From NCBI GenBank assembly GCA_963663275.1, contig OY760183.1, positions 3,168,001 through 3,232,000 on the forward strand: DNA of 64,000 bases. Reading direction: 5' to 3'. This document shows, piece by piece, positions 1-64,000 of the stretch. Source of the DNA: Chloroflexota bacterium (GTDB lineage Bacteria; Chloroflexota; UBA11872; VXOZ01). The notes below the pieces were generated by a model. That model ran no database searches. It was not told the DNA's origin and saw nothing but the letters and a program-made list of their open reading frames with translations. Position 1 is the stretch's first letter. Every line of letters starts with the position of its first letter. Both the position numbers and the translations under genes were made by a program.

Positions 1-110
1 GGCGCGATGCGTCCTGTACTATACTATCCGCAATGATAGCAATCCCCGCGCGCGCGCCGGTGTGACGTGGAGCGAAGCCGGCTGGCGCTCCGGGTACGGA
101 CGGATTCAGG

Positions 111-3100
111 GTGATGCCTGGCGCAACGAACGGTCTCTTGTCCCGCTGCCTGAGCGTGGACCTGGAAGTGAGCGCGGCGGAAGACCGCATCTTCGCGTTG
201 GCCGGCGTGCGCCCGGATACCGGCAGGTCTGTGGTCTTCCCGGAGCGAGGCCGGAGCCTGACCGCCGCGTTGTCACGACTGGACAATCTCACCGGGGGCG
301 CGGACTTTCTGCTGGGCCACAACCTGATTGCCTTCGATTTGCCCAGGCTGCGCGCCGCCAATCCCAGCCTGCGGCTGCTGCGGTTGCCGGCCGTGGATAC
401 GCTGCGGCTGAACCCCCTCGCCTTCCCGCGCAATCCGTATCACCACCTGGTCAAGCATTACCAGGATGGGCAACTCAAACGCGGGCGCGTCAACGACCCG
501 GAACTGGACGCGCGGCTGACGCTGGAGGTCTTCGCCAACCAGCAAAAGGCCTTGCGCGCGGCGCCGCCCGACTTGCTGACCGCCTGGCATTGGCTGACCA
601 CGGTGGAAGACGGCGCGGGCTTCGACCGGGTGTTCGCGGCGCTCCGGCGCGCGGGCAGGCCGTCCGACGCCGAGGCGCGGGCGGCCATGCGCGCACGCGC
701 GGCCGGCGCCGCCTGCCAAACCCACGCCAATGAGGCCATACGCGCCGCGGCCCGCCACGGCTGGGCGCTGGCCTACGCGCTGGCATGGCTCTCGGTCGCC
801 GGGGGCAACTCGGTCATGCCACCCTGGGTGCGGCACCAGTTTCCTGAAGCGGGGCGCTTGGTACGCCGACTACGTAACACCGCATGTGCGGATCCTGCCT
901 GCAACTGGTGCCGGGAGCGGCACGATGCCCGCCAGGAACTTAGCCGCTGGTTTGGCTTCAGCGATTTCCGCCCGCAGCCGGCGGACGAGCGCGGCCGCTC
1001 CAGGCAACAGGCCATCATCGAGGCGGCAATGGCCGGCGAGCACGCGCTGGGGATCCTCCCCACCGGCGCCGGCAAATCGCTGTGCTACCAGGCGCCGGCG
1101 CTCTCGCGCTACGACAAGACCGGCGCGTTGACGGTCGTCATTTCTCCGCTCGTCGCGCTCATGGCGGACCAGGTGGCGGGGCTGGAGGCCAAGGGCATTG
1201 GCTCCTGCGTCACTATCAACGGTCTCTTGTCCATGCCTGAACGCTCCGATGCGCTCGACCGGGTGCGGCTGGGAGACGCCGGCATCCTCCTCATCTCGCC
1301 TGAGCAACTGCGCAGCGTCACCGTGCGCCGTGTCCTGGGTCAGCGCGAGATCGGCGCTTGGGTGCTGGACGAGGCGCACTGCCTCTCCAAGTGGGGGCAC
1401 GACTTCCGGCCCGATTACCGGTACGTCGGGCGCTTCATCCGCAAGCGGGCCGGGGAGGAGCCGGTTCCGCCGGTGTTGTGCCTGACCGCGACCGCCAAGC
1501 CCGACGTGAAAGCGGAACTCGTGGGCTACTTTCAGCAAGAACTCGGTATCGACTTGAAGGTCTTCGACGGCGGCGCGCGGCGCGCCAACCTGGAATTCGT
1601 GGTGGCGCAAACCAGCGGCGGCGCGAAGTTCAATGACATTCACCAGATTCTCACGGCCGATCTACCCGCAGACGGGCAGGGCGGCGCCATCGTCTACTGC
1701 GCGACGCGGCGGCAGGCGGAAGAAATCGCGGAATACTTGGATGCAAAAGGGATGGAGGCCGATTTCTTCCACGCGGGATTGCCGCCGGAGACTAAGAAGA
1801 ACGTCCAGCAACGCTTCATCTCCGGCGCGCTGCGGGTCATCGTCGCCACCAACGCCTTCGGCATGGGCATAGACAAGCCGGACGTGCGCCTGGTGATTCA
1901 CGCCGACATCCCCGGCTCTCTGGAGAACTATCTGCAGGAAGCGGGCCGCGCGGGACGTGACCAGCAAGGGGCGCGCTGCGTGCTGCTCTATACGATGGAA
2001 GACGTGGAGCGACAGTTTGGCATGTCGGCCCGCTCGCGGCTCACGCGGCGGGAAATCCACGGCGTGCTGCGCGCGCTGCGCAACCTGGACCGCAAGGGGC
2101 GCTTGGAAGGGCAGGTGGTAGCCACCTCCGGTGAAATCCTGGGCGAGGACGATGAGAAGGTCTTCAGGCGGGATTCCGCCACCGACGATACCCGCACGCG
2201 CACCGCGGTAGCCTGGCTGGAAGAGGCGGAACTCCTGAACCGAGAGGAAAACCGCGTCCAGGTGTTTCCCTCTTCCCTGCGGGTGCGCTCGTTGGAAGAG
2301 GCGCGCGCCAAGCTGCAAAAGGCCCGCATCACGGCTGGCTACCGCCAAAAACTGCTGAACGTCGCCGCGGAGTTGATCGAGGCGGACGCCGACGAGGGCA
2401 TCTCCACCGACGAACTCATGGCGGCATCGGGCCTGAACGCGGAGGGCGTGCGCGCCGCCCTCTACGACCTGGAACGGCTGGGTATCGCCAGCAACGACAC
2501 GGTGTTAACCGCCTTCGTGCATACCGGCGTGCAACGAGGTTCCCGGCAACGTTTCGAGCAGGCGGCAAACCTGGAAACGGCCTTGATCGATCTCTTGCGC
2601 GAATCGGCCCCGGATACGGAAAAGGGCGAGACGTGGCCGCTGCACCTGCGCGTGGCGACCCAACGGCTGAAGGACGAAGGCCACGCCTACGCGCTGCCGG
2701 AATTCGTGCGGCGGATCGTGCGCAGTATTGCCGCCGACGGGCGGAGCGAGGGCGGCGGCGGGGGCAGCCTCGGCGTGCGCGGACGGGACAGTGAAACCCT
2801 GTACGTGACGTTGCAGCGCGACTGGAAGATGCTGGAGAGAATCGCCGAGTTGCGCCGCGCGGCCGCCGGCCGCTTGCTGGACCATCTGCTCGCCACCCTG
2901 CCGCCAGGAACCCGCGGCACGGACCTCTTGGCCGAGACGACGTTAGGCAAGCTACTGGAGGCTGTCAGTTCCGACATGACCCTCATGAGCGAAATCAAGG
3001 ACCCCGGCAAGCTGACGGATCGTGCCTTGCTCTGGCTGCACGAGCAAGAGGTGATCCAGCTCAATCGGGGACTAACCGTGTTTCGTCCCGCCATGACCAT

Positions 3101-5222
3101 CAGTCTAAGACCGGAGCGGCGCGGTTTCGCCCAGGCCGACTTCGGGGCGCTCAAGCTGCATTACGACGAACAGGTCTTGCAGATACACGTGATGGCGGAA
3201 TACGTGCAACAGGGCCTGCAAGCGATGGCGGACGCCTTGCGCTTGGCCGTGGACTACTTCAGCCTACGCCGGGAGGAGTTTCTGCGCCGCTGGTTGCCGG
3301 ATCGCGACCGCGAGCTTTCCCGCCAGACCACGCCGGAATCGTGGCAGACAATCGTTGAAAGCTTGCATAACCCCATCCAAAGACGAATCGTCGCCGACGA
3401 CCGGGAACAAACGAACGTCCTGGTGCTGGCCGGTCCCGGCTCCGGCAAGACGCGGGTGCTGGTGCACCGCATCGCCTATCTGGTGCGCGCGAGGCGCGAG
3501 GACCCGCGCGGCATCCTGGCGCTGGCCTATAACCGGCACGCCGCGGTTGAGATTCGCCGCCGCCTGGGGGAACTCATCGGCGACGACGCCCGCGGCGTCA
3601 TCGTGCTTACCTGCCACGCGCTCGCCATGCGGCTGGTAGGCGCGAGTTTCACCGGACGCGCGAACAGCCTGCGCGAAGGCGAATTTCAAGAAATCCTGCA
3701 CCAAGCGGTGGCTCTGCTGCGCGGCGAGGGGCTGCCGCCGGACGAAGCAGACGAGTACCGCGCGCGGCTGCTGGCGGGTTTTCGTTGGATATTGGTGGAC
3801 GAGTACCAGGACATCGGCCCGGACCAGTACGCGCTGATTTCCGCCCTGGCCGGCAGGACGCTTGCCGAGGAAGACGACAAGCTCAGCCTCTTTGCGGTGG
3901 GTGACGACGATCAGAACATCTACGCCTTCAACGGCTCGTCAGTCGAGTTCATCCGTCGCTTCGAAGAGGACTACACGGCACGGCCCGTGTTCCTTACGGA
4001 CAACTATCGCTCCACCGCCAACATCATCGCGGCCGCCAATGCGGTTATCGAACCGGCCCGGCAGCGGATGAAGACCGGGCATCCAATCCACGTAGACCGC
4101 GCACGCGAAAAAGAACCGCCCGGCGGCGCGTGGGCCGGATTGGACCCCGTGACGCGCGGCCGCGTCCAGATATTGCCGGTTGGCGGCACGCCTATCGCCC
4201 AGGCGCAGGCGGTTGTGGCTGAACTGAAGCGGCTCTCCGGCCTCACCCGCGACTGGGACTGGTCTACCTGCGCGGTAATCGCCCGCGCGTGGCGTTACCT
4301 GGATCCGGTGCGCAGCCTGTGCGAACTGGATGGCATTCCGGTGCAGATGGCAAATGAAGAGTTCACCGGTGTCTGGCATCTGCGGGAAACCCAAGCGCTC
4401 GTTGCATGGCTGCGGGGGCGCGATTCCCGCTTGGTGACGAGCGCCGCTCTAGCCGACCGGCTGGCGGAGCAACCCGCAAGCGACTGGACCGAACTATTGC
4501 GGCAAGCGGTGGAGGAATACGCTTTGGAAACCGGCGGCGCCGAGACGCCGGTAGACCACTGCATCGAATGGCTGGCCGAGTGGGCGCGGGAGGCGCGCCG
4601 CCGCCAGCGAGGGCTGTTGCTGCTGACCGCCCATCGCGCCAAGGGCCTGGAATTCGCGCACGTGGTCGTGCTGGACGGCGGCTGGGAGCGCGTTAGCCGG
4701 GGCGAGGATGCGGACGCCCCGCGCCGCCTCTACTACGTGGCCATGACCCGCGCCCGGCAGACACTCGCCCTCGCCTGCCTCCCCGGGCCACACCCCTTCC
4801 AAGACTCCTTGTCTAACCTTCCATCCGTGCAGTATCGCAGGCCGCTCGTCGACTTCCCACCGGCCAGGCCGGAATTGGCGCGCAGCTACCGGCGGCTCAG
4901 CCTGCGCGACATCTTTCTCAGCTTTGCCGGGTACAGGCGTCCTGAAGATCCGGTCCATCGTGCCATTGCCGCGCTCTCGCCCGGAGACACGTTGGGTGTG
5001 CGCGAAAGCACGAACCGCTGGCAACTTCTCGATGGCAATGGAACGGTCGTAGGCCAGCTTGCAAGCAGTTTCGCGCCACCCAATGGCATGCGTTGCGCAT
5101 ATGCTACGGTGCTGGCAATTGTCTCGTGGGAGAAAGAGAAATCCGAGCCGGATTACCAAGACAATCTGCGCTGCGAGAAATGGGAAGTTGTAGTACCTGA
5201 GTTGGTATTCGAGCCGGAGTAG
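111..5222 (+). CDS. Fusion helicase: N-terminal DEDD-like exonuclease domain + RecQ-family SF2 helicase + UvrD/Rep-like SF1 helicase (1703 aa)
   Basis: N-term VDLE...GHNLIAFDL...VDTL; RecQ motifs PTGAGKS, SPL, DEAH, WGHDFRPDY, TAT, ATNAFGMGIDKPDVR, QEAGRAGRD; UvrD motifs AGPGSGKT, DEYQD, GDDDQNIY, NYRS, TAHRAKGLEF, YVAMTRA. Confidence 0.9.
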   Translation: MMPGATNGLLSRCLSVDLEVSAAEDRIFALAGVRPDTGRSVVFPERGRSLTAALSRLDNLTGGADFLLGHNLIAFDLPRLRAANPSLRLLRLPAVDTLRLNPLAFPRNPYHHLVKHYQDGQLKRGRVNDPELDARLTLEVFANQQKALRAAPPDLLTAWHWLTTVEDGAGFDRVFAALRRAGRPSDAEARAAMRARAAGAACQTHANEAIRAAARHGWALAYALAWLSVAGGNSVMPPWVRHQFPEAGRLVRRLRNTACADPACNWCRERHDARQELSRWFGFSDFRPQPADERGRSRQQAIIEAAMAGEHALGILPTGAGKSLCYQAPALSRYDKTGALTVVISPLVALMADQVAGLEAKGIGSCVTINGLLSMPERSDALDRVRLGDAGILLISPEQLRSVTVRRVLGQREIGAWVLDEAHCLSKWGHDFRPDYRYVGRFIRKRAGEEPVPPVLCLTATAKPDVKAELVGYFQQELGIDLKVFDGGARRANLEFVVAQTSGGAKFNDIHQILTADLPADGQGGAIVYCATRRQAEEIAEYLDAKGMEADFFHAGLPPETKKNVQQRFISGALRVIVATNAFGMGIDKPDVRLVIHADIPGSLENYLQEAGRAGRDQQGARCVLLYTMEDVERQFGMSARSRLTRREIHGVLRALRNLDRKGRLEGQVVATSGEILGEDDEKVFRRDSATDDTRTRTAVAWLEEAELLNREENRVQVFPSSLRVRSLEEARAKLQKARITAGYRQKLLNVAAELIEADADEGISTDELMAASGLNAEGVRAALYDLERLGIASNDTVLTAFVHTGVQRGSRQRFEQAANLETALIDLLRESAPDTEKGETWPLHLRVATQRLKDEGHAYALPEFVRRIVRSIAADGRSEGGGGGSLGVRGRDSETLYVTLQRDWKMLERIAELRRAAAGRLLDHLLATLPPGTRGTDLLAETTLGKLLEAVSSDMTLMSEIKDPGKLTDRALLWLHEQEVIQLNRGLTVFRPAMTISLRPERRGFAQADFGALKLHYDEQVLQIHVMAEYVQQGLQAMADALRLAVDYFSLRREEFLRRWLPDRDRELSRQTTPESWQTIVESLHNPIQRRIVADDREQTNVLVLAGPGSGKTRVLVHRIAYLVRARREDPRGILALAYNRHAAVEIRRRLGELIGDDARGVIVLTCHALAMRLVGASFTGRANSLREGEFQEILHQAVALLRGEGLPPDEADEYRARLLAGFRWILVDEYQDIGPDQYALISALAGRTLAEEDDKLSLFAVGDDDQNIYAFNGSSVEFIRRFEEDYTARPVFLTDNYRSTANIIAAANAVIEPARQRMKTGHPIHVDRAREKEPPGGAWAGLDPVTRGRVQILPVGGTPIAQAQAVVAELKRLSGLTRDWDWSTCAVIARAWRYLDPVRSLCELDGIPVQMANEEFTGVWHLRETQALVAWLRGRDSRLVTSAALADRLAEQPASDWTELLRQAVEEYALETGGAETPVDHCIEWLAEWAREARRRQRGLLLLTAHRAKGLEFAHVVVLDGGWERVSRGEDADAPRRLYYVAMTRARQTLALACLPGPHPFQDSLSNLPSVQYRRPLVDFPPARPELARSYRRLSLRDIFLSFAGYRRPEDPVHRAIAALSPGDTLGVRESTNRWQLLDGNGTVVGQLASSFAPPNGMRCAYATVLAIVSWEKEKSEPDYQDNLRCEKWEVVVPELVFEPE

Positions 5223-5361
5223 GCACTCGCTGGGTTGTGTTAACTTTCCAAGAATCAGTCCATGATTACTGTGGGAATAGCACGACGGACTCCATCATTT
5301 GTATTTTGAAGAAAGCGTACAAATGAGTGAATCCGAAAGGTAACGCGAGAGCGCGCCGTCC

Positions 5362-5445
5362 GTCATTCCCGCGCAAGCGGGAATCCATCCGTATTCTATC
5401 TCGCTGCACACAACACCAGGAGCGGGGGACAAGCCCCCGCGCTAC
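5362..5445. repeat. Two REP-like palindromes (GTCATTCCCGCGCAAGCGGGAATCCA; GGGGGACAAGCCCCCGCGCTAC)
   Basis: Short intergenic hairpins; the second family recurs at ~53573, ~59279 and ~59475. Confidence 0.7.
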
Positions 5446-5618
5446 GCTCGGAATGAGACGCACTATCAACACTACCTAACAACCAAAGAGCCAGACACAA
5501 TCTACGCCGCCCGCGTCATGACAACCGTCGCTATCGAACATCCCTACACCATCGGCCTGATTGCGTCTTGCAGTATACTATCGGCACAGGAGGCTTAGAT
5601 GTCCTTGGTGAGGCCGCT

Positions 5619-7688
5619 ATGACGTTGCGCAAGACGCTGGGTGAATCCGAACACGGCGAAACGCTTGGCTTCAACTTCGACGATGGCGGCGGGCTGCGGG
5701 TGGCGCGGGCGCGGTTCGAGTCCGAGAGCAAGTTCGATTGGTCGTTGTTCGACGGTTACGACCGGGTGCGCATACTCACCTACTCGGCGGGGGTGAGCGC
5801 GCTCGTGCGGCTGCTGGAGCGGCACGGGTTCAGCGACTTCGAGTGCGTCTTTGGCTGCGAGAGCACGCTGCGCACCCTGAAGGACATCCTGGCGTTCCAG
5901 CAGGTTGCCATTGGCGACACGCGGGCGGCCATCAAGGGGCTATCCGACGAACGCCACGCCTTCATTCTCAGCCGCGTGCGGCAGGGGCAGGCGCGGTTTC
6001 GGGTGCTGCGCAAGCAAATCGCCCACGCCAAACTCTACCTGCTGGAGAACACCGAGACCGGTAGCACCCGCGCTATAATCGGCTCCGCGAACCTCTCCGA
6101 AACGGCCTTTGGCGGCCGCCAGTCCGAGACGCTGGTCTGCTTCGACGACGACTTGGCCGCCTGGCGCCACTACCTGGGCATGTACGAAGCCATCCGCGAC
6201 CGCGCCTCCAACGAGATTCCGCTGCCGCCGGAACGCATCGAGAAGGCCGAAATAACGCTGGAAGAAGCGCCCGTCCTGGACCCGGCAGACATTTCCACTC
6301 TGGTCATTGACAATACGGAAGCCGAGCCGGAACCGGGCGCCGGCGTCCAGATCGCCGTGCCCGCGCAGATCGAGCGCATCGAGAAGATGAAAGCCGCCAT
6401 ACCGCCGGTGGTTGGCAACCTCATGCCGCCGGTGCGCAACGGCAGGCAGCGCATCACGCCCGACGTCCGGCGCACGATCGTGCGCGAATCCAGCCGTATC
6501 CGCACGGTGCAATCCGAGGAAGAGGCCGACCACCGCCAGCTTTCCATCGACCGCGACGCCAGGACCGTCACGCTGCTCGGCGAACCGTTTTCGCTGGAAA
6601 CCGACCGTGCCGCCGCCAAGCGGGACGCGGACCTGCTGGTTGACTTCTTCAGCAACTACGAAGGCACGTTCGAAGGCGGCATGGGGGTGGAGCGGCTCCA
6701 GCGCGACTACTTCATCCTCTGGTCGTGGCTCTATTTCGCGCCGTTCATGTGCGACCTGCGCACGCTGGCGGGGCACCAGGGCGACATCTTCCGCTTCCCC
6801 TCGTTCGCCATCGTCTACGGCAAGCCCTCCTGCGGCAAGTCCAGCCTGATCGACACGCTGATGACCTCCATGTTCGGCAAGGCGTACAGCGTCGACAAGC
6901 GCGAGTTCACCAAGGCCCGGCTGCGGGACATCCAGCACGCCTACAAGCGCTTTCCCGCCGTGTTCGACGACATCGGCCGGGCCGCCATCCGCAGCCACGG
7001 CGAGGACGTGATCAAGGACGAAAACCCGCCGCTGGCTGCCGAGTACCCCTGCTTCGTGCTCTCCATGAACCAGGAACTCAAGGCCTTCAGCGACCAGATC
7101 GTCAAGCGCAGCCTGATGATCTACACCACCACCGCGCTGCCGTCATACAAGGAGAGCCTGCGCCACGAACTGCACCTGAAGATACAGGAGGTGCGCCGGG
7201 GCCTCTCCACGCATCTCTACCGCGCGTACCTGGGGCGGACGCTGGAACACCTGAGCGCCAACCCCAAGCCCGAGGACTGGCTGGCGCTCTCGTCCACCAT
7301 CCTGGCCGGGCTGATCGGCGACCTGCGGGACGCGCGCCCGCCGCTCTGGTGCGCCCCCATCACCTGGGACGCATACGCCGACAAACGCCACGAGCGCGTC
7401 AAGGCGCAACTGGAACACCTGCTGCGCCCGGCCACCCGCATGAAACAGGAAGGCGACCGGCCCACCGGCTGGTTCCTGGAAGGCGCTACGGTCATCGTGC
7501 TGGAACAAACCAACACCTTCGGCCGCCGCGAGTTCGATTGGGAAAACGTCCCCTCCACCCTCATCGACGACAACGCCAGCGTGGGCGGGAGAACAGTGCT
7601 GAACCGGCGGGAATTGGAGGAGTTTCTGGGGGCGAAACTCTCCGGTCAGGGGAATAGGCTCTTGGACAAGCTGTTCGGTTGGCGTTAA
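5619..7688 (+). CDS. PLD-family nuclease domain + P-loop ATPase (restriction-endonuclease-like, NgoFVII/PLD type)
   Basis: HAKLYL...IIGSANLS PLD motif; Walker A GKPSCGKS, Walker B VFDDI; ATG 5619 preceded by GGTGAGG. Confidence 0.8.
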   Translation: MTLRKTLGESEHGETLGFNFDDGGGLRVARARFESESKFDWSLFDGYDRVRILTYSAGVSALVRLLERHGFSDFECVFGCESTLRTLKDILAFQQVAIGDTRAAIKGLSDERHAFILSRVRQGQARFRVLRKQIAHAKLYLLENTETGSTRAIIGSANLSETAFGGRQSETLVCFDDDLAAWRHYLGMYEAIRDRASNEIPLPPERIEKAEITLEEAPVLDPADISTLVIDNTEAEPEPGAGVQIAVPAQIERIEKMKAAIPPVVGNLMPPVRNGRQRITPDVRRTIVRESSRIRTVQSEEEADHRQLSIDRDARTVTLLGEPFSLETDRAAAKRDADLLVDFFSNYEGTFEGGMGVERLQRDYFILWSWLYFAPFMCDLRTLAGHQGDIFRFPSFAIVYGKPSCGKSSLIDTLMTSMFGKAYSVDKREFTKARLRDIQHAYKRFPAVFDDIGRAAIRSHGEDVIKDENPPLAAEYPCFVLSMNQELKAFSDQIVKRSLMIYTTTALPSYKESLRHELHLKIQEVRRGLSTHLYRAYLGRTLEHLSANPKPEDWLALSSTILAGLIGDLRDARPPLWCAPITWDAYADKRHERVKAQLEHLLRPATRMKQEGDRPTGWFLEGATVIVLEQTNTFGRREFDWENVPSTLIDDNASVGGRTVLNRRELEEFLGAKLSGQGNRLLDKLFGWR

Positions 7689-7771
7689 AGAGAAGAACAA
7701 CTGTGCCGCAGCCAAAATGAACCGGACGTACCGTTCTGTTGGTTCATGCTCCCGCGTGACACGTAGCCCGC

Positions 7772-7792
7772 TTGTACGATGTATCGTACAAT
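7772..7792 (+). promoter_or_regulatory. Palindromic operator overlapping the -10 (TACAAT) of the TA operon
   Basis: Perfect inverted repeat TTGTACGAT-gt-ATCGTACAA immediately before the toxin start, as expected for antitoxin autorepression. Confidence 0.65.
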
Positions 7793-7798
7793 ATGGTC

Positions 7799-8095
7799 AT
7801 GTACACGATCCTGCGAAGCGCGACGTTCAACCGGTGGCTGAGCAGGCTGCGGGACCGGCAGGCGGTAGACCGCATCGTCGCCAGGTTGCTGGCAGCCGAA
7901 GACGGGCATCTGGGAGACGTGCGGTCTGTTGGCGGCGGCGTGTCGGAGATGAGAATCCAGCATGGACCTGGATACCGGGTCTACTTCATCACGCGCGGCG
8001 CTGAGTTGATCGTCCTGCTATGCGGCGGCGACAAGGACAGCCAACGGCGAGACATCGAGCGTGCCAAGAGAATGGCGACAGAATGGAGGAGCTGA
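7799..8095 (+). CDS. Type II TA toxin, RelE/ParE superfamily (HigB-like addiction module killer protein)
   Basis: GDVRSVGGGVSEMRIQHGPGYRVYF...LLCGGDKDSQRRDI signature; start could be 7793 or 7799. Confidence 0.9.
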   Translation: MYTILRSATFNRWLSRLRDRQAVDRIVARLLAAEDGHLGDVRSVGGGVSEMRIQHGPGYRVYFITRGAELIVLLCGGDKDSQRRDIERAKRMATEWRS

Positions 8096-8460
8096 TGTCT
8101 GAGGAGTACCGAAAGTTCGACGCGGCGGACTACATAAAGACTGCGGAAGATGCCCGAGGGCTTCTCAGAGCGGCTGCGGATGAGGATCTTGGGGATGGGG
8201 CCGTGATTCGCGCCGCCCTCAAGTACCTCGCTCGGACGCAGAACATGAGCGCCCTCGCCCGCGAAACCGGGCTTAACCGGGGCAACCTCTACGCGGCGCT
8301 GTCAGCAGACGGCAACCCTACCCTGGCAACACTGCTGAAGGTTGCCAACGCCCTGGGGCTGAGGCTGCGCCTCGAGCCTGTCGAAAGCCCCGCCCAGAAC
8401 GCGCAACCGGCTGAAGCAAGACGGCGCTCAAATCACCGGCCGGATACCGGAGGACGCTAA
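8095..8460 (+). CDS. Addiction module antidote protein (HigA-like HTH antitoxin)
   Basis: FDAADY...MSALARETGLNRGNLYAALSADGNPTLATLLKV; TGATG coupling with the toxin. Confidence 0.88.
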   Translation: MSEEYRKFDAADYIKTAEDARGLLRAAADEDLGDGAVIRAALKYLARTQNMSALARETGLNRGNLYAALSADGNPTLATLLKVANALGLRLRLEPVESPAQNAQPAEARRRSNHRPDTGGR

Positions 8461-8659
8461 GGTCATCGTCATCGAGCAGACCGACACCTTCGGCCGCCGC
8501 GAGTTCGATTGGGGAAAAGTCCCCTCTACCCTCACCCACGACAACGCCACCGTGGGCGGCAGAACGGTACTAAACCGGCGGGAGTTGGAGGAGTTCTTGG
8601 GCGTGAAACTCAGTGGAGGACGAAATAACCTACTTGACAGGATTCTCGGTAGGAGATGA
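8405..8659 (+). pseudogene. Orphan 3' end (85 codons incl. stop) of a homologue of the PLD-ATPase gene
   Basis: Colinear, indel-free match to 7434-7688 (KVIVIEQTDTFGRREFDWGKVPSTL vs TVIVLEQTNTFGRREFDWENVPSTL) with many synonymous differences; no start. Confidence 0.85.
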
Positions 8660-8813
8660 TTGACAGGCAACCTTCAAAACAACATTATGGGCGTTTGGAA
8701 TCACTGTCAAGCTACTCGATAGTAGAGTGCCCAATAAACATGACTTGTGGTTCTGAGCCTATTGGTTTGGCTTATTCCGAGGTTTCGGAATCAGTCACTT
8801 TGCGCTCATGGTG

Positions 8814-10280
8814 TCAGACTGGCAACCGAGGTTCAGCTTCGCGCCGTCCTGCCGCTACGTTCGGGGTCTTGAATCGCTTGCCATCAAGTATGTCCGCTAC
8901 TGTGAGTATCTGCATTCGCGGGTACTGCATCCCGTGAACCTCTAGACTACCCGCCTCTGCCATGTAGCGGTTGAAGTTGCGCACTTGCCCCGCGCTAAGC
9001 GGTTCCATCACGATAAGGCCGGCCATGAGCGCGCTATCTCCATCCATGACCGCGCGCAATTCCCGCAGCACTTTTATTGTGACGTTTCGGCCGCCCTTGA
9101 CCTCGAGCACCATGCTATGAATCTGGTCATCGTGCGGCATGTAGAAGTAAAGCCGTCCATCAATCCCTCTGTCAGCCGTGCGCTTGGCAGTCACGAATCC
9201 GTCCACTTGCTCTACCGCCCACTGCTGGAAGTGGTACGTATCCCGCTGCCACAGATCCCGGGCCGCCTCTAGGGTAAGCGGTACGCCATCCACTTCATAG
9301 TCCTTGCCCTCTACCAGTCCGCAGCGGTCTTTTAGGCGGTTCTGAATCACGCGGTTGACGGCGTGAAACGCTATGTCTATGCCTATCCACTTGCGGCCTA
9401 GGATGTGCGCCGCCTCTAGGGTAGTTGCGCATCCTGCGAACGGGTCGAGCACCACGTCTCCCTCACTCGAGCTTGCCTTGATGATGCGCTCCAGCAGGGC
9501 GCGCGGTTTCTGTGTGGCGTACCCCATGCGTTCTTTCGACTGGGTTTGCCCTAGCGAATGCACGTCGGTCCACCAGTCAGGAATCGGTGTGCCAGGGATT
9601 TCGTCAAGGTACGTTCTGCCGCCAGGGTATTGCTTGTAAGCCCGGCCGTCCTCATCCTTCATCGTGTACTTGGCTTTTGCCGCGTCGGTCAGAGGCTTGT
9701 AAGGACGGTTGAATACACCGCTCTTGCTTGAGCGTCCGTAGTAGAAGATGGTGTCATGCTTGCGGTGGAATCCAAACTTGGGACCGCGTCCACCCGGAGG
9801 GTAGCACCACACAATCTCGTTACGAAAGTTCTGATGTCCGAACACCGCGTCCATAATGGTCTTGAGATAGTGACTTGCCGTTGTGTCGCAATGCAGGTAG
9901 ATACTTCCGGTGGGCTTCAATAAGCGCTGCATGACAAGCAGGCGCTGCGTCATGTATGACAGATAGGCAAGCAAGCGCGGTTGTGTGTGACGCAGCGCGT
10001 TCATCCACAGTCTCCATAGTTCAGCGGCGGAGTCGTCCAATCCAGCCTCACGCATCAAGACCGGCATGGCGCGTACGACACGTTCGCTTTCCGCGTCCAT
10101 TTCCCACATATCGCAGAAAGCGTCCACTTGCTCTGGCAAGGGTTGGCCGGTCTCGTCCTTGTAGATGGAATTGTACGTGCGATTGCTATTGAACGGCGGG
10201 TCAAGGTAGATGAGGTCAACGCTGCCTAACTTCATGTCCTGCATCACGGTCAAGCAATCGCCAAAGTATAGTTTGTTCAC
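8814..10280 (-). CDS. N6A/N4C DNA methyltransferase (beta class) fused to a C-terminal Mrr-like PD-(D/E)xK endonuclease domain
   Basis: LIYLDPPF, TQKP...LLERII, LDPFAGCATT; C-term ADRGIDG...LEVKGG. Confidence 0.88.
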   Translation of the reverse strand: MNKLYFGDCLTVMQDMKLGSVDLIYLDPPFNSNRTYNSIYKDETGQPLPEQVDAFCDMWEMDAESERVVRAMPVLMREAGLDDSAAELWRLWMNALRHTQPRLLAYLSYMTQRLLVMQRLLKPTGSIYLHCDTTASHYLKTIMDAVFGHQNFRNEIVWCYPPGGRGPKFGFHRKHDTIFYYGRSSKSGVFNRPYKPLTDAAKAKYTMKDEDGRAYKQYPGGRTYLDEIPGTPIPDWWTDVHSLGQTQSKERMGYATQKPRALLERIIKASSSEGDVVLDPFAGCATTLEAAHILGRKWIGIDIAFHAVNRVIQNRLKDRCGLVEGKDYEVDGVPLTLEAARDLWQRDTYHFQQWAVEQVDGFVTAKRTADRGIDGRLYFYMPHDDQIHSMVLEVKGGRNVTIKVLRELRAVMDGDSALMAGLIVMEPLSAGQVRNFNRYMAEAGSLEVHGMQYPRMQILTVADILDGKRFKTPNVAAGRREAEPRLPV

Positions 10281-10427
10281 GTGACTGCCGCCTGGATGAA
10301 ATCACCAGTTGCATTCTCGCTGCAGCCGATGTTGTACTTGTAGCATGCTTTCGTAACGCGGGACGGGGCGTGCCTCACGGTGTAGCAGTGATGCGAGCCA
10401 CCCAACACCTGTTCTAGCAGCACACCG

Positions 10428-12410
10428 TTATCCACCATCTCGTGCCAGACTTTCATCGCCATGGTGACTAGCTCCGCAAGCTAAAGAAACAACACCCGAT
10501 TCTACATAAGATCGAATCGTGCTCAGCATAATCACTTCAATGGCATGCGTCTCACCGTCTCTTTGGAGTAGATGGGTTGTTCCCGGATACCTTCGTTGGT
10601 CGAGGTTTGTGATATCTATCGGCTTCAGTTCATACCCAGCAAAACTCTCTTGAACTGTTCCCCAGCAAACGCAAATGTCTATGTGATTGTATTGCTTTGG
10701 CTTATTCTCGTCGTCGATGTCGTCTATCAAACCATCAAGATTGTTCTTGTATTCGAGTGTCAGGTTCCTAGTTTGAAATGTGTCGCTTTCACCGAGCACA
10801 GAGGGTGCCAATCCTAAGATACTCTCACTTGCTTTCAGTTCCCTTTCAGTACTGTCACATCGAAAGAATACTAGTGAGTCATACGTCTGGCTCTGACTCG
10901 TCGCTAGTAAGCGTATCCCGGGAAACACACCCAATGCACACAGTTGGTGAAAAAGCCCAACTACATCTTGTTCAGTCAGAGGTTCGCTTTCATATGTCAC
11001 TGGGGGAATATGAATCGGCTTTCGTTCCTGGTGCTTGCGCACATTGAATTCCCAGTCCTGCTTGTTGAATTCCACCTCTCGTTGTTGCGCGGAAGGAGTC
11101 TCGCCCGTAGGCCTAAGGAATAAGCGCTGGTTGGCCAGATACTGAACAACTCGATTTGCCGCGGCCTTTGCAGTGTCAAGTACCTCGTCCTGTACAGTCT
11201 TGCGGCCTTGGTCTGGGAATGCGTTGTCGAAGTGGACGACTACAAGCACGTTACGACTAAAGGCCTCGTACCGTGTGGCATCAATGGGAAATAAGTCGGC
11301 CAACCTTTGCCGGTTTATGGCGAGCACGAGGCCCGGAGAGAGATACGACCTAGACCTTGACTGAGAGAGAATGCTGTTCATATCACCCCAAATCCCACCT
11401 TGGTATGGAACGAAAGCGTACAGGGTGGGATCGTAAGTATTCAGCTGTTCCTCGAATTCCTCTCTCTCAGCCCTTGTGTACTCAGTTCGAATTCTCTCAG
11501 TGTCCCAATAGACAAATACACCATCTTGCCGTTTGAACTGATCGGGAATGTCCGCGCGTTGCGGATGCTCCGTATAATACGTTCCTAAATCTAGAAAGCG
11601 GTATTCGGGATTGCGGTCAACATTGTGTGGATAGAGAAAGCTAGGTTCGAAGGGGCGGTCCGACTTTTCACCCTGAGAGTCAATCAAGGTAAGTGAGGCT
11701 TCGATATCGTCAAGTGGTTGGCGGTCAATTAGAATCTGGCCGATCGCAGTCCGAGTTTGCAAGATTGCGGCCCAAGCATCAATGTGTGGGGTAAGAGCAC
11801 GCAGGCTCTTGGGTCGTGTTGATTCAGAAAACTGCAATCTTACAAACGTGCCCCTGCTAAGTCCACTTAGCGGCGATTCGTCATCATCCCTGTCAACCAT
11901 TGCTGAATTGGGGCGTTCACCACGTGCCCAAGCATTGCCATATCGCATGCGTAAAGCAACAATCTCTTGGCCCTCTACCTTAGAGTGAATTCTCAGGTCG
12001 TCAGTGCCGTAGGCAAGGAGGGTTAGACCCACGCCCTTATAGCCACGGTATGAATTCTTCTTGCCTCTGCGGTCCATGATCCCTCCTTCACCCTTGAGGG
12101 AAACATGAGGTGCTACCGCACGAGCCAAGTCTCTCTCTGCCATCCCGATGCCGGTATCTAGGACAGAGACGTTGTTTTCACTAAGATTTATGGTTACTTC
12201 CAACCGAAAGGGGCCGGCAAGCTCATCAAGCACGGCATCCTCAATTGCGTCGACAGCATTCTGCACAGCCTCGGCCAAGAAGTCATAGTTGCTGTTATAG
12301 CTCTCGAGAACCCCAGACACGAGGCTTCGCTTATAGATGTCACTCTGAACTACGGTTTCTAGAGGATCGCGAGGGTATGAAATAGCCCTCTCAGATTCTC
12401 GTTCCGTCAT
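10428..12410 (-). CDS. GHKL (MORC/Hsp90-like) ATPase with putative C-terminal PD-(D/E)xK nuclease domain
   Basis: EAVQNAVDA, DTGIGM, GYKGVG, GTFVRL GHKL motifs; C-term TEQDVVGLF...YD...LEYK; visibly lower GC than flanks. Confidence 0.75.
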   Translation of the reverse strand: MTERESERAISYPRDPLETVVQSDIYKRSLVSGVLESYNSNYDFLAEAVQNAVDAIEDAVLDELAGPFRLEVTINLSENNVSVLDTGIGMAERDLARAVAPHVSLKGEGGIMDRRGKKNSYRGYKGVGLTLLAYGTDDLRIHSKVEGQEIVALRMRYGNAWARGERPNSAMVDRDDDESPLSGLSRGTFVRLQFSESTRPKSLRALTPHIDAWAAILQTRTAIGQILIDRQPLDDIEASLTLIDSQGEKSDRPFEPSFLYPHNVDRNPEYRFLDLGTYYTEHPQRADIPDQFKRQDGVFVYWDTERIRTEYTRAEREEFEEQLNTYDPTLYAFVPYQGGIWGDMNSILSQSRSRSYLSPGLVLAINRQRLADLFPIDATRYEAFSRNVLVVVHFDNAFPDQGRKTVQDEVLDTAKAAANRVVQYLANQRLFLRPTGETPSAQQREVEFNKQDWEFNVRKHQERKPIHIPPVTYESEPLTEQDVVGLFHQLCALGVFPGIRLLATSQSQTYDSLVFFRCDSTERELKASESILGLAPSVLGESDTFQTRNLTLEYKNNLDGLIDDIDDENKPKQYNHIDICVCWGTVQESFAGYELKPIDITNLDQRRYPGTTHLLQRDGETHAIEVIMLSTIRSYVESGVVSLACGASHHGDESLARDGG

Positions 12411-12658
12411 GATTTTCCTCGTCGTTCCTTGAGGCCAAACACAGTGGCTATGAGCCTGAAATCAGATCTGCCTATTCCAAGTCCACAAAGAAGTGCTCCA
12501 AGGCACATTGGTACGTTTCGTTACGCAATTGACCGCTTCGCCTCAACAGAACATGTACTACATGCACAATCTGCAACTTTAGAAGTGTATCGACATTCAA
12601 TAGGGCATTCGCTAGCTACGTAAAGAAAAGTCAATCTGGATTTAGACTTCCTGCAACT

Positions 12659-12737
12659 TGGTGAGAAAAAGAGGGCTTGACCTCCAAGCCTCCACGGTTT
12701 TCATTCGTGGCGATTGAACCAGTTGAGCTACTTGCTC
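12659..12737 (-). pseudogene. Degenerate tRNA-Val pseudogene (copy C)
   Basis: Aligns end to end with 35456-35532 (tggtg...gcctccacg...cgtggcg...gagctacttgc); stems and anticodon loop disrupted. Confidence 0.75.
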
Positions 12738-12747
12738 TTCATCCACT

Positions 12748-12780
12748 GCGGAGTATAGCACGGCACCAATACGTGAGCAA
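12748..12780 (-). promoter_or_regulatory. tRNA-type sigma70 promoter, copy C
   Basis: Minus strand TTGCTC-N17-TATACT with extended TG and CCGC discriminator. Confidence 0.7.
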
Positions 12781-12943
12781 TGGCTATCAGCGGGGCGACT
12801 GACCCCCTCGACCCTGTGGGCGGGGTGTTAGCGCAATGAAGCTAACACCTCGTCGCGGCGGCCGCATTGCCGGAGTGGTCGATGCGGTAGCCCGCGGCGG
12901 CTGAAAGCGGTGTGCGCGTGGGCGGCTTTCGAGCCGGACGGAC

Positions 12944-13044
12944 TCATACTTCCGCCGTCCGCCAGACGCCTTGCCGGTAGCGCCACCAGGCTCCGGCGGT
13001 GCGCGCCGCGAAGAAGGCGACCCCGGCAACGTAGACGCCGGGGA
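12944..13044 (-). pseudogene. 3' remnant of MATE transporter gene
   Basis: Near-identical to 14596-14696 (PGVYVAGVAFFAARTAGAWWRYRQG.WRTAEV*). Confidence 0.85.
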
Positions 13045-13139
13045 CATGGACGAGTATCTCAAGGACGACGACTACGGAAGTCCCTTACGCTTAAAGAGAA
13101 GCTGCCCTGGGCAGATAGTGGAGGGGCAGATCACCTGGG

Positions 13140-13898
13140 CTAACCTTGTAGGGTACCGCTCGCGCGGGTTGGGTACCGAGCGTTCGGGCTTTCAAGGATT
13201 GCGCGCTGGGATTCGGTCAGGTCTGCATAGTCATCGGGATCCAGGTAGCTGGCCGACCATGAGAGCGGGTGCGGGCTGTACTTGAAGAAGATAGTGCGGC
13301 GCTCGTCGGCGCCGTTCCAGGGAAGGGTGCCGTGGGTAAGGGCCTCGGTGAAGATGATGGCGGTGCCGGCGGGTCCGGTTACCCGCTCCACGAAAGGGCC
13401 CGGTTCGTCCATCTCTTTCCACTCTTCGGGGAACTTGAAGTTGCTCTTATGCGAGCCTGGCACGCAGCCAAAGCCGCCGTCCATGGGGCCGACATCCTTC
13501 AGATTGTAGGCAACCACGGAAAGGCCGTTATGCATCATCCCGTCATGGAAGCGGTAGTAGAACATGGGCCGGAAGGGGGCGCCGCCGCCGTGGAGGCTTG
13601 TCCCGATCGGGCCCTTGCCTGACCTGATGACATCGAGATAAACGTGGTCGAGCCTGAACTGATCGCCAAGCAGTTCGGTCAGGTAGGGTGTGATGGCCGG
13701 ATTGTCGATTAGGTCGCGGTAGTCCTTGGACCAGTGAAGCAGATGCTCAAACCTATGGGTGCGCATGTCCGTTGGGCATTCAGCGGCCATGTGCTCGTCG
13801 AGCACGCTGTTGAGCTGGGCGATCTTCTCAGGTGATAGTGCTCCCGGCACGGCAAGGTAGCCTTGAAGGTCGAACATGTAGCGCTCGTGGTCGTTCAT
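13140..13898 (-). CDS. Phytanoyl-CoA dioxygenase (PhyH) family Fe(II)/2OG enzyme
   Basis: FDLQGYL, LHGG, GGFGCVPGSHK, FTEALTHGTLPW...RR motifs. Confidence 0.88.
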   Translation of the reverse strand: MNDHERYMFDLQGYLAVPGALSPEKIAQLNSVLDEHMAAECPTDMRTHRFEHLLHWSKDYRDLIDNPAITPYLTELLGDQFRLDHVYLDVIRSGKGPIGTSLHGGGAPFRPMFYYRFHDGMMHNGLSVVAYNLKDVGPMDGGFGCVPGSHKSNFKFPEEWKEMDEPGPFVERVTGPAGTAIIFTEALTHGTLPWNGADERRTIFFKYSPHPLSWSASYLDPDDYADLTESQRAILESPNARYPTRASGTLQG

Positions 13899-14312
13899 GA
13901 GTTGTCTCCTTGTTACATGTTTTCTGGAATCAATGGCAACAGCCTTTATGCCACACTCTTTCCAGGCTCTGACTTTAGCCTACATCGACCGCCTCGATGG
14001 TCTACCACGATGCGCCAACTTAGAACTTGCCTTGCCACTCTGGAGCGCCAATCGCGGGAACCTGAATTCAATCTCTGTAACTGGAGTTTTGCCAAGGCAG
14101 CAGACATGCGCTTGCGTGGCGTCCATGATTTGCTTGCGAACGGGCGACCCTCTTCCTTCCCTAACACGGTTCCGTTCTTACCCTCCGTATTGTCAAATCC
14201 CTAAGAAACAATCTCAAAATGGTCAGCCGCCACAGTCGGCGGAACCACAAGGCGGGTCTGGCCAAATGCTACCGTGGAATAGTTCGAGTCCCCTCAGTGC
14301 TTAGCTATGAAC

Positions 14313-14389
14313 TGGTGGGCAAGGGAGGACTCGAACCTCAGATCTCCACGATGTCAACATGGCGCTCTAACCGGCTGCGCTACTTTCCC
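14313..14389 (-). pseudogene. tRNA-Val(GAC) near-intact copy, probably pseudogene (copy B)
   Basis: 77 nt, 7 differences from 35456-35532; GAC anticodon and CCA kept but mismatches in acceptor, D and T stems. Confidence 0.8.
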
Positions 14390-14399
14390 TACCTACAAA

Positions 14400-14432
14400 G
14401 CGGAGTATAGCACGGCGCCTACATGGGAACAA
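14400..14432 (-). promoter_or_regulatory. tRNA-type sigma70 promoter, copy B
   Basis: Minus strand TTGTTC-N17-TATACT with extended TG and CCGC. Confidence 0.7.
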
Positions 14433-14595
14433 TCGCCGTCGGTGGAGCAAGCGACCTTCTTGACGCTGTGGGCGGGGACTTAACGCAATGAAACTAACGC
14501 GCCGTTGCGGCGGCCGCATTGCCGCAATGGTCGATGCAGCAGCCCTCGGCGGCCGAAAACGGTGTGCGCATGGGCGGCTTGCGAGCCGGACGACC

Positions 14596-16011
14596 TCATA
14601 CTTCTGCCGTGCGCCAGGCTCCTTGCCGGTAGCGCCACCAGGCACCGGCGGTGCGCGCCGCGAAGAAGGCGACCCCGGCAACGTAGACGCCGGGGAGTCC
14701 CCAGCCGACCACGCCGGTGAGCAGCCACGCCAGCGGTACCATGACCAGGTAGCTGGCAGCCGTGGACGTGTAGAGCACCCATTTGGAGTCACCGGCGGCG
14801 CGCAGCACCGCGGCCAGCGTCATGCTCGCGGCCATGAAGGGCACCTGCAGCAACAGGAGGGGGAGAACGCGCGTTACCTCCGCTACCACAGCGACGTCGG
14901 GGGTCAGCAGGTGCAGTATTGCGGACGGCGCGACCAGCACCGGCGCCAGGACGAACGCCGGCAGGGCGGCCATCAGCAGCAGCCCGGCCCGCTGGGTGAG
15001 CGCCACCGTGCGCTCATCGTCGTTGCCAAGGCTCTGCCCGATCAGGATAGACACGCCGGTCGAAAGCGCCCAAATCATCGCCCAGAGGATCTGGTGTACA
15101 TTGGTGACGACCTGCATCCCGGCGATGACGGTGGCGCCGAGCGCGGCGACAATCCAGAGCACGAGCACGTTGTTGGCGTAGCCCAGGAAGAGCATGGCCG
15201 TCTCGGGCCAACCGATCGACCAGAGCCGCGGCAGCGCCTCCCGGGCCTGGCGCAGTCGCCCGAAGCGGAAGAGAGCGTACGTGCCGCGGAACCTTCTCCA
15301 GCCAAATTGCGCCATGTAGACGCAGCCCACGGCTACCGCGATCAGCGTCCCGACGCCCGCGCCGCGAAGCCCCCAGCCTGCCACGAAGATCAGGACATAG
15401 TTCAGCGGGACGTTGATCACGTTGACGAGGAGCGTCACGCGCATCGCCACGCCGGTCTCCCCCACGCCCGCGTAGACGGCGCGGAACATAGCCGTGGCGG
15501 CCGCGAACGGCGCGGCGAGCGCGAGTATGCGGAGATACGGCACGCCCTCGGACTGCACAACCTCGCTCAATCCGAACGCGGCGAGGAGCGGCCCTGCGGC
15601 GACGTTCAAGACCAGGAGCACCACGAGGCCGGCGCCAACGCCGATGAGCAACGAGACGTCCAGCAACCGCCCAACCGCCGCCGGCCGTCCCTCGCCGAAC
15701 CTGCGGGCCGAGATCACCTGCGCCGCGGTCGCCCATCCGCCAAACAGCATGCCCGCCGCGATGTTGATGGACGAGGCGACGGCCGCCGCCGCCAGCGCCT
15801 GAGTGGACACACGGCTGATCATCGCGGTGTCCACGACCGCAAGCACGATCTGCGAGAGATTCGCGACGACGATCGGGTAGCTCAAGGCGAGCACCCGCTT
15901 CAGCACGACCGTCTGGGCTGTTGCCACCGCGACGCCAGCTTTCGTCAAGATGGTGCGCGCGCAGCCACCGGCATGAGCGAGGGCGCATCCCGGTGGAGAC
16001 GCTTGCCGCAA
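14596..16011 (-). CDS. MATE family efflux transporter
   Basis: About 12 hydrophobic segments; LSYPIVVANLSQIVLAVVDTAMI, YLRILAL, NVPLNYVLIF, LRAAGDSK; true start uncertain (possibly GTG 15927). Confidence 0.9.
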   Translation of the reverse strand: MRQASPPGCALAHAGGCARTILTKAGVAVATAQTVVLKRVLALSYPIVVANLSQIVLAVVDTAMISRVSTQALAAAAVASSINIAAGMLFGGWATAAQVISARRFGEGRPAAVGRLLDVSLLIGVGAGLVVLLVLNVAAGPLLAAFGLSEVVQSEGVPYLRILALAAPFAAATAMFRAVYAGVGETGVAMRVTLLVNVINVPLNYVLIFVAGWGLRGAGVGTLIAVAVGCVYMAQFGWRRFRGTYALFRFGRLRQAREALPRLWSIGWPETAMLFLGYANNVLVLWIVAALGATVIAGMQVVTNVHQILWAMIWALSTGVSILIGQSLGNDDERTVALTQRAGLLLMAALPAFVLAPVLVAPSAILHLLTPDVAVVAEVTRVLPLLLLQVPFMAASMTLAAVLRAAGDSKWVLYTSTAASYLVMVPLAWLLTGVVGWGLPGVYVAGVAFFAARTAGAWWRYRQGAWRTAEV

Positions 16012-16091
16012 TCGAGCGGTCGGCGTTCATGCGGCGCGCCGTGGCCGCCACCTCCACTTATTGCGACTTCATGTCATTATGGAGTCTAGGT

Positions 16092-16120
16092 ATGGTATAC
16101 CGTCCTCATCAAGGTGTCAA
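16092..16120 (-). promoter_or_regulatory. Sigma70 promoter for MATE
   Basis: Minus strand TTGACA-N17-TACCAT. Confidence 0.6.
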
Positions 16121-16293
16121 CCTCTGTCGAGGACCGTTAGCGAGGCTGTTAGAAGGGGGATTCGTCGCTCCGAAGTCGCGCTTGGGCGGATGTGCGCCTT
16201 CCGATCGGCTACAGCCATGCGGCAGAGTCTCTCGGAACATACATGACATGAGCTATCAACAGAAGATCGTGAGGGAGCCCGGAGGCTTGTCCA

Positions 16294-16611
16294 TTAGCGA
16301 ACGGTGTTCATTTCGAGTTGGACGCCCTCGTGCTGCTGGATGCGGCTGATGACCTCGAAGAGATTGCGCGCGTGGGGGTTGCCGGCTGGCCCGAACATGC
16401 GCATCAGACTCTTGGGCGGCTTGCCGGTCAGGGAACCAAGCTCCTCGAACCCGACGGTGGCGTTGATATAGTCACGCAGGACGATCTTGCCCACATCGAC
16501 GTCCCCGGCAAGCAGGCGCTCAATACCTTCCTCGAGCAGCCCTTCGCGAAATTCCGGGTCGCGCGCGGCGCGGGTCTGGACGGTCTCTTTAGAGTCGCGG
16601 GTGAGCGGCAT
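16294..16611 (-). CDS. HTH transcriptional regulator / addiction-module antitoxin-like protein (orphan)
   Basis: MPLTRD.KETVQ.RAARDPEFR...LRDYINATVGFEEL...KSLMRMFGPAGNP. Confidence 0.8.
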   Translation of the reverse strand: MPLTRDSKETVQTRAARDPEFREGLLEEGIERLLAGDVDVGKIVLRDYINATVGFEELGSLTGKPPKSLMRMFGPAGNPHARNLFEVISRIQQHEGVQLEMNTVR

Positions 16612-16645
16612 CTTTCACGCCTCCCGCTGCATGTGACGATTGTAC

Positions 16646-18814
<2,169 letters not shown>

Positions 18815-18859
18815 CTACGCGCCGCGCGGACGTGACGTGCGCTGCTATCGCTTCGCTGT

Positions 18860-18907
18860 CGCCCAGTCGCGGCGCCGGTTAACTGCGTTGCTTGCGCTTC
18901 CCCATTG
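18860..18907 (-). pseudogene. Highly decayed 5' part of tRNA-Val (copy D), separated from its promoter by MITE insertion
   Basis: Joining across the MITE gives ctgcgttgcttgcgcttccccattgagcggagtatagcatggga vs intact ctgagctacttgcccttcctctattgcggagtatagcatggga. Confidence 0.5.
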
Positions 18908-19009
18908 GAGACCTTTGCATAACCCCTTCCCCATTGAGGGGGAAGGTTGGGATGGGGGTGAAACGGCTTGACTTCATGGCGCTGTTGGTTGTAATTGCGC
19001 TCTGGATTC

Positions 19010-20043
19010 CCTAGACTCACAAACGAAGTGCAACACTTTGCTAAGGTGTTGCCATGGGAAAACAATACACACAACTTACCATTGAAGAGCGGTGTGAAAT
19101 TGCCCGACTTCTCACCGCGAGAACCTCGCACCGGCAAATCGCTGCAACTCTGGGTCGCGCGCCATCGACGATTTCGCGGGAGGTGAAACGAAATGGATCG
19201 CAATCGGCAGGCTATGAGCCAAAGTATGCCGATGATCAGGCGTGGGCGCGGTGCTGGCGCGGCAGCAAGCTGGAGCGGGATGCCGAGTTGCGGGAGGTGG
19301 TGTTGGGATACTTGCGGGATTGTTGGTCGCCGGAGCAGGTATCCGGACGTTTGGCGCGGGAGAACGGCGCGCCGGTCGTCTCTCACGAGACCATCTATCG
19401 CTTCATCTACGGGCAGCAGGCGCGCACGAAGGACGGTAACTGGCGGCATTACCTGCCGCGCGCCAAGTCCAAACGGGGCTGGCGCGGGCGAAAGGGCGGC
19501 AGTCCGGCCTCGTTCATTGCCCAGCGCCGACCGCTGGCAGAACGGCCCCAGGCGGCGGCAGACCGCCAAACGCCCGGCCACTGGGAGGCGGACCTGATGC
19601 TCTTTCGCACCTACGGTCAAGCAGTCTTGACCCTGCACGAGCGCCACTCGCGCCTGTTGCTGGCCGCGCGACCGCCCGGCAAGGCGGCAGCGCCGATCGC
19701 CACTATCCTGCACGACCTGTTCGCCGCGCTGCCCCCAGCGTGCAGCCAGACCGTCACGTTCGACAATGGCACGGAGTTCGCACAGCATTACCGCCTCCAT
19801 GACTTGGGCATCCAAACCTTCTTCTGCGATACCCACTCGCCCTGGCAGAAAGGGGGCATCGAGAACGCCATCGGCCGCCTGCGGCGCCGGCTGCCGCGCA
19901 AGACCGACCTGGCACAGGTGAGCCAACAACGCTTTGCGCAACTGGTCCACGCCTACAACCACACCCCGCGCAAGTGTCTTGACTTCCAAACGCCAGCCGA
20001 AGTATTCATCAACCAGGTGTTGCACTTGAAATGTGAATCCACC
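19010..20043 (+). mobile_element. IS30 family insertion sequence
   Basis: ~26-bp imperfect IRs (ctagactcacaaacgaagtgcaacac / gtgttgcacttgaaatgtgaatccac), TTC duplication within CTGGATTC|CGGCTTTCGCCGGAATGAC. Confidence 0.88.
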
Positions 20044-20064
20044 TTCCGGCTTTCGCCGGAATGA
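19054..20064 (+). CDS. IS30 family transposase
   Basis: HTH RQIAATLGRAPSTISREVKRN; WSPEQ, GHWEADL, TFDNGTEF, PWQKGGIEN, N.TPRKCLDF.TP. Confidence 0.95.
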   Translation: MGKQYTQLTIEERCEIARLLTARTSHRQIAATLGRAPSTISREVKRNGSQSAGYEPKYADDQAWARCWRGSKLERDAELREVVLGYLRDCWSPEQVSGRLARENGAPVVSHETIYRFIYGQQARTKDGNWRHYLPRAKSKRGWRGRKGGSPASFIAQRRPLAERPQAAADRQTPGHWEADLMLFRTYGQAVLTLHERHSRLLLAARPPGKAAAPIATILHDLFAALPPACSQTVTFDNGTEFAQHYRLHDLGIQTFFCDTHSPWQKGGIENAIGRLRRRLPRKTDLAQVSQQRFAQLVHAYNHTPRKCLDFQTPAEVFINQVLHLKCESTFRLSPE

Positions 20065-20091
20065 CAGAGTTATGCAAAGGTCTCCCATTGA

Positions 20092-20124
20092 GCGGAGTAT
20101 AGCATGGGACGTATGCCGGGACAA
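20092..20124 (-). promoter_or_regulatory. tRNA-type sigma70 promoter, copy D (points at katG)
   Basis: Minus strand TTGTCC-N17-TATACT; 18 bp identical to the intact tRNA promoter (gcggagtatagcatggga). Confidence 0.7.
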
Positions 20125-20140
20125 TCGAGGACGGCGCGCG

Positions 20141-20488
20141 CTACTCGCTCTCTTCCGCGCCGCCCGCCTGGGCGTGCCTGGCGTGGAAGCCCCACCAGGC
20201 GAGGGCGATCACGGCAACCACGACAACGGGTATCCACACCCACGTCCACGTCTCCCACGCAATGATGCGCATCAGGAGCATCGCGGCGGAGAGGGAGAGC
20301 AGGATGCTGGGCACGTGCTGCTTCTGCAGGGACGCGATGCTACCGACGCCCATGAAGATGCCGGGGACGATGAAACTGCTCCACGGCTCATCCGTGAAGA
20401 TGACACCTACCACCTGGGCAACGACCAACCCCAACACGAACATGGCAGCGTACTTGCCAATCGACGCAGCGGAAATCATGGATGCCAC
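20141..20488 (-). CDS. Hypothetical membrane protein (~4 TM)
   Basis: Four hydrophobic stretches; GGGAG RBS upstream. Confidence 0.65.
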   Translation of the reverse strand: MASMISAASIGKYAAMFVLGLVVAQVVGVIFTDEPWSSFIVPGIFMGVGSIASLQKQHVPSILLSLSAAMLLMRIIAWETWTWVWIPVVVVAVIALAWWGFHARHAQAGGAEESE

Positions 20489-20570
20489 TCCCTTCAGTGT
20501 AAATGAGTCTTCCGCCGTCCATGATACGCCATTGGCGCAAACGGGGCAGCGCGCCGCCCGTGGCGCGGGG

Positions 20571-23500
20571 CTAGACCCAGTGGCGGCGGCGCTGGAAGGG
20601 ATAGGTGGGCAGCGCGACGCGCCGCCGGGTTTCGCCGGCGAAGAGACCGCCGAACGAGACGTTCAGCCCGGCTGCGTACGCGGCCGCGACCGCCTGCGTG
20701 AACGCTTCATGGGCTGGCGGCGCTTCCCCGCCGTCCGCAGTCTGCGCCGGAGCGGCGAGCACGGTAGGCGCAGGGGCGGCTTGCGGCCAAGCGCCGCCGA
20801 TCCGCCGGCCAAGCATGGCGTCCGAGCCGATTTCCAGCACCGCGTCCACCCCAAGCCGCGCCAGCGTCTCGGCGCAGCCGGAGAAATCGCCCGCGCCGCC
20901 GTCGTTGGCGCGTTGCCAGTCTTGCCGCAACCAGTAGCCGCCGTCAAGCGCGTCCTCGGGCGCTACGACGCGGCCGGTGGCGCTGCTGACAAGCGGCACG
21001 GCGGGCGCGGCAAGCGAGTTCACACTATCCGCCGCTTCCGATCCGGTCGCCGTTTCCGACGCGGTCGCCGTCTCTGACGCAGCCATCGCCAGGCGAGCGC
21101 CGTCCTCCAGCGTGAACACGCCGGCCGCTTGCGCCGCCGCCAGCGCGCCCGCGCCGTGCCCCACAACCGCGTTGGGACGTATGCCCACGCTGGCCCATTG
21201 CGCGGTCAGAGCGCAGCCAAGCGCATAGGCGGCCATCCCGGCCAAAGCAGGATCATCCGCATCCCGCTCATCCCCGGGTTCACCGAGAAACACGTTCAGC
21301 AGCGAGACGTCCCGCGCTTCCCGCAACACCGCGTCGCAGCGGTCCAGCGCGTCCCGCGCCACCGGCTCGCCGCGATAGAGCGCCGCGGCCATACCGGCCC
21401 ACTCGTCGCCCGGCCCGGCGTACAGGAAAGCGACCTTGGTCGCCGCGGGCGGGTCATCCTCATCCAAAACCTCGTCGGCAGCGGCCAGCGCGCGCAGTCG
21501 TTGCCGCAGTTGCGCCGCGTCGCCGAAAACCAGCCCGGCGCGGTGCGAAAAGTGGCTGCGGCCCACCCCGGCGGTCCAGGCCGCGTCGGCGAGCGCCTCG
21601 TTCAAGGCCGGTCTATCTTCACCGCCATTAGCGGAGAGTTGGTCGAGCCACGCCAGGTACCGTTCCGCCAGGTCTCGCAGCGCGCCCGCCGACTTGCCGG
21701 AAAGCGGCAAGAGGCGCGCCGCGCGCTCCACGCCCTCAGCAGCCTCAAGCGCCGGAGCGCCATCGTCCTGTTCCGCCAGCGGAACGGGTACCGCTTGGGG
21801 ACTGCCCGCGGGCAGAACCGCGCCGTTGGCCGCCGTGGGCGCATTCGCCGGAGAGCCGTAGCCCTCCACCAGGACGTGCGCGTTCGCGCCGGAAATGCCG
21901 AAGGCGTTCACCCCGGCCAGCGGCTGGCGGCCGGAAGTATCGGGCCACGCCGTCTCGTCGGCGGTGACCCGCAGCGGCAATTCCTCCCAATCGACATTTG
22001 GATTTGGATTTTCAAAGTGGAGATGCTTGGGAATCACCCCCTGGTTCATGGCAAGGACCGTCTTGATGAGCGCCGCGCTGCCGGCTGCCCATTCGGTGTG
22101 GCCGATGTTGGACTTGACCGTGCCCACCAGCAGCGGGCGTTCGGTGTCGCGGTCCTGGCCGTAGACCGAGGCCGCGGCGTGCAACTCGATCGGGTCGCCC
22201 ATCGGGGATCCGGTGGCGTGCGCTTCCAGATAGTCCACCTGGGAAGGAAGGACGCCCGCCTGTGCCAGGGCTTCCGCCATTACGCGCTCCTGGGACGGGC
22301 CATTGGGCACGGTGAGACCCGCGCTGGCGCCGCTCTGGTTGACGGCGGAACCGCGAATGACGGCATAGATTCGATCGCCGTCGGCTTCGGCTTGGCTCAG
22401 GCGCTTGAGCGCCACGATGCCGCAGCCCTCGCCGCGCACGTATCCGTTGGCGGCGGCGTCGAACGGCCGGCACTGGCCGGTGGGCGATAACAATTCGAAC
22501 TCCATCATGAACCGGGATAGCCCGGGCGAGAGCACGACGTTCACGCCCCCGGCCAGCGCCAGATCCACTTCGCCCCGCTGCAAGCCGACGACGCCCTGAT
22601 GAACAGCCGCAAGCGCCGACGCGCAGGCCATGTCCAACGGCATCGCCGGCCCTGCCAACCCCAAAGCGAACGCGACCCGGCCCACCGCCACGCTGCCGGT
22701 GGTGCCCAGATAGTTGTGCGCCGCGTTGCGGGCCGCTGCCACCTCCCGGTATTCGCTGCTGCTCACGCCGGCGTAGACGCCGGCGCGGCTGCCCCGCAGG
22801 CTCTCCGGGTCGATGCCGGCATCCTCCAGGGCCTGCCAGGTCGTCTCCAGCAGCATGCGCTGTTGGGGATCCATCATCCGCGCCTCGATCGGCGCAATGC
22901 GGAAGAAGCGGGAGTCGAACAGGTCGATGTCCGCGACGAACGCGCCGCGCCGGGTGGCCACGTCCGGGGCCTCCGGGTCTCCCACCGTCCCGCTCCAGTC
23001 ACTGCCGCCCTGGCGACCGTCGGAGATCGCGTCGGTCCCGTTTGCCAGGAGTTCCCAGAAAGACGCCAGGTCCGGCGCGCCCGGGAAGCGGCAGGCCATG
23101 CCCACGATGGCGATAGCGTCGTCTTCTGCGCCTCTCTCACGTTGCGGTTGCGGCGCCGCGGGTTCGGCGCTCGCTTCGGCAACGGCCGCGGGAGCGTCTG
23201 CGCTCAGTACCTCGGACAATTCCGCCGCCAGGTGGACGGCCAGCGCCTCCACGTTGGGATAGTCGAACACCGCCGTGTTGGAGACCACGTATTCGTCCGC
23301 CAGCGCCCGGTTCAGCCGGTTGCGCAACTCCACCGCCATGAGCGAGTCCATGCCCAGGTCGAAGAAGCCAATCGTGGTCGCCGGCGGGGTCGGCAGGCGC
23401 AGCACTGCCTGGGTCTCCGCCTGCAAAAGGGAAACCAGCAGCGGTTCCCACTCGCCGGCGGGCGCTTGCCGCAGCCGGGTCGGGAGGTCTTCCTGCGGGG

Positions 23501-26500
23501 TGTCCGCGTCGCCGTCCGCCGCCGCGTCTTCGGTAACCAATTCCTCAAGGTACGGGGGCTTTTCCTCGAAATTCTCGATGAACATGGGCCAGTCTACCGC
23601 CGCCGCCATGCCGGACGTCTGGTCCTGGCGCACCAATTCGTCGAAGGCCTCGAGGCCCTGTTGCGGGCTGATCCAGTCGGTGCCCGACGCGGCCAGTTGC
23701 CGCTCGATGCGGGCGCGCTGCTCTTCGGCCTCGCCCAGCCCCGACCACGCGCCCCAGGCGATCGCCTGGCCCGGCAGGCCCAGGGAGCGCCGGTAGCCGG
23801 CCAGTTGGTCCAGGAAAGCGTTGGCCGCCGCATGGTTGCCCTGGCCCGCGTTGCCCAGCACGCCGGTGACGCTGGAAAAGAGCACGAACAGATCCAGGTC
23901 CTGGCGGCGGGTCGCCTGGTGCAAGTGCCACGCGCCCAGCACCTTGGGCCACAGCACCTGCTCGTACCGCTCCCACGTCTGATTACCCAGGGAACCGTCG
24001 GAGAGGACGCCCACGCTGTGGACAATACCGGCCAGCGGCGGCGCGCTGGCGCGCAGCCGCTCCAGCATGGCGTCCAGAGCGGCCGGATCGGCCGCGTCCG
24101 CCAACTCCACCCGCACGTCCGCGCCCTGCCGCCGCAAGGCGTCGATCGCCGCCGCGGCCGGGGGGTCCGGCGGGCGGCGGCCGTTCAACACGATCACGCC
24201 GGCGCCCCGCTCCGCCAGCCAGCCGGCTACCTGCGTGCCAATGCCGCCCATGCCGCCGGTTACCAGGTACGCGCGGTCCGCCCGCAAGCGCCCGTGGGCG
24301 AGCGGCGGCATGACGATGACGATCTTGCCCACGTGGCGCGTCGAGCGCATGAAATCCATCGCCGCCGCCACTTCGGCCATGGGCCAACGGGTGAATGGCA
24401 GCGGGGCAAGAGACTCGCCGTCGTTCACGCGCGCCATCACGCGCCGCAGCGACGCCCCGGGGGTAGCCGGGTCTTCCCGCTTCAAGACATCCAACGCCAA
24501 CACCGCGTAGGCAACGTCGGGCCGGGCCGCCGCCATCTCTTCCGGGGTCCAAATGTCGCGCCTGCCCAATTCTACGAAGCGGCCGCCTTCAGCCAAACAC
24601 GCGAGGCCGGCCTCGATATAACCCGGCCCGGTAAGGGTGTTCAGCACCACGTCCACGCCGGCCCCGCCGGTAGCCTGGAGGATTTCATCCGCAAAATCGG
24701 TACTGCGGCTGTCGAAGACGTGCGTTACGCCCTGCGAACGCAGGTAGGCGTGCTTGGCTTTGCTGGCCGTGGCGAACACTTCCGCGCCGGCCGCCCGGAC
24801 GAGTTGGATGGCCGCCAGGCCCACCCCGCCGGAGGCGGTATGGATGAGCACCCGCTCTCCGGCATTCAGACCGGTAAACTGGAAAGACAATTCCGCGGAA
24901 ACGAAGGCTTCGGGAATGGTGGCCAGCGCGGCCGCGGGCGCTGCCGTGTCCACCCGCGCCACCATCTCGGCGCGCGTTACTACCTCCGGCCTGAACGTGC
25001 CGATACCCAGGCCCACCACGCGCTCGCCCACGCGAAACTCGGTCACGTCCGGCGCAACTTCCGTCACGCGGCCGCAGAACTCGGCGCCCAGCACCGGCAC
25101 ATTTTCCACCGCGCCCAGGCTGATGAGCACGTCGGCAAAGTTGAGGCCGGCCGCTTCCACCGCCACCCGCACGTCGCCGCTCCCCAGCGGCTGCGGCGCG
25201 GCGGGCTCGGCGCGCAGCCCTTCCAGTCCCTCGCCCGCGGTGGGCGCCAGCCGCCAGTCCGGCTCCTGCGGCAGTTCGACGCGCGACCGGCCCTCCCCTC
25301 GCTTGACCAGCCGCGCCGCCAGACGCTTGCCGGATCGGTAGGCGACGTGGGTCTCCGCGTCCGGGAACATGATTTCGTCAACCAGAGCGCCGGCATCCGG
25401 CGGCGCGTCCGGTTCCAGGTCGATCATGCGCGGTTGCAGGTAGCCGACCTCCCGCGCCAGCGCCTTGCCGAAGCCCCAGAGCGCGGCGCCGGCCAGTTGG
25501 TCGACGCTCTCCAGCATGTAGTCCCGCTCCAACGCCTGCGCGCCCCGGGTAAGGATCCACAGACCCTTTTCCGGCCTCAGCCCGGTGTCCTGCAAGGCCT
25601 GCGCCAATGCCAATGCGCTCGCGCCCGTCCGGCTCGCGTCAGCCGCCAACTGCGCCGTGGTTGCCTCCGTCCCGTGACCCTCCAGCGCGGCGCAGTGCAC
25701 CACGCCCTGCAACGGCGCATCCCCGGGCAGATTCTCCAACAGTCTCCGCCAGGACTCTCTGTCTTCCGCGTCCACCTGAACGGGGAAGACGCCGGGGCCG
25801 TCGCTTGCGCTCATGCCACCGCTGTGAGCCGTGCCCGCCACCGCCACCGTCTGGTTTTGCGCCGCCAGACGCGCCGCCAGCATTTCCGCCGCTACCGCAT
25901 GGTCCGACGCCACAACCCACGCGCCCCTGTCCTGGACTATCTCCGCCGGCCCTTGACCGAGTATGACGCCGGAACCCAGGGGCCCGTCGGCGCCCGGGCT
26001 CTCCCCGCCCAGCACCGCCGTGTCCTCAAAGCCAACGTCCGCCAAGGCCCGGCGCCACACCTCCGGCGAGGCAAGGGCGTGATGTGGGCGGTAGTCATCG
26101 GCATAGCGCCACCAGCCGTCCAATTGACCGAAGGTCATGTCCTGCCAGCCGCGGCCGCGCAGATTCTCCATCGCGATCAACTTGCCGGACGGCGCCAGGA
26201 GGCGCTGGCAATTGGTCAGGGTCTCTTCCAGGCTGCGGGTGGCGTGGAGGACGTTGACGGCGATTACCAGGTCGTAGGCGTGCCGGTCGAACCCTTGTTC
26301 GGCCGGGTCGCGCTCGATGTTCAGCGGGCGGTACTCGATAGGCGCGTCAACCTCGCTGAACCGCCGTTCGGCCTCGGCAAAGAAGCCCGCCGAAATATCC
26401 GTAAAGACGTAGTCGTACCCGCCGGCCGGCAGTTCCGGCAGCACGGACGTCGTGCCGGCGCCGGTGCCCGCGCCCACTTCCACAATGCGCAGCGGGCGGT

Positions 26501-29500
26501 CGCCCGGCCAGCCGGCGACGGTGGCCGCCACCGCGTCGGCCAGGATCCGGTTGGAGGCCCGTGACGCCGGCGCGGCAAAGTAGTAGTCCTGCGCGCCGGG
26601 CCCTTCCCGGGGGAAGAGGATTGACAGAGGATCCACCTCGCCCCGCAGCACCTCGGCCAGCGCGCCGCCGCTGCGCCTCAGCAGTCCCAATTCGACGGCG
26701 CCGTGGGGATGCACCTCCGCTATGCGGTCGGCAAACGCTTCCGCATCGCCCAGGACTTCGTCCGGCAGCGGCTCAGCGGCGCTCAATTCCACGCGGTAGC
26801 CGCCGTTCGCGGTGTGGCTCAATTCCCCGGCGTCGGCCAACAAGCGCAGCATGCGTTCCAACAATTTCCCATGTTCCGGCAAAACGTCCAGCCGCTCCCG
26901 CAACGCTTCCGGATCGATGGCCGTCCCCGCCTCGCGCTGCCATCCCAGCCGGTGCAGGGCCGCCAAGGCGTACGAGCGAGCCAACCGCTCCAGGTCGCGC
27001 AACAGCGCCGCCCGCTCGCCGGTATTGACGCCTTCCTGAGAGAGATAGTCGGCATACGTGCCCGCGTCCGCCGCAACCGCGGACGGCCCGTTCAGCGCGG
27101 CGGCGGAGCGCAAACCGCCCGCCAGGGGACGTTCGCGCCACACGTGCTCGTACAGAAGTTCCCCCACGCCTTCCGCTGACGTCAGCAAAGACGCCCGCGT
27201 GGCGCGCTTCAGGGCAAAGCCGGTCAATTCGCCCACCGGCGCGCCGTCCGGCGTGTAGAGCCACACGTCTCCCGTAAGGGTTTCCGGCGTCAGGGCGGCC
27301 GCTTCCCCCTCTTCCTGCCCCTGCGCGCTCTCCCGCACGCGCGCGCGGCAGACAATCCGCTCAGGCAGCGGCCCGCTCAGCCGCAGCCGCTCCCAACCGA
27401 ACGGCAGGTAGGTGGCGTCGCCACCGATGCCCGCCAGGTTGCGGGCGGCCGACATGACCTGAAAGCAGCCGTCCAGCAGCAGCGGATGGAGACTCGAACC
27501 GTCGGCCTCTTCGCCGTCTTGCAGCGCGACTTCCCCCACCGCCTCGCCTTCGTCACCCCACAACGCTTCCAGGGTGCGGAAGGACGGCCCAAAGTCAATG
27601 CCGCTCGCGGTCTTGTCCCGGTAGTAGCCGTTCAGGTCCACCGCATCGAGACGCGCCCGCAGGGCCGCAAGATCCATCCTCTCGCCGTTGGACGGCCCGC
27701 CCAAGCCGTCGGAGAGCCGGCCCTCGGCGTGGAGCGTCCACTCCTCGCCGTCATCGCCTTTGCTGAAAATCTCGAAAGCGCGGGCGGCCCCGTTCTCGGG
27801 CGCGTCGACGACCAGTTGCAGCCGGCGACCCGGCTCCGGGTTTTCGTCCGGCTCCCCGTGCTCGGCGCTTTGTTCCGGGTACACCAACGGGCTGTGCAGT
27901 TGCAGTTCCTCCACCACGGCGGCGTCCGCCCCCTCGGCCAGGAGCGCGGTCGCGGCCATCGCGCCGTACACCGCCCCGGGCATCACCACCCGGCCGAACA
28001 CCTGGTGATGGTCGAGCCAGGGCGGATCCGAGGGGAACATCTCCGTCTCGTACGCGACCTCGCCACGCGGCGATTCGCGCTTTGCGCCCAGCAGCGGATG
28101 CGCCTCTTCCTCGAAATCGCCGTTCCCTGAGGCGCGCCGCCGGCCGGCCGCTACCCAGTAGCGCCGCCGCTGGAAAGGATAGCCGGGCACGGAGACGCGC
28201 TGCCGTTCTTCACCGGCGTAGAGGCCACTCCAGTCCACCGGCAGACCGGCCTGGTATGCATCGCCGACGGCGCGCATGAAAGCGTCCGCCCGTTCCGGTT
28301 CTGAGCCGTCGTAGGCCGGGCGCAGCAAGCTCTGCAAGACCGCCGGAGACGCGGCGGCGCCCGCGTTCTCAGGCCAGTTCATGGAAACCAAAGGGCCCAG
28401 TATCGCGTGGGGGCCAAGCTCGATGACGGCGTCCACGCCGAGGCGGGCCAGACTCTCGATACAGTCCCGAAAGGCCACCCGCTGCCGGGCGTGGCGCCGC
28501 CAGTACGCGCCGTCCATCCTGACTTCCACTTCCCGGCCGGTGACGTTGCTGATGAGCGGCACGGCGGGGTCTGAGACCGGCATATCCGCCAGTGCCGCCA
28601 CCATGTCGTCCAGCCCGGGCTCGACCATGGCGCTGTGGTAGGCGGGGCTGGGCCTGAGCCGCCGCACGGACACGCCCGCCGCTTCCATCTCGTCCGCCAG
28701 ACCATGCACTGCCGCGCGCGGCCCGCTGACCACCTGGTGCGTGCCGTTGTCCACGCCGATGCAAAGCTCCGCGCCGGGCTGGTTCTCGTTCCACTGAGCA
28801 ATCGCCGCCGCCACCCGGGGCGCCGGGGCAAAGATGGCCGCCATAGCCCCGTCCATGGGCAGGTCTCCCAGAATGCTCCCCCGGGCCGCGGCAAAGCGCA
28901 GGCCGTCTTCCAAAGACAGCACTCCGGCCGCCTGGGCCGCCGCGATTTCGCCCAAACTGTGGCCCACCACCACGTCGGGACGAATGCCCACGCTCTCCCA
29001 GAGCGCGGTGAGAGCGCACTCCAGAGCGTAGATGGCCGGCTGGGTCCAGCGCGGCTCATCCAAGTCCCCGGCAGCGCCGGACCGGCCGAACATCACGTCC
29101 AGCAGAGATTCTCCACGCTCTTCTCGCAGGAGCCGGTCGCAGCGGTCGAGAACGGCGCGGAAGACCGGTTCCGTCCGGTAGAGCAGCACGCCCATGCCCA
29201 CCCACTGGTTCCCCTGCCCGGTGTAGGCGAAGGCTACCTTGGACGCGGCTGTGGCGGGCGCGTCATCGGCTGTATCCGCGATCCGCCGCAACTCGTCCCG
29301 CAGCCCGCCGGCGTCCCGGAAAACCGCCGCGCCGCGCCGCTGGAAGTGGCGGCGCGCGACGCTGGCGCTCCAGGCCGCGTCGGCCAGAGCGTCGTTCGCG
29401 GCGAGATTGGCATCGCCTTCCGCGCCCTCCGCCGCGTCCGCGCCGTTCCGGTCGTCCAGCCAGTAGAGGTACGCATCGGCCGCGTCCCGCAGCGCGCCGC

Positions 29501-31091
29501 CGTTCCTGCCGGAGAGCGGCAGCACGCGCGCCGGACGAGATTCTGCCGCTGTAGGCGGCCCGTCTGCCATTGGCAGGGAAAGCCGCGCGGGAACGGCGCG
29601 CGGCGGCCCAGCCGGGGGCGTCAAGGCGGCGCCGTTCTCCGAAATGGTCGCGGCAACCTCAGGGCAACCCTCCACGATGACGTGCACGTTGGTTCCCGAC
29701 CAACCGTATGAACTGACGCCGGCCCGCGGCGGCCGGTCGGCGTTTACCGGCCACGCCGTCCGTTCTGACGTAATCTTCACCGGCAGACGCTCCCAATCCA
29801 GGCGCGGATTGGGGTCGTTGAAATGCAGGTGCCGGGGAATCGACCTGTGATGCATTGACAAGATCGCCTTCATAAACCCGGCCACCCCGGCCGCCGACTC
29901 CATGTGACCGACGTTGGTCTTGACAGAGCCGACCAGCAGCGGGCGGTCGGGCGTTCTGCCCTTGCCGTAGATTGCGGCGGCGGCGTTCAGCTCGATGGGG
30001 TCGCCCACTTCCGTGCCCGTGCCGTGGGCCTCTACGTAGTCAACCTCGTGGGGCGCGACGCGGGCCTGCCGGAGGGCATCCACGATGACGCGCTCCTGCG
30101 CGGGGCCGCTGGGGACGGTGAAGCCGGCGCTTGTGCCGTCCTGGTTGACGGCCGAGCCGAGCATGATACCCCAAATGCGGTCGCCGTCGGCCCGGGCGTC
30201 GCGGAGCCGCTTGAGCACGACCATGCCGCAGCCCTCGCCGCGCACGAAACCGTTGGCGGAGGCGTCGAAGGCTTTGCACTGGCCGTCCGGCGATAACATG
30301 CCGGCCTGGGCGCGCAACTGCGTGAGCCGTCCAAGAAAGATGGCCTGCACGCCGCCGACGACGATCATGTCGGCCTCGTCCTGCCGCAGGCTGGCTGCGG
30401 CCTGGTGCAAGGCGAGCAGCGAGGATGAACAGGCCGTGTCCACGGCCATGGCCGGCCCCTCTAACCCCAAGGCGAAGGCGACCCGGCCGGCGGCGGTGTT
30501 GAGCGACGTGCCGGCGACGGCATAGAGACTGGCGGCGGGCTCGGTCTGCTGGGCGGCGGCCATGCTGATGCCCCGGTAGTCCATGTTGCTGATGCCAAGG
30601 AAAACGCCGGTGCGGCTGCCCTTGAGTTGGGCGGGATCCACCAGCGCGTCCTCGAGCGCCTGCCAGCAGGTCTCCAGCACCATGCGCTGCTGGGGATCCA
30701 GCAGTTGCGCCTCCACCGGGGAAATGCGGAAGAACTCGGCGTCGAAGAGGTCGATGTCGTCCACCAGGGCGGCATAGCGGCAGGCCGGAATCTCATTGGC
30801 GGCCTTGGGATAGAACTGGCCGATGCGCCCCACGCCGGAACCAGGCACGCCCTCGGTGACGGCGTTGCGGCCCTCCGCCAGCAGCCGCCAGAATGACGCC
30901 AGATCCGGCGCGCCGGGAAACTTGCACGCCATGCCGATCACGGCGATCGGCTCCACGTCTCCGGCCAAGCCCGCGCCCGCGGCGGAGCCGACTTCCGCAG
31001 CCCCCCGCTCACCGTCAGGCGTGGCGCGCAACCGATCCCGCTCCAATTGCTTCAGCGTGTCGCGCTCCCGCGCGGTCGGTTCGTCGCTCAC
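20571..31091 (-). CDS. Type I PKS, SupA-like: KS-AT-DH-cMT-ER-KR-ACP-KS-AT(inactive)
   Basis: KS DTACSSS/HGTGT/GHME; AT GHSLG; DH HHQVFGRVVMP; MT EVGAGTG; ER HTASGGVG; KR GGMGGIG; ACP DLGMDSL; KS2 DMACAS; AT2 GHGAG; GTG start 31091 after GAGGAG. Confidence 0.93.
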   Translation of the reverse strand: MSDEPTARERDTLKQLERDRLRATPDGERGAAEVGSAAGAGLAGDVEPIAVIGMACKFPGAPDLASFWRLLAEGRNAVTEGVPGSGVGRIGQFYPKAANEIPACRYAALVDDIDLFDAEFFRISPVEAQLLDPQQRMVLETCWQALEDALVDPAQLKGSRTGVFLGISNMDYRGISMAAAQQTEPAASLYAVAGTSLNTAAGRVAFALGLEGPAMAVDTACSSSLLALHQAAASLRQDEADMIVVGGVQAIFLGRLTQLRAQAGMLSPDGQCKAFDASANGFVRGEGCGMVVLKRLRDARADGDRIWGIMLGSAVNQDGTSAGFTVPSGPAQERVIVDALRQARVAPHEVDYVEAHGTGTEVGDPIELNAAAAIYGKGRTPDRPLLVGSVKTNVGHMESAAGVAGFMKAILSMHHRSIPRHLHFNDPNPRLDWERLPVKITSERTAWPVNADRPPRAGVSSYGWSGTNVHVIVEGCPEVAATISENGAALTPPAGPPRAVPARLSLPMADGPPTAAESRPARVLPLSGRNGGALRDAADAYLYWLDDRNGADAAEGAEGDANLAANDALADAAWSASVARRHFQRRGAAVFRDAGGLRDELRRIADTADDAPATAASKVAFAYTGQGNQWVGMGVLLYRTEPVFRAVLDRCDRLLREERGESLLDVMFGRSGAAGDLDEPRWTQPAIYALECALTALWESVGIRPDVVVGHSLGEIAAAQAAGVLSLEDGLRFAAARGSILGDLPMDGAMAAIFAPAPRVAAAIAQWNENQPGAELCIGVDNGTHQVVSGPRAAVHGLADEMEAAGVSVRRLRPSPAYHSAMVEPGLDDMVAALADMPVSDPAVPLISNVTGREVEVRMDGAYWRRHARQRVAFRDCIESLARLGVDAVIELGPHAILGPLVSMNWPENAGAAASPAVLQSLLRPAYDGSEPERADAFMRAVGDAYQAGLPVDWSGLYAGEERQRVSVPGYPFQRRRYWVAAGRRRASGNGDFEEEAHPLLGAKRESPRGEVAYETEMFPSDPPWLDHHQVFGRVVMPGAVYGAMAATALLAEGADAAVVEELQLHSPLVYPEQSAEHGEPDENPEPGRRLQLVVDAPENGAARAFEIFSKGDDGEEWTLHAEGRLSDGLGGPSNGERMDLAALRARLDAVDLNGYYRDKTASGIDFGPSFRTLEALWGDEGEAVGEVALQDGEEADGSSLHPLLLDGCFQVMSAARNLAGIGGDATYLPFGWERLRLSGPLPERIVCRARVRESAQGQEEGEAAALTPETLTGDVWLYTPDGAPVGELTGFALKRATRASLLTSAEGVGELLYEHVWRERPLAGGLRSAAALNGPSAVAADAGTYADYLSQEGVNTGERAALLRDLERLARSYALAALHRLGWQREAGTAIDPEALRERLDVLPEHGKLLERMLRLLADAGELSHTANGGYRVELSAAEPLPDEVLGDAEAFADRIAEVHPHGAVELGLLRRSGGALAEVLRGEVDPLSILFPREGPGAQDYYFAAPASRASNRILADAVAATVAGWPGDRPLRIVEVGAGTGAGTTSVLPELPAGGYDYVFTDISAGFFAEAERRFSEVDAPIEYRPLNIERDPAEQGFDRHAYDLVIAVNVLHATRSLEETLTNCQRLLAPSGKLIAMENLRGRGWQDMTFGQLDGWWRYADDYRPHHALASPEVWRRALADVGFEDTAVLGGESPGADGPLGSGVILGQGPAEIVQDRGAWVVASDHAVAAEMLAARLAAQNQTVAVAGTAHSGGMSASDGPGVFPVQVDAEDRESWRRLLENLPGDAPLQGVVHCAALEGHGTEATTAQLAADASRTGASALALAQALQDTGLRPEKGLWILTRGAQALERDYMLESVDQLAGAALWGFGKALAREVGYLQPRMIDLEPDAPPDAGALVDEIMFPDAETHVAYRSGKRLAARLVKRGEGRSRVELPQEPDWRLAPTAGEGLEGLRAEPAAPQPLGSGDVRVAVEAAGLNFADVLISLGAVENVPVLGAEFCGRVTEVAPDVTEFRVGERVVGLGIGTFRPEVVTRAEMVARVDTAAPAAALATIPEAFVSAELSFQFTGLNAGERVLIHTASGGVGLAAIQLVRAAGAEVFATASKAKHAYLRSQGVTHVFDSRSTDFADEILQATGGAGVDVVLNTLTGPGYIEAGLACLAEGGRFVELGRRDIWTPEEMAAARPDVAYAVLALDVLKREDPATPGASLRRVMARVNDGESLAPLPFTRWPMAEVAAAMDFMRSTRHVGKIVIVMPPLAHGRLRADRAYLVTGGMGGIGTQVAGWLAERGAGVIVLNGRRPPDPPAAAAIDALRRQGADVRVELADAADPAALDAMLERLRASAPPLAGIVHSVGVLSDGSLGNQTWERYEQVLWPKVLGAWHLHQATRRQDLDLFVLFSSVTGVLGNAGQGNHAAANAFLDQLAGYRRSLGLPGQAIAWGAWSGLGEAEEQRARIERQLAASGTDWISPQQGLEAFDELVRQDQTSGMAAAVDWPMFIENFEEKPPYLEELVTEDAAADGDADTPQEDLPTRLRQAPAGEWEPLLVSLLQAETQAVLRLPTPPATTIGFFDLGMDSLMAVELRNRLNRALADEYVVSNTAVFDYPNVEALAVHLAAELSEVLSADAPAAVAEASAEPAAPQPQRERGAEDDAIAIVGMACRFPGAPDLASFWELLANGTDAISDGRQGGSDWSGTVGDPEAPDVATRRGAFVADIDLFDSRFFRIAPIEARMMDPQQRMLLETTWQALEDAGIDPESLRGSRAGVYAGVSSSEYREVAAARNAAHNYLGTTGSVAVGRVAFALGLAGPAMPLDMACASALAAVHQGVVGLQRGEVDLALAGGVNVVLSPGLSRFMMEFELLSPTGQCRPFDAAANGYVRGEGCGIVALKRLSQAEADGDRIYAVIRGSAVNQSGASAGLTVPNGPSQERVMAEALAQAGVLPSQVDYLEAHATGSPMGDPIELHAAASVYGQDRDTERPLLVGTVKSNIGHTEWAAGSAALIKTVLAMNQGVIPKHLHFENPNPNVDWEELPLRVTADETAWPDTSGRQPLAGVNAFGISGANAHVLVEGYGSPANAPTAANGAVLPAGSPQAVPVPLAEQDDGAPALEAAEGVERAARLLPLSGKSAGALRDLAERYLAWLDQLSANGGEDRPALNEALADAAWTAGVGRSHFSHRAGLVFGDAAQLRQRLRALAAADEVLDEDDPPAATKVAFLYAGPGDEWAGMAAALYRGEPVARDALDRCDAVLREARDVSLLNVFLGEPGDERDADDPALAGMAAYALGCALTAQWASVGIRPNAVVGHGAGALAAAQAAGVFTLEDGARLAMAASETATASETATGSEAADSVNSLAAPAVPLVSSATGRVVAPEDALDGGYWLRQDWQRANDGGAGDFSGCAETLARLGVDAVLEIGSDAMLGRRIGGAWPQAAPAPTVLAAPAQTADGGEAPPAHEAFTQAVAAAYAAGLNVSFGGLFAGETRRRVALPTYPFQRRRHWV

Positions 31092-31488
31092 GGCAGTCTC
31101 CTCTGTCGAATTCTGATATGCATGCGGCTGGGAGTGGTCTTCTTCAGATTGCGCGCGCCCTTTGCGCGCGCCCTCGGCCCGCTTCACGCGCGGCCTGGAA
31201 TGAAGGTGCCGGCCCGGCGCTACCCCGTGTGTCATCTGGGCCGGGCGGCGCTCTTGGATCGGGTGCTCCGGCCCGTCTGCCACGCCGCCCCGCTCGCTGG
31301 GACAGATTGCTCCCTGGAACGAGAGACCCCGCTGCTCGGCACGGCGCCGGCGCTCTTCCACGCCCCGATCGAAGCGGACGGCTATATGTCAATTATCACG
31401 CGGCGCATGACTTTTGGCAACAGATCTCCCTTGGTCTTGAACGGGGTGTGGTTGTAGGGTTGAATCAGGGTTCGACGCCGTAGGGGGC

Positions 31489-31722
31489 TTGGGAGAGATC
31501 TCGGTGGTCGACGGCGTCCTGTACGCCAACTCCCTGGACGGGTACCTGCATACGCTGGATGCCAGAACAGGAAAACCCATCCGGAGCGTCACGATCGGCT
31601 ACCACCTCGGCGGACCGGAAGAGCCCTACGTTGTCTCGGGAGGGGTGGTATACGTGGGTTATATGACAAATGAGGGGTCCAGCGGGGTGTATGCCTTCAA
31701 GGCCCCCAGCGGCGGGGAGTGA
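31489..31722 (+). pseudogene. C-terminal fragment of PQQ-like beta-propeller protein
   Basis: VVDGVLYANSLDGYLHTLDARTGK...VSGGVVYVG...GVYAF; too short for a full propeller. Confidence 0.65.
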
Positions 31723-32172
31723 TCCAGCGTATCCAACGGTGAGAGCAGGACGAGGGAAGACATCCATTCATCCTGCCAGCCCTCTGGACGCTGGAATCTC
31801 TTCTGCGCGCCCGCTCCTGCAGCGGCGTCAGCACAGTTGAAGCCCCCGTACTAAGTACGCGGCGAGGGCCAGTGGCGGCTGGCGCTGGCCGATGGGAACG
31901 ACATATTCATCGTCATTCCTTTCCTGCCGCGCCACCTGGGCGCTCCCGTCGCCGCCCTCAAGACTCTCGACGGCCAGGAAATCGGCAATGAGATAGCGGC
32001 GGCCACTGAAGAGGGCCTCTGGGCCACCTTCGTCCATCCCTCCCCCGGCGCGTCGGAGATCGTGTACGGCCACACGTGGAGCATCCGCTACGACGGGCTG
32101 CTCTTCTACTCCTCCTACTACGACGACCGCCCCGAAGTCCCCCACCCGCCGGACTGACGGTGAATCGCATTC

Positions 32173-32255
32173 CCCTGCCGGCGGCCACGCTGTGCCACGG
32201 CAGGAGAGATCGAGAAAGGTCGCGACGAAGATTTGGTGGGCTGGGGAGGACTGAA
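32173..32255. repeat. Diverged direct repeat of tRNA-Val 3' end plus its 3' flank (att-like site)
   Basis: ccctgccg..cacgctgtgcca.ggcaggagaga.cgaga...gatttggtgggc..g.gaggact matches 35395-35478. Confidence 0.75.
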
Positions 32256-32534
32256 TTGCGAACTTTTCGCTGGGAGATACTGATATAAGGAGGTGGGTCT
32301 GGTGTAAGTCCAACGCCCCTTCCGATGCCTCCCCCGACCGCGGCGTTACGACGAGCGCACTGCCCAGGCGTTGGTCGTGCTGCCCGCCGTCGCGCACACG
32401 CGGCGCCTGAGGAGCGAGAGGCCGATGGTGTGGGTCACTGCTACGTCAGCCCCCGTATCTCACAGCGTCGTGAAGGCGTTCGCCGTGGCCAGCAGGTCGA
32501 CCCAGCCCTGGCCCGCGCTCGTACCACGCCGGCC

Positions 32535-34751
32535 CTACTTTGGCGCGGCCGTTATTGAGAACTTCGTGACGCGGGTGTTGGCATCGGGAGTCCAAGAGGA
32601 GCCGCTATTGGTGGAGGCGGTGTACGTGTTGCCGATTGTCCACCCGACGGAGCCGGTTTCGTCGTTCGAGGCGGTAGCCGCCCAAGTGAAGCTGTAGCCG
32701 CTGGTGGCGCTCAGCACCAGGAAGTAGCTCGTGCCGGCGGAGAGGTCGCAGGCGGCGCCGGAGCAACTGAAGGTGTAGGCGCCGTTCGCGTCCCCCGTGT
32801 TGGTCAGCGTGACCAGGCTGCTGTTGGGGTTGGCGTTGCCGCTGCCCTTGGAGAAGATGCGCAGGGTAACGTTGCTGCTCCCGCTGCCCGGGCTGATTGG
32901 GACGGTTACTTCGGACACGGTGTAGCCGTTGGTGTTGCTGCCGGTGGTGAACTCGTTGGCAATCCACGCGCCGCCGGACGTGCTGGGCGAACCCTGCGTC
33001 GAGGTTTCCGACAGGTTGCTGACCCCTACTGGCGTCGTGAAGCTGACGGTTTGGAGCGCCGTCGTCGCGCAGGCGGAGTCGCTGTACGCCTTGTAGGTGT
33101 AGTCCGCGCCTCCCGTCAGGCTGCTGAGCGCGTGGGAGTAGTCAGACTCGCCTGCCGTGCACGTTCCGATGGTCGGCGCAGTCTCCTTCAGCCACCAGTC
33201 CCCAACGTGCCCCGCCAACGTCAGTGTGGCCGTCGTGGGGGTGATGCTGGACGCGGAGAACGAATAGAGGTCGAACGTCGTCGCCGCCACGTGGTAGTTG
33301 CAGCCGCCGTCCGAGTAGGCTGCGACGGCGTGGGTTCCGTCCTGGTAGCCCGCGATGCCGCTGACGGTGTTTCCGGACACAGCAGTGCAGGTTCCCCACC
33401 AGTTGATGCGGAACCACCAGTTGCTCGGCCCGCCGATGAGCGTGAGGGCGACCGAGCGGTCGGTGTTCACCGTAGCCGTCAGGGTTGCGGTGGGAATGGT
33501 GAATGGCGACGACGCAATCTTGGTATGGCAGCCGCTGTCGGAATAGGCGGCGACGGAGTGGGTTCCCGGCTGGTAGCCCCGGATGTTGCTGACGGTGGTT
33601 CCCGTCGCCGCCGTGCAGGCGCCCCAGTAGTTGATGCGGAACCACCAGTTGCTCGGCCCGTTGGACAAGTTGAGGTTAACCGAGCGGTCGTCGTTGACCG
33701 TGGTTGCCAGGGTTGCCGTGGGCGGCGGGTCGGGAATGACGAAATACGCATCTGTGAGGAAGTCCGTGCAACCGGCAGTGGCGAAAGCGCTGGCCTCGTG
33801 GTATCCCGGCGCGTAGCCTTGGATGCCGCTGACGGTGGTCCCGGTTACCGCCGTGCAGGAGCCGATGCCGATGCGGAAATACCAGGGGGACGGCCCGTTG
33901 GACAGGGTGAGGTCAACCGAGCGGTCGGTGTTCACCGTAGCCGTCAGGGTTGCGGTGGGAATGGTGAACGACGACGACGCAATCTTGGTATGGCAGCCGC
34001 TGTCGGAATAGGCGGCGACGGAGTGGGTTCCGGCCTTGTAGCCCCGGATGTTGCTGACGGTGTTTCCGGACGCAGCCGTGCAGGTTCCCCAGTAGTTGAT
34101 GCGGAACCACCAGTTGCTCGGCCCGTTGGACAGGGTGAGGTCAACCGAATGGTCGCTGTTCACCGTAGCCGCCAGGGTTGTGGTGGGAATGATGAAATAC
34201 GCATCTGTGAGGAAGTCCGTGCCCGCGCAGCCGGCAGTGGCGAAAGCGGTGACCTCGTGGTATCCCGGCGCGTAGCCCTGGATGCCGCTGATGGTGGTCC
34301 CGGTTACCGCCGTGCATGTGCCGATGCCGATGCGGAAGTACCAGGGGGACGGCCCGTTGGACAGGGTGAGGTCAACCGAGCGGTCGCTGTTCACCGTCGC
34401 CGTCAGGCTTGCGGCAGAAATGGTGAACGTCGTCGCTGCTATCTGGTCGGCGCAGTTGCTATCGGAATAGGCCCAGACGGAGTGTGTCCCCAGATTGTAG
34501 CCCTGGATGCCGGTGATGCTGTTGCCGGTCACCGCCGTGCAGGTGCCCCAGGAGTTGATACGGAACCACCAGTTGCCCGTATGGTTGGAGATGGCGAGGT
34601 CAACCGACTTGTCGCCGTGCACCGTCGCCGCAAGGCTGGCAGACTGCGCTGACATTGGGGATGGGTAAGAACCGGCGACGGCCAGCAGAGCCAGCAGCAG
34701 GGCGGCCAGCCTGACCCAACGGGTTGCGGAAAATGCGCTTTGCAGTTTCAT
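32535..34751 (-). CDS. Secreted repeat protein: signal peptide + six ~76-aa Cys/Trp Fn3-like repeats + one Fn3-like domain + C-terminal 'FTTGSN..GY' domain
   Basis: MKLQSAF...LAALLLALLAVAG signal; repeats TVN.DRSVDLTLSNGPS.W.FRI...CTA...C; ATG overlaps upstream stop (ATGA). Confidence 0.85.
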   Translation of the reverse strand: MKLQSAFSATRWVRLAALLLALLAVAGSYPSPMSAQSASLAATVHGDKSVDLAISNHTGNWWFRINSWGTCTAVTGNSITGIQGYNLGTHSVWAYSDSNCADQIAATTFTISAASLTATVNSDRSVDLTLSNGPSPWYFRIGIGTCTAVTGTTISGIQGYAPGYHEVTAFATAGCAGTDFLTDAYFIIPTTTLAATVNSDHSVDLTLSNGPSNWWFRINYWGTCTAASGNTVSNIRGYKAGTHSVAAYSDSGCHTKIASSSFTIPTATLTATVNTDRSVDLTLSNGPSPWYFRIGIGSCTAVTGTTVSGIQGYAPGYHEASAFATAGCTDFLTDAYFVIPDPPPTATLATTVNDDRSVNLNLSNGPSNWWFRINYWGACTAATGTTVSNIRGYQPGTHSVAAYSDSGCHTKIASSPFTIPTATLTATVNTDRSVALTLIGGPSNWWFRINWWGTCTAVSGNTVSGIAGYQDGTHAVAAYSDGGCNYHVAATTFDLYSFSASSITPTTATLTLAGHVGDWWLKETAPTIGTCTAGESDYSHALSSLTGGADYTYKAYSDSACATTALQTVSFTTPVGVSNLSETSTQGSPSTSGGAWIANEFTTGSNTNGYTVSEVTVPISPGSGSSNVTLRIFSKGSGNANPNSSLVTLTNTGDANGAYTFSCSGAACDLSAGTSYFLVLSATSGYSFTWAATASNDETGSVGWTIGNTYTASTNSGSSWTPDANTRVTKFSITAAPK

Positions 34752-35125
34752 GTCAGCCTCTCTTTCAGCCGGAACTGGGTCGCCGCGCTGGGCGGGGCAG
34801 CCGTGAACACGCCGACAATGTAACTCTTGGCGTTGTCCACGTCGAACGTGATGCTGGTGGCGCCGTGGTCGAGCGCGGCGAGTTCCCAACTCGCGCCGCC
34901 GGTCGAACTGTAGGTTACGTGGTACGTGGTCGCGCCGGAGACGGCGGGCCACGAGGCGGACAGCGTGCCGTCGGCGCGTGTCACCGACACCGAGGTGGGG
35001 GCGCCGGGCGGCGACTGCGCCAGCGCAGTAGACGGCAGCAGCGCCAGCGCGACGAGCGCCAGCGCCACGAACGCGGCGAGCCGCCACGCCGATGAAGGTC
35101 GTGAAAACACACGTCGCATTCCCAT
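34748..35125 (-). CDS. Small secreted Fn3-domain protein (probably truncated)
   Basis: Signal peptide then PPGAPTSVSVTRADGTLSASWPAVSGATTYHVTYSS..G.SW. Confidence 0.7.
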   Translation of the reverse strand: MGMRRVFSRPSSAWRLAAFVALALVALALLPSTALAQSPPGAPTSVSVTRADGTLSASWPAVSGATTYHVTYSSTGGASWELAALDHGATSITFDVDNAKSYIVGVFTAAPPSAATQFRLKERLT

Positions 35126-35282
35126 GTCATGCCTTTCAAGTAGTCACGTCAACGTGAATATACCGTGATGACTTGTCGCCCCTCTCATTGTGGGGGGAGG
35201 GCTCGACCTGGCTCCATCCTCGACACGGGGTTGAGCATGAATCGCTATGTAAGTAATGTGCCCATCAAGCACTATACACTAC

Positions 35283-35313
35283 TAGAGGACTATATACTTG
35301 TAGAGGACTATAT
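35283..35313. repeat. Direct repeat TAGAGGACTATAT x2, 18-bp period (candidate operator)
   Basis: 35283-35295 and 35301-35313, weaker third copy near 35265. Confidence 0.55.
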
Positions 35314-35455
35314 GCTATCAGAATACGTTACCCTATTGTCAACCAAATTGCCGGCTGATTAGGGTTTAGACGCAGGAATGTGGAAGGCAAGGCACCCTGC
35401 CGGGCACACGCTGTGCCATGGCAGGAGAGAGCGAGAGGGGGACGTGGCTGCGATT

Positions 35456-35532
35456 TGGTGGGCAAGAGAGGACTCGAACCTCCGGCCTCCACGATGTCAA
35501 CGTGGCGCTCTAACCGGCTGAGCTACTTGCCC
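35456..35532 (-). tRNA. tRNA-Val(GAC)
   Basis: GGGCAAGTAGCTCAGCCGGTTAGAGCGCCACGTTGACATCGTGGAGGCCGGAGGTTCGAGTCCTCTCTTGCCCACCA folds into a full cloverleaf with encoded CCA. Confidence 0.97.
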
Positions 35533-35542
35533 TTCCTCTATT

Positions 35543-35575
35543 GCGGAGTATAGCATGGGAATCACCCTTGGGCAA
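35543..35575 (-). promoter_or_regulatory. tRNA-Val promoter (copy A)
   Basis: Minus strand TTGCCC-N17-TATACT, extended TG, GC-rich discriminator. Confidence 0.75.
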
Positions 35576-35630
35576 TCGTTTCGAGCCGGCGCGCCGCCGC
35601 GCCGGCGGCACCGAACCTGGAATTGCGCGC

Positions 35631-37082
35631 GTGACAATTTCCATTCAAGACATCGACCTCAACGTCCTCAACATGCGGACGCGGATGCCCTTCCGCTACG
35701 GCATCGCCTCGCTGGAGTCCGTGCCGCACCTCTTCCTGCGCGTGACCGCGGACGTGGACGGCGCGGCCGCCGCGGGCGTCGCCGCCGAGGGCCTGCCGCC
35801 CAAGTGGTTTACGAAAGACCCCGACACCACGTTCGCGGAAGACCTGGACGAAATGCTGGACGTCATCCGCCAGGCCGTCCGCTTTGCCCTGGGTGCGCCC
35901 GCGGCGGCAAGCCCCTTCGACCTGTGGCGCGAACTCTTCCTGCGCCAGGCGGATTGGGCGGCCGATACACGCTACCCGCCCCTGCTCTGGGGCTTTGGCG
36001 TGAGCATGGTGGAACGGGCGGTGATCGACGCCTTCTGCCGCGCCGCCGGCACGACGTTCGGGCACGCATTGCGGGAAAACACCCTCGGCGTGCGCCTGGA
36101 AGCCGTCCACCCGGAACTCGCCGGTTACGCGCCGGCCGACCTGCTGCCGGAGCGCGCCAGCCGCGCGATGATCATCCGGCACACCGTCGGCCTGGCCGAC
36201 CCGCTTACCGACGGCGACGTGCCGCCGGACGAGCGCCTGAGCGACGGCCTGCCCCAATCGCTGGAAGCCAGCGTGCGCTTCTACGGCCTGCGGCGCCTGA
36301 AGATCAAGCTCTCGGGCGACACCGGCGCGGACATCGAGCGGCTGCAACGGATTGCCGGCATCATGGAGACCCACGCGCCGCCCAACTACGCCCATACGCT
36401 GGACGGCAACGAGTTCTATACGGAAGTGGAGCCGTTTCAGCGCTTCTGGGAGACGATTCAGGCCGAACCTTCACTGCGCTCTTTCCTGGCGCGCGCGCTC
36501 TTCGTGGAGCAGCCGCTGCACCGCGACGCGGCGCTGGGCGAGCCGGTGAAGGCGGACCTGCGGCGCTGGCGCGACCGGCCGCCCTTGATTATCGATGAGT
36601 CCGACGGCGAGATGAACAGCCTGGCCGACGCCCTGGCCTGCGGCTACGCCGGCGGCAGCCACAAGAACTGCAAAGGCGTCTTTCGCGGCATCGTGAACGC
36701 CTGCCTGCTCGCCCTCTACCGGCGGCGCGCTCCCGGCCAGGCGTTCATCCTGAGCAGCGAGGACCTGTGCAGCGTGGGGCCGGTGGCAATGATCCAGGAC
36801 CTCACCGTGGCGGCGAATCTTGGCATCGAGCACGCGGAACGCAACGGGCACCACTACTTCGCGGGTTTGAGCATGTACCCGGAAAGCGTCCAGGCGCAGG
36901 TGCTGGCGAACCATAGCACCATCTACCGCCGCCACGAGGATGGCTTTCCGGCGCTGGACGTGCGCCAGGGGCGCGTGGACGTTTCCAGCATCGTGGACGC
37001 CCCTTTCGGCTACGGCTTCGACTTCGATACCACCCAGTTCACGCCGCTGGATGAGTGGACGGTTGATTCGTTAGAGGATTGA
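35631..37082 (+). CDS. Enolase/mandelate racemase superfamily-like protein
   Basis: MRTRMPFRYG N-term; KIK, LDGNE, EQP, DES metal-ligand pattern; ERNGHHY. Confidence 0.7.
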   Translation: MTISIQDIDLNVLNMRTRMPFRYGIASLESVPHLFLRVTADVDGAAAAGVAAEGLPPKWFTKDPDTTFAEDLDEMLDVIRQAVRFALGAPAAASPFDLWRELFLRQADWAADTRYPPLLWGFGVSMVERAVIDAFCRAAGTTFGHALRENTLGVRLEAVHPELAGYAPADLLPERASRAMIIRHTVGLADPLTDGDVPPDERLSDGLPQSLEASVRFYGLRRLKIKLSGDTGADIERLQRIAGIMETHAPPNYAHTLDGNEFYTEVEPFQRFWETIQAEPSLRSFLARALFVEQPLHRDAALGEPVKADLRRWRDRPPLIIDESDGEMNSLADALACGYAGGSHKNCKGVFRGIVNACLLALYRRRAPGQAFILSSEDLCSVGPVAMIQDLTVAANLGIEHAERNGHHYFAGLSMYPESVQAQVLANHSTIYRRHEDGFPALDVRQGRVDVSSIVDAPFGYGFDFDTTQFTPLDEWTVDSLED

Positions 37083-37162
37083 TCTGCCTGGATAAGTGGA
37101 ACGTGGATTCGCTTGCGGACTAATGGCACACCGCTTTCCCACGTTACAACGCTTTCCCAATG

Positions 37163-37425
37163 TCCGGTAGCGCAGGTTTGCAACCTGCGCCCTCCCCTGT
37201 TTCGACCGGTAGCGTAGGTTTGCAACCTGCGTCGCGGGTGTTTGCAGGGCTGCGTCGCGGGTGCTTCCACGGCCCGCGAAAACCGTTCGTGCTGAGTGGG
37301 TCGAAGCATGAACGGTTTTCGCGTACAACCTACGGCTCATCCGTTCACCCTTCGACACGCTCAGGGCGAACGGATGAGCCTCGCCGCTGCGCGAACGGAT
37401 GAGCTTCGCCGCTTTGCGAACGGAT
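37163..37425. repeat. Cluster of REP-like palindromes (GGTAGCGCAGGTTTGCAACCTGCGC x2; CCGTTC..CCTTCGAC..GCTCAGGGCGAACGG family)
   Basis: Repeated hairpins between convergent genes; same families at 47538, 47835, 57230 and 59535. Confidence 0.75.
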
Positions 37426-37459
37426 AATGCTCGGCGACAGCGCCCGTGCGCACTCCACC

Positions 37460-37882
37460 TCAGCCGCCCTCCTGCGCGAAGAGGAGAATGTGGCCGTTGC
37501 AGTCTTCGATTTCGAACTCGCGCAGTCCCCAGGGCTTTGTAACGGGGCCGTCCGCGTACTCCGGCCTGAGCGTGACTCCCCGCCGCCGGTATTCCGCAAA
37601 CAACGCATCGATGTTCACACAGTGGATATAGGTATACCCGGCCACGGTCGGCACCGCGCCGTGCCGCCGCCGGTAGCCAGTGAAACGCATCCGCTGCGGA
37701 CTCTTGCCTCCCCCGCCGCCGATGGAGACGCGGGCGTGTCCGCCGCGCGCCGTATCCACGAAGTCAAGCGTGAAGCCGAGAATCTCGCAGTACCACGCCG
37801 CGGTGGCTTCAACGTCCGCGACTTCCAACACGGGCTGTAGGCCGTAGAACCCGTACCGTTCGGCGTCGATGGGCGCGTTCAT
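37460..37882 (-). CDS. VOC / glyoxalase-bleomycin resistance family protein
   Basis: PVLEVADVEATAAWYCEILGF; KPWGLREFEIEDCNGHILLF. Confidence 0.85.
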   Translation of the reverse strand: MNAPIDAERYGFYGLQPVLEVADVEATAAWYCEILGFTLDFVDTARGGHARVSIGGGGGKSPQRMRFTGYRRRHGAVPTVAGYTYIHCVNIDALFAEYRRRGVTLRPEYADGPVTKPWGLREFEIEDCNGHILLFAQEGG

Positions 37883-37929
37883 AGAACCTTTCCTGGGTCT
37901 TGGAATGGATCTAAACTGCCAATTTGCGG

Positions 37930-39012
37930 TTATTCCTCAGGCTGGAACGGCTTCCCCAGCCGGATGACGCGCTCGGCCTTGGCGTACCAGCCCTGGGGCG
38001 CGTAGTCCGACGTGTGCAAGTAGCATTGCACGCGGACATCGGCGCTGCCGGCCGTAAACGTCAAGCGGCGGCTCATGGGCAGGGTGGTGCGTCCCGCGTG
38101 ATGGCGCGCGAGCGCGGCGCAGTTGACGAAATTCACCCCCCACTTGCGCTCCACGTGCGACCGTCCGCCGTAGCGGTCGTCGGGATGGGTGTGGGTATGG
38201 CCGCCAAGCCAGAGGTCGATCGCCCCCGGCCGCGCCGCCAGGTAACGCTCGAACGCCCGCGCGTCCGGCTGGTCGTCCAGGAAGTACAGATATGACGCGC
38301 CCTCCGGTCCGCCGTCGGCAAAGTAGCCGTGGTAGTGGCTCTGCCATGCGCCGTTCTCGTCCCGGCGGTAGCCCTCCCAGGGACCGGACGCCACAGTCGT
38401 CTCTTTCAACATGTGGTGATGCGCGGAGACGATGATGCAGTCCGGGTTCGCCTCCACCAACCCCCGCCACCAGGCAAAGGTCTCGCTTGTCACCGCGCCT
38501 GAGGGGTAGCCGCCGCCGCGCGGGTTGCGTCCCACCGGCGGGCAAAGATCGTTGCGGTCGCTCATCATCAGGAAGAGCAGGTTGCCGATGCGAAAGGCGT
38601 ACCGCTCCCACGTGCCCTCAACCGGATACGGACGCCGCGCCGCATCCACGCCGGAGTGTTGCGAATACTCACTCGTGGGATCAACCCATTTGCGGAACCA
38701 CCACTGGGTCGGCTCGGTGTGGAACGTGGCGTCGTGATTGCCCGCCAGGTTGTAGAAGTGTTCGCGGCGATGCCGTTCCGCCGCGCCAAACTGCCGCACC
38801 ACTTCTTCACCCTCTTCATCATCCGGCGAGCCCTGGTTGCCGGAAAGATCGCCCAGGTGCAGCATGACGTCCCAATCGAACGGCGGGCCGCCCGCATTGC
38901 CGCCGCGCTCCGACTGCCGGATCGCCTCGGCCAGGCTCTCCCGGCCAAATCGCTTGTCGGTACCCACGTGCGCGCAGCCGGTGGCCCAGACCGAGAAGGT
39001 CTTGCCTGTCAT
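37930..39012 (-). CDS. Calcineurin-like metallophosphoesterase-fold protein
   Basis: LGDLS, GNHD, HHH, GHTH motifs; first motif atypical (GCAH). Confidence 0.7.
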
Positions 39013-39309
39013 GTTTCTCCCTTCACCCGCCGCAAGCCGGATGAACCGGCAATGAAAACCGAACTCGCATCGTTATGTAAAGATAATCGTCCGCAGCCGG
39101 CGCCGGACGAGCGTAGCTATGCGATGTACTTTTACCGCTTCCAGCGTGCGAGCACACTGCCGACCGGCTTCTTCATGGTAAACGCACCTTCCAGAGGCCG
39201 CAAAGACATCCCCTCCGAGAATCGCTATCATAAGGGACAGCAAGCGCGCCGCGCAGGGCGCGGCCAGGCAGAGGCGTCGTTTCCCACACCCTCACGGAGC
39301 GGGCGCGGC

Positions 39310-40932
39310 ATGAATTCAGAATCTCCAGTCGGGCATTCCGGGCGCAGTCGCGGCAACGCGCCGGCAGGCTGGCTGGGCGGGAAGTTTCTCTCAATCGACC
39401 AAGCGGTCTGGCTCATCCAGGACGGCGCCGCCATCGGCGTGGGCGGTTTCGTCGGCATTGGGCATCCGGAGGCGCTCTCCGCCGCTGTCGAGCGGCGCTT
39501 TCTGGAGACCGGCGAGCCGCGCAACCTCACGCTCATGTACGGCGCGGGCCAGGGCGACCGCCAGACGCGCGGCCTGAATCACTTCGGCCACGAAGGGCTG
39601 GTCAAGCGCATTATCGGCGGGCACTGGGGCCTCGCGCCCAAACTGTGCCAACTCGTGCTCGACGGCAAGATCGAAGGGTACAACTTCCCCCAGGGCGTCA
39701 TCGTCCACCTCTTCCGCGACATCGCCGCCGGCAAGCCGGGCACCGTCACGCACGTCGGTCTCAACACGTTCGTAGATCCGCGTCTGGAAGGCGGGCGCGT
39801 CAATCCGGCCTCCACGCCGGAAGAACTCGTGCAACTCATCGAACTGAACGGAAAAGAGCACCTCTTCTATCCGCGCATCGAGCTTGACGTCGGCTTCATT
39901 CGCGGCACCACCGCCGATCCCGGCGGCAACATCAGCATGGAGCGCGAGGCGGTCTACGGCGAGATGCTCAGCGTCGCCCTGGCCGTGCACAACTGCGGCG
40001 GCATGGTCATCGCGCAGGTGGAGCGCACAATCGACACGCCGCTGCCCACGCGCGAAATCCGCATTCCCGGCATACTCGTGGACGTGGTCGCCGTGGCCGA
40101 CCCCGCCGAGCACTGGCAGACCTTCAGCGAGGACTTCAATCCGGCGTACGTATCCGACACCAGCGGCGCGCTGCCGGAAGTCCCGCCGCACCCGCTCGAC
40201 GCGCGCAAGGTCATCGCCCGCCGCGCCGCGCTGGAACTCCGCAAGGGCGACGTGGTCAATCTCGGCATCGGCCTGCCGGAGAGCGTGGCGGCGGTGGCGG
40301 CGGAAGAAGGCATAATCGACGATCTGGTGATGACCGTGGAAAGCGGCGCGATTGGCGGCGTCCCCGCGGGCGGCCTCTCCTTCGGCGCTTCGTCTATGCC
40401 CACCGCGCTGATCGACTCGCCCTACATGTTCGACTTCTACGACGGCGGCGGGCTGGACATCGCCTGCCTGGGCGCGGCGCAGATCGACGCCGCCGGCAAC
40501 GTGAACGTCAGCCGCTTCGGCAGCGTCGTGCCGGGCGCCGGCGGCTTCGTGAACATCAGCCACAACGCGAAACGGGTCGTCTTCTGCGGCACCTTCACGG
40601 CCGGCGGCCTGGACGTCCGCATCCAGGACGACGCGCTGCGCATCGTGCGCGAGGGCGCGCATCCCAAGCTGGTGCACGCCGTGGAACAGGTCACCTTCAA
40701 CGGCGCGTATGCCCGCTCGCTGGGGCGCGAGATCATCTACGTCACCGAACGGGCGGTCTTTACGCTTACCGATGACGGGCTTACACTCACGGAGATTGCG
40801 CCCGGCGTGGACTTAGAGAGAGACCTGCTGGCCCACATGGCGTTCAAACCCCATATCGCGCCCGCATTGCGTCCTATGGACGCGCGCTTGTTCCGCGACG
40901 CGCCGATGGACCTGGCAGGGGCGTTCTCGTAA
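39310..40932 (+). CDS. Acyl-CoA:acetate/propionate CoA-transferase (YdiF/Pct type, fused alpha-beta)
   Basis: [44 protein letters not shown]. Confidence 0.92.
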
Positions 40933-41054
40933 GTTCGAATTGGCCCGCGATGAGCGCCATGCGCGCCCGCCGGCGCTCTGCAATAGACTACTATCTGAAC
41001 CAGCGAGAACGTGAACAGGCTCCAGCGAGCGCCTTCACGCAACAGGAGTTGAAA

Positions 41055-42248
41055 GTGGACAATCGACAGCCGGTAATCCTCGGAGCCGTCCGCACGCCGA
41101 TTGGCAAGTTTGGCGGCGCCTTTAGCGGGCTTAGAGCGCCGGATCTGGGCGTGGTCGCGGCGCAGGCGGCGTTGGCGCGAGCCGACGTTTCGCCTGACGA
41201 CGTGCAGGTCTCGCTCTTCGGTCAGGTCTTGCAGGGCGGCAGCGGCATGAACCCCGCGCGCCAGGTCGGCATTCGCGCCGGCGTGCCTGAAACGGCGCCG
41301 TCAATGACCGTAAACCAGGTCTGCGCATCGGGTTTGCAGTCCGCGGCGCTGGCCGGACAGTATATCCGCCTGGGTGAAATTGACGTGGCGCTGGCCGGCG
41401 GCATGGAGAGCATGAGCAATGCGCCCTACGTTCTGCCGGAAGCGCGCTGGGGCGGCACGTTGGGTCATGCGACGCTCGTCGATACGCTGCTTGGCGACGG
41501 TCTTTGGGACGCTTTTGAAGACTGCCACATGGCAAACACCGCCGATACGCTGGCGCAAGAGTACGGCATTTCCCGCGAGGCGCAGGACCGGTTCGCCTGG
41601 GAGAGCCAGCAGCGTTACGCGGCCGCGGCCGGGGCCTGCCGCGTGGCCGCCGAAATCGCGCCGGTTTCCGTGCCGCAGCGCCGGGGACCGCCGCGCGTGG
41701 TCGAAGACGATGAATACCCGCGACCCGACACAACCACCGCAGCCCTGGCGTCGCTGCGGCCCGCGTTCAAGGGTGTTGACGCTATCACGGCCGGCAACGC
41801 TTCCGGCATCAACGACGGCGCCGCCGCCCTGGTGGTCGCTTCGGCCGAGTGGGCCGAAGCCCACCGGCGCCGGCCGCTGGCTACCCTCACGGCGGTTGCC
41901 ACCACCGGCGTCGCGCCTCTGCGCATGGGCATCGGACCGGCAAAGGCTATCCGCATCCTGCTCGAAAAGACCGGACTAACGCTTGCAGAAATAGATCTCT
42001 TGGAGATCAACGAAGCCTTCGCCGCGCAAGTGCTGGCGGTGGAAGCCGAACTGAAGTGGGACCGGGCGCGGGTGAATGTCAACGGCGGCGCGATTGCGGT
42101 CGGTCATCCCATCGGCGCCAGCGGCGCCCGCATTCTCGTTACGCTCATCCACGAAATGCAGCGCAGGAACGTCCGCCGGGGTATTGCCGCGCTGTGCGCC
42201 GGCGGCGGCATGGGCATCGCCGCCCTGGTGGAACGAGAGGTGCGCTAG
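41055..42248 (+). CDS. Acetyl-CoA C-acetyltransferase (thiolase)
   Basis: VNQVCASG, GGMESMS, NASGINDGAAA, NEAFA, GHPIGASG, LCAGGGMG. Confidence 0.96.
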   Translation: MDNRQPVILGAVRTPIGKFGGAFSGLRAPDLGVVAAQAALARADVSPDDVQVSLFGQVLQGGSGMNPARQVGIRAGVPETAPSMTVNQVCASGLQSAALAGQYIRLGEIDVALAGGMESMSNAPYVLPEARWGGTLGHATLVDTLLGDGLWDAFEDCHMANTADTLAQEYGISREAQDRFAWESQQRYAAAAGACRVAAEIAPVSVPQRRGPPRVVEDDEYPRPDTTTAALASLRPAFKGVDAITAGNASGINDGAAALVVASAEWAEAHRRRPLATLTAVATTGVAPLRMGIGPAKAIRILLEKTGLTLAEIDLLEINEAFAAQVLAVEAELKWDRARVNVNGGAIAVGHPIGASGARILVTLIHEMQRRNVRRGIAALCAGGGMGIAALVEREVR

Positions 42249-42252
42249 TTCC

Positions 42253-43011
42253 ATGAGACTGGAAGGCAAACACGCGCTCATCACCGGCGCTTCCCAGGGC
42301 ATCGGCCGCGCCACCGCCCTCGCGCTTGCCCGCGCGGGCGCGGACGTGGCGATAAACCACTATCCCGACGCGGACGGCGTGCACCGGCGCAACGCGGAAG
42401 CGGTGGCGGCGGAAGTGGCGGCTATGGGACGCCGGGCGCTGGTCATCGGCGCGGACGTGGCGCTAGAGGAGCCGTCCGCCGCCATGTTCGCGCGGGCCGC
42501 GCAGGAGTTCGGCGGCATTGACGTGCTGGTCAACAACGCCGGCATCTTGCGGGACGCAACCCTGCGCAACTTGACCCGCGAGCACTGGGACGAGGTGCTG
42601 GACGTGAACCTGGGCAGCATGTTCAATTGCTCCAAGCCCGCGGCCATCCACATGCGCGAACGCGAAACGGGTAGCATCGTGAACGTGGCGTCGGTGATCG
42701 CCCTGATGGGCAATATCGGCCAGACTAACTACGCGGCGGCCAAAGCCGGCGCGATCGGCTTTACAAAGTCCCTGGCGCGGGAACTGGCACGGTACGGCGT
42801 GCGCGTCAATGCCGTTGCGCCCGGCTTCATGGATACCGACATGACCCGCGCCATCGACGACGATATCCGCGAGCAGGTGCGCCAACAAATCCCGCTCGGG
42901 CACTTTGGCCGGGCCGAAGACGTGGCCGCCGCGATTCTCTTCCTGGCCTCCGACGACGCCCGCTACATCACCGGCGAGGTGCTGAGCGTCAACGGTGGCT
43001 GGTATATGTGA
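42253..43011 (+). CDS. SDR, 3-oxoacyl-ACP / acetoacetyl-CoA reductase (FabG/PhaB-like)
   Basis: TGASQGIG, NNAGI, GQTNYAAAK, VNGG. Confidence 0.93.
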   Translation: MRLEGKHALITGASQGIGRATALALARAGADVAINHYPDADGVHRRNAEAVAAEVAAMGRRALVIGADVALEEPSAAMFARAAQEFGGIDVLVNNAGILRDATLRNLTREHWDEVLDVNLGSMFNCSKPAAIHMRERETGSIVNVASVIALMGNIGQTNYAAAKAGAIGFTKSLARELARYGVRVNAVAPGFMDTDMTRAIDDDIREQVRQQIPLGHFGRAEDVAAAILFLASDDARYITGEVLSVNGGWYM

Positions 43012-43103
43012 AAATCGATCATGCGGTCTCTCTCCCGTAGCGCGGGAGCTCGTCCTCCGCCCCGCCGCAAAAACCGCGCCTGGAGCACGAAAGGACTCAT
43101 CCG

Positions 43104-43766
43104 ATGCTCATCGATACCGCTCAATTCAAGACGAACCATCTCGCCGACGACGCCGCGCTGCCGCCGGAGAAGACCGCGCTCATCATCGTGGACATGATGC
43201 GGCGCTTCTGCGATCCGGCTTGGTTGTCCGGCGGCAACCCGGAGAGCGAGCGTTGGTTTACGGACGAATTGCAGACCGTCTTTCCCAACCTGCGCGCCAT
43301 CCTCGACGCCTTCCGCGCCTCCGGCGGTCTGGTGGCGCACGTCGTCAACGCCAAGTGGACCGCTGAGGCCCGTGAAGCCGTGCCCTACCAGCGCGGCCGC
43401 GACTACGACTACTTCGATTCCCACGCCATGTCCGTCATCGACGAACTCGCGCCGCAACGCGACGAGATCGTCGTCAGAAAACTAACCAGTTCCGCCTTCA
43501 CCGGCACCGGCCTTGACTACATGCTCAACAACGCCGGCATTCGCAACGTCGTCCTCACCGGCCAATACGGCGGCGCGTGCGTCTTCTACAGCCTCATCCA
43601 GAGCCGCGAATACGGCTTCACCAACTACTGGCCCTGCGACGCCATCCTGCACGCTTCAGCCGTGGACCAGGCCATGATTACGCCGCTGGTAGGCACGCGC
43701 TGGGCGACGCTGGCTACGTCGGCGCAGATCGCGCGGGCGGTGGCCAAACCAGGCGCTTCGGCATAG
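43104..43766 (+). CDS. Cysteine hydrolase (isochorismatase family)
   Basis: TALIIVDM, K..SSAFTGT.L, catalytic CV. Confidence 0.85.
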   Translation: MLIDTAQFKTNHLADDAALPPEKTALIIVDMMRRFCDPAWLSGGNPESERWFTDELQTVFPNLRAILDAFRASGGLVAHVVNAKWTAEAREAVPYQRGRDYDYFDSHAMSVIDELAPQRDEIVVRKLTSSAFTGTGLDYMLNNAGIRNVVLTGQYGGACVFYSLIQSREYGFTNYWPCDAILHASAVDQAMITPLVGTRWATLATSAQIARAVAKPGASA

Positions 43767-43789
43767 ACATTCCCTTCACGCCTGTTGCC

Positions 43790-43818
43790 TTGACACTCAG
43801 CACACGCGCTGCTAGTCT
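43790..43818 (+). promoter_or_regulatory. Sigma70 promoter for the solute-binding protein
   Basis: TTGACA-N17-TAGTCT with TG extension. Confidence 0.6.
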
Positions 43819-43861
43819 GCAACCATCCGATTGGTTGCAGCATCCACGAAGGAGCACTCCC

Positions 43862-45247
43862 ATGACACGACGAAAAATGCTACTCGGCCTCGGTTCCGGC
43901 GCCGGTTTCGCGCTGCTCGCCGCCTGCGGCCAGGCAACGACCATGACCGATGAGGCGCCCAAGGCCGAAGAGAAGATGGAGCCCAAGGCGGAGGAGAAGC
44001 CCGTCGCTCCTGAAACCTATGAAATCCGGGTCTTCACGACTTCGCGGTGGGATCTCAGCCAAGGCATTGGCCTGGAGGTGGTGCAGGAACTCGAGGAAGC
44101 CAATCCCGGCATAACAGTTAATGCCACCGTTGAATCCGGCAACCGCATGGATAAGATGGTCACGTCCGTGGCCGCCGGCTTCGGCCTTGACATCGGCCAG
44201 GCAGGCTCGTGGCAGTCGCAGACCCTCGCCGTCCTCAATGTTCCGGTGGGGCTCGACTCCTACATGGCAACCTCAAACGTCATCAAGAAAGAGGAGATTT
44301 GGGAATCGCTGCGCGGCGACCTGGAGTATAAGAGCGTAGTGCAGGGCATGCCGTTCGGCCCGGACATCCGCTTCCTCTACGTGGGCAATAAAGCCTACCT
44401 CGATGCGGGACTTGACCCCGAAAGTCCGCCTGCATCGTGGACGGATCTTGAGGACGCCATAGCCAAGATCTATACCGTTAGCGGCGACAAGATCGAGAAA
44501 CTCGGCTTCGACCCGTTGCGCGGCACCGGCGGCAACCACCTCTGGATGGTGCCCATGTGGCAGTTGGGTGGGGAGACCACAACGCCGGAAGGCAAGGTCA
44601 GCCTGAATACGCCCGAGGCGGAAGAGGCCCTGAACTGGCAGAAGACCAACATCTTCGATGCCCAGGGCGGCTACAACCAAGTGTTGGAGTTCTGGGGCGA
44701 GGCGGCGCGCTACCCTGCCTACTTCCAGCCCTTCTTCCAAGGCGTGGTCGGCAATATGCACCTCACCAATTCCGAGCGTGCCGGCCAGATCCTGCCTAAC
44801 CAACCGGACTTCGAGTTCTCTTATGGCCCCTATCCCGTGCCTGAAGGCGGGCGCCAGGCCGGCTACGGCGGTTGCCACACCTGGTTCATTACGGTGGACT
44901 CCGCCCAGCCCGACAAGGCGTGGTTGTTCATGGAGCACTTCGGCAGCCGGGACGTGAACATCCGCTGGGCGCTGCACTTCGACCGTCTGCCCATCCGCTC
45001 CGACGTGGCCGATTCTGAGGAGTACCACCAAGGCGACGACTTCGTGCGCTTCTCCGCCAACATGATGCAACACCGCAAATTCGTCATTCCCTTGCCGGGC
45101 GCGCCGCAGGTGCTCCGGTTCGTCAACGGCTTCATTCCGGACGTCATGGCCGGAAACATTACGATCCCCGAAGCGCTCAAGGAAGCCAACGAGCAGATCC
45201 AGACCATTCTGGACGAGTTCCTGGCGGAGCACGGCGAATCGCGGTAG
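43862..45247 (+). CDS. ABC transporter sugar-type extracellular solute-binding lipoprotein
   Basis: TRRK...LLAAC lipobox; family-1 SBP features (P.SW.DL, AW.FM). Confidence 0.85.
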   Translation: MTRRKMLLGLGSGAGFALLAACGQATTMTDEAPKAEEKMEPKAEEKPVAPETYEIRVFTTSRWDLSQGIGLEVVQELEEANPGITVNATVESGNRMDKMVTSVAAGFGLDIGQAGSWQSQTLAVLNVPVGLDSYMATSNVIKKEEIWESLRGDLEYKSVVQGMPFGPDIRFLYVGNKAYLDAGLDPESPPASWTDLEDAIAKIYTVSGDKIEKLGFDPLRGTGGNHLWMVPMWQLGGETTTPEGKVSLNTPEAEEALNWQKTNIFDAQGGYNQVLEFWGEAARYPAYFQPFFQGVVGNMHLTNSERAGQILPNQPDFEFSYGPYPVPEGGRQAGYGGCHTWFITVDSAQPDKAWLFMEHFGSRDVNIRWALHFDRLPIRSDVADSEEYHQGDDFVRFSANMMQHRKFVIPLPGAPQVLRFVNGFIPDVMAGNITIPEALKEANEQIQTILDEFLAEHGESR

Positions 45248-45494
45248 AGCACTCGCGCTCACACACACCGGCGCGGCAACCGGGAGGCGGCGCGGTCTCC
45301 CGGTTGCGCAAAGCCGCCTGGTTTCAGAGACGTCGCCCGGGCTTCGGCTGCCACGCGAAGAAGATTCGCGTGGCATAATGAAGTTATCTGTCCACACGCG
45401 GCCTGGGACGAGAGTAACCGTTCGAGTGGGTAACGCAGGTGTGCGGCGCCAAAGTGGATCAGGCGCAAGACGCCGAGCAAGGGAAGCAAGGCCG

Positions 45495-46034
45495 ATGTCA
45501 GCAATTGACACCCACCAAGCCTTTGAAATGTTCATAGGCGCGGGCTTCAGCAAGGAGAAGGCCGACGCCTTGGTCAAGACTATGGGCGTCTCCTTCGACT
45601 CCCTGGCGACCAAGACCGACCTGGAAGTCCTGCGGGCTGCTACAAAGTCCGAACTGGACGCACATAGAGCCGCTATCAGTTCCGAACTAGAGGCGCACAG
45701 AGCCTCTACCAGATCCGACTTAGAGGCGCATAGAGTCGCTACCAAGGCGGACATCGAAGCCCTGGAGCAGCGATTAGACTCCCGTATGGAATCCCTGGAG
45801 CAACGCCTGGAGACCTATAGAGCGGAAGCCAAAGCGGACTTGGTAGCCTCGGAGCAGCGGATGGACGCGCGCTTCGAACTGATGAGCCGCGACATCCTGG
45901 CGTTGGAGCAACGTGTGGATGCTCGCTTGGACGCAATGCAGCAGCGCCTGACGATTCGCACCGGCGCCATGCTGTGCGCGGGATTCGGCTTGGTAATTGC
46001 GGTCCTGGTCGCGTTGGAACTGCTACCGCTCTAG
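45495..46034 (+). CDS. DUF1640/CCDC90-like coiled-coil protein with C-terminal TM anchor
   Basis: IDTH...AGFSKEKA..LV...LATKTDL; 11-aa repeats; LTIRTG + hydrophobic tail. Confidence 0.75.
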   Translation: MSAIDTHQAFEMFIGAGFSKEKADALVKTMGVSFDSLATKTDLEVLRAATKSELDAHRAAISSELEAHRASTRSDLEAHRVATKADIEALEQRLDSRMESLEQRLETYRAEAKADLVASEQRMDARFELMSRDILALEQRVDARLDAMQQRLTIRTGAMLCAGFGLVIAVLVALELLPL

Positions 46035-46094
46035 TGGCTGCGTACGGTTGGCAATCCCGCTGCCGCCGCTCCCAAGCCCGAGAGAGTTTAGCCA

Positions 46095-47258
46095 ATGACG
46101 TTGGATGGTACGCAAGCGCCGGATGACCCGCAATTGACGGGGACAGACGTCGACCCGTTGCGGCGGCGCTTATTCGAAGCCTACGACAACTGGCTCATGC
46201 GCCAGTGCCGCGCACGCTACGATGCCCGCGCCGCCCGCTGGCAGCGGGATTTCTCCGGCCCGGAGGCGTATTCCCGCTCCGTCGCGCCGAACCGGGAGCG
46301 CCTGCTCACCATGATCGGCGGCTGGCCCTGGGAGCGCGGCCCCCTGGAGCCCAGCATCGAGGAAATCGCCGCCACCGACGCCTACACCGCTTCCCGCGTC
46401 TTCTACACGTCCTTCGACGACGTGCGCGTGGACGCGATTCTCATTCGTCCTCACGGCCCTGGGCCGTTTCCGGCGGTGCTCGCCCAGCATGGCGTCAACC
46501 ACACGCCGGAGCAAATCTGCGGCTTTACCGAGCCCGAGCACAGCGCCGCCTACCACGAAATCGGCGTACGCCTCGCCCGGCACGGCTACGTGGTCATCGC
46601 GCCGCGCATGATCGGCGGCTACGGCGAAGACCGCTTCAACGTGCCCAACGTGCCCTCGCTGCGCCGGCACGAGCAAGGCCGCGCGCAGAACCAGATCCAC
46701 CGCAAGGCGATCCTCATCGGCCAGAGCATCCAGGCGCTGGAGTATTTTTCCCTCTCCCGCGCCGTGGACTACCTGGAAACCCTGCCGGAAGTGCAAAACG
46801 ACCGCATCGGCTTGTACGGCCTCTCCCGGGGCGGCCGGGCGGCGCTCTGGCTGGGCGCGCTTGAACAGCGGCTGCAAGCGGTCGTTTCGTCCGCGTGGTT
46901 CAACGAACGCTTCAGCAAGATGCTGCAGCCGGAGATAATCAAAAGCGGCGCGTTCATCGAGACTTCCTCCGAGTTTCAGTTCATTCCAGGCCTCTTTCAT
47001 GAATTCGGCGACGCCGACATTGCCTCGCTCATCTGCCCCCGCGCCTTCTTCGTGGAGGACGGCAAGCACGACCGCGCGGTCTATTGGCGGCACGCCATTC
47101 AGGAATTCACGCTGGTCGAAGAGACGTACGCGCAACTCGGCATACCGGAGAAGTGCGGCATCCGCATCCACGAGTTCGGCCACGAGACGGAACCCGAGGC
47201 GGAGATTACGGACATCCAGGCCGTGGCCTTTCTCGACCGCTGGCTGAAAACCGCGTAG
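46095..47258 (+). CDS. Alpha/beta hydrolase (dienelactone hydrolase-like)
   Basis: PFPAVLAQHG, RAVDYLETLPEV..DRIGLYGLSRGG, G..D, GHE. Confidence 0.85.
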   Translation: MTLDGTQAPDDPQLTGTDVDPLRRRLFEAYDNWLMRQCRARYDARAARWQRDFSGPEAYSRSVAPNRERLLTMIGGWPWERGPLEPSIEEIAATDAYTASRVFYTSFDDVRVDAILIRPHGPGPFPAVLAQHGVNHTPEQICGFTEPEHSAAYHEIGVRLARHGYVVIAPRMIGGYGEDRFNVPNVPSLRRHEQGRAQNQIHRKAILIGQSIQALEYFSLSRAVDYLETLPEVQNDRIGLYGLSRGGRAALWLGALEQRLQAVVSSAWFNERFSKMLQPEIIKSGAFIETSSEFQFIPGLFHEFGDADIASLICPRAFFVEDGKHDRAVYWRHAIQEFTLVEETYAQLGIPEKCGIRIHEFGHETEPEAEITDIQAVAFLDRWLKTA

Positions 47259-47300
47259 AATCGGGATCAGGCGGCCGGCGCAGAAGCGATTGGCGGAATC

Positions 47301-47828
47301 ATGCCGCGCATTCTCAACGTATTCATCGATCCCCACGTCACACTGCGGCGAGATGAAGCCCTGGATGACTGTCCCGGCAGCGACCGCGAGACGGTTGGCG
47401 ACCACAAGACTGATGGGGATCGCAATACCGGAAGCGACCGCGAGATCGGGATTGATCACATTTCCGATAGTGCTCACGGTTCCGACAGCGATCACAGTTC
47501 CGACAGCGCTCACAATCACGGTAGCGCTCACACTCCCGGTAGCGCAGGTTTGCAACCTGCGCCCGCGCGTGAAATGGACGTCCACGTTGCCGGGCTGGCC
47601 TGCGCCGGCATCTGCGCGCGGCGCACGCAAGCGGGCCTATCCGCCCTGCCGGGCGTGCGGGACGTGACCTTCGATCCCGACCACGACACTTTCACCCTGC
47701 GCTATCAGGGAAACGCGCCGGCGCACGGCGACGTCCAAGCGGCGGTACGCGCGCAGGTGATCGCCAAGCCGGCGCGCAAACTCCTGGCGTGGATCAGCCG
47801 CCCCTTCCGTCGCGCCGTGACCCCGTGA
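47301..47828 (+). CDS. Heavy-metal-associated (HMA-like) domain protein with His/Ser/Asp low-complexity N-terminus
   Basis: VAGLACAGICARR...LSALPGVRDV from ATG 47574; upstream 18-bp repeats; true start uncertain. Confidence 0.55.
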   Translation: MPRILNVFIDPHVTLRRDEALDDCPGSDRETVGDHKTDGDRNTGSDREIGIDHISDSAHGSDSDHSSDSAHNHGSAHTPGSAGLQPAPAREMDVHVAGLACAGICARRTQAGLSALPGVRDVTFDPDHDTFTLRYQGNAPAHGDVQAAVRAQVIAKPARKLLAWISRPFRRAVTP

Positions 47829-48156
47829 GGGTGCCCGTTCACACTTCGACAGGCTCAGTGCGAACGGGTGGGCAAGCGCGACTGCCTCCAGCCAGAAGGC
47901 GCTGAAGTCAAGCAGCGCTGGAATTGTCTCGCCCTCAGTGGCGCCGATTTCGCGCAAGGCTGGGCCGGTTCCGCGCTGCCCCGGTCTCGCGCTAAGCTGC
48001 GCCAGCATTGCGCTGGAGTCTAGGCTAGCGGGCCTGAGTTCGCCGCCGCTTGTATCTCCCCGCGCTAGCGGCTACAGTGATGCTGTCGGCGCGGCGCGAG
48101 TGCGCAGCCATACGCCCACAGTCCGCCCGACCGTCGCAATGCTGAAACGCAGGAGA

Positions 48157-49227
48157 ATGGCCCGCGTGCCTGCGACCGCGCCTGACAATTCCGCCTCCTT
48201 GGCGCACGACCGCCAACCCCCGGCGATTCAGACCACCGTAGTCGGCAGTTATCCGGCGCCGGCCTGGCTGCTGGCGCTGCCGAGCACGCCGGCCTTGCGC
48301 GACGCCATGCTGGCGGTCTTCAAGACCCAGGAACTTGCCGGCATCGACGTGGTGACCGACGGCGAACTCTCCCGGTTCGACGTCAACCATCCGGAGACCC
48401 AGGGCATGATCGAGTACTTCATCTCGCCGCTGGCGGGGGTGGATACCGCGTTCAGCCGCGCCGAGATTGCGGCGTTTCGCCAGCAGCCCGGTATGCGGTT
48501 CCGCAAGCAGCCGGCCGGAGTTGTACGGGACGTGATTGGCCAGGGCACGCTCGACCTGCCCGCCGCCGCGGCCGGCAGCGCGCTCACCACAAGACCCTAC
48601 AAATTCACCGTCACCAGCCCGTACATGCTGGCCAAGTCCCTGCTGGACCTCCACTATCGCGACGTGCGCCACCTCGCCTTCGCCATTGCCGACGTCTTTC
48701 GCGAGCAGGTGGCCGCAGTCGATGCCGCCGTGCTGCAGATCGACGAGGCCAACCTGGTCGGCTCGCCGCAGGACGGCGCGTGGGCGGCAGACATCCTCAA
48801 TCACGTCTTTGCGGATTTCGACGGGCGGAAGGGCGTGCATCTCTGCTTTGGCAATTACGGCGGGCAGACCGTCCAGCAGGGCCTCTTCAATGACCTGCTG
48901 CCCTTCTTCAACCGGTTGGAATGCGACCACCTGCTCTTGGAGTTCGCCCGTCCCGGTGACGCCGAACTGCCGGTCTTCAAAGACCTGCGCCCCGGGATCG
49001 CCTTGGGCATTGGCGTTATCGACATCAAGGACAACGCCGTCGAATCGCCCGACCTCATCGCCCGCCGCATCGAGCGCGCCGTAACGGTACTGGGGCCAGA
49101 GCGCGTCACGTGGGTACACCCCGACTGCGGCTTCTGGATGCTCTCCCGCATCGTGGCCGACCGCAAGGTGGCCGCGCTGGTCGCGGGCCGCGATCTCTAT
49201 CTCGGACGTAACGCCAATAAGGAGTGA
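48157..49227 (+). CDS. Cobalamin-independent methionine synthase II family (MetE C-terminal-like) protein
   Basis: TTVVGSYP, GIDVVTDGE, QIDE, HLCFGN, LEF, PDCG. Confidence 0.88.
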   Translation: MARVPATAPDNSASLAHDRQPPAIQTTVVGSYPAPAWLLALPSTPALRDAMLAVFKTQELAGIDVVTDGELSRFDVNHPETQGMIEYFISPLAGVDTAFSRAEIAAFRQQPGMRFRKQPAGVVRDVIGQGTLDLPAAAAGSALTTRPYKFTVTSPYMLAKSLLDLHYRDVRHLAFAIADVFREQVAAVDAAVLQIDEANLVGSPQDGAWAADILNHVFADFDGRKGVHLCFGNYGGQTVQQGLFNDLLPFFNRLECDHLLLEFARPGDAELPVFKDLRPGIALGIGVIDIKDNAVESPDLIARRIERAVTVLGPERVTWVHPDCGFWMLSRIVADRKVAALVAGRDLYLGRNANKE

Positions 49228-49230
49228 TCG

Positions 49231-50289
49231 ATGAGCGAACAAGCGCGGGTGGCCGTTGTCACCTCACCGACGGGTACCATGCACGTCGGCGGCTTCCTGG
49301 AAATCCTGGCGGCGCTGCCTGAGGTGGCGCAGGTGGCGTTGGTGACGCGCGGGGCCGATGACATAGAAGCCCACGCGCGGGAACAGCTTGGCGACCGCGT
49401 CATTGGCGCTTTTCCCGACGCGGAGGCGCTCTATGCGTCCTGCCAGCCGCAGCTTGCCATCGTCAGCCTGGAACCGCGCGACGCGCCCGCCGCCATCGCC
49501 GCCTGCCTGAGCCACGGCAGCCACGTCCTGGCGGAAAAGCCCGCCTGCTTGCAATGGGAGGAGTTCGCCGACCTTGCCTCTCTGGCCGATGAAGAACAGC
49601 GCAACATCGGCCTGGCGTTTGCCGCGCGGGGCTTTCCGTTCTTGCAGGACGCCAGAAGACTCGTCGCCAGCGGCACGCTCGGCAAGCTCTATGGCGTCGA
49701 TACCTACTTCATCGCCGACCAGACCCGCGTGCAGCAGGCCGAGTGGCAGGCCTCGTGGTTCTCGCAGCAGGCCCACGCCGGCGGCGGGCATCTGATGTGG
49801 CTGGGCATTCACTATATCGACCTGCTGCACCACCTCACCGGCCAGCGCGTCGTGGAAGTCGCCGGCCTCACCGCCGTCGTCGGCGGCGCGCCGATCGACA
49901 CGGAGGACGCCGCCGTGGCCGTGCTGCGTTTCGAGGACGGCATGGTCGGCACGTTGACCTCGGCCTACTACCTGGACCGCAACAAGCAGTCGCACCTCCA
50001 CCTCTGGGGTTCACAGGGCTGGCTGCGGGGACGGCCCAACGATTGGGAGAGCCTGGAGTGGTACAGCACGCATCCCGCCGAACGCTCCGCGCCCTACCGC
50101 GTGATCCGCTACGATGCGCCGACGAGCGACGCGAAACCCACGTATTACGGCCTGGTGCGCGCCGCCGTGCGCGGCGCGTTGGGATTGGCGGCGCATCCGG
50201 TCACCACGGCGGAATCGCTCCACGTCCTCAAGACGGTCCACGCCATCTACCGCGCCGCGGAGACCAGCCAGACCCAGCGCGTGGAGTAA
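49231..50289 (+). CDS. Gfo/Idh/MocA oxidoreductase
   Basis: HVLAEKP, GGGHLMWLGIHYID. Confidence 0.88.
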   Translation: MSEQARVAVVTSPTGTMHVGGFLEILAALPEVAQVALVTRGADDIEAHAREQLGDRVIGAFPDAEALYASCQPQLAIVSLEPRDAPAAIAACLSHGSHVLAEKPACLQWEEFADLASLADEEQRNIGLAFAARGFPFLQDARRLVASGTLGKLYGVDTYFIADQTRVQQAEWQASWFSQQAHAGGGHLMWLGIHYIDLLHHLTGQRVVEVAGLTAVVGGAPIDTEDAAVAVLRFEDGMVGTLTSAYYLDRNKQSHLHLWGSQGWLRGRPNDWESLEWYSTHPAERSAPYRVIRYDAPTSDAKPTYYGLVRAAVRGALGLAAHPVTTAESLHVLKTVHAIYRAAETSQTQRVE

Positions 50290-50402
50290 CCGCTACCGCC
50301 ATAGTGGTTGCTTGGCAGTGTTGACACGACAATTGCAAGTCCGTTCCATGAGTAGAGAGTTGCAATGGCTGTCAATCCGAGCGCAGCCCAAGGCCGCCTC
50401 CG

Positions 50403-50535
50403 TTGTCATTCCAATTGGAGCGCAGCTCGGGGCCGCAACCCTTGTCATTCCGAACAGAGTGAGGAATCTAGAATGTTAGGCTTACAGATTGTATGCGGTA
50501 TGCACCCCAGATTCCTCGCTGCCCTCGGAATGACA
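50403..50535. repeat. REP-like inverted repeat pair (TGTCATTCCGA...GAGGAATCT / AGATTCCTC...TCGGAATGACA)
   Basis: Long imperfect hairpin in the intergenic region. Confidence 0.7.
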
Positions 50536-50650
50536 GTCACGTACAACGTGCACATGACATGAGCGGTCAACACACAAAAGTAGCAGCGCAAATCCACACA
50601 GTAGCCAGGCAAGCGCACGCGCTGGCTGCGCAAGAATGAGGGAATAAGTT

Positions 50651-51763
50651 ATGAAACGCTACCGGGCCGCGCTGATTGGTTGCGGCAACATGAGCAGGTC
50701 GCACCTTGCCGCGCTGCATGAGATTGCGGCAATCGAGGTCGTCGCCGTGTGCGACGTCGACGAAGAACGCCTGCACGCGGTCGGCGACGCCTTCGAGGTG
50801 TCAAACCGCTACAAGGATTACCACGCCATGTTCGCCGCGGAGCAGCCGGACATGGTCTCAATCGCCACCCAGGGCCCGCAGCACTGCGCCGCCACCGTGG
50901 CGGCCGCCGCCCACGGCGCGCACGTGCTCTGCGAGAAGCCGATGGCGCTCGACCTTGCCGAGGCCGATCAGATGGTCGCGGCGTGCCGCAAGGCCGGCGT
51001 CAAGCTCGCCATCAACCACCAGGCCACCGTGCGCCCGTCCCTCAAGCGGATGCGCGCCATGATCGAAAACGGCGACATCGGCGAGGTCATCCTGGTACGC
51101 GGCAACAACAAGAGCGGGCGCAAGGCCGGCAACGAATTGATGGAAATGGGCACCCACGTCTTCGACCGCATGCAGTTCATCGGCGGCGCGCCGCGCTGGT
51201 GCATGGCGTACGTCACCTGGGAAGGAGAGGCCGCCACCGCCGCCCACGCCATGGATTCGCAGGAGATGAGTCCCCGCGACCGCGCCTCCGGCCTGGTGCT
51301 GGGCGAGCGGGCCTATGCCTTGTTTGGCATGACCCGCGCGCCGGTCGGCGAGTGCCAGTTCCTGGGCTACGAGCGTACGGACAGCCGGCTCTACAGCGTG
51401 GACGCGCTCGGCACCAAAGGCCAGCTTTCGTTGCGCGGCACCGGCACGCGGCGCGGCCAGGACGCGCTCTACCACTTGCCCGTGCCCGCGTTCTACCCCG
51501 CCGACCTGCAGGACGACCCCCAGTGGCGGCCGGTTGACGTGCCGGAAGAGTTCGCTCCCGAACTGGGCAAGGAGAGCATCACGCCGATCCTCCAGGAGTT
51601 GATCAAATCCATCGAGACCGGCAGCGAGCATCCGTGCAGCGGCGAGGCTGGCCGCCTGAACCTGGAGATGGTCATGGCGATGTACACCTCGCACCTGACC
51701 GGCGCGCGGGTTGACATTCCGCTGGCGCAGCGCGCGCATCCGCTCGAGCGGCGCCTGGACTAG
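50651..51763 (+). CDS. Gfo/Idh/MocA oxidoreductase
   Basis: IGCG, AVCDVD, HVLCEKPM, MGTHVFD. Confidence 0.9.
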   Translation: MKRYRAALIGCGNMSRSHLAALHEIAAIEVVAVCDVDEERLHAVGDAFEVSNRYKDYHAMFAAEQPDMVSIATQGPQHCAATVAAAAHGAHVLCEKPMALDLAEADQMVAACRKAGVKLAINHQATVRPSLKRMRAMIENGDIGEVILVRGNNKSGRKAGNELMEMGTHVFDRMQFIGGAPRWCMAYVTWEGEAATAAHAMDSQEMSPRDRASGLVLGERAYALFGMTRAPVGECQFLGYERTDSRLYSVDALGTKGQLSLRGTGTRRGQDALYHLPVPAFYPADLQDDPQWRPVDVPEEFAPELGKESITPILQELIKSIETGSEHPCSGEAGRLNLEMVMAMYTSHLTGARVDIPLAQRAHPLERRLD

Positions 51764-51778
51764 CGCCGCGCAAAACGC

Positions 51779-53335
51779 CTACGGACGCCGCCAGGAGCGG
51801 CCGTCCATGGCGATGAGCGCGTCGGCCTCGGGCGGCCCCCAGCTACCGGCCTCGTAGTTGGGAAAACTGCTGGCGGGGCTGGATTCCCACGCCTCGATGA
51901 TCGGCGTAATCAATCCCCAGGCGTATTCGATCCACTCGCTGTGGGCGAAGAGCGTGCGGTCGCCGCGCATTATGTCCAGTAGCAGCGTCTCGTACGCCGG
52001 CGGGGCTTCACCATTGAAGAGCGATTCATAGTCGAAGTTCATGCTCACCTGATGCACCCGGATGGTCTGGCCGGGAGACTTCACCCGGAATTGCAGCGAG
52101 AATCCCTCGTTGGGCTGCACGCGAATGACAATCGCATTGGGATTCAGCGTGTCGGCGGGCGTAAGCCCGAAGAGCAAATGGGGCACGCGCTTGAACTGGA
52201 TGGCAATCTCGGTCACTTTCTTCGTCATGCTCTTGCCGGAGCGCAGATAGAACGGCACGCCCTCCCAACGCCAGTTGTCGATGTAGAGTTTCAGCGCGGC
52301 AAAGGTCTCGCGGTTTGACTGCGGGTCGGTGTTTTCCTCTTCCCGGTACCCGTTGACGTATTCTCCGCGCACCCAGCCCGGGCCGTATTGCCCGCGCACC
52401 GCCCACTGATCGATCTGCGTGAGCGGGATCGGGCGCGTGGCCCGCAAGACCTTGATCTTTTCCGCCCCGACCGCCTCGGCGTCGAACACCACCGGCGGGT
52501 CCATTGCCACCAGCGAGTAGAGTTGCAGCAGGTGGTTCTGGAACATGTCGCGCATCGCCCCGGACTCTTCATAGTAGCCGGCGCGGTGTTCCACCCCCAG
52601 GCTTTCGGACGCCGTAATCTGCACGTGGTCCACGTAGCGGCGGTTCCACAGCGGCTCGAAGATGTGGTTCGCCAGCCGGAAGACCAGGATATTCTGCACG
52701 GTCTCCTTGCCCAGGTAGTGGTCGATGCGGTAGGTCTGGGATTCAGAAAAGACCCGCGCGATCTGCGCGTTGAGCGCGTGGGCGGACGCCAGGTCCCGGC
52801 CAAACGGCTTTTCGATCACGAGACGCCGCCAGGACGCGGCATCGTCATCCGCTCGATGCAGCCCCACCGCGCCCAGTTGCTCGATGACGTCCGAATAGAC
52901 GCTGGGCGGCGTGGAGAGATAGAAGACGTAGTTGGCGCCGCAGTTGTTCTCGGCGGAAACCGCGCCCAGCAACGCGGACAGCCGGCGGAAGTCTGCCTCG
53001 TTGTCATAGTTGCCGGAGACGTAGTGGAGCCGCCGCGCGAACTCTGCCCAGGATTCCTTGTCAACCGGCGTGTCGCCCGCGAACGCGCGCGCGGCGGACT
53101 CCATCTCGTCGCGGAAGATCGCGGTATCCCACTTGCTGCGGGAGAATCCCACGATCGCGAAGTTTTCAGGCATCAAGCCGCGCTGCTGCAAGCTATACAG
53201 CGCCGGCACGATCATGCGGCCGGTCAGGTCGCCGGTAGCGCCAAAGATGACAATGGCGCAGCCCTCAGGCCCGCGCGGCGCGGACGCGCTCTGTTCCTGG
53301 CCGGCGGCTCGCGACGCCTCCAGCATGGATGCCAT
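51779..53335 (-). CDS. zwf: Glucose-6-phosphate 1-dehydrogenase
   Basis: GATGDL, EKPFG, RIDHYLGKE, NWRW.GVPFYLRSGK. Confidence 0.97.
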   Translation of the reverse strand: MASMLEASRAAGQEQSASAPRGPEGCAIVIFGATGDLTGRMIVPALYSLQQRGLMPENFAIVGFSRSKWDTAIFRDEMESAARAFAGDTPVDKESWAEFARRLHYVSGNYDNEADFRRLSALLGAVSAENNCGANYVFYLSTPPSVYSDVIEQLGAVGLHRADDDAASWRRLVIEKPFGRDLASAHALNAQIARVFSESQTYRIDHYLGKETVQNILVFRLANHIFEPLWNRRYVDHVQITASESLGVEHRAGYYEESGAMRDMFQNHLLQLYSLVAMDPPVVFDAEAVGAEKIKVLRATRPIPLTQIDQWAVRGQYGPGWVRGEYVNGYREEENTDPQSNRETFAALKLYIDNWRWEGVPFYLRSGKSMTKKVTEIAIQFKRVPHLLFGLTPADTLNPNAIVIRVQPNEGFSLQFRVKSPGQTIRVHQVSMNFDYESLFNGEAPPAYETLLLDIMRGDRTLFAHSEWIEYAWGLITPIIEAWESSPASSFPNYEAGSWGPPEADALIAMDGRSWRRP

Positions 53336-53571
53336 CCCCTTAGCTGATTCTCGGTTTGTGCTCGCACCACATTATAGCGTGTTGCTCGCCGCGCCCAGCC
53401 GTATCAGGCAGGCGCGCGCCAGTCCTGCCATGTTTCCCAGCAGGATAATGAATCGCCTGAAACTATGCAAACCCGCCGGCCCAACTCTGAAAGGCACGGC
53501 CGGACAACATGCTCGTGTTGATTCCAACAGTGCGCAAGGGCTAGTCGTCCGCTATGGACGGCAGTTCAGAG

Positions 53572-53627
53572 CGTAGCGCGGGGGCTTGTCCCCCAGACGA
53601 CGGGGCGGTTCGCGAACCGCCCCTACG
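53572..53627. repeat. REP-like pair (GTAGCGCGGGGGCTTGTCCCC; GGGGCGGTTCGCGAACCGCCCCTAC)
   Basis: Both recur at 59279-59395. Confidence 0.75.
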
Positions 53628-53719
53628 CGGCTGGATTGCCTACGTAGCGAATCTCCGCGGCAATGACGGCTTGGGCAGCCCCCGGATTCGCGGTTTACCA
53701 CCGACCGGTCGCCGAGACG

Positions 53720-55408
53720 TCATCGCAGCCCCGTCAGCGCCTGTTCCAGCGCGGCCAAGCCTTCCCCGTAATCCGCCCCCAGGTGAACGCGCAGCACCCG
53801 CCGCCCGTGGCGTTGCAAGGCGCGCACGTCGCCCAGCGCCTGCGCCTGGAGGAACGTCCCGAACGAGTACGGCGCGCCGGGAATCGGCAGGTCATCGACC
53901 ACGTCCGCCGTGAGTTGCAGGCACACGGCGGTATCGGGCCCGCCTTTGTGCAGTTGTCCCGTGGAGTGGAGAAAGCGGGGGCCGTAGCCTAGCGTCGTTG
54001 CCGCCTGGGTTGCGGCGCGAATCGCGTGGCGGACGGTTTGCAGGCGGCGCTGCGCGGGCTCCTCCTGCGGCAGGTAGGCCATCAGCGCCACGTAATCGCC
54101 AGTCCCAACCTGGCCGAGGAAGCCGCGCAAGGCTTCACCCGCGCTCTCGCCCTGGCACTCCCCGTACACGGATAGAACACCGTCGGCGATGGCCGCCTTC
54201 TCAGCGGGGAGTCTTCCTTCTTCCGAATACGTTCGCAGGAGCGCGGCGGTGTTGTCCTTACTCTCCTGGACGTTCGGCTCGTCGAAAGGATTGACGCCGA
54301 GCAGGTGTCCCGCCACCGCCGTAGCCGCTTCCCAGCGGAAGAACTCCTGTCCCAAATCCATCCGGTCGGCCACTTCCAGGCGGATTACCGGATGTCCGGC
54401 GGCCGCCAGCGCCCGGAGCCGCCGCGCCGTATCCTCTTCACCGGCGCGCCGCAGCGCCACGTGCACGAAGATCCGGTCCGCGCCGTACGCTTCCGGCGCG
54501 CCAAGTTCCTCACCCTCGACCGGCACAATCCCCACGCCCCGCTTGCCGAGGCTCTCCGCCACAAGCTGTTCCAGCCACCAGCCCAGCGTGGCAATCTCCG
54601 GCGCGCAGACGAGCGTCAGCTTATCCCGCCCCTGCCTGGCGTGGGTTGCAAGTTGCGCCCCCAAGACGATGCCGGGGTTACTGGCCGCGCCTATCTCAGG
54701 CCCGCAGCGTTGCGCCATGGCCCCGGCGCGGGCGAGCACGTCGGCCACGTCCATACCCATAAGCGCCATCGGCGCAAGGCCGAAGAACGAAAGCGCCGAG
54801 TACCGGCCGCCGATGTCGGCGGGGTTGCGAAAGACGTGGCGAAAGCCCCGCGCGGTCGCCTCAGCGTCAAGCGGCGTGCCGGGGTCGGTGATGGCGATGA
54901 ATTGCGCGCCGGGCGACGCGCTCCCCGTCTGCGCGACCTGCTGCCAGAAGTAGTGGTAGAAGGCGTTGGACTCGCCGGTGGTACCGGACTTGCTGGAGAC
55001 GATGAAGAGCGTGCGCGCCGCGTCAACGGCGTCATGTACCGCACGCACGGCGCGCGGGTAGGTGCTGTCGAGCACGTGCAGCCGCGGCCAACCGGGGGCT
55101 GCGCCAAAGGTGGCGCGGCAGACGTCCGGACAGAGGCTGCTGCCGCCCATGCCGAGGACGACGGCGTCGGTAAAGCCTTCCGCCCGCGCCCTCTCAGCAA
55201 CGGCGCTGATTTCGGCAAGCCCAGACCCGCGCACGTCCGCAACGACGTTCAGCCACCCCAGGCGGTCGCGAATGGCCGCTTGCGCCTGTGGATCGTCCGA
55301 CCAGAGGGAGGTATCCTTCCGCCAGAGGCGCGCGCCTACGTCCGCGTGGGCAAGCGTCGTCACAGCCTGCGCAAGCGCACTGTCCGCGCCGCCGGTTTGC
55401 CCCGCCAT
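53720..55408 (-). CDS. pgi: Glucose-6-phosphate isomerase (type usually fused to transaldolase)
   Basis: GMGGSSL, SSKSGTT, IGGRYSALS, QLVAESLGK, NPFDEPNV, GPRFLHSTGQLHKGG. Confidence 0.92.
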   Translation of the reverse strand: MAGQTGGADSALAQAVTTLAHADVGARLWRKDTSLWSDDPQAQAAIRDRLGWLNVVADVRGSGLAEISAVAERARAEGFTDAVVLGMGGSSLCPDVCRATFGAAPGWPRLHVLDSTYPRAVRAVHDAVDAARTLFIVSSKSGTTGESNAFYHYFWQQVAQTGSASPGAQFIAITDPGTPLDAEATARGFRHVFRNPADIGGRYSALSFFGLAPMALMGMDVADVLARAGAMAQRCGPEIGAASNPGIVLGAQLATHARQGRDKLTLVCAPEIATLGWWLEQLVAESLGKRGVGIVPVEGEELGAPEAYGADRIFVHVALRRAGEEDTARRLRALAAAGHPVIRLEVADRMDLGQEFFRWEAATAVAGHLLGVNPFDEPNVQESKDNTAALLRTYSEEGRLPAEKAAIADGVLSVYGECQGESAGEALRGFLGQVGTGDYVALMAYLPQEEPAQRRLQTVRHAIRAATQAATTLGYGPRFLHSTGQLHKGGPDTAVCLQLTADVVDDLPIPGAPYSFGTFLQAQALGDVRALQRHGRRVLRVHLGADYGEGLAALEQALTGLR

Positions 55409-55410
55409 GG

Positions 55411-56538
55411 CTACGTCGCGGCCACCAGTTCGGCGCACACCTGCTCGATCCGTTCCAGCAGCGCGTGGTACGGCTGCACGAACTTATCCACGCCTTCCTG
55501 CTGGAGTTGCCGCGTCATCGCGTCGTAGTCCACGCCTACGGCGGCCAGCGCGTCCAGCACGGCCTGTGCCTGCGCCACGCCCGTGTCCACCGTTTGCGCC
55601 AGCGTGCCGTGGTCGCGGAAGGCGTCCATTGTCTCGTCCGGCAGGGTATTCACCGTATGCGGGCCGATCAGGTGATTCACGTACATCACGTCGGAATAGT
55701 CCGGATTCTTCGTGCTGGTGCTGGCCCAGAGCACACGCTGCACCCGCGCGCCCTTGGCCTCCAGCGCGCGGAAGCGCTCCGACTTGAAGAATTCGAGGAA
55801 GTGCTGGTAGGCAATCTTGGCGTTGGCAATCGCCACCCTGCCCAGGAGATCCTCCGCGCGGTCATCACCGGCTTGCGCGCGGGCTTCCAGCAGTTCGTCG
55901 GCCAGCGTATCGATGCGGCTGACGAAGAAACTCGCCACGGAGGCAATGCGGTCGATCGGCTCGCCCGCCGCCGCGCGCGCTTCCAGAGCGGAAATGTACG
56001 CCTCGGCCACACTGTCGTAGTCGCTGAGCGAGAACATCAACGTAATGTTGACGTTGTGCCCCTCGATGAGCATCTGGCGCACCGCGGGAATGCCCTCGTC
56101 CGTGGCCGGAATCTTGATCATCACGTTGGGGCGGGCCACCTGCCGCCAGAGGCGGCGCACCTCGGCGATGGTGCGCTGGGTATCGAAGGCGAGTTCCGGC
56201 GACACCTCGAGACTGACCAGGCCGTGCTCGCCGCCGCTGGCGTCGTACACCGGACGCAGCACGTCGCACGCCGCCTGGATGTCCGTGACCGCCACTTCCT
56301 CGTAGATATCCGCCGTGCTCTTGCCGCTGGCGTGCAGCGCGCGCAACTGGTCCCGGTAGTCGCCGCTGCCGCTGATTGCTTTCTCGAAGATGGCCGGGTT
56401 CGACGTCATGCCCCGCAAGCCGTCGTTGTCGATCAACTCTTGCAGTTGACCCGATTGAATCAAACCGCGGCTGATGCTGTCCAGCCACACGCTCTGGTCG
56501 TAGTCCTGCAACTGTACAAGCCTGTTCAGTTCCGACAC
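55411..56538 (-). CDS. tal: Transaldolase
   Basis: SVWLD, TSNPAIF, SLEVSP, MIKIPAT, FFVSRID, LWASTSTK. Confidence 0.96.
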   Translation of the reverse strand: MSELNRLVQLQDYDQSVWLDSISRGLIQSGQLQELIDNDGLRGMTSNPAIFEKAISGSGDYRDQLRALHASGKSTADIYEEVAVTDIQAACDVLRPVYDASGGEHGLVSLEVSPELAFDTQRTIAEVRRLWRQVARPNVMIKIPATDEGIPAVRQMLIEGHNVNITLMFSLSDYDSVAEAYISALEARAAAGEPIDRIASVASFFVSRIDTLADELLEARAQAGDDRAEDLLGRVAIANAKIAYQHFLEFFKSERFRALEAKGARVQRVLWASTSTKNPDYSDVMYVNHLIGPHTVNTLPDETMDAFRDHGTLAQTVDTGVAQAQAVLDALAAVGVDYDAMTRQLQQEGVDKFVQPYHALLERIEQVCAELVAAT

Positions 56539-56638
56539 TTGGCGCCTCCTCTATGCCGGCTCGAATGCGAATGCTGTCCGTAAGTCGTTTCCCTCTTGCC
56601 GTTTTGCGCTATCGTGTTATCGTGCCAAACCGTTGGCA

Positions 56639-57106
56639 TTAGGCACGGCCGGCCTCGCGTTCCGCCTGTTCCAACGCCGTGACTTTCGCCAGGCGGCGCG
56701 CGTGCCGTTCTTCACCCGTGAATTCGGCGGCCAGGAACGCCGCCACCAACTCCTCCATCACCGCCGGACCCACCACGCGCGGGCCCAGGCACAGCACGTT
56801 GACGTTATCGTGCTCCACCGCCTGGTGCGCCGAGTACGCGTCGTGGCAGAGGCCGGCGCGGATGCCGCGCATCTTGTTGGCCGCAATGCTCGCGCCCACG
56901 CCGCTGCCGCAGAGCAGGATGCCGCGGTCCGCCTCGCCGCGCTGCAAGGCCTCGCCCACCAGGCGCGCATAGTCCGGGTAATCGTCGGCCGGATCCAGTT
57001 CGTGCGGGCCAACGTCGAGCACGTCGTGGCCGGCGGCCTCGAGCGACCGCCGCACCGCGTCCTTGCTGGCCAGTCCGTTGTGATCCGCGCCGATTACGAT
57101 ACGCAT
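56639..57106 (-). CDS. rpiB: Ribose-5-phosphate isomerase B
   Basis: IGADH, DDYPD, CGSGVG, ANK, HDNVNVLCLG, RHARR. Confidence 0.96.
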   Translation of the reverse strand: MRIVIGADHNGLASKDAVRRSLEAAGHDVLDVGPHELDPADDYPDYARLVGEALQRGEADRGILLCGSGVGASIAANKMRGIRAGLCHDAYSAHQAVEHDNVNVLCLGPRVVGPAVMEELVAAFLAAEFTGEERHARRLAKVTALEQAEREAGRA

Positions 57107-57229
57107 CAGCCCTGCCTCCCGCTCTATCCTACCGGATTTGGCAGGCAAGGCGCTAGATTCCGTTGGCGCTCCAGTTTCGTTGGCGTGCCCGCTCCGTCCG
57201 CGCTGAGCACGTCTTTGATTCTACCAATC

Positions 57230-57416
57230 CCGTTCGTGCTGAGCCTGTCGAAGCACATTCAGCGTGGGCGCCGCCACACCGTTCACCCTTCGACTTTGCT
57301 CAGGGCGAACGGTGTGGCGGCGCCCGATTCTCCCGGGCCCGTTTACGCTTCGACAGGCTCAGCGCGAACGGGGCCGGCGCTCAACGCAAACAAGGTCGGC
57401 GCTCAGGGTGAACGGG
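57230..57416. repeat. REP-like cluster (CCGTTCGTGCTGAGCCTGTCGAAG / CTTCGAC..GCTCAG.GCGAACGG)
   Basis: Several copies in alternating orientation. Confidence 0.75.
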
Positions 57417-57439
57417 GCCGGTAGCAGCGCCCACGTCCT

Positions 57440-59239
57440 TCAAGGGGATGCGTCCCACCGCAGCGCGTGTTCGCCAGGCTCCAGCGTCCGGGTGACCGCG
57501 TGGAAGCGGAAGCCGTAACGTTCGACACGGCGCGAGGCCGCGGGCCGGCCGTCGAATTGAAGGCCGCGTTCGTCATCGCCAACGTCCAGCACAAGCAGCG
57601 TCGCGTCCTCGAGCGGCGCGTCCACGCGCAGGCCGGCGCCGGTTTCGTTCACGTCGGCGAACGCCAGCGTGCGGCGGCCCCGCTCCCAGGCGTTGATCTC
57701 CCGCGCGGTCCACCACGGCAGACCCAGTTTCCGCGCGTAGCGCACCGTGTCCGCCATGGCCGCCGGAACGCCGGGCCGCAGGCAGTGGTGCGGATGGAAG
57801 AGGAAGTGCGCCACGCCGTAGTGCCGCTTCACCCGATCGATGAGCGGCTCGGCAATGGCGTACGGCGCGTACTCGTCCACCGGCGCGTCGGGATGGATGG
57901 CCGGATTCACCATGTCCTGGCTGAGAAAATTGACTTCCAGCACGTCGTAGAAGCGGCCGGACTCCGGTTCCATCGGGAACCAGGGGTGCGCGCTGCCAAA
58001 GAGGTGGCCGGTATTGCCGTCCTTGGAAGGGCCTTTCGACTGGTCGTGCGCGATGCCCAGACGCTCCAGCCACCGGTAGAACTCCAGATGGCCTTCCCAG
58101 CGGGTGTAGTGGTTCTTGTTGCTGGTGATGGTCTCCAGGCCGGCCTCGCGCCGCAGGTATTCCCACTGGAAGGCCAGATCGTCGTAGTCCCAGCGGTTCG
58201 GCTCCTTGCCCGAGAGCGCGTCGAAGTGCAGGCAGACTTCGCTGCCGTAGTCCGCCACCGCATCGTACAGCGCGCGCGTGTAGCCCGGATACTGGATGCA
58301 CCACGTGGAGCGCACGTCGAGGCCGCGGGTGTTCTCCAGCAGTTGGAACGCGCGGTCGAGCACGTTGTTGTCGGAATCGTGGGAGAGGTGCGCCACCGCT
58401 TCCAGGCCGCCGGGCCAGTACCAGAGCAGCGGCAGCGGGGTAGCCGTATGCAGCGCGCCGTAAAAGACGCTGCGCAGCAGGATGGCGCGCAGTTCGTCGC
58501 CGACGGCTTCACGGAAGAACGGCAGCGGGGCGTCGGAGGCCCGGTCCGTCTGCCAGTCCAGCACGACGCCGTCGTCGCACTTCAGGATGCCGTCGTCCAC
58601 GTTCGCCGTGCCGTCGGGCGCGGGCGCGCCGTCCTGGCGCACGGGCTTGCCTTGCAACATGTGGAGGATGCACCAGGGCAGGTCCGCCGCGCAGAAGATG
58701 CCAAGCCCCCGCTGGAGGCGGTAGACGCCGATCCCCACGCCGATGCGCTTCCCCTCCGCATCGCAGAGGTCCGCCAGCACGCCGGTCCCGGCCGCCCGCG
58801 CCGTCACGGCGTCCCAGACGTGTAACGACGATTGCAATCCACGCACCACCGGATGCTCCGTCCGGGTGACCCGCAAGAACGCCTCATGCGCGCCCGTCTG
58901 CGTGCGCACGCCGAAGAGATCGTCGAGGCCGCTCGTGCCGCCCAGCCCGATCAGAACGCCGCCCGCGGCCACGAAACCGTAGAGCCGGCCCATCTCCGGC
59001 GTGGTAACGTCGTGGTGCGGCAGGATGAGCGCCCTGACGGTCGCCAACGCCTCCGGCAATGATGCGGCGTCTATCCGCGTAAACGGAATGCCCGCGTGTG
59101 CCAGAATCTCCAGCACGTACGCGCTGCGCGGCCGGTAGCCGCCTTCGTGCAGATAGACGCCAAGCGGCTGGACGCCGGGATGCATAATTCCAACTCCGTA
59201 ATCGCGCCGGGGCCATGCAGTTGCCAAGCCCCTCGTCAC
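57440..59239 (-). CDS. Hypothetical protein with polysaccharide-deacetylase/NodB-like domain
   Basis: LSHDSD, E..LH, NKNHY, FLFHP pattern; start may be ~59185. Confidence 0.6.
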   Translation of the reverse strand: MTRGLATAWPRRDYGVGIMHPGVQPLGVYLHEGGYRPRSAYVLEILAHAGIPFTRIDAASLPEALATVRALILPHHDVTTPEMGRLYGFVAAGGVLIGLGGTSGLDDLFGVRTQTGAHEAFLRVTRTEHPVVRGLQSSLHVWDAVTARAAGTGVLADLCDAEGKRIGVGIGVYRLQRGLGIFCAADLPWCILHMLQGKPVRQDGAPAPDGTANVDDGILKCDDGVVLDWQTDRASDAPLPFFREAVGDELRAILLRSVFYGALHTATPLPLLWYWPGGLEAVAHLSHDSDNNVLDRAFQLLENTRGLDVRSTWCIQYPGYTRALYDAVADYGSEVCLHFDALSGKEPNRWDYDDLAFQWEYLRREAGLETITSNKNHYTRWEGHLEFYRWLERLGIAHDQSKGPSKDGNTGHLFGSAHPWFPMEPESGRFYDVLEVNFLSQDMVNPAIHPDAPVDEYAPYAIAEPLIDRVKRHYGVAHFLFHPHHCLRPGVPAAMADTVRYARKLGLPWWTAREINAWERGRRTLAFADVNETGAGLRVDAPLEDATLLVLDVGDDERGLQFDGRPAASRRVERYGFRFHAVTRTLEPGEHALRWDASP

Positions 59240-59277
59240 CGCCGCGCCGTTGCCGCCGGCGCGCCATCTTCATTCAC

Positions 59278-59560
59278 CGTAGCGCGGGGGCTTGTCCCCC
59301 GCCTCCGCACCGGCGGTCACCTACTTAACGGCGAACGACGGTCGCGCCCGGCTCGTACCTCACCTCGGTAGGGGCGGTTCGCGAACCGCCCCTACGTGAA
59401 CGTACCGCCGGTCGCATGGCATTGGGTCAACCCATCTGCGCGGGGGCGGCAGGGTTGCGCTCTCTCCGTTCACCGTAGCGCGGGGGCTTGTCCCCCGCCT
59501 CCGGACTCCGCTCGCGCACACGCGACGACGGCGGGCGCAGGTTACAAACCTGCGCTACCG
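59278..59560. repeat. REP-like cluster of three families
   Basis: GTAGCGCGGGGGCTTGTCCCCCGC x2, GTAGGGGCGGTTCGCGAACCGCCCCTAC, GCGCAGGTTACAAACCTGCGCTAC. Confidence 0.75.
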
Positions 59561-59667
59561 GAGGCGGAATCGCCTTAATCGGCTATGCACACGGCTATAA
59601 CCACCGGAGGCGAAATCGCACAAAATCGGCTATGCAAACGCCAAGGACCGCCGCACGCCCACACCGC

Positions 59668-61161
59668 CTAATCCCCTTTGAGGCTCAGCGGCTGGCCGAT
59701 CTCGTGGATGCGGATCAGGTTCGTCGTGCCGCCCACGCCGAACGGCATACCGGCCGTGAAGACCACCGTATCGCCGTCCCGCACGTGGCCCGCGTTCTTT
59801 GCCAGTTCCACGGCCTCGCGCATTGCCATGTCGGTATCGGTCTTCACCGTAGCCAGCAGCGGTTCCGTGCCCCAACTCAGGGCGAGTTGGCGCCAGATCG
59901 ACACGTCGGGCGTCACCGCCAGCAGTTGCACGTGGGGGCGCAGGCGGGCCAACATGCGGGCCGTGTAGCCCGATTGGGTCAGGGCGAAGATCGCCGTCGC
60001 GCCCAGTTCCTCGGCGATGCGGTGCGTAGCCGTGGCAATCGCGTCGGTCGCGTCGCTGGCGTCGACGGCGCCGGAACTCTCCACGTGCGGGTCGACGCTG
60101 GTCGCTATGCGCGCCATCACCGAAACGGCCTCCACCGGAAAGGGGCCGATCGCCGTCTCGCCGGAGAGCATCACCGCGTCGCTGCCGTCCAGGATTGCGT
60201 TCGCCACGTCGCTGGCCTCGGCCCGGGTCGGCACCGGATTTTGCATCATCGATTCCAGCATTTGGGTGGCCGTAATCACCGGCTTGCCCCACGCGCGCGC
60301 TTTCCGGATGATTGTCTTCTGGTGCAGCGGCACCTCTTCCGGCGGCACCTGCACGCCCAGGTCGCCCCGCGCCACCATGATGCCGTCCGCCGCCGCCAGG
60401 ATTTCGTCGAAGTGCTCGATCGCCTCCTGGGTCTCGATCTTGGCGATGATGGGAATGGTCGCGCCGTGGTTCAGCATCAACTGCCGCAGTATCTCGATGT
60501 CCGTCCCTGTGCGCACGTAGGAGAGCGCCACCCAATCCACCTCCTGCTCCACGGCAAAGCGCACGTCTTCCCAATCCTTGGCGGTGAGGCTGGGCAGATT
60601 GAGGCTGCGCCCGCGCACCACCACCGCCTTGCCGCTGATAAGTTCACCGGCGCGAATCACCCGCGCGAACACCGCGGCTTGCTCTGACTTTACCCGCGTC
60701 GCGATCACTTCCACCGCAATCAAGCCGTCGTCGAGCAGGATCGTATCGCCCGGCCGCGTCTCCGCGGCCAAGCGGGCGAAGCGCACCGGCGCCAATTCAA
60801 CGCTGGGCGCTTCAGGATCCAGCGATTGCGCGAAGTCGCACAAGCTCTGGCGCGCCGCCGCGTCGCTCTCTTCACCGTCCACCGTGAGGATGAGGAGTCC
60901 GCCCAACTCCAGGCGCAGCGGCGCGTCGGCAAGCGCGCCCACGCGCACCTTCGGACCTTGCAGGTCGGCAATGATGGGCAGGGTCGCGCCTTCCGCGGCC
61001 GCCAACCGGCGCAGCAATCCAATGGACCGCGCCTGCGACTCATGGGTGCCGTGGGAAAAGTTGACCCGCGCCACGTCCAGCCCGGCCCGCACCATGGCGC
61101 GCAGTGTATCCTCGTTCGCGGTTTCCGGGCCGATGGTGGCCACGATGCGTGTGCGGCGCAT
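59668..61161 (-). CDS. pyk: Pyruvate kinase
   Basis: RRTRIVATIGP, RVNFSHG, DLQGPKVR, IAKIE, MVARGDLGV, ATQMLESM, DAVMLSGET. Confidence 0.98.
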   Translation of the reverse strand: MRRTRIVATIGPETANEDTLRAMVRAGLDVARVNFSHGTHESQARSIGLLRRLAAAEGATLPIIADLQGPKVRVGALADAPLRLELGGLLILTVDGEESDAAARQSLCDFAQSLDPEAPSVELAPVRFARLAAETRPGDTILLDDGLIAVEVIATRVKSEQAAVFARVIRAGELISGKAVVVRGRSLNLPSLTAKDWEDVRFAVEQEVDWVALSYVRTGTDIEILRQLMLNHGATIPIIAKIETQEAIEHFDEILAAADGIMVARGDLGVQVPPEEVPLHQKTIIRKARAWGKPVITATQMLESMMQNPVPTRAEASDVANAILDGSDAVMLSGETAIGPFPVEAVSVMARIATSVDPHVESSGAVDASDATDAIATATHRIAEELGATAIFALTQSGYTARMLARLRPHVQLLAVTPDVSIWRQLALSWGTEPLLATVKTDTDMAMREAVELAKNAGHVRDGDTVVFTAGMPFGVGGTTNLIRIHEIGQPLSLKGD

Positions 61162-61167
61162 AACTCT

Positions 61168-62763
61168 CTACTCCAACCAGCCTATGCGTATCAGGTACTC
61201 ATCGCCGATCAGCCCCAGCAAGACCGGCGTCTCGGCCTCCGGATAGTGTTCCAGCCGAGCGAACTCGAAGTACTGCGTATACACGACTTGGCCGTTCCGC
61301 TGCTCCTCATCCGCCGCCGGAGCGATTGGAGCGCCCAATGACTCGCGCCCGTTGTTGCTCGTGTAGAAACTCACGAACACCGGGTCTACGGCGTACTGCC
61401 CGTTCGACGTATCCGATTGTCCCGCGGCCGCGCCAAAGCGCAGCATCGCGCCGAGCGGCGACTGGGCCGCCCGCTCGCCTCCCTCGTCGGTCACGATCTC
61501 CAGCCGCGCCCGTTGGAAGTATTGTACCGTTTTGCCGCTCTCACCGATAGCGTCCGTGCGGGGATAGCCGAAGCGCGTCACCCCGCCGTTGGCAACGAAG
61601 AAGCGAAGGAACGGCTCTCTGACCGTATGCCCGGTAACGGCAAAGTAGAGTTCTGAACCGGACTCGCCGTGGGGCGGCGACTGCGGCGAGGCCGGCGTAA
61701 ACCTCTGCCAGTACGCGCCGCCCGCGCTTGCCACGAAGAGATGCGTATATGCCGGTCCGGCCGCGACTACGGCATCGCTGATCGGCGGCATGGCGTAGGG
61801 CAGGTCTATCCCAACCCACGACACCCCGCCGTTCGTCGAGCGATAGAGCGCGTCCGCCGCTATCAGCAGCAGGTTTCGCCCCGCTCCGTTTGGCTCCACC
61901 AGCAGTTTGTGCGGAGTCTCCGTTGGCAGCGCGCCAATCAACCCCCACTGCTCCCCACGATCGTTGGAAAGGAAGAGTCCGCTTGGCGTAGCGGCGTAGA
62001 GCCGGACCGGCTCGCTTCCGGTGACGGCAAGACCGAGCGCCGCCTCCTGCGGCAAGCCGGCGTTCGCCAAGTGCCAGGTGCTCCCGCCGTCGAGCGAGCG
62101 GTAGAGCCCGCTGCCGGTCCCGGCGGTTGCACTCGTCACGGACGCGGCAAAGAGAGTATGCGAGCGGGCCGGGTCGGCGGCCAGGGCCACCGCGCCGGCC
62201 ACGTGGCCCAGCCGGTCCCGGGGCAGGCCGGCGTCGATGCGCCGCCAGTAGCGGCCGCCGTCCACGCTGCGGAAGATGCCGCCCAGTTCGGCGCCGGCGT
62301 AGACCACCTGCGGGTTCAGCGCGTTGTAGGCAATGGCAATCACCGGCGCCACGATGCCCGGCAGGCGCGTCCACGTCGCGCCGCCGTCCGTGGTGCGGTG
62401 CAGCCCCAGCGCGCCGGCCGCCAGCGCCATGTTCGCGTCTGCGGGATGCGGCGCGATGAGCCACGGCACACCGCTCGGCATCCACGACTGCCGGTCTTGC
62501 GCCCACGCGCCGGGGTCTTGCGCGTTCACCCAAAGCTGCCAGACCCGCTGCATCTCACCCGACGGGGACGCGGTGCCGGAGTGCCAGGGAGTCCCCGACG
62601 CCGCGGCCGCCGCGCCCACCGCAGCCGTGCAGAGCGCCGCCGCCAGCAGCAAGGCGAGCGCGCCGCGGCGCGTGGCGCGCGCAAGACCGGCGGCCTTCCT
62701 CCAAACCCTATTGTTCAGCAGGAATGAGACGCAGTTGTTGCCCAATCTGGATGGTGTTGGCAT
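61168..62763 (-). CDS. Secreted BNR/beta-propeller protein with Chloroflexota-type C-terminal repeats
   Basis: Repeated (S/T)xDGG.TW motifs; YFAVTGHTV...FGYP...QYFQRARLE and QYFEFARLE; start uncertain. Confidence 0.75.
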   Translation of the reverse strand: MPTPSRLGNNCVSFLLNNRVWRKAAGLARATRRGALALLLAAALCTAAVGAAAAASGTPWHSGTASPSGEMQRVWQLWVNAQDPGAWAQDRQSWMPSGVPWLIAPHPADANMALAAGALGLHRTTDGGATWTRLPGIVAPVIAIAYNALNPQVVYAGAELGGIFRSVDGGRYWRRIDAGLPRDRLGHVAGAVALAADPARSHTLFAASVTSATAGTGSGLYRSLDGGSTWHLANAGLPQEAALGLAVTGSEPVRLYAATPSGLFLSNDRGEQWGLIGALPTETPHKLLVEPNGAGRNLLLIAADALYRSTNGGVSWVGIDLPYAMPPISDAVVAAGPAYTHLFVASAGGAYWQRFTPASPQSPPHGESGSELYFAVTGHTVREPFLRFFVANGGVTRFGYPRTDAIGESGKTVQYFQRARLEIVTDEGGERAAQSPLGAMLRFGAAAGQSDTSNGQYAVDPVFVSFYTSNNGRESLGAPIAPAADEEQRNGQVVYTQYFEFARLEHYPEAETPVLLGLIGDEYLIRIGWLE

Positions 62764-63181
62764 TCTGGATGTTATTGAGCTCGATTAAGTTCGCCACAGT
62801 GGTATTGTACTTGCTCGCTATGGCGCTCAGCGACTCGCCCCACTGCACAACGTGGTACTCGGGTTGCGGCGGCGGCGTGGGCGTGGCGGGAACCGGACTG
62901 GGCGTGGGCGGAATAGGCGTAATGGCCATGGTCGCGCCGGCCTGGGCGGACTGCTCGACGCCGGCGGCTTGCGTGTCTCGACCCAATACCCAGAGCGTCA
63001 CCCCGCCGCTCACCAAGAGCACCGCGAGCACCAGACTAATCCCAAGCCGCAGCATTTGACCGCGCCCGTGGGACAACGGCCGCAAGTCGCTGCGTCTGCT
63101 CACCGAGTGCCACCGCTGCGGCGGGGCGGCGGCCAAGAGTGACGAACTAAGAGGTGGGCGGATTCTTTCATTCGCGTCCAT
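62708..63181 (-). CDS. LysM peptidoglycan-binding membrane protein
   Basis: TM segment, Pro/Thr linker, YHVVQWGESLSAIASKYNTTV..L..LNNI.N.N.I..GQ.L. Confidence 0.9.
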   Translation of the reverse strand: MDANERIRPPLSSSLLAAAPPQRWHSVSRRSDLRPLSHGRGQMLRLGISLVLAVLLVSGGVTLWVLGRDTQAAGVEQSAQAGATMAITPIPPTPSPVPATPTPPPQPEYHVVQWGESLSAIASKYNTTVANLIELNNIQNANTIQIGQQLRLIPAEQ

Positions 63182-63262
63182 AGGGGGATTACCTGCCATA
63201 CACTGCAAGAGGAAGAAGCTGAACCGAGGGGAACGAACGAGCGAGGATGCCGGCGCAATGCG

Positions 63263-64000
63263 CTAGCCGAAAGCGTACACGAAGATCAGGTCATTCACGT
63301 TGGTGTTGGTCGGCCCCGTGACCAGGAGCGCGTCCGCCTGCCGCAGAAAATGGTAGGAGTCGTTGCGTTCCAGGAAAGCCAGCGGGTCCAGGCCCAGCGC
63401 CCGCGCCCGGGCGAGCACCGCGCCGTCGGCAATGCCGCCGGCCGCGTCGGTAGGGCCGTCGGTGCCGTCGGTGCCTGCCGCCATCACCGCCACGTTTTCC
63501 CAGCCGTCCAGCGCGACGGAGGCGGCCAGCGCCATCTCTTGGCTGCGCCCGCCCGCGCCGTCGCCGCGCACCGTAACCGTGGTCTCGCCGCCGAAGATAA
63601 GGCACGCCGGCGGTGGGACGGGGGAGTGGTGGTGAATCAGACCCTTGGCGACTCCAGCCATCACCTTGGCAACCTCACGCGCCTCGCCTTCCACCCAGGT
63701 GGTGACCAGGACTGTATTATACCCTAACGCCGTGGCCGCGTCCAGCGCGGCCCGGGCCGCAATCTCGTTGCTGCCCACCAGCACGCCGGCCGTCCGCTCG
63801 AAAAGTGGGTCGCCGGCCTTGGGCGTCTCCGCAATCGCCCCCTCCAGGCCGCGCCGGAGTTGTGCGCGCACCCTCGCCGGCACGGCCTCCTGCAAGCCGT
63901 AGTTGCCCAGGAGCCGCCAGGCGTCCTGGAACGTGGTCGAGTCCGGCACCGTGGGCCCGGACGCGATGAAGTCCAGCGGATTCCCCACCACGTCGGAGAG
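63263..64000 (-). CDS. Glycerate kinase type 2 (MOFRL family), 5'-truncated by window edge
   Basis: IASGPT, GGETTV, GGRSQE, GTDGTDGPTDAAG, TGPTNTNVND. Confidence 0.93.
   Translation of the reverse strand, partial: LSDVVGNPLDFIASGPTVPDSTTFQDAWRLLGNYGLQEAVPARVRAQLRRGLEGAIAETPKAGDPLFERTAGVLVGSNEIAARAALDAATALGYNTVLVTTWVEGEAREVAKVMAGVAKGLIHHHSPVPPPACLIFGGETTVTVRGDGAGGRSQEMALAASVALDGWENVAVMAAGTDGTDGPTDAAGGIADGAVLARARALGLDPLAFLERNDSYHFLRQADALLVTGPTNTNVNDLIFVYAFG

Follow-up and report, generated by a model that had tools for sequence, protein, structure and literature searches.

We show that the tRNA-Val(GAC) locus of this chromosome consists of unrelated gene modules whose borders carry co-oriented copies of one repeated unit, a promoter together with a whole tRNA gene. 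The unit is about 105-125 bp long and is the only stretch to remain almost identical between species that differ elsewhere by 15-30%, and the locus belongs to one order-level lineage of Dehalococcoidia. Among related genomes the modules differ while units recur at their borders, and abrupt rises in between-species identity fall exactly at units. We consider it somewhat probable that this is an integrase-free hotspot of variable genes driven by homologous recombination.

Promoter-tRNA units in the window

The window, meaning the whole 64,000-nucleotide stretch of DNA that was analysed, contains five repeats of the unit, all on the minus strand and each at a module border; promoter and 5' half are present in four of the five. 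Copy 1 (V1; tRNA at 35456-35532) is recognised by ARAGORN and Rfam (71.8 bits), has none of its 21 stem pairs broken and is the sole copy in this genome with no stem mismatch. A consensus scan places its promoter at 35533-35575 on the same strand, with the -35 element TTGCCC, a 17-nt spacer and the extended -10 element TG-n-TATACT. Copy 2 (V2; tRNA and promoter, 14313-14432) is near-intact: its tRNA (14313-14389; ARAGORN, Rfam 51.0 bits) is identical to V1 at 70/77 positions, giving the seven differences originally counted, and has three stem mismatches. Copy 3 (V3; 12659-13044, from self-BLASTN) joins a remnant of the 3' end of a MATE gene to a promoter and a decayed full-length tRNA (12659-12737) that retains 57/77 positions, has five stem mismatches, has lost its anticodon and is missed by both ARAGORN and Rfam (E<=1).

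The fourth unit (Vx) is split. Its promoter (20085-20124, TTGTCC-17-TATACT with the TG, at 20124-20096) abuts the inverted repeat of an insertion sequence (IS), and the heavily decayed 5' part of its tRNA, aligned by eye with V1, lies at the opposite end of the IS (18860-18907), 70 nt upstream of a katG-like gene. The interrupting element had been taken for a MITE and is instead a full IS of 1185 bp (18904-20088, plus strand); it has inverted repeats of 20 nt, encodes a 336-aa transposase (19054-20064; HTH_38 and rve, Pfam) and is present genome-wide in nine full copies that are 97-100% identical and in about 80 end-only derivatives. The fifth repeat (32173-32252, 81 bp) holds the final 19 nt of the tRNA and a 61-nt trailer with a hairpin, and forms the right border of module 1.

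Self-BLASTN recovers these relationships as four pairs: 35456-35558 with 14313-14415 (87.4% over 103 nt, E 1.7e-29), 35448-35558 with 12651-12763 (77.2% over 114 nt, E 7.6e-15), 14360-14696 with 12708-13044 (83.4% over 337 nt, E 1.9e-98, extending upstream into the MATE 3' end) and 35395-35474 with 32173-32252 (79% over 81 nt, E 5.9e-10). A 16-mer around the -10 box occurs four times in the window (0.01 expected; 0/100 shuffles reach four) and nowhere else in the 3.53-Mb genome. Together with the two ARAGORN and Rfam calls, these matches establish that the tRNA-Val copies of the original prediction are real, including the split 5' copy and the 3'-end copy. A filtered genome-wide tRNA-copy scan of G000 found no stray copies of any other tRNA.

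Modules and flanking genes

The units bound modules that are unrelated to one another, as predicted. Module 1 is an 850-aa protein with internal repeats and a choice-of-anchor R domain (32535-35087, minus strand; NCBIfam NF041539, E 7.8e-28), which is missing in the sister genome G011. Module 2 is a 3596-aa type I polyketide synthase (PKS; 20571-31361, minus strand; Pfam KS/AT/DH/MT/ER/KR/ACP), only about 70% identical in nucleotides to its G011 counterpart even though rpoB is 91% identical. Beyond the IS lie a katG-like catalase-peroxidase (module 3; 16646-18790, minus strand; Pfam peroxidase, E 5.5e-72), a gene for a 105-aa protein (cluster c13; 16294-16611, minus strand) and a MATE efflux family gene (14596-16011, minus strand; Pfam MatE, E 1.2e-48). 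The 105-aa protein has no sequence match in Pfam, NCBIfam, PADLOC or PDB. Its gene lies just upstream of one unit lineage in five other genomes and follows a RelE/ParE toxin gene in G011, a gene order from which we infer a putative antitoxin.

Downstream of V2, a conserved 414-nt leader precedes a PhyH-family dioxygenase gene (13140-13898, Pfam; whole module 13140-14312, minus strand). This module comes after the tRNA in all genomes of the genus and is 88-93% identical in nucleotides to all relatives. As a candidate structured RNA, the leader had no Rfam match at E<=1, and its RNAalifold covariation term was unfavourable (+2.9). Module 5 (8814-12410, minus strand; GC 50-57% in the GC profile) encodes a GHKL ATPase (10428-12410) and an N6/N4 DNA methyltransferase (8814-10280), assigned by Pfam and PADLOC (MTase_II, E 1.6e-55). 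Its right border is a duplicated 178-bp fragment (8434-8611, plus strand) that is 84% identical to 7463-7640, the 3' end of a core gene with a PLD-like nuclease domain (cluster c7; 5568-7688, plus strand; Pfam; 82% to G013); a RelE/ParE-family toxin gene (7772-8095, plus strand; TIGR02683, E 3.7e-36) sits between both copies of this 3' end. Housekeeping genes adjoin the array, and its divergent neighbour encodes a TPR protein in relatives or, in the window, an enolase-superfamily-like protein (Atlas lead at 0.98).

Patches outside the unit are duplicated in the same manner, namely the MATE 3' end (337 bp, 83%), the core-gene 3' end (178 bp, 84%) and the tRNA 3' end with its trailer (79%), and the identities of these patches equal the divergence between species. 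At the module ends, self-comparison revealed no shared repeat besides the tRNA gene and promoter.

Units and cargo in related genomes

Gene-cluster maps of 16 loci, with open reading frames from a crude GC3-based caller, allowed us to compare the locus across the genus. The same locus carries one to five units in each of 16 congeneric genomes, and 12/17 genomes of the genus have two to five, co-oriented throughout. The cargo between units includes a SOUL gene, two DUF1538 genes with P-II and CBS genes, an 831-aa STAND-like ATPase, a BrxD-like trio, an HKD-Snf2 gene, HsdM, the PKS and a 22-kb island of giant Calx-beta/fn3 proteins (adhesins) and kinases. Cargo order and content differ among the 16 genomes, so that the fixed order anticipated under an absence of turnover was not found, and genomes with 98% identical rpoB differ by entire unit-bounded blocks. 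ISs are the only mobility genes that we observed, namely the one in the window and two DDE transposases in G005. The order contains this genus alone in our collection, and there is thus no close outgroup; at some 30 other Dehalococcoidia loci with PhyH homologues (L043-L077), tRNA-Val does not lie beside them. The host lineage is uncultured and belongs to apparently sponge-associated Chloroflexota.

The intact copy had been regarded as the native site. It is the downstream flank of V2, and not that of V1, that is conserved at 15/15 other loci examined, and the sequence comparison thus places the ancestral tRNA-Val site at the V2 position.

That units move as a whole tRNA with its promoter, as first suggested, is borne out by V3, which carries a remnant of V2's MATE 3' end, and by G005, where a block consisting of a decayed copy, the SOUL gene and a further copy has been relocated. 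The unit associated with the 105-aa gene is found both upstream and downstream of PhyH. Behind this unit lineage stand five different cargos, each beginning only a few nucleotides from the CCA. In the island of G007 and G005, the left join lies at a decayed unit and the right join inside the SOUL gene, of which a 71-aa remnant is left. In G001, AT-rich foreign DNA with the STAND-like gene meets a promoterless tRNA copy precisely at its 5' end; what has been duplicated is the tRNA without the promoter, and the STAND module measures 2.9 kb. A trailer of about 45 nt is common to two different cargo types, which implies that the junctions do not fall at a single fixed point.

Copy pairs within genomes are 76.6% identical, compared with 78.8% between genomes, and the copies therefore do not trace to one simple tandem duplication. 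We also considered whether chimeric joining of strain variants at a repeated tRNA, during assembly or binning, might have produced the arrays. The genomes are metagenome-assembled, and a source-like run (X1) yields only short contigs across the region; against this, the architecture recurs with at least two copies in 12/17 independent assemblies, many of them single-contig chromosomes, and X1 contigs agree with the window without a single difference in pieces that cover most modules. Moreover, the copies are 13-28% apart and have distinct flanks, so that neither collapse nor mis-joining is expected. We give this explanation almost no credence.

Contigs of runs X1, X2, X4 and X6 yielded no valid unit-to-unit joints, population variants or recombination intermediates over 7000-26999; contigs of X2 and X4 leave 10335-13002 uncovered and are not informative about absence there. 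One candidate joint, 14394 to 20092 with five letters between, was rejected because it is the contig of copy 1, a copy outside this interval, partly mapping onto copy 2 and the Vx promoter.

Exchange of segments between species

Identity profiles between species provide evidence for recombination. In species pairs with rpoB identities of 83-85%, the profiles rise abruptly to about 100% precisely where the unit lies. Between G003 and G015 (rpoB 85%), identity is 62-92% upstream and about 100% for 4.3 kb right after the unit, then declines again where the core gene is reached. Between G009 and G013, it rises at the unit from 78-87% to 94-100% over 6.3 kb that include a second unit and the BrxD-like genes. 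In G004, a G003-type allele stands where its 98%-identical sisters have the 22-kb island. Core gene c7 acts as the right-hand anchor, where recently exchanged segments of relatives stop. The PhyH segment exceeds rpoB in similarity in 89/91 genome pairs, by a mean of 7.3 points, and conflicts with the rpoB tree; for instance, G009 is closer to G015 than to G008. The locus thus combines variable genes between conserved flanks, incongruent flank similarity and no mobility genes that would explain the turnover, features expected of a recombination-driven hotspot. In this regard, the sharpness of the unit edges could stem from selection on promoter and tRNA, and would then be uninformative on mechanism.

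It is possible, if on balance unlikely, that the units are instead inert landmarks, old paralogues from ancient tRNA-Val duplications (for example, for dosage of a GUC decoder in a 64% GC genome) among which illegitimate insertion, IS and deletion alter the content. Several observations are in keeping with such a history: the SOUL-, CBS- and 105-aa-gene-unit lineages occupy the same relative position in different species, copies diverge within genomes as much as between them, G005 retains three perfect tRNA copies, and the DUF1538 module has diverged between clades about as much as rpoB, consistent with vertical descent. Passive landmarks do not, however, account for identity jumps that coincide exactly with the unit in each of three independent comparisons, for units that move with their neighbours (the G005 SOUL block, the 105-aa-gene unit, and the MATE remnant with V3) or for whole unit-bounded blocks that distinguish relatives with 98% rpoB identity. 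Since most extra copies are decaying, dosage is not being maintained.

Homologous recombination, the reading that we favour, could operate as follows. DNA from congeners would enter and be incorporated by the host's own recombination through RecA-type crossovers, one of them in or at a unit and the other in a second unit, in the core gene or replaced by an illegitimate join. Incoming segments would carry their own copy of the anchor, so that direct-repeat units would pile up at module borders, and recombination between these repeats could delete or move modules. One tRNA copy would suffice, and the remaining bodies would be free to decay. Some features fit this scheme poorly. At a length of 105-125 bp and 77-95% identity, the unit offers RecA a poor substrate, the scheme leaves the origin of the first duplicates and of new cargo/unit joints unexplained, and the tRNA-only duplication in G001 looks like a precise site-specific insertion.

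Recombinases and mobile carriers

The G001 duplication bears on a different explanation, close to the original prediction of an integron-like platform, in which a recombinase acting in trans (of an unrecognised family, transient, or the Xer pair) inserts unit-bearing cassettes that the unit promoter then expresses. Units are direct repeats at module borders throughout, single-gene modules without mobility genes, such as the 2.9-kb STAND module of G001, look cassette-like, the duplication in G001 comprises precisely the tRNA body, and the 105-aa-gene unit lineage precedes five cargos that start near the CCA. The 19-nt tRNA fragment at 32234-32252 is also sized like a classical att core; its similarity to V1 nonetheless runs 61 nt past the tRNA, on the same side in each copy, contrary to what att sites would predict, and a search with a 23-mer (<=4 mismatches) found no stand-alone tRNA 3' ends at the 16 loci. 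The trailer common to two cargo types likewise speaks against a fixed site, as do the right borders of exchanged segments, which lie in the core gene or inside genes.

Searches for the enzyme and for a carrier also weigh against site-specific accretion. Each of the 17/17 genomes encodes two Xer-like tyrosine recombinases (PF00589), with one additional weak match in G009 and a broken one in G014, and these pairs are all that the suggested search for a recombinase in trans returned besides serine recombinases (PF00239) in 4/17 genomes, all far from the locus. At none of the 16 loci was a recombinase found, whether inside or nearby (Pfam, on window open reading frames and on cargo-cluster representatives from 15 related loci), nor did a six-frame search of G000 return a PF00589 or PF00239 match in the window. 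Units have at least 11 mismatches to a dif consensus, although that consensus likewise recovers no convincing dif from this genome. Viral contigs gave 0 matches to the exact 47-nt tRNA pattern, and BLASTN against plasmids and phages returned generic tRNA similarity only, with 0 records covering at least 80% of the query. The promoter-tRNA pattern did occur in two short metagenome contigs (L099 and L100), and L099 is 99.96% identical to G009 among the matches listed.

Of the integron-like proposal, the unit-bounded modules and the turnover of cargo are supported, whereas the site-specific part is not: there is no recombinase at the locus, no carrier was found, and right ends lie in the core gene. 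We regard site-specific accretion as rather unlikely. Quite improbable, in our estimation, is the fuller version in which an unrecognised or trans-acting recombinase, perhaps the Xer pair or an enzyme reading the single-stranded tRNA cloverleaf as a folded attC is read by integron integrases, both inserts and excises promoter-bearing modules, with the homologous signals as a second layer over a site-specific system that would require no integrase on the element itself.

Promoter retention and tRNA decay

Promoters and tRNA bodies have had different fates. The -10 block is retained in 36/38 aligned copies, including six whose tRNA body is just 49-57/77 identical, and 16/16 genomes examined have one or more copies whose stem pairs are all intact (18 such copies). 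Each module has its own sigma-70-like promoter copy, judged by consensus match only, and the first sizeable open reading frame after the unit is co-oriented with it in 33/38 cases, by a hand count on the rough map. We propose that promoters of redundant units may be retained because they now transcribe the co-oriented cargo, and a role for the unit promoter as an expression signal is plausible from its sequence. The decayed T-arm of V3 scores as a terminator-like hairpin, which would block read-through.

Relation to known systems

Genes for tRNA are textbook landing sites of genomic islands, a preference ascribed to integrase specificity. Such islands carry an integrase, usually beside the tRNA, and the repeat that they leave is confined to a tRNA 3' portion of about 15-60 nt. 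The locus described here similarly retains a functional tRNA, judged by an intact-stem copy in every genome examined, but has no integrase, and four of the five repeats in the window take in the promoter and the tRNA 5' half. Integrons combine an adjacent and divergent intI tyrosine recombinase gene with attC sites, imperfect palindromes at cassette 3' ends, and a common Pc promoter. Our array resembles them in its co-oriented, mostly promoterless-looking modules with a repeated element, in its toxin-antitoxin gene and in a content that varies between relatives; it differs in having no adjacent intI, a repeat that is not of attC type, a putative promoter for each module and modules of 1-22 kb. 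In the minimal mobile elements of Neisseria and in homology-facilitated illegitimate recombination, DNA is exchanged between conserved flanks or inserted through homology at one end with no recombinase of its own. Natural transformation is established in the bacteria with such elements, and the anchor is not multiplied. Cassette exchange without an element-borne recombinase would be a shared feature; the multiplied tRNA-Val anchor is not.

A further parallel is offered by the recombination-driven hotspots, which in a 2017 study (PMC5635113) are intervals that vary between relatives, lack mobility genes, are enriched in defence or niche genes and show recombination in their flanks. The tRNA-Val interval likewise varies without mobility genes, is enriched in defence and niche genes and shows evident flank recombination; it is distinguished by a left anchor that is copied with each module, so that up to five direct repeats divide the interval, and by the apparent reuse of these repeats as promoters. 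Our literature search found no description of a hotspot subdivided by a tRNA-unit anchor copied with its modules, with repeats reused as promoters. Within the same class, Dehalococcoidia, the ssrA islands of Dehalococcoides also lie in tandem downstream of a small-RNA gene and are bounded by repeats of it, and some of them have no integration genes (McMurdie et al. 2011, PMC3146451). Their repeat reproduces just 20 bp from the 3' end of ssrA, and they carry a module with a serine recombinase (DsiB/DsiA), in contrast to the whole tRNA with promoter and the absence of a recombinase at our locus. The islands built by tycheposons in Prochlorococcus (Hackl et al., bioRxiv 10.1101/2020.12.28.424599) likewise involve successive arrivals beside a full-length tRNA, tRNA-derived repeats and niche genes, in a host lineage that has few classical mobile elements. 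Tycheposons rely on tRNA-specific tyrosine recombinases, and the tRNA copies left behind are partial (about 40 nt); we found neither feature at the tRNA-Val locus.

A lineage essentially without integrases still builds a subdivided, tRNA-anchored island, with modules that vary even at 98% rpoB identity. If our interpretation is correct, the tRNA gene would matter as an ultra-conserved patch of identity that enables homologous recombination between diverged species, and the copied promoter would give arriving genes immediate expression. This would be a simple and general route to cassette-like exchange without dedicated machinery, and could help to explain integrase-free hotspots in other bacteria. 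The locus gathers defence-like genes (the methyltransferase with GHKL ATPase, HKD-Snf2, BrxD-like and STAND), which makes it a candidate place to look for new defence systems.

Results

Promoter-plus-tRNA-Val(GAC) units lie in one orientation throughout the window, each between different gene blocks, and tRNA calls, self-BLASTN, domain searches and the GC profile confirmed the original prediction that unrelated modules are separated in this way. The blocks are a choice-of-anchor-R repeat protein, a type I PKS, katG with a 105-aa protein and a MATE pump, a PhyH dioxygenase, and a low-GC GHKL ATPase with a DNA methyltransferase. ARAGORN and Rfam called copy 1 (35456-35532, minus strand, 71.8 bits) and copy 2 (14313-14389, minus strand, 51 bits), the latter with exactly the 7 differences from copy 1 first counted by eye, 3 of which break stems. 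Self-BLASTN recovered the decayed full-length copy 3 (12651-12763, 77% to copy 1; 57/77 identities, anticodon gone) and the expected 3'-end copy as an 81-bp repeat that combines the final 19 nt of the tRNA with 61 nt of trailer (32173-32252, 79%). The split 5' copy was also found by reading the sequence around an insertion at about 18.9-20.1 kb: a fourth promoter (20124-20096) and, severed from it, a barely recognisable tRNA 5' part (18907-18860). The -10-box 16-mer occurs 4 times in the window, versus 0.01 expected, and nowhere else in the 3.53-Mb genome. The choice-of-anchor-R protein (850 aa) has several internal tandem repeats of 70-84% nucleotide identity (33273-34640).

The element within the split unit (18904-20088), taken at first for a MITE, is a complete insertion sequence of 1185 bp that has 20-nt inverted repeats and encodes a 336-aa HTH_38+rve transposase; it occurs in the genome as 9 full copies (97-100% identity) and as about 80 derivatives consisting of its ends alone. 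MITE-like derivatives of ~150 nt, joining 18976 to 20044 with ~30 letters between, occur at high depth in contigs of three sequencing runs.

The window's genome is one contig of 3.53 Mb (64% GC), its relatives are Chloroflexota/Dehalococcoidia MAGs, and the order comprises, in our collection, a single genus of 17 species. The tRNA-Val locus is present in 17/17 genomes, 12 of which carry 2-5 promoter-plus-tRNA units clustered within 1-30 kb and co-oriented without exception; promoter-only relics lie in 4 further places. We found no tRNA-Val beside PhyH homologues of other genera and no stray copies of any other tRNA in the window's genome. In 15 loci, with ORFs from a rough GC3-based caller and clustered proteins, the backbone before the unit consists, in sequence, of a glycogen-debranching enzyme, an aminotransferase, MFS, HD-GYP-like and TPR genes, and that after it of PhyH, 4 genes that are small or have housekeeping roles, and a PLD-like core gene. 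Because the PhyH segment (88-99% identity) follows a unit in all genomes, copy 2, not the intact copy 1, occupies the ancestral site.

Cargo between and after the units varies among the loci of these relatives, as cassette turnover would have it: a SOUL protein, DUF1538x2 with P-II and CBS, an 831-aa STAND-like ATPase (related genome G001 only), three BrxD-like ATPases (G009, G013), an HKD-Snf2 protein (G002, G010), HsdM (G011), a fibronectin protein accompanied by two transposases (G005), an island of 22 kb encoding giant proteins and kinases (G005, G007), and the PKS (window, G011). Variation extends to G004, G005 and G007, which are 98% identical in rpoB but carry 1, 5 and 2 units respectively, so turnover is real and partly recent. 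Unit copies are no closer within genomes (76.6% identity, 31 pairs) than between them (78.8%, 599 pairs), which rules out both one simple tandem duplication, the origin that would have undone the original prediction, and concerted evolution.

In all 16 genomes examined, one or more copies have every stem pair intact (18 such copies in total), and the remaining copies have 1-10 broken pairs. The -10 block TGCTATAC(T/C)CCGC is kept in 36/38 aligned copies, even in six with no more than 49-57/77 identities left in the tRNA body, and is intact in the unit split by the insertion sequence. Under neutral decay of ~30%, keeping at least 14/15 positions has, by our own arithmetic, P about 0.035 for each of three decayed lineages that are roughly independent. 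Other tRNA genes of this genome also have this extended -10 in front of them, and a consensus scan detected 2/4 window promoters. The first sizeable ORF past the unit is co-oriented in 33/38 cases (a hand count on rough ORF maps). From these sequence patterns we infer that the predicted promoters may have been kept in order to express cargo.

Other patches are duplicated at module borders. Copies 2 and 3 have 337 bp in common (83%) extending into the MATE gene 3' end, so copy 3 bears a MATE remnant; a trailer of 61 nt is common to copy 1 and the 3' fragment; and the far border of the GHKL/methyltransferase block carries 178 bp duplicated (84%) from the 3' end of the next core gene (5568-7688), with a RelE/ParE toxin gene between copy and original. 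Several distinct homology patches have thus been duplicated, each diverged about as much as species of the genus are from one another. The toxin gene is solitary (7772-8095; flanking core-gene 3'-end copies at 7463-7640 and 8434-8611). The 105-aa gene (16294-16611), a presumed antitoxin, follows this toxin gene in G011; in the window it lies 8 kb away on the opposite strand, and the pair is therefore split. A ~45-nt trailer after the tRNA is common to the otherwise unrelated DUF1538 and HKD-Snf2 cassettes (relatives' loci L020:11974-12030, L020:16921-16975 and L019:14419-14475, with clade A equivalents), so the repeated unit of that lineage reaches past the CCA end.

Discussion

On balance, we consider it somewhat probable that the unit is a preferred crossover point for host homologous recombination with DNA of congeners, and that anchors accumulate and later delete or move modules. 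The unit would be the sole patch nearly identical among species 15-30% diverged, and thus a favoured crossover point. One crossover would fall at the unit, and the other end would lie in another unit, within a core gene or at an illegitimate join; incoming segments would bring their own anchor, so that anchors would accumulate as direct repeats able to delete or shift modules later.

Sliding identity profiles bear on this proposal. Upstream of the unit, genomes G003 and G015 (rpoB 85%) match at 62-92%; immediately past it, identity is about 100% for 4.3 kb and then declines at the PLD-like core gene's 3' end. Between G009 and G013, identity rises from 78-87% to 94-100% at the unit over 6.3 kb, a segment that spans a second unit and BrxD-like genes and ends at the same core gene. 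In G004, the region immediately before the unit is of the G003 allele, and the island present in its sisters is missing. The PhyH segment exceeds rpoB in similarity in 89/91 genome pairs and conflicts with the rpoB tree. The 22-kb island joins a decayed unit on the left and has its right-hand junction within the SOUL gene, the pattern left by an insertion with a homologous end and an illegitimate one. The PKS of the window and that of its sister G011 are only about 70% identical, versus 91% for rpoB, and units flank both. The rpoB region of G013 (L085) is a 1544-aa open frame on a very long branch, with 72-82% identity to all others, and may reflect an insertion, an intein or an assembly problem.

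Against homologous recombination weigh the short, imperfect homology and the first copies and new cargo-unit joints, which it does not account for. We saw no recombination intermediates in the run contigs compared with the window; the only unit-to-unit joint there was rejected as a mapping artefact of copy 1. In the STAND module of G001, moreover, the tRNA body alone is duplicated and foreign DNA abuts its 5' end exactly, a join that looks site-specific. For these reasons we retain two alternatives: that the copies are passive ancient paralogues, which we regard as unlikely, and that an integron-like or trans-acting recombinase is at work, which the G001 junction favours and which we nevertheless hold to be quite unlikely.

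As to the latter, the array has neither intI nor attC and is therefore not an integron; of the integron-like platform originally proposed, the whole tRNA-plus-promoter units between varying modules stand, but no recombinase was found at the locus. The absence of an intact integrase was borne out among the scanned cargo and neighbour proteins of the window and relatives' loci. Genome-wide six-frame searches for a recombinase acting in trans found a pair of Xer-like tyrosine recombinases in every one of the 17 genomes, with a weak and a broken match besides, and serine recombinases in only 4/17, distant from the locus: the lineage is nearly devoid of integrases. No unit occurred on the viral contigs, phages or plasmids searched. 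The divergent neighbour of copy 1 resembles an enolase-superfamily enzyme, as a lead only.

The locus behaves like the hotspots without integrases whose content is replaced through recombination at the core genes on either side (PMC5635113), and shares with them the three features tested. It is also similar to the tandem ssrA islands of Dehalococcoides (PMC3146451) and to islands built by tycheposons (bioRxiv 10.1101/2020.12.28.424599); those have 20-40-nt partial repeats and dedicated recombinases, whereas the tRNA-Val locus, tested for both, has neither. In the literature searched we found no account of whole tRNA-plus-promoter units subdividing an island.

In the window's genome and G011, a breakpoint immediately before the unit parts the locus from the backbone (tRNA-Val(TAC)/Phe to the TPR gene) that leads up to it in 14 other genomes, with no relic left beside the TPR gene; the separation in the former is about 370-400 kb (C1:2790779-2801204 on its contig versus the window). 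A 414-nt non-coding leader (13899-14312) runs from copy 2 to the PhyH gene; its conservation within the genus, about 90%, exceeds that of rpoB, and it contains a second promoter-like box, TTGACA. It had no Rfam match and its fold no covariation support, and G011 has lost about 290 nt of it. Interspersed 35-50-nt repeats abound in the window's genome (e.g. C1:393859, C1:1455586), and the 94-96-nt ARAGORN calls of tRNA-Cys(ACA) within them are probably false. Several runs that contain part of the window (among X2, X3, X5, X7, X11 and X12) bear sponge-metagenome labels, and contigs of X2 cover PhyH, MATE, katG and PKS at 90-99% likeness, so related populations seem to inhabit sponges.

Follow-up and report, generated by a model that had tools for sequence, protein, structure and literature searches.

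Promoter Cores and tRNA Genes at the Locus

The window (the whole stretch of DNA that was analysed, 64,000 nucleotides) comes from an uncultured member of the Chloroflexota, known from metagenome assemblies alone. The 13-mer TGCTATACTCCGC occurs here in four exact copies on the minus strand (12748-12760, 14400-14412, 20092-20104, and 35543-35555), which are co-directional and span 23 kb. The genome as a whole (3,531,182 bases, 3.53 Mb) holds these same four exact copies and no others; allowing up to two mismatches in the window adds no match where 0.87 would be expected. A TTG is found at exactly 17 bp upstream of all four cores, and the intervening spacer sequences are unlike one another. By hexamer and spacing criteria (16 to 18 bp), each copy is a predicted σ70-type promoter with TTGNNN, a 17-bp spacer, and the extended -10 element TGCTATACT. 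These minus-strand promoters define unit A (35543-35578; -35 element TTGCCC, with CCGC following the extended -10), unit B (14400-14435; TTGTTC), unit C (20092-20127; TTGTCC; tRNA absent), and unit D (12748-12783; TTGCTC). A promoter scan calls the cores at 20092 and 35543 (9/12, TG present); in the scan of 12300-14700, the cores at 12748 and 14400 are not among the calls. The genome's other tRNA promoters have no common GC-rich discriminator. An earlier note on this DNA had described four promoters with invariant TTG, 17-bp spacing, extended -10, and CCGC, and had treated them as copies of a tRNA promoter; both descriptions are borne out, the copies being homologous promoter units that belong to a single tRNA-Val(GAC) gene family.

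ARAGORN and Rfam together call only two tRNA-Val(GAC) genes near the cores, both on the minus strand. With the RF00005 covariance model (gathering score 29 bits) as the threshold for membership, tRNA A (35456-35532; 71.8 bits; 76/77 positions identical to the genus consensus, 1/77 different) is the intact, working copy, and tRNA B (14313-14389; 51 bits) is decaying, with 6/77 differences from the consensus and three stem mismatches identified by eye; tRNA B and the corresponding copy in one relative, G010, have derived changes in common. Behind core D lies a pseudo-tRNA-Val (12660-12737, minus strand) that differs from the consensus at 15/77 positions, and for which the Rfam tRNA model gives no match at E ≤ 10 in 12550-12850. 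Its 62/77 agreement with the consensus can be set against 48/77 for an unrelated insertion sequence scored in the same way. In place of the former T-arm there is now a terminator-like hairpin (12674-12690) with a T-run behind it; the terminator scan calls it, but its fold z-score is only -0.55. A search with the 3' 25-mer of the tRNA, allowing three mismatches, finds only the two called tRNAs in the window and no stray 3' fragments.

What follows the core at 20092 had likewise been taken for a decayed tRNA. This was rejected: the sequence (48/77 against the tRNA consensus, the level of unrelated DNA under the same scoring) belongs to an IS30-family insertion sequence (18907-20085, plus strand; transposase 19054-20064), of which it forms the right end and which inserted 5 nt after the core. 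The element has 20-nt terminal inverted repeats (18904-18923 and 20069-20088, 95% complementary) and is flanked by a CATT target duplication (18903-18906 and 20086-20089). Its assignment to the IS30 family follows from these inverted repeats, the short target duplication, and an HTH plus rve transposase in which Pfam HTH_38 scores above its cut-off and rve, at 31.6 bits, slightly below its cut-off of 32.6. Eight other full copies, 97-98.6% identical, are present in the genome.

Genes Flanking the Units

On the far side of the insertion sequence from core C lies katG, which encodes a catalase-peroxidase of 714 aa (16646-18790, minus strand; Pfam peroxidase in two stretches). The distal part of its leader (18791-18902, minus strand) carries a short tRNA-5'-like remnant that was identified by eye (the Rfam tRNA model finds no match at E ≤ 10 in 18760-18960), and homology with the region upstream of katG in the relative G011 covers the proximal ~45 nt. 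Homologues of katG, 81-84% identical, are found in ~11/16 relatives at other loci. Compared with seven relatives, everything beyond ~45 nt before the start codon has been lost here, and the homology with G011 ends at that point. A promoter scan of the leader finds no promoter-like site. Before the insertion sequence arrived, katG lay 118 nt from core C; the element now puts 1.2 kb between them. Promoter take-over is plausible for katG, and for katG only among the downstream genes, because it has lost its native promoter region and lay so close behind the core.

Downstream of unit B is a gene for a PhyH-family dioxygenase (Pfam; 13140-13898, minus strand). The tRNA, a 415-nt spacer, and the PhyH gene are 88-92% conserved in 13 loci of the genus; PhyH, whose place beside the tRNA is kept genus-wide, is not cargo. 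A hairpin (14219-14248, minus strand) with an 11-pair, bulged stem, followed by AUUUUGAG, lies 65 nt after tRNA B and is conserved in 14 sequences; absent from the terminator-scan calls, it is on its fold and conservation a candidate that could terminate the tRNA transcript. Beyond it lies a promoter-like TTGAGA-17-GACAAT that is also conserved in the genus. No homologous PhyH upstream region was found outside the genus, and so the PhyH promoter would lie within the genus-specific spacer or be the tRNA promoter itself. The gene evolves slowly: among loci of other genera, the four nearest (L064-L067) are still 84.5-86% identical to it in nucleotide sequence. The possibility that the block is a recently spread mobile cassette was dropped, since variation in the spacer (0.95 minor alleles per column, lacking 3-periodicity) is at the level of that at third codon positions of PhyH (0.96); a plus-strand protein gene inside the spacer was dropped as well, codon periodicity being absent.

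The conserved tRNA-PhyH homology ends at 14413-14422, inside the promoter, and the -35 element and spacer sequence of unit B belong with the upstream neighbor. Immediately upstream lies a MatE efflux transporter gene (Pfam; 14596-16011, minus strand), which relatives carry at other loci and with no tRNA downstream. A duplicate of its last ~100 nt is present at 12944-13043 (minus strand); taken together with the intergenic DNA, the duplicated sequence is 83% identical to 14413-14717. Where this fragment meets the conserved PhyH block there is an 8-nt microhomology, CCCCGGCG (13036-13043, minus strand), and the junction is illegitimate.

Unit D precedes minus-strand genes for a GHKL-type ATPase (10428-12410) and an N6/N4 DNA methyltransferase (8814-10280), both assigned by Pfam. 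By composition and PADLOC, 8814-12410 is low-GC DNA (50-58%) and the start of a defense-gene region. From core D to the GHKL start the promoter scan finds no further promoter-like site. A gapless comparison of units B and D (cores 14400 and 12748) gives 295/386 identical positions, with 237/285 in the neutral flank; the divergence of tRNA D from the consensus exceeds that predicted from half of the flank divergence. In this comparison the core lies within an identity run of 17 nt that ranks only fourth, after runs of 52, 23, and 18 nt in DNA with no evident function, so the perfect conservation of the core within this genome is statistically unremarkable.

Between units A and C lies a type I polyketide synthase gene of 3596 aa (Pfam; 20571-31361, minus strand), ~70% identical to one found between two units in G011. 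Apart from the IS30 transposase, all ORFs between 8814 and 31361 that have either a coding-like GC3 or a Pfam match lie on the minus strand. Calls between 31361 and 35125 are less certain, with short ORFs on both strands, and an 850-aa repeat ORF (32535-35087) has no Pfam match. The uniform minus-strand orientation claimed for cargo from 8814 to 35125, the IS30 transposase excepted, is confirmed as far as 31361 and less sure beyond. Among genes between units, ~6 blocks are co-oriented and 1 is opposed in the window, with ~10 and 4, respectively, across the loci of the genus. GC skew marks the minus strand as leading here. Replication direction was nevertheless rejected as the cause of co-orientation because the minus strand carries 46%, 50%, and 49% of the long coding-like ORFs in the three large regions compared, which is no strand bias. 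The co-orientation hints that read-through from the units matters.

Promoter-tRNA Units across the Genus

The exact core is present in 17/17 genomes of the genus (G000 included). In 16/16 related genomes it occurs at one locus, which carries one to five co-oriented units of promoter plus tRNA-Val(GAC): a single unit in G003, G004, and G015, and five in G005. Counting cores with at most one mismatch among the matches listed, there are 35 units in 17 loci from the 16 relatives, 26 of them followed by an ARAGORN-detectable tRNA-Val(GAC), and within each locus all units are co-directional. Genomes with a single unit conserve the core equally well, and there it is simply the tRNA promoter. A Pfam search of 34 ORFs in the window and 33 representative ORFs from the relatives' loci reveals no integrase or recombinase; the sole transposases among these ORFs are the IS30-type and a DDE_Tnp_1. 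The direct repeats of a partial tRNA that characterize integrase islands were not found; what is repeated is the whole unit, including its promoter.

A family of old pseudo-units in the relatives (n = 11) shows how these elements age. The forward -7 T is lost in 11/11, against a T in 27/27 intact-class units, and only 2/11 retain the forward -35 TTG; two short boxes survive 17-18 nt apart. Downstream lies a SOUL-family gene, which in 2/10 genomes has no core within 330 nt (best match, 5 mismatches). In our window, a candidate opposite-strand promoter (35527-35556, plus strand; TTGCCC, 18 nt, TAGCAT) overlaps unit A; it scores below the promoter-scan threshold. It faces a divergent ORF of 513 aa with a GTG start at 35631 that is conserved among nine homologous loci, and the TTGCCC and TAGCAT boxes are invariant in 12/12 of the relatives' units that adjoin a divergent gene. 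The bases that survive in the old pseudo-units read as a better fit to an opposite-strand promoter, facing a divergent gene, than to the forward one. In relatives, the interval separating the old pseudo-units from the divergent gene contains small ORFs, none of them conserved. The resemblance of the native -10 region of the 513-aa gene to the reverse complement of the core in relatives was considered as a junction and rejected, because the downstream leaders are non-homologous; we treat the two as similar -10 elements.

Origin and Fate of the Units

Our account is built wholly on sequence comparison. We think it probable that the four elements are paralogous copies of a ~115-bp unit of promoter plus tRNA-Val(GAC), duplicated repeatedly by integrase-free recombination, with the surplus copies decaying. 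The unit would have been duplicated again and again, in direct orientation, at one locus in the genus. The most likely route is Campbell-type homologous recombination, in which a piece of DNA that bears a unit crosses over with the one in the chromosome, an event that would leave a complete unit flanking the inserted genes on both sides; some junctions would instead arise through illegitimate microhomology joins. The comparison itself establishes the copies and their homology, the genus-wide array, the arrival of the insertion sequence, the replacement of the region upstream of katG, and the junctions. We infer the recombination mechanism from its end products alone, neither a circular or excised form nor a polymorphic junction having been observed, and promoter activity and termination are likewise inferred.

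Surplus copies would decay because one tRNA copy suffices. Copy A (35456) would then be the one kept intact, B (14313) a copy gaining stem mismatches, and D (12660) one already dead; copy C (20092) would have lost its tRNA when katG joined, with the IS30-family element landing later. By sequence, B, C, and D retain what look like active promoters, and this is explained by their short target size and the fairly young age of the copies, with no need for demonstrable selection. Against this, the dead units C and D keep all key forward bases, for which the joint chance under neutrality is estimated at only ~0.03-0.1. The B transcript would probably be the tRNA, ending at the conserved hairpin, and the D transcript a short dead-end RNA. 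From C, transcription would have run into katG before the insertion and would now yield the antisense strand of the insertion sequence.

The earlier note offered another explanation, that the promoters of dead or dying copies are under selection because they drive the co-oriented GHKL/methyltransferase, PhyH, and katG genes, possibly with tRNA-like leaders cut by RNase P/Z and with stringent control. The retention of TTG, 17-bp spacing, extended -10, and CCGC in 4/4 copies is what such selection would leave, and most cargo is co-oriented in a way that replication strand bias does not explain. The claim holds up best for katG, which has no native promoter region and no alternative promoter-like site in its leader, and which stood 118 nt behind core C, although 1.2 kb of insertion sequence now intervenes. 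It finds less support in PhyH: the upstream region is genus-specific and starts with the tRNA unit, but the gene is a genus-wide neighbor of that tRNA, with a predicted terminator-like hairpin and U-run between them and the conserved TTGAGA-17-GACAAT beyond. Support is also less in the case of the GHKL/methyltransferase genes, for which the scan offers no alternative site after core D, but a predicted terminator-like hairpin with a U-run sits in the pseudo-tRNA itself, and that body is so unlike a tRNA to the covariance model that processing by RNase P/Z is doubtful. As a rule, therefore, selection to drive cargo is unsupported and seems unlikely, given these hairpins, a core run that is no outlier in the B-D comparison, and the relatives, where the old pseudo-units before the SOUL-family gene have lost the -7 T throughout and mostly the -35 element, and where that gene in two genomes has no core nearby.

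Two further explanations invoke exchange between copies. A site-specific recombinase whose gene lies elsewhere could build the array and use the core as its point of crossover, strand exchange there keeping the core identical; sharp homology boundaries at the core, its identity in copies with unrelated flanks, and the persistence of two boxes 17-18 nt apart in old pseudo-units would fit. This is nonetheless improbable: no integrase or recombinase was found at any locus examined, the usual partial-tRNA direct repeats are absent, an opposite-strand promoter accounts for the two boxes as well, and single-unit genomes conserve the core equally as a plain tRNA promoter. Gene conversion from an intact copy, refreshing the promoter segment of dead ones, would be helped by direct-oriented copies within 23 kb, and would explain a core that is identical though adjacent bases differ. 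RecA-dependent exchange generally needs longer identity, however, than the 13-18 nt that lie between divergent spacer and leader; moreover, in relatives the -7 base of old pseudo-units is not that of intact units, indicating no homogenization there. We consider gene conversion highly improbable.

A bolder extension of integrase-free duplication, which we put forward tentatively and regard as doubtful, is that the unit is a portable two-way promoter module and homology anchor that builds a co-oriented cassette array with a strong promoter before each cassette, katG having been captured in this way. A second promoter on the other strand, formed by the first six tRNA bases (read as TTGCCC) and a palindrome-like -10 (read as TAGCAT), would serve the divergent neighbor and be the reason that tRNA fossils last so long beside divergent genes.

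Relation to Known Systems

tRNA genes are well-known landing sites of mobile DNA, the usual signature being an integrase and repeats of a partial tRNA. Prochlorococcus tycheposons are integrase-stacked islands at tRNA genes in which the duplicated attachment segment is a partial tRNA (bioRxiv 10.1101/2020.12.28.424599), and Dehalococcoides ssrA islands are integrase-stacked at the tmRNA gene (PMC3146451). As far as the available parts of these sources describe them, both resemble the present locus in being hotspots at a tRNA locus where newer insertions displace older ones, with tRNA-derived repeats at the borders and variable and defense genes past the last copy. On the same portions of the two accounts, their islands duplicate the attachment segment only, whereas at the present locus the duplication takes in the complete unit, promoter and 5' end as well, and neither an integrase nor partial 3' tRNA repeats were found in the ORFs and window searched.

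The tufB operon of E. coli is a mixed tRNA-mRNA operon in which the tRNAs are functional and co-transcription has been shown by experiment. There, transcription of a downstream protein gene can start from a tRNA promoter, and the same is proposed here for katG and possibly PhyH; in contrast, the tRNA here is missing or dead, co-transcription is a proposal, and candidate terminators intervene in 2/3 cases. Integron cassette arrays have an integrase, a folded attC-type site, and a single common promoter. Our locus shares with them co-oriented gene cassettes split by a short repeated element at one chromosomal site but has no integrase, attC-type site, or common promoter, each repeat being a promoter plus a tRNA gene.

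Literature searches for dead tRNA genes that keep promoters driving their neighbors returned none. Prokaryotic tRNA gene fragments and a pseudo-tRNA have been described at island borders (PMC9897764, PMC3399842). To the extent covered by the accessible parts of those reports, they too are non-functional tRNA-like remnants beside islands; the difference is that the units here are complete, form a family, keep their promoters intact, and may include an opposite-strand promoter.

Unlike the usual tRNA-island signature, this genus repeats whole promoter-tRNA units with no recombinase found. If duplication proceeded as we propose, genes could be acquired through ordinary homologous recombination within a unit that is highly conserved, and those newly placed could come under an existing strong promoter, a possibility for katG. 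The old pseudo-units of the relatives add a caution, that a conserved "promoter" in a dead gene may serve a strand other than the one first read.

A promoter–tRNA unit repeated across a genus

The promoter core, a 13-mer comprising the extended −10 and the discriminator (TGCTATACTCCGC), has four exact matches in the window, all on the minus strand, at 35543 (unit A), 20092 (unit C), 14400 (unit B) and 12748 (unit D). A search of the window allowing two mismatches adds no further sites, and the rest of the 3.53-Mb genome has no exact copy. A complete unit spans ~115 bp and joins this promoter to tRNA-Val(GAC); in all four units TTG and the TATACT hexamer are exactly 17 bp apart, across spacers of unlike sequence, so that the four-copy promoter described in the earlier note is borne out. 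The TG-extended −10 is typical of tRNA promoters in this genome; the CCGC 3′ of it is not common to the others. ARAGORN and Rfam detect tRNA-Val(GAC) at 35456–35532 (71.8 bits) and 14313–14389 (51 bits) and nowhere else. The decay of the tRNA body proposed for the remaining units holds for D, a dead tRNA, but not for C, which has no tRNA body and carries the end of an insertion sequence (IS) instead. The letters C and D used here are interchanged with respect to those of the earlier note.

The unit family is wider than could be seen from the window. All 17 genomes of the genus, counting this one, carry the exact core, clustered at one locus; the relatives are uncultured Chloroflexota/Dehalococcoidia metagenome genomes. 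With up to one listed mismatch allowed in the core, 17 loci from 16 relatives hold 35 units, 26 of them followed by a detectable tRNA-Val(GAC), and the units of any one locus all point in the same direction; one more tRNA copy (locus L029, ~10820) has lost its promoter by rearrangement. Genomes carry from one unit (G003, G004 and G015) to five (G005). Recurrent between units are genes for a SOUL haem-binding protein, a DUF1538 ×2/P-II/CBS set, the dioxygenase-family protein PhyH and a small Gp49-like toxin–antitoxin pair. Past the last unit stand defence genes that differ by genome: BrxC/D-like, PLD-SNF2, GmrSD and HsdM in relatives, a GHKL ATPase and a methyltransferase here. The defence-type region of the window (111–12410) encodes a 1703-aa fusion of a DEAD/DpdF-like and a UvrD/GajB-like helicase, a PLD-nuclease-like protein, a Gp49/HigB-like toxin with HTH antidote, a type II/III-like methyltransferase and the GHKL ATPase, which has no PADLOC match; GC drops to 50–58% over 8000–13000.

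Origin of the copies

No integrase or recombinase was found among 34 window ORFs or 33 representative ORFs of relatives, and partial 3′ tRNA repeats are absent from the window. The copies probably arose by recombination at the highly conserved 115-bp unit, both homologous (Campbell-type) and illegitimate: whole-unit repeats, the lack of a recombinase, breakpoints at units and microhomology joins all fit such recombination, and fit an integrase less well. In part the array resembles a tRNA-linked island hotspot, and in part it may act as a mixed tRNA–mRNA operon; it lacks the features of integrase-built islands that were examined. The integrase-free array and the bidirectional-promoter reading set out below are the parts most worth pursuing.

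The order unit, type I polyketide synthase (PKS), unit, small gene, unit, PhyH is common to this genome and its relative G011, with ~70% identity between the PKSs. The PKS is followed in G011 by a tRNA and a toxin gene, and in this genome by a tRNA-like remnant, a catalase-peroxidase gene (katG) and then an efflux transporter gene (MatE). Between tRNA A and the PKS lies an 850-aa ORF (32535–35087, minus strand) made up of ~228-nt (76-aa) repeats and matching nothing in Pfam or PADLOC; it failed the GC3 filter, so that the call possibly does not represent a genuine gene. The array stands ~390 kb from tRNA-Val(TAC) and a redoxin-TPR gene; relatives have both within ~10–20 kb of it, the redoxin-TPR gene directly adjoining. 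GC skew flips locally in the bin from 3.40 Mb of the genome (+0.035, surroundings about −0.04), a pattern suggestive of an inversion; as the tRNA-Val array is displaced too, the switch points to recent large rearrangements.

Do the units drive their neighbours?

The earlier note had the promoters of units B, D and C co-opted for PhyH, the GHKL/methyltransferase genes and katG, respectively. PhyH is not cargo. The block 13036–14415 (PhyH, a 415-nt spacer, tRNA B and the −10) shows 88–92% identity across 13 genus loci, its homology ending inside the promoter at 14413–14422; the −35 and promoter spacer go with whatever adjoins upstream. Outside the genus, no tRNA occurs within 1.5 kb upstream of PhyH homologues (0/36 loci, L064–L099), where nucleotide homology begins ~10 nt ahead of the start codon. 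The tRNA–PhyH adjacency is of single origin, in the ancestor of the genus. The 415-nt spacer (13899–14312) varies like third codon positions of PhyH and has no codon periodicity; it is genus-specific and, by its substitution pattern, non-coding. Within it, 65 nt past tRNA B, an 11-pair hairpin followed by AUUUUGAG (14219–14248) is conserved in the 14 sequences aligned, and directly 3′ stands a conserved promoter-like TTGAGA-17-GACAAT. This order suggests a candidate tRNA terminator and then a candidate promoter of PhyH itself, both placed between promoter B and PhyH.

The body of unit D matches the genus tRNA consensus at 62 of 77 positions, and Rfam reports no tRNA in it even at E ≤ 10; it is a real dead tRNA. 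Upstream, the final ~100 nt of MatE are repeated along with the intergenic DNA preceding unit B (237/285 identical), and an 8-nt microhomology (CCCCGGCG, 13036–13043) joins this MatE fragment to the PhyH block. Ahead of the GHKL/methyltransferase genes the pseudo-tRNA itself looks terminator-like, and their expression from promoter D did not find support.

Only for katG, one of the three cases, does co-option appear to stand. An IS30-family element (18907–20085) starts 5 bases after core C, with 20-nt inverted repeats, CATT on either flank and a transposase gene (19054–20064, plus strand; HTH_38 and rve domains). The "barely recognisable tRNA" once read in unit C is the end of this element; its 48/77 match to the consensus is what unrelated DNA scores by the same measure. 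With the element and one CATT removed, 118 nt separate core C from the start of katG (18790), and the first bases past the insertion point resemble, by eye, the leader and 5′ end of the tRNA. In relatives katG and MatE are at other loci (in G011, 4 kb apart on another contig). Homology to the G011 katG upstream region extends over only ~45 nt here, and the part with a TAGAAT −10 is absent; katG therefore became joined to unit C without its own promoter, and its expression probably relied on core C before the IS arrived. Eight further full copies of the element (97–98.6% identity) lie elsewhere in the genome. Besides the nine full copies there are well over 100 short MITE-like derivatives, matching ~105 nt of its left end and ~42 nt of its right end, and several full copies sit inside a palindromic repeat (CCCTCTCCC...GGGAGAGGG).

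Genes between and after the units mostly share their orientation: by our reading, co-oriented and opposed blocks number ~6 and 1 in this genome and ~10 and 4 across genus loci, and the block-level excess is not significant. GC skew marks the minus strand as leading here, but replication direction does not account for the co-orientation: in three large regions the minus strand carries 46–50% of long coding-like ORFs. The co-orientation is a hint that unit transcription matters, via read-through or avoidance of head-on transcription.

Promoter conservation: chance or selection

Promoter conservation within this genome is not beyond chance. In a gapless comparison of B with D (295/386 identical) the 17-nt run over the core ranks only fourth in length, after runs of 52, 23 and 18 nt in the dead MatE fragment and intergenic DNA. 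Given D's divergence, the estimated chance that all ~11 key promoter bases stayed unchanged is roughly 0.1–0.3, and for C and D jointly about 0.03–0.1, so their retention is suggestive only.

Judged by their sequences, the relatives' old pseudo-units, a family of 11 adjoining a divergent gene, reverse the picture. They retain CATGCTATAC and GGCAAGT: mean pairwise identity among five pseudo-unit lineages is 97% in the 13-mer core, which served to find them, and 87% in tRNA positions 1–10, which did not. Elsewhere identity is close to random: 48% for the leader that separates the boxes, 57% for the forward −35 with its spacer, and 27% for what is left of the body. The forward −7 T, present in 27/27 units classed as intact, is absent from 11/11 old pseudo-units (8 have C, 2 have A and 1 has G), and the forward TTG is kept in 2/11; death of the tRNA is therefore followed by decay of the forward promoter.

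On the opposite strand, the surviving boxes read TTGCC(C/T), 17–18 nt, TAGCAT. ACTTGCC and GTATAGCATG are invariant in 12/12 units aligned beside the divergent gene (9 dead, 3 intact), upstream of which the only other conserved sequence in this alignment is its ribosome-binding site. The two boxes look like a candidate promoter of the divergent neighbour, whose untranslated leader would be ~140–375 nt; that this leader is long and unconserved weakens the idea. Boxes of the TTGCCC/TAGCAT type are the sole survivors in old dead units beside the divergent gene, and the opposite strand of unit A (35527–35556, plus strand) and of 12 units in relatives reads TTGCCC, 17–18 nt, TAGCAT.

Unit A is the only unit of this genome with a divergent neighbour, a 513-aa ORF (35541–37082, plus strand) with a conserved start at GTG 35631, 98 nt from the 5′ end of tRNA A; the shared core is the only AT-rich −10-like segment between them. 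The ORF has no Pfam family. It is conserved across the genus and in G017 and G036, from other families of the class, and most genomes have a second paralogue (~69% identity). In relatives (L007–L014) the native −10 region of the 513-aa gene, GCGGAGTAT[C/G]ATGG, lies ~40–45 nt upstream of the start and resembles the reverse complement of the core; we took these as two similar −10 elements, and a shared origin is possible.

The relatives' divergent gene (AhpC/TSA-redoxin plus TPR; e.g., L037, ~4085–4961) lies outside the window here, at ~2,790,620–2,791,480 of the genome. It has a conserved in-frame TGA (WASW-TGA-GCR) with a 7-bp hairpin 16 nt past it, and tRNA-SeC is encoded in the genome; the gene looks like a selenoprotein split by ORF callers.
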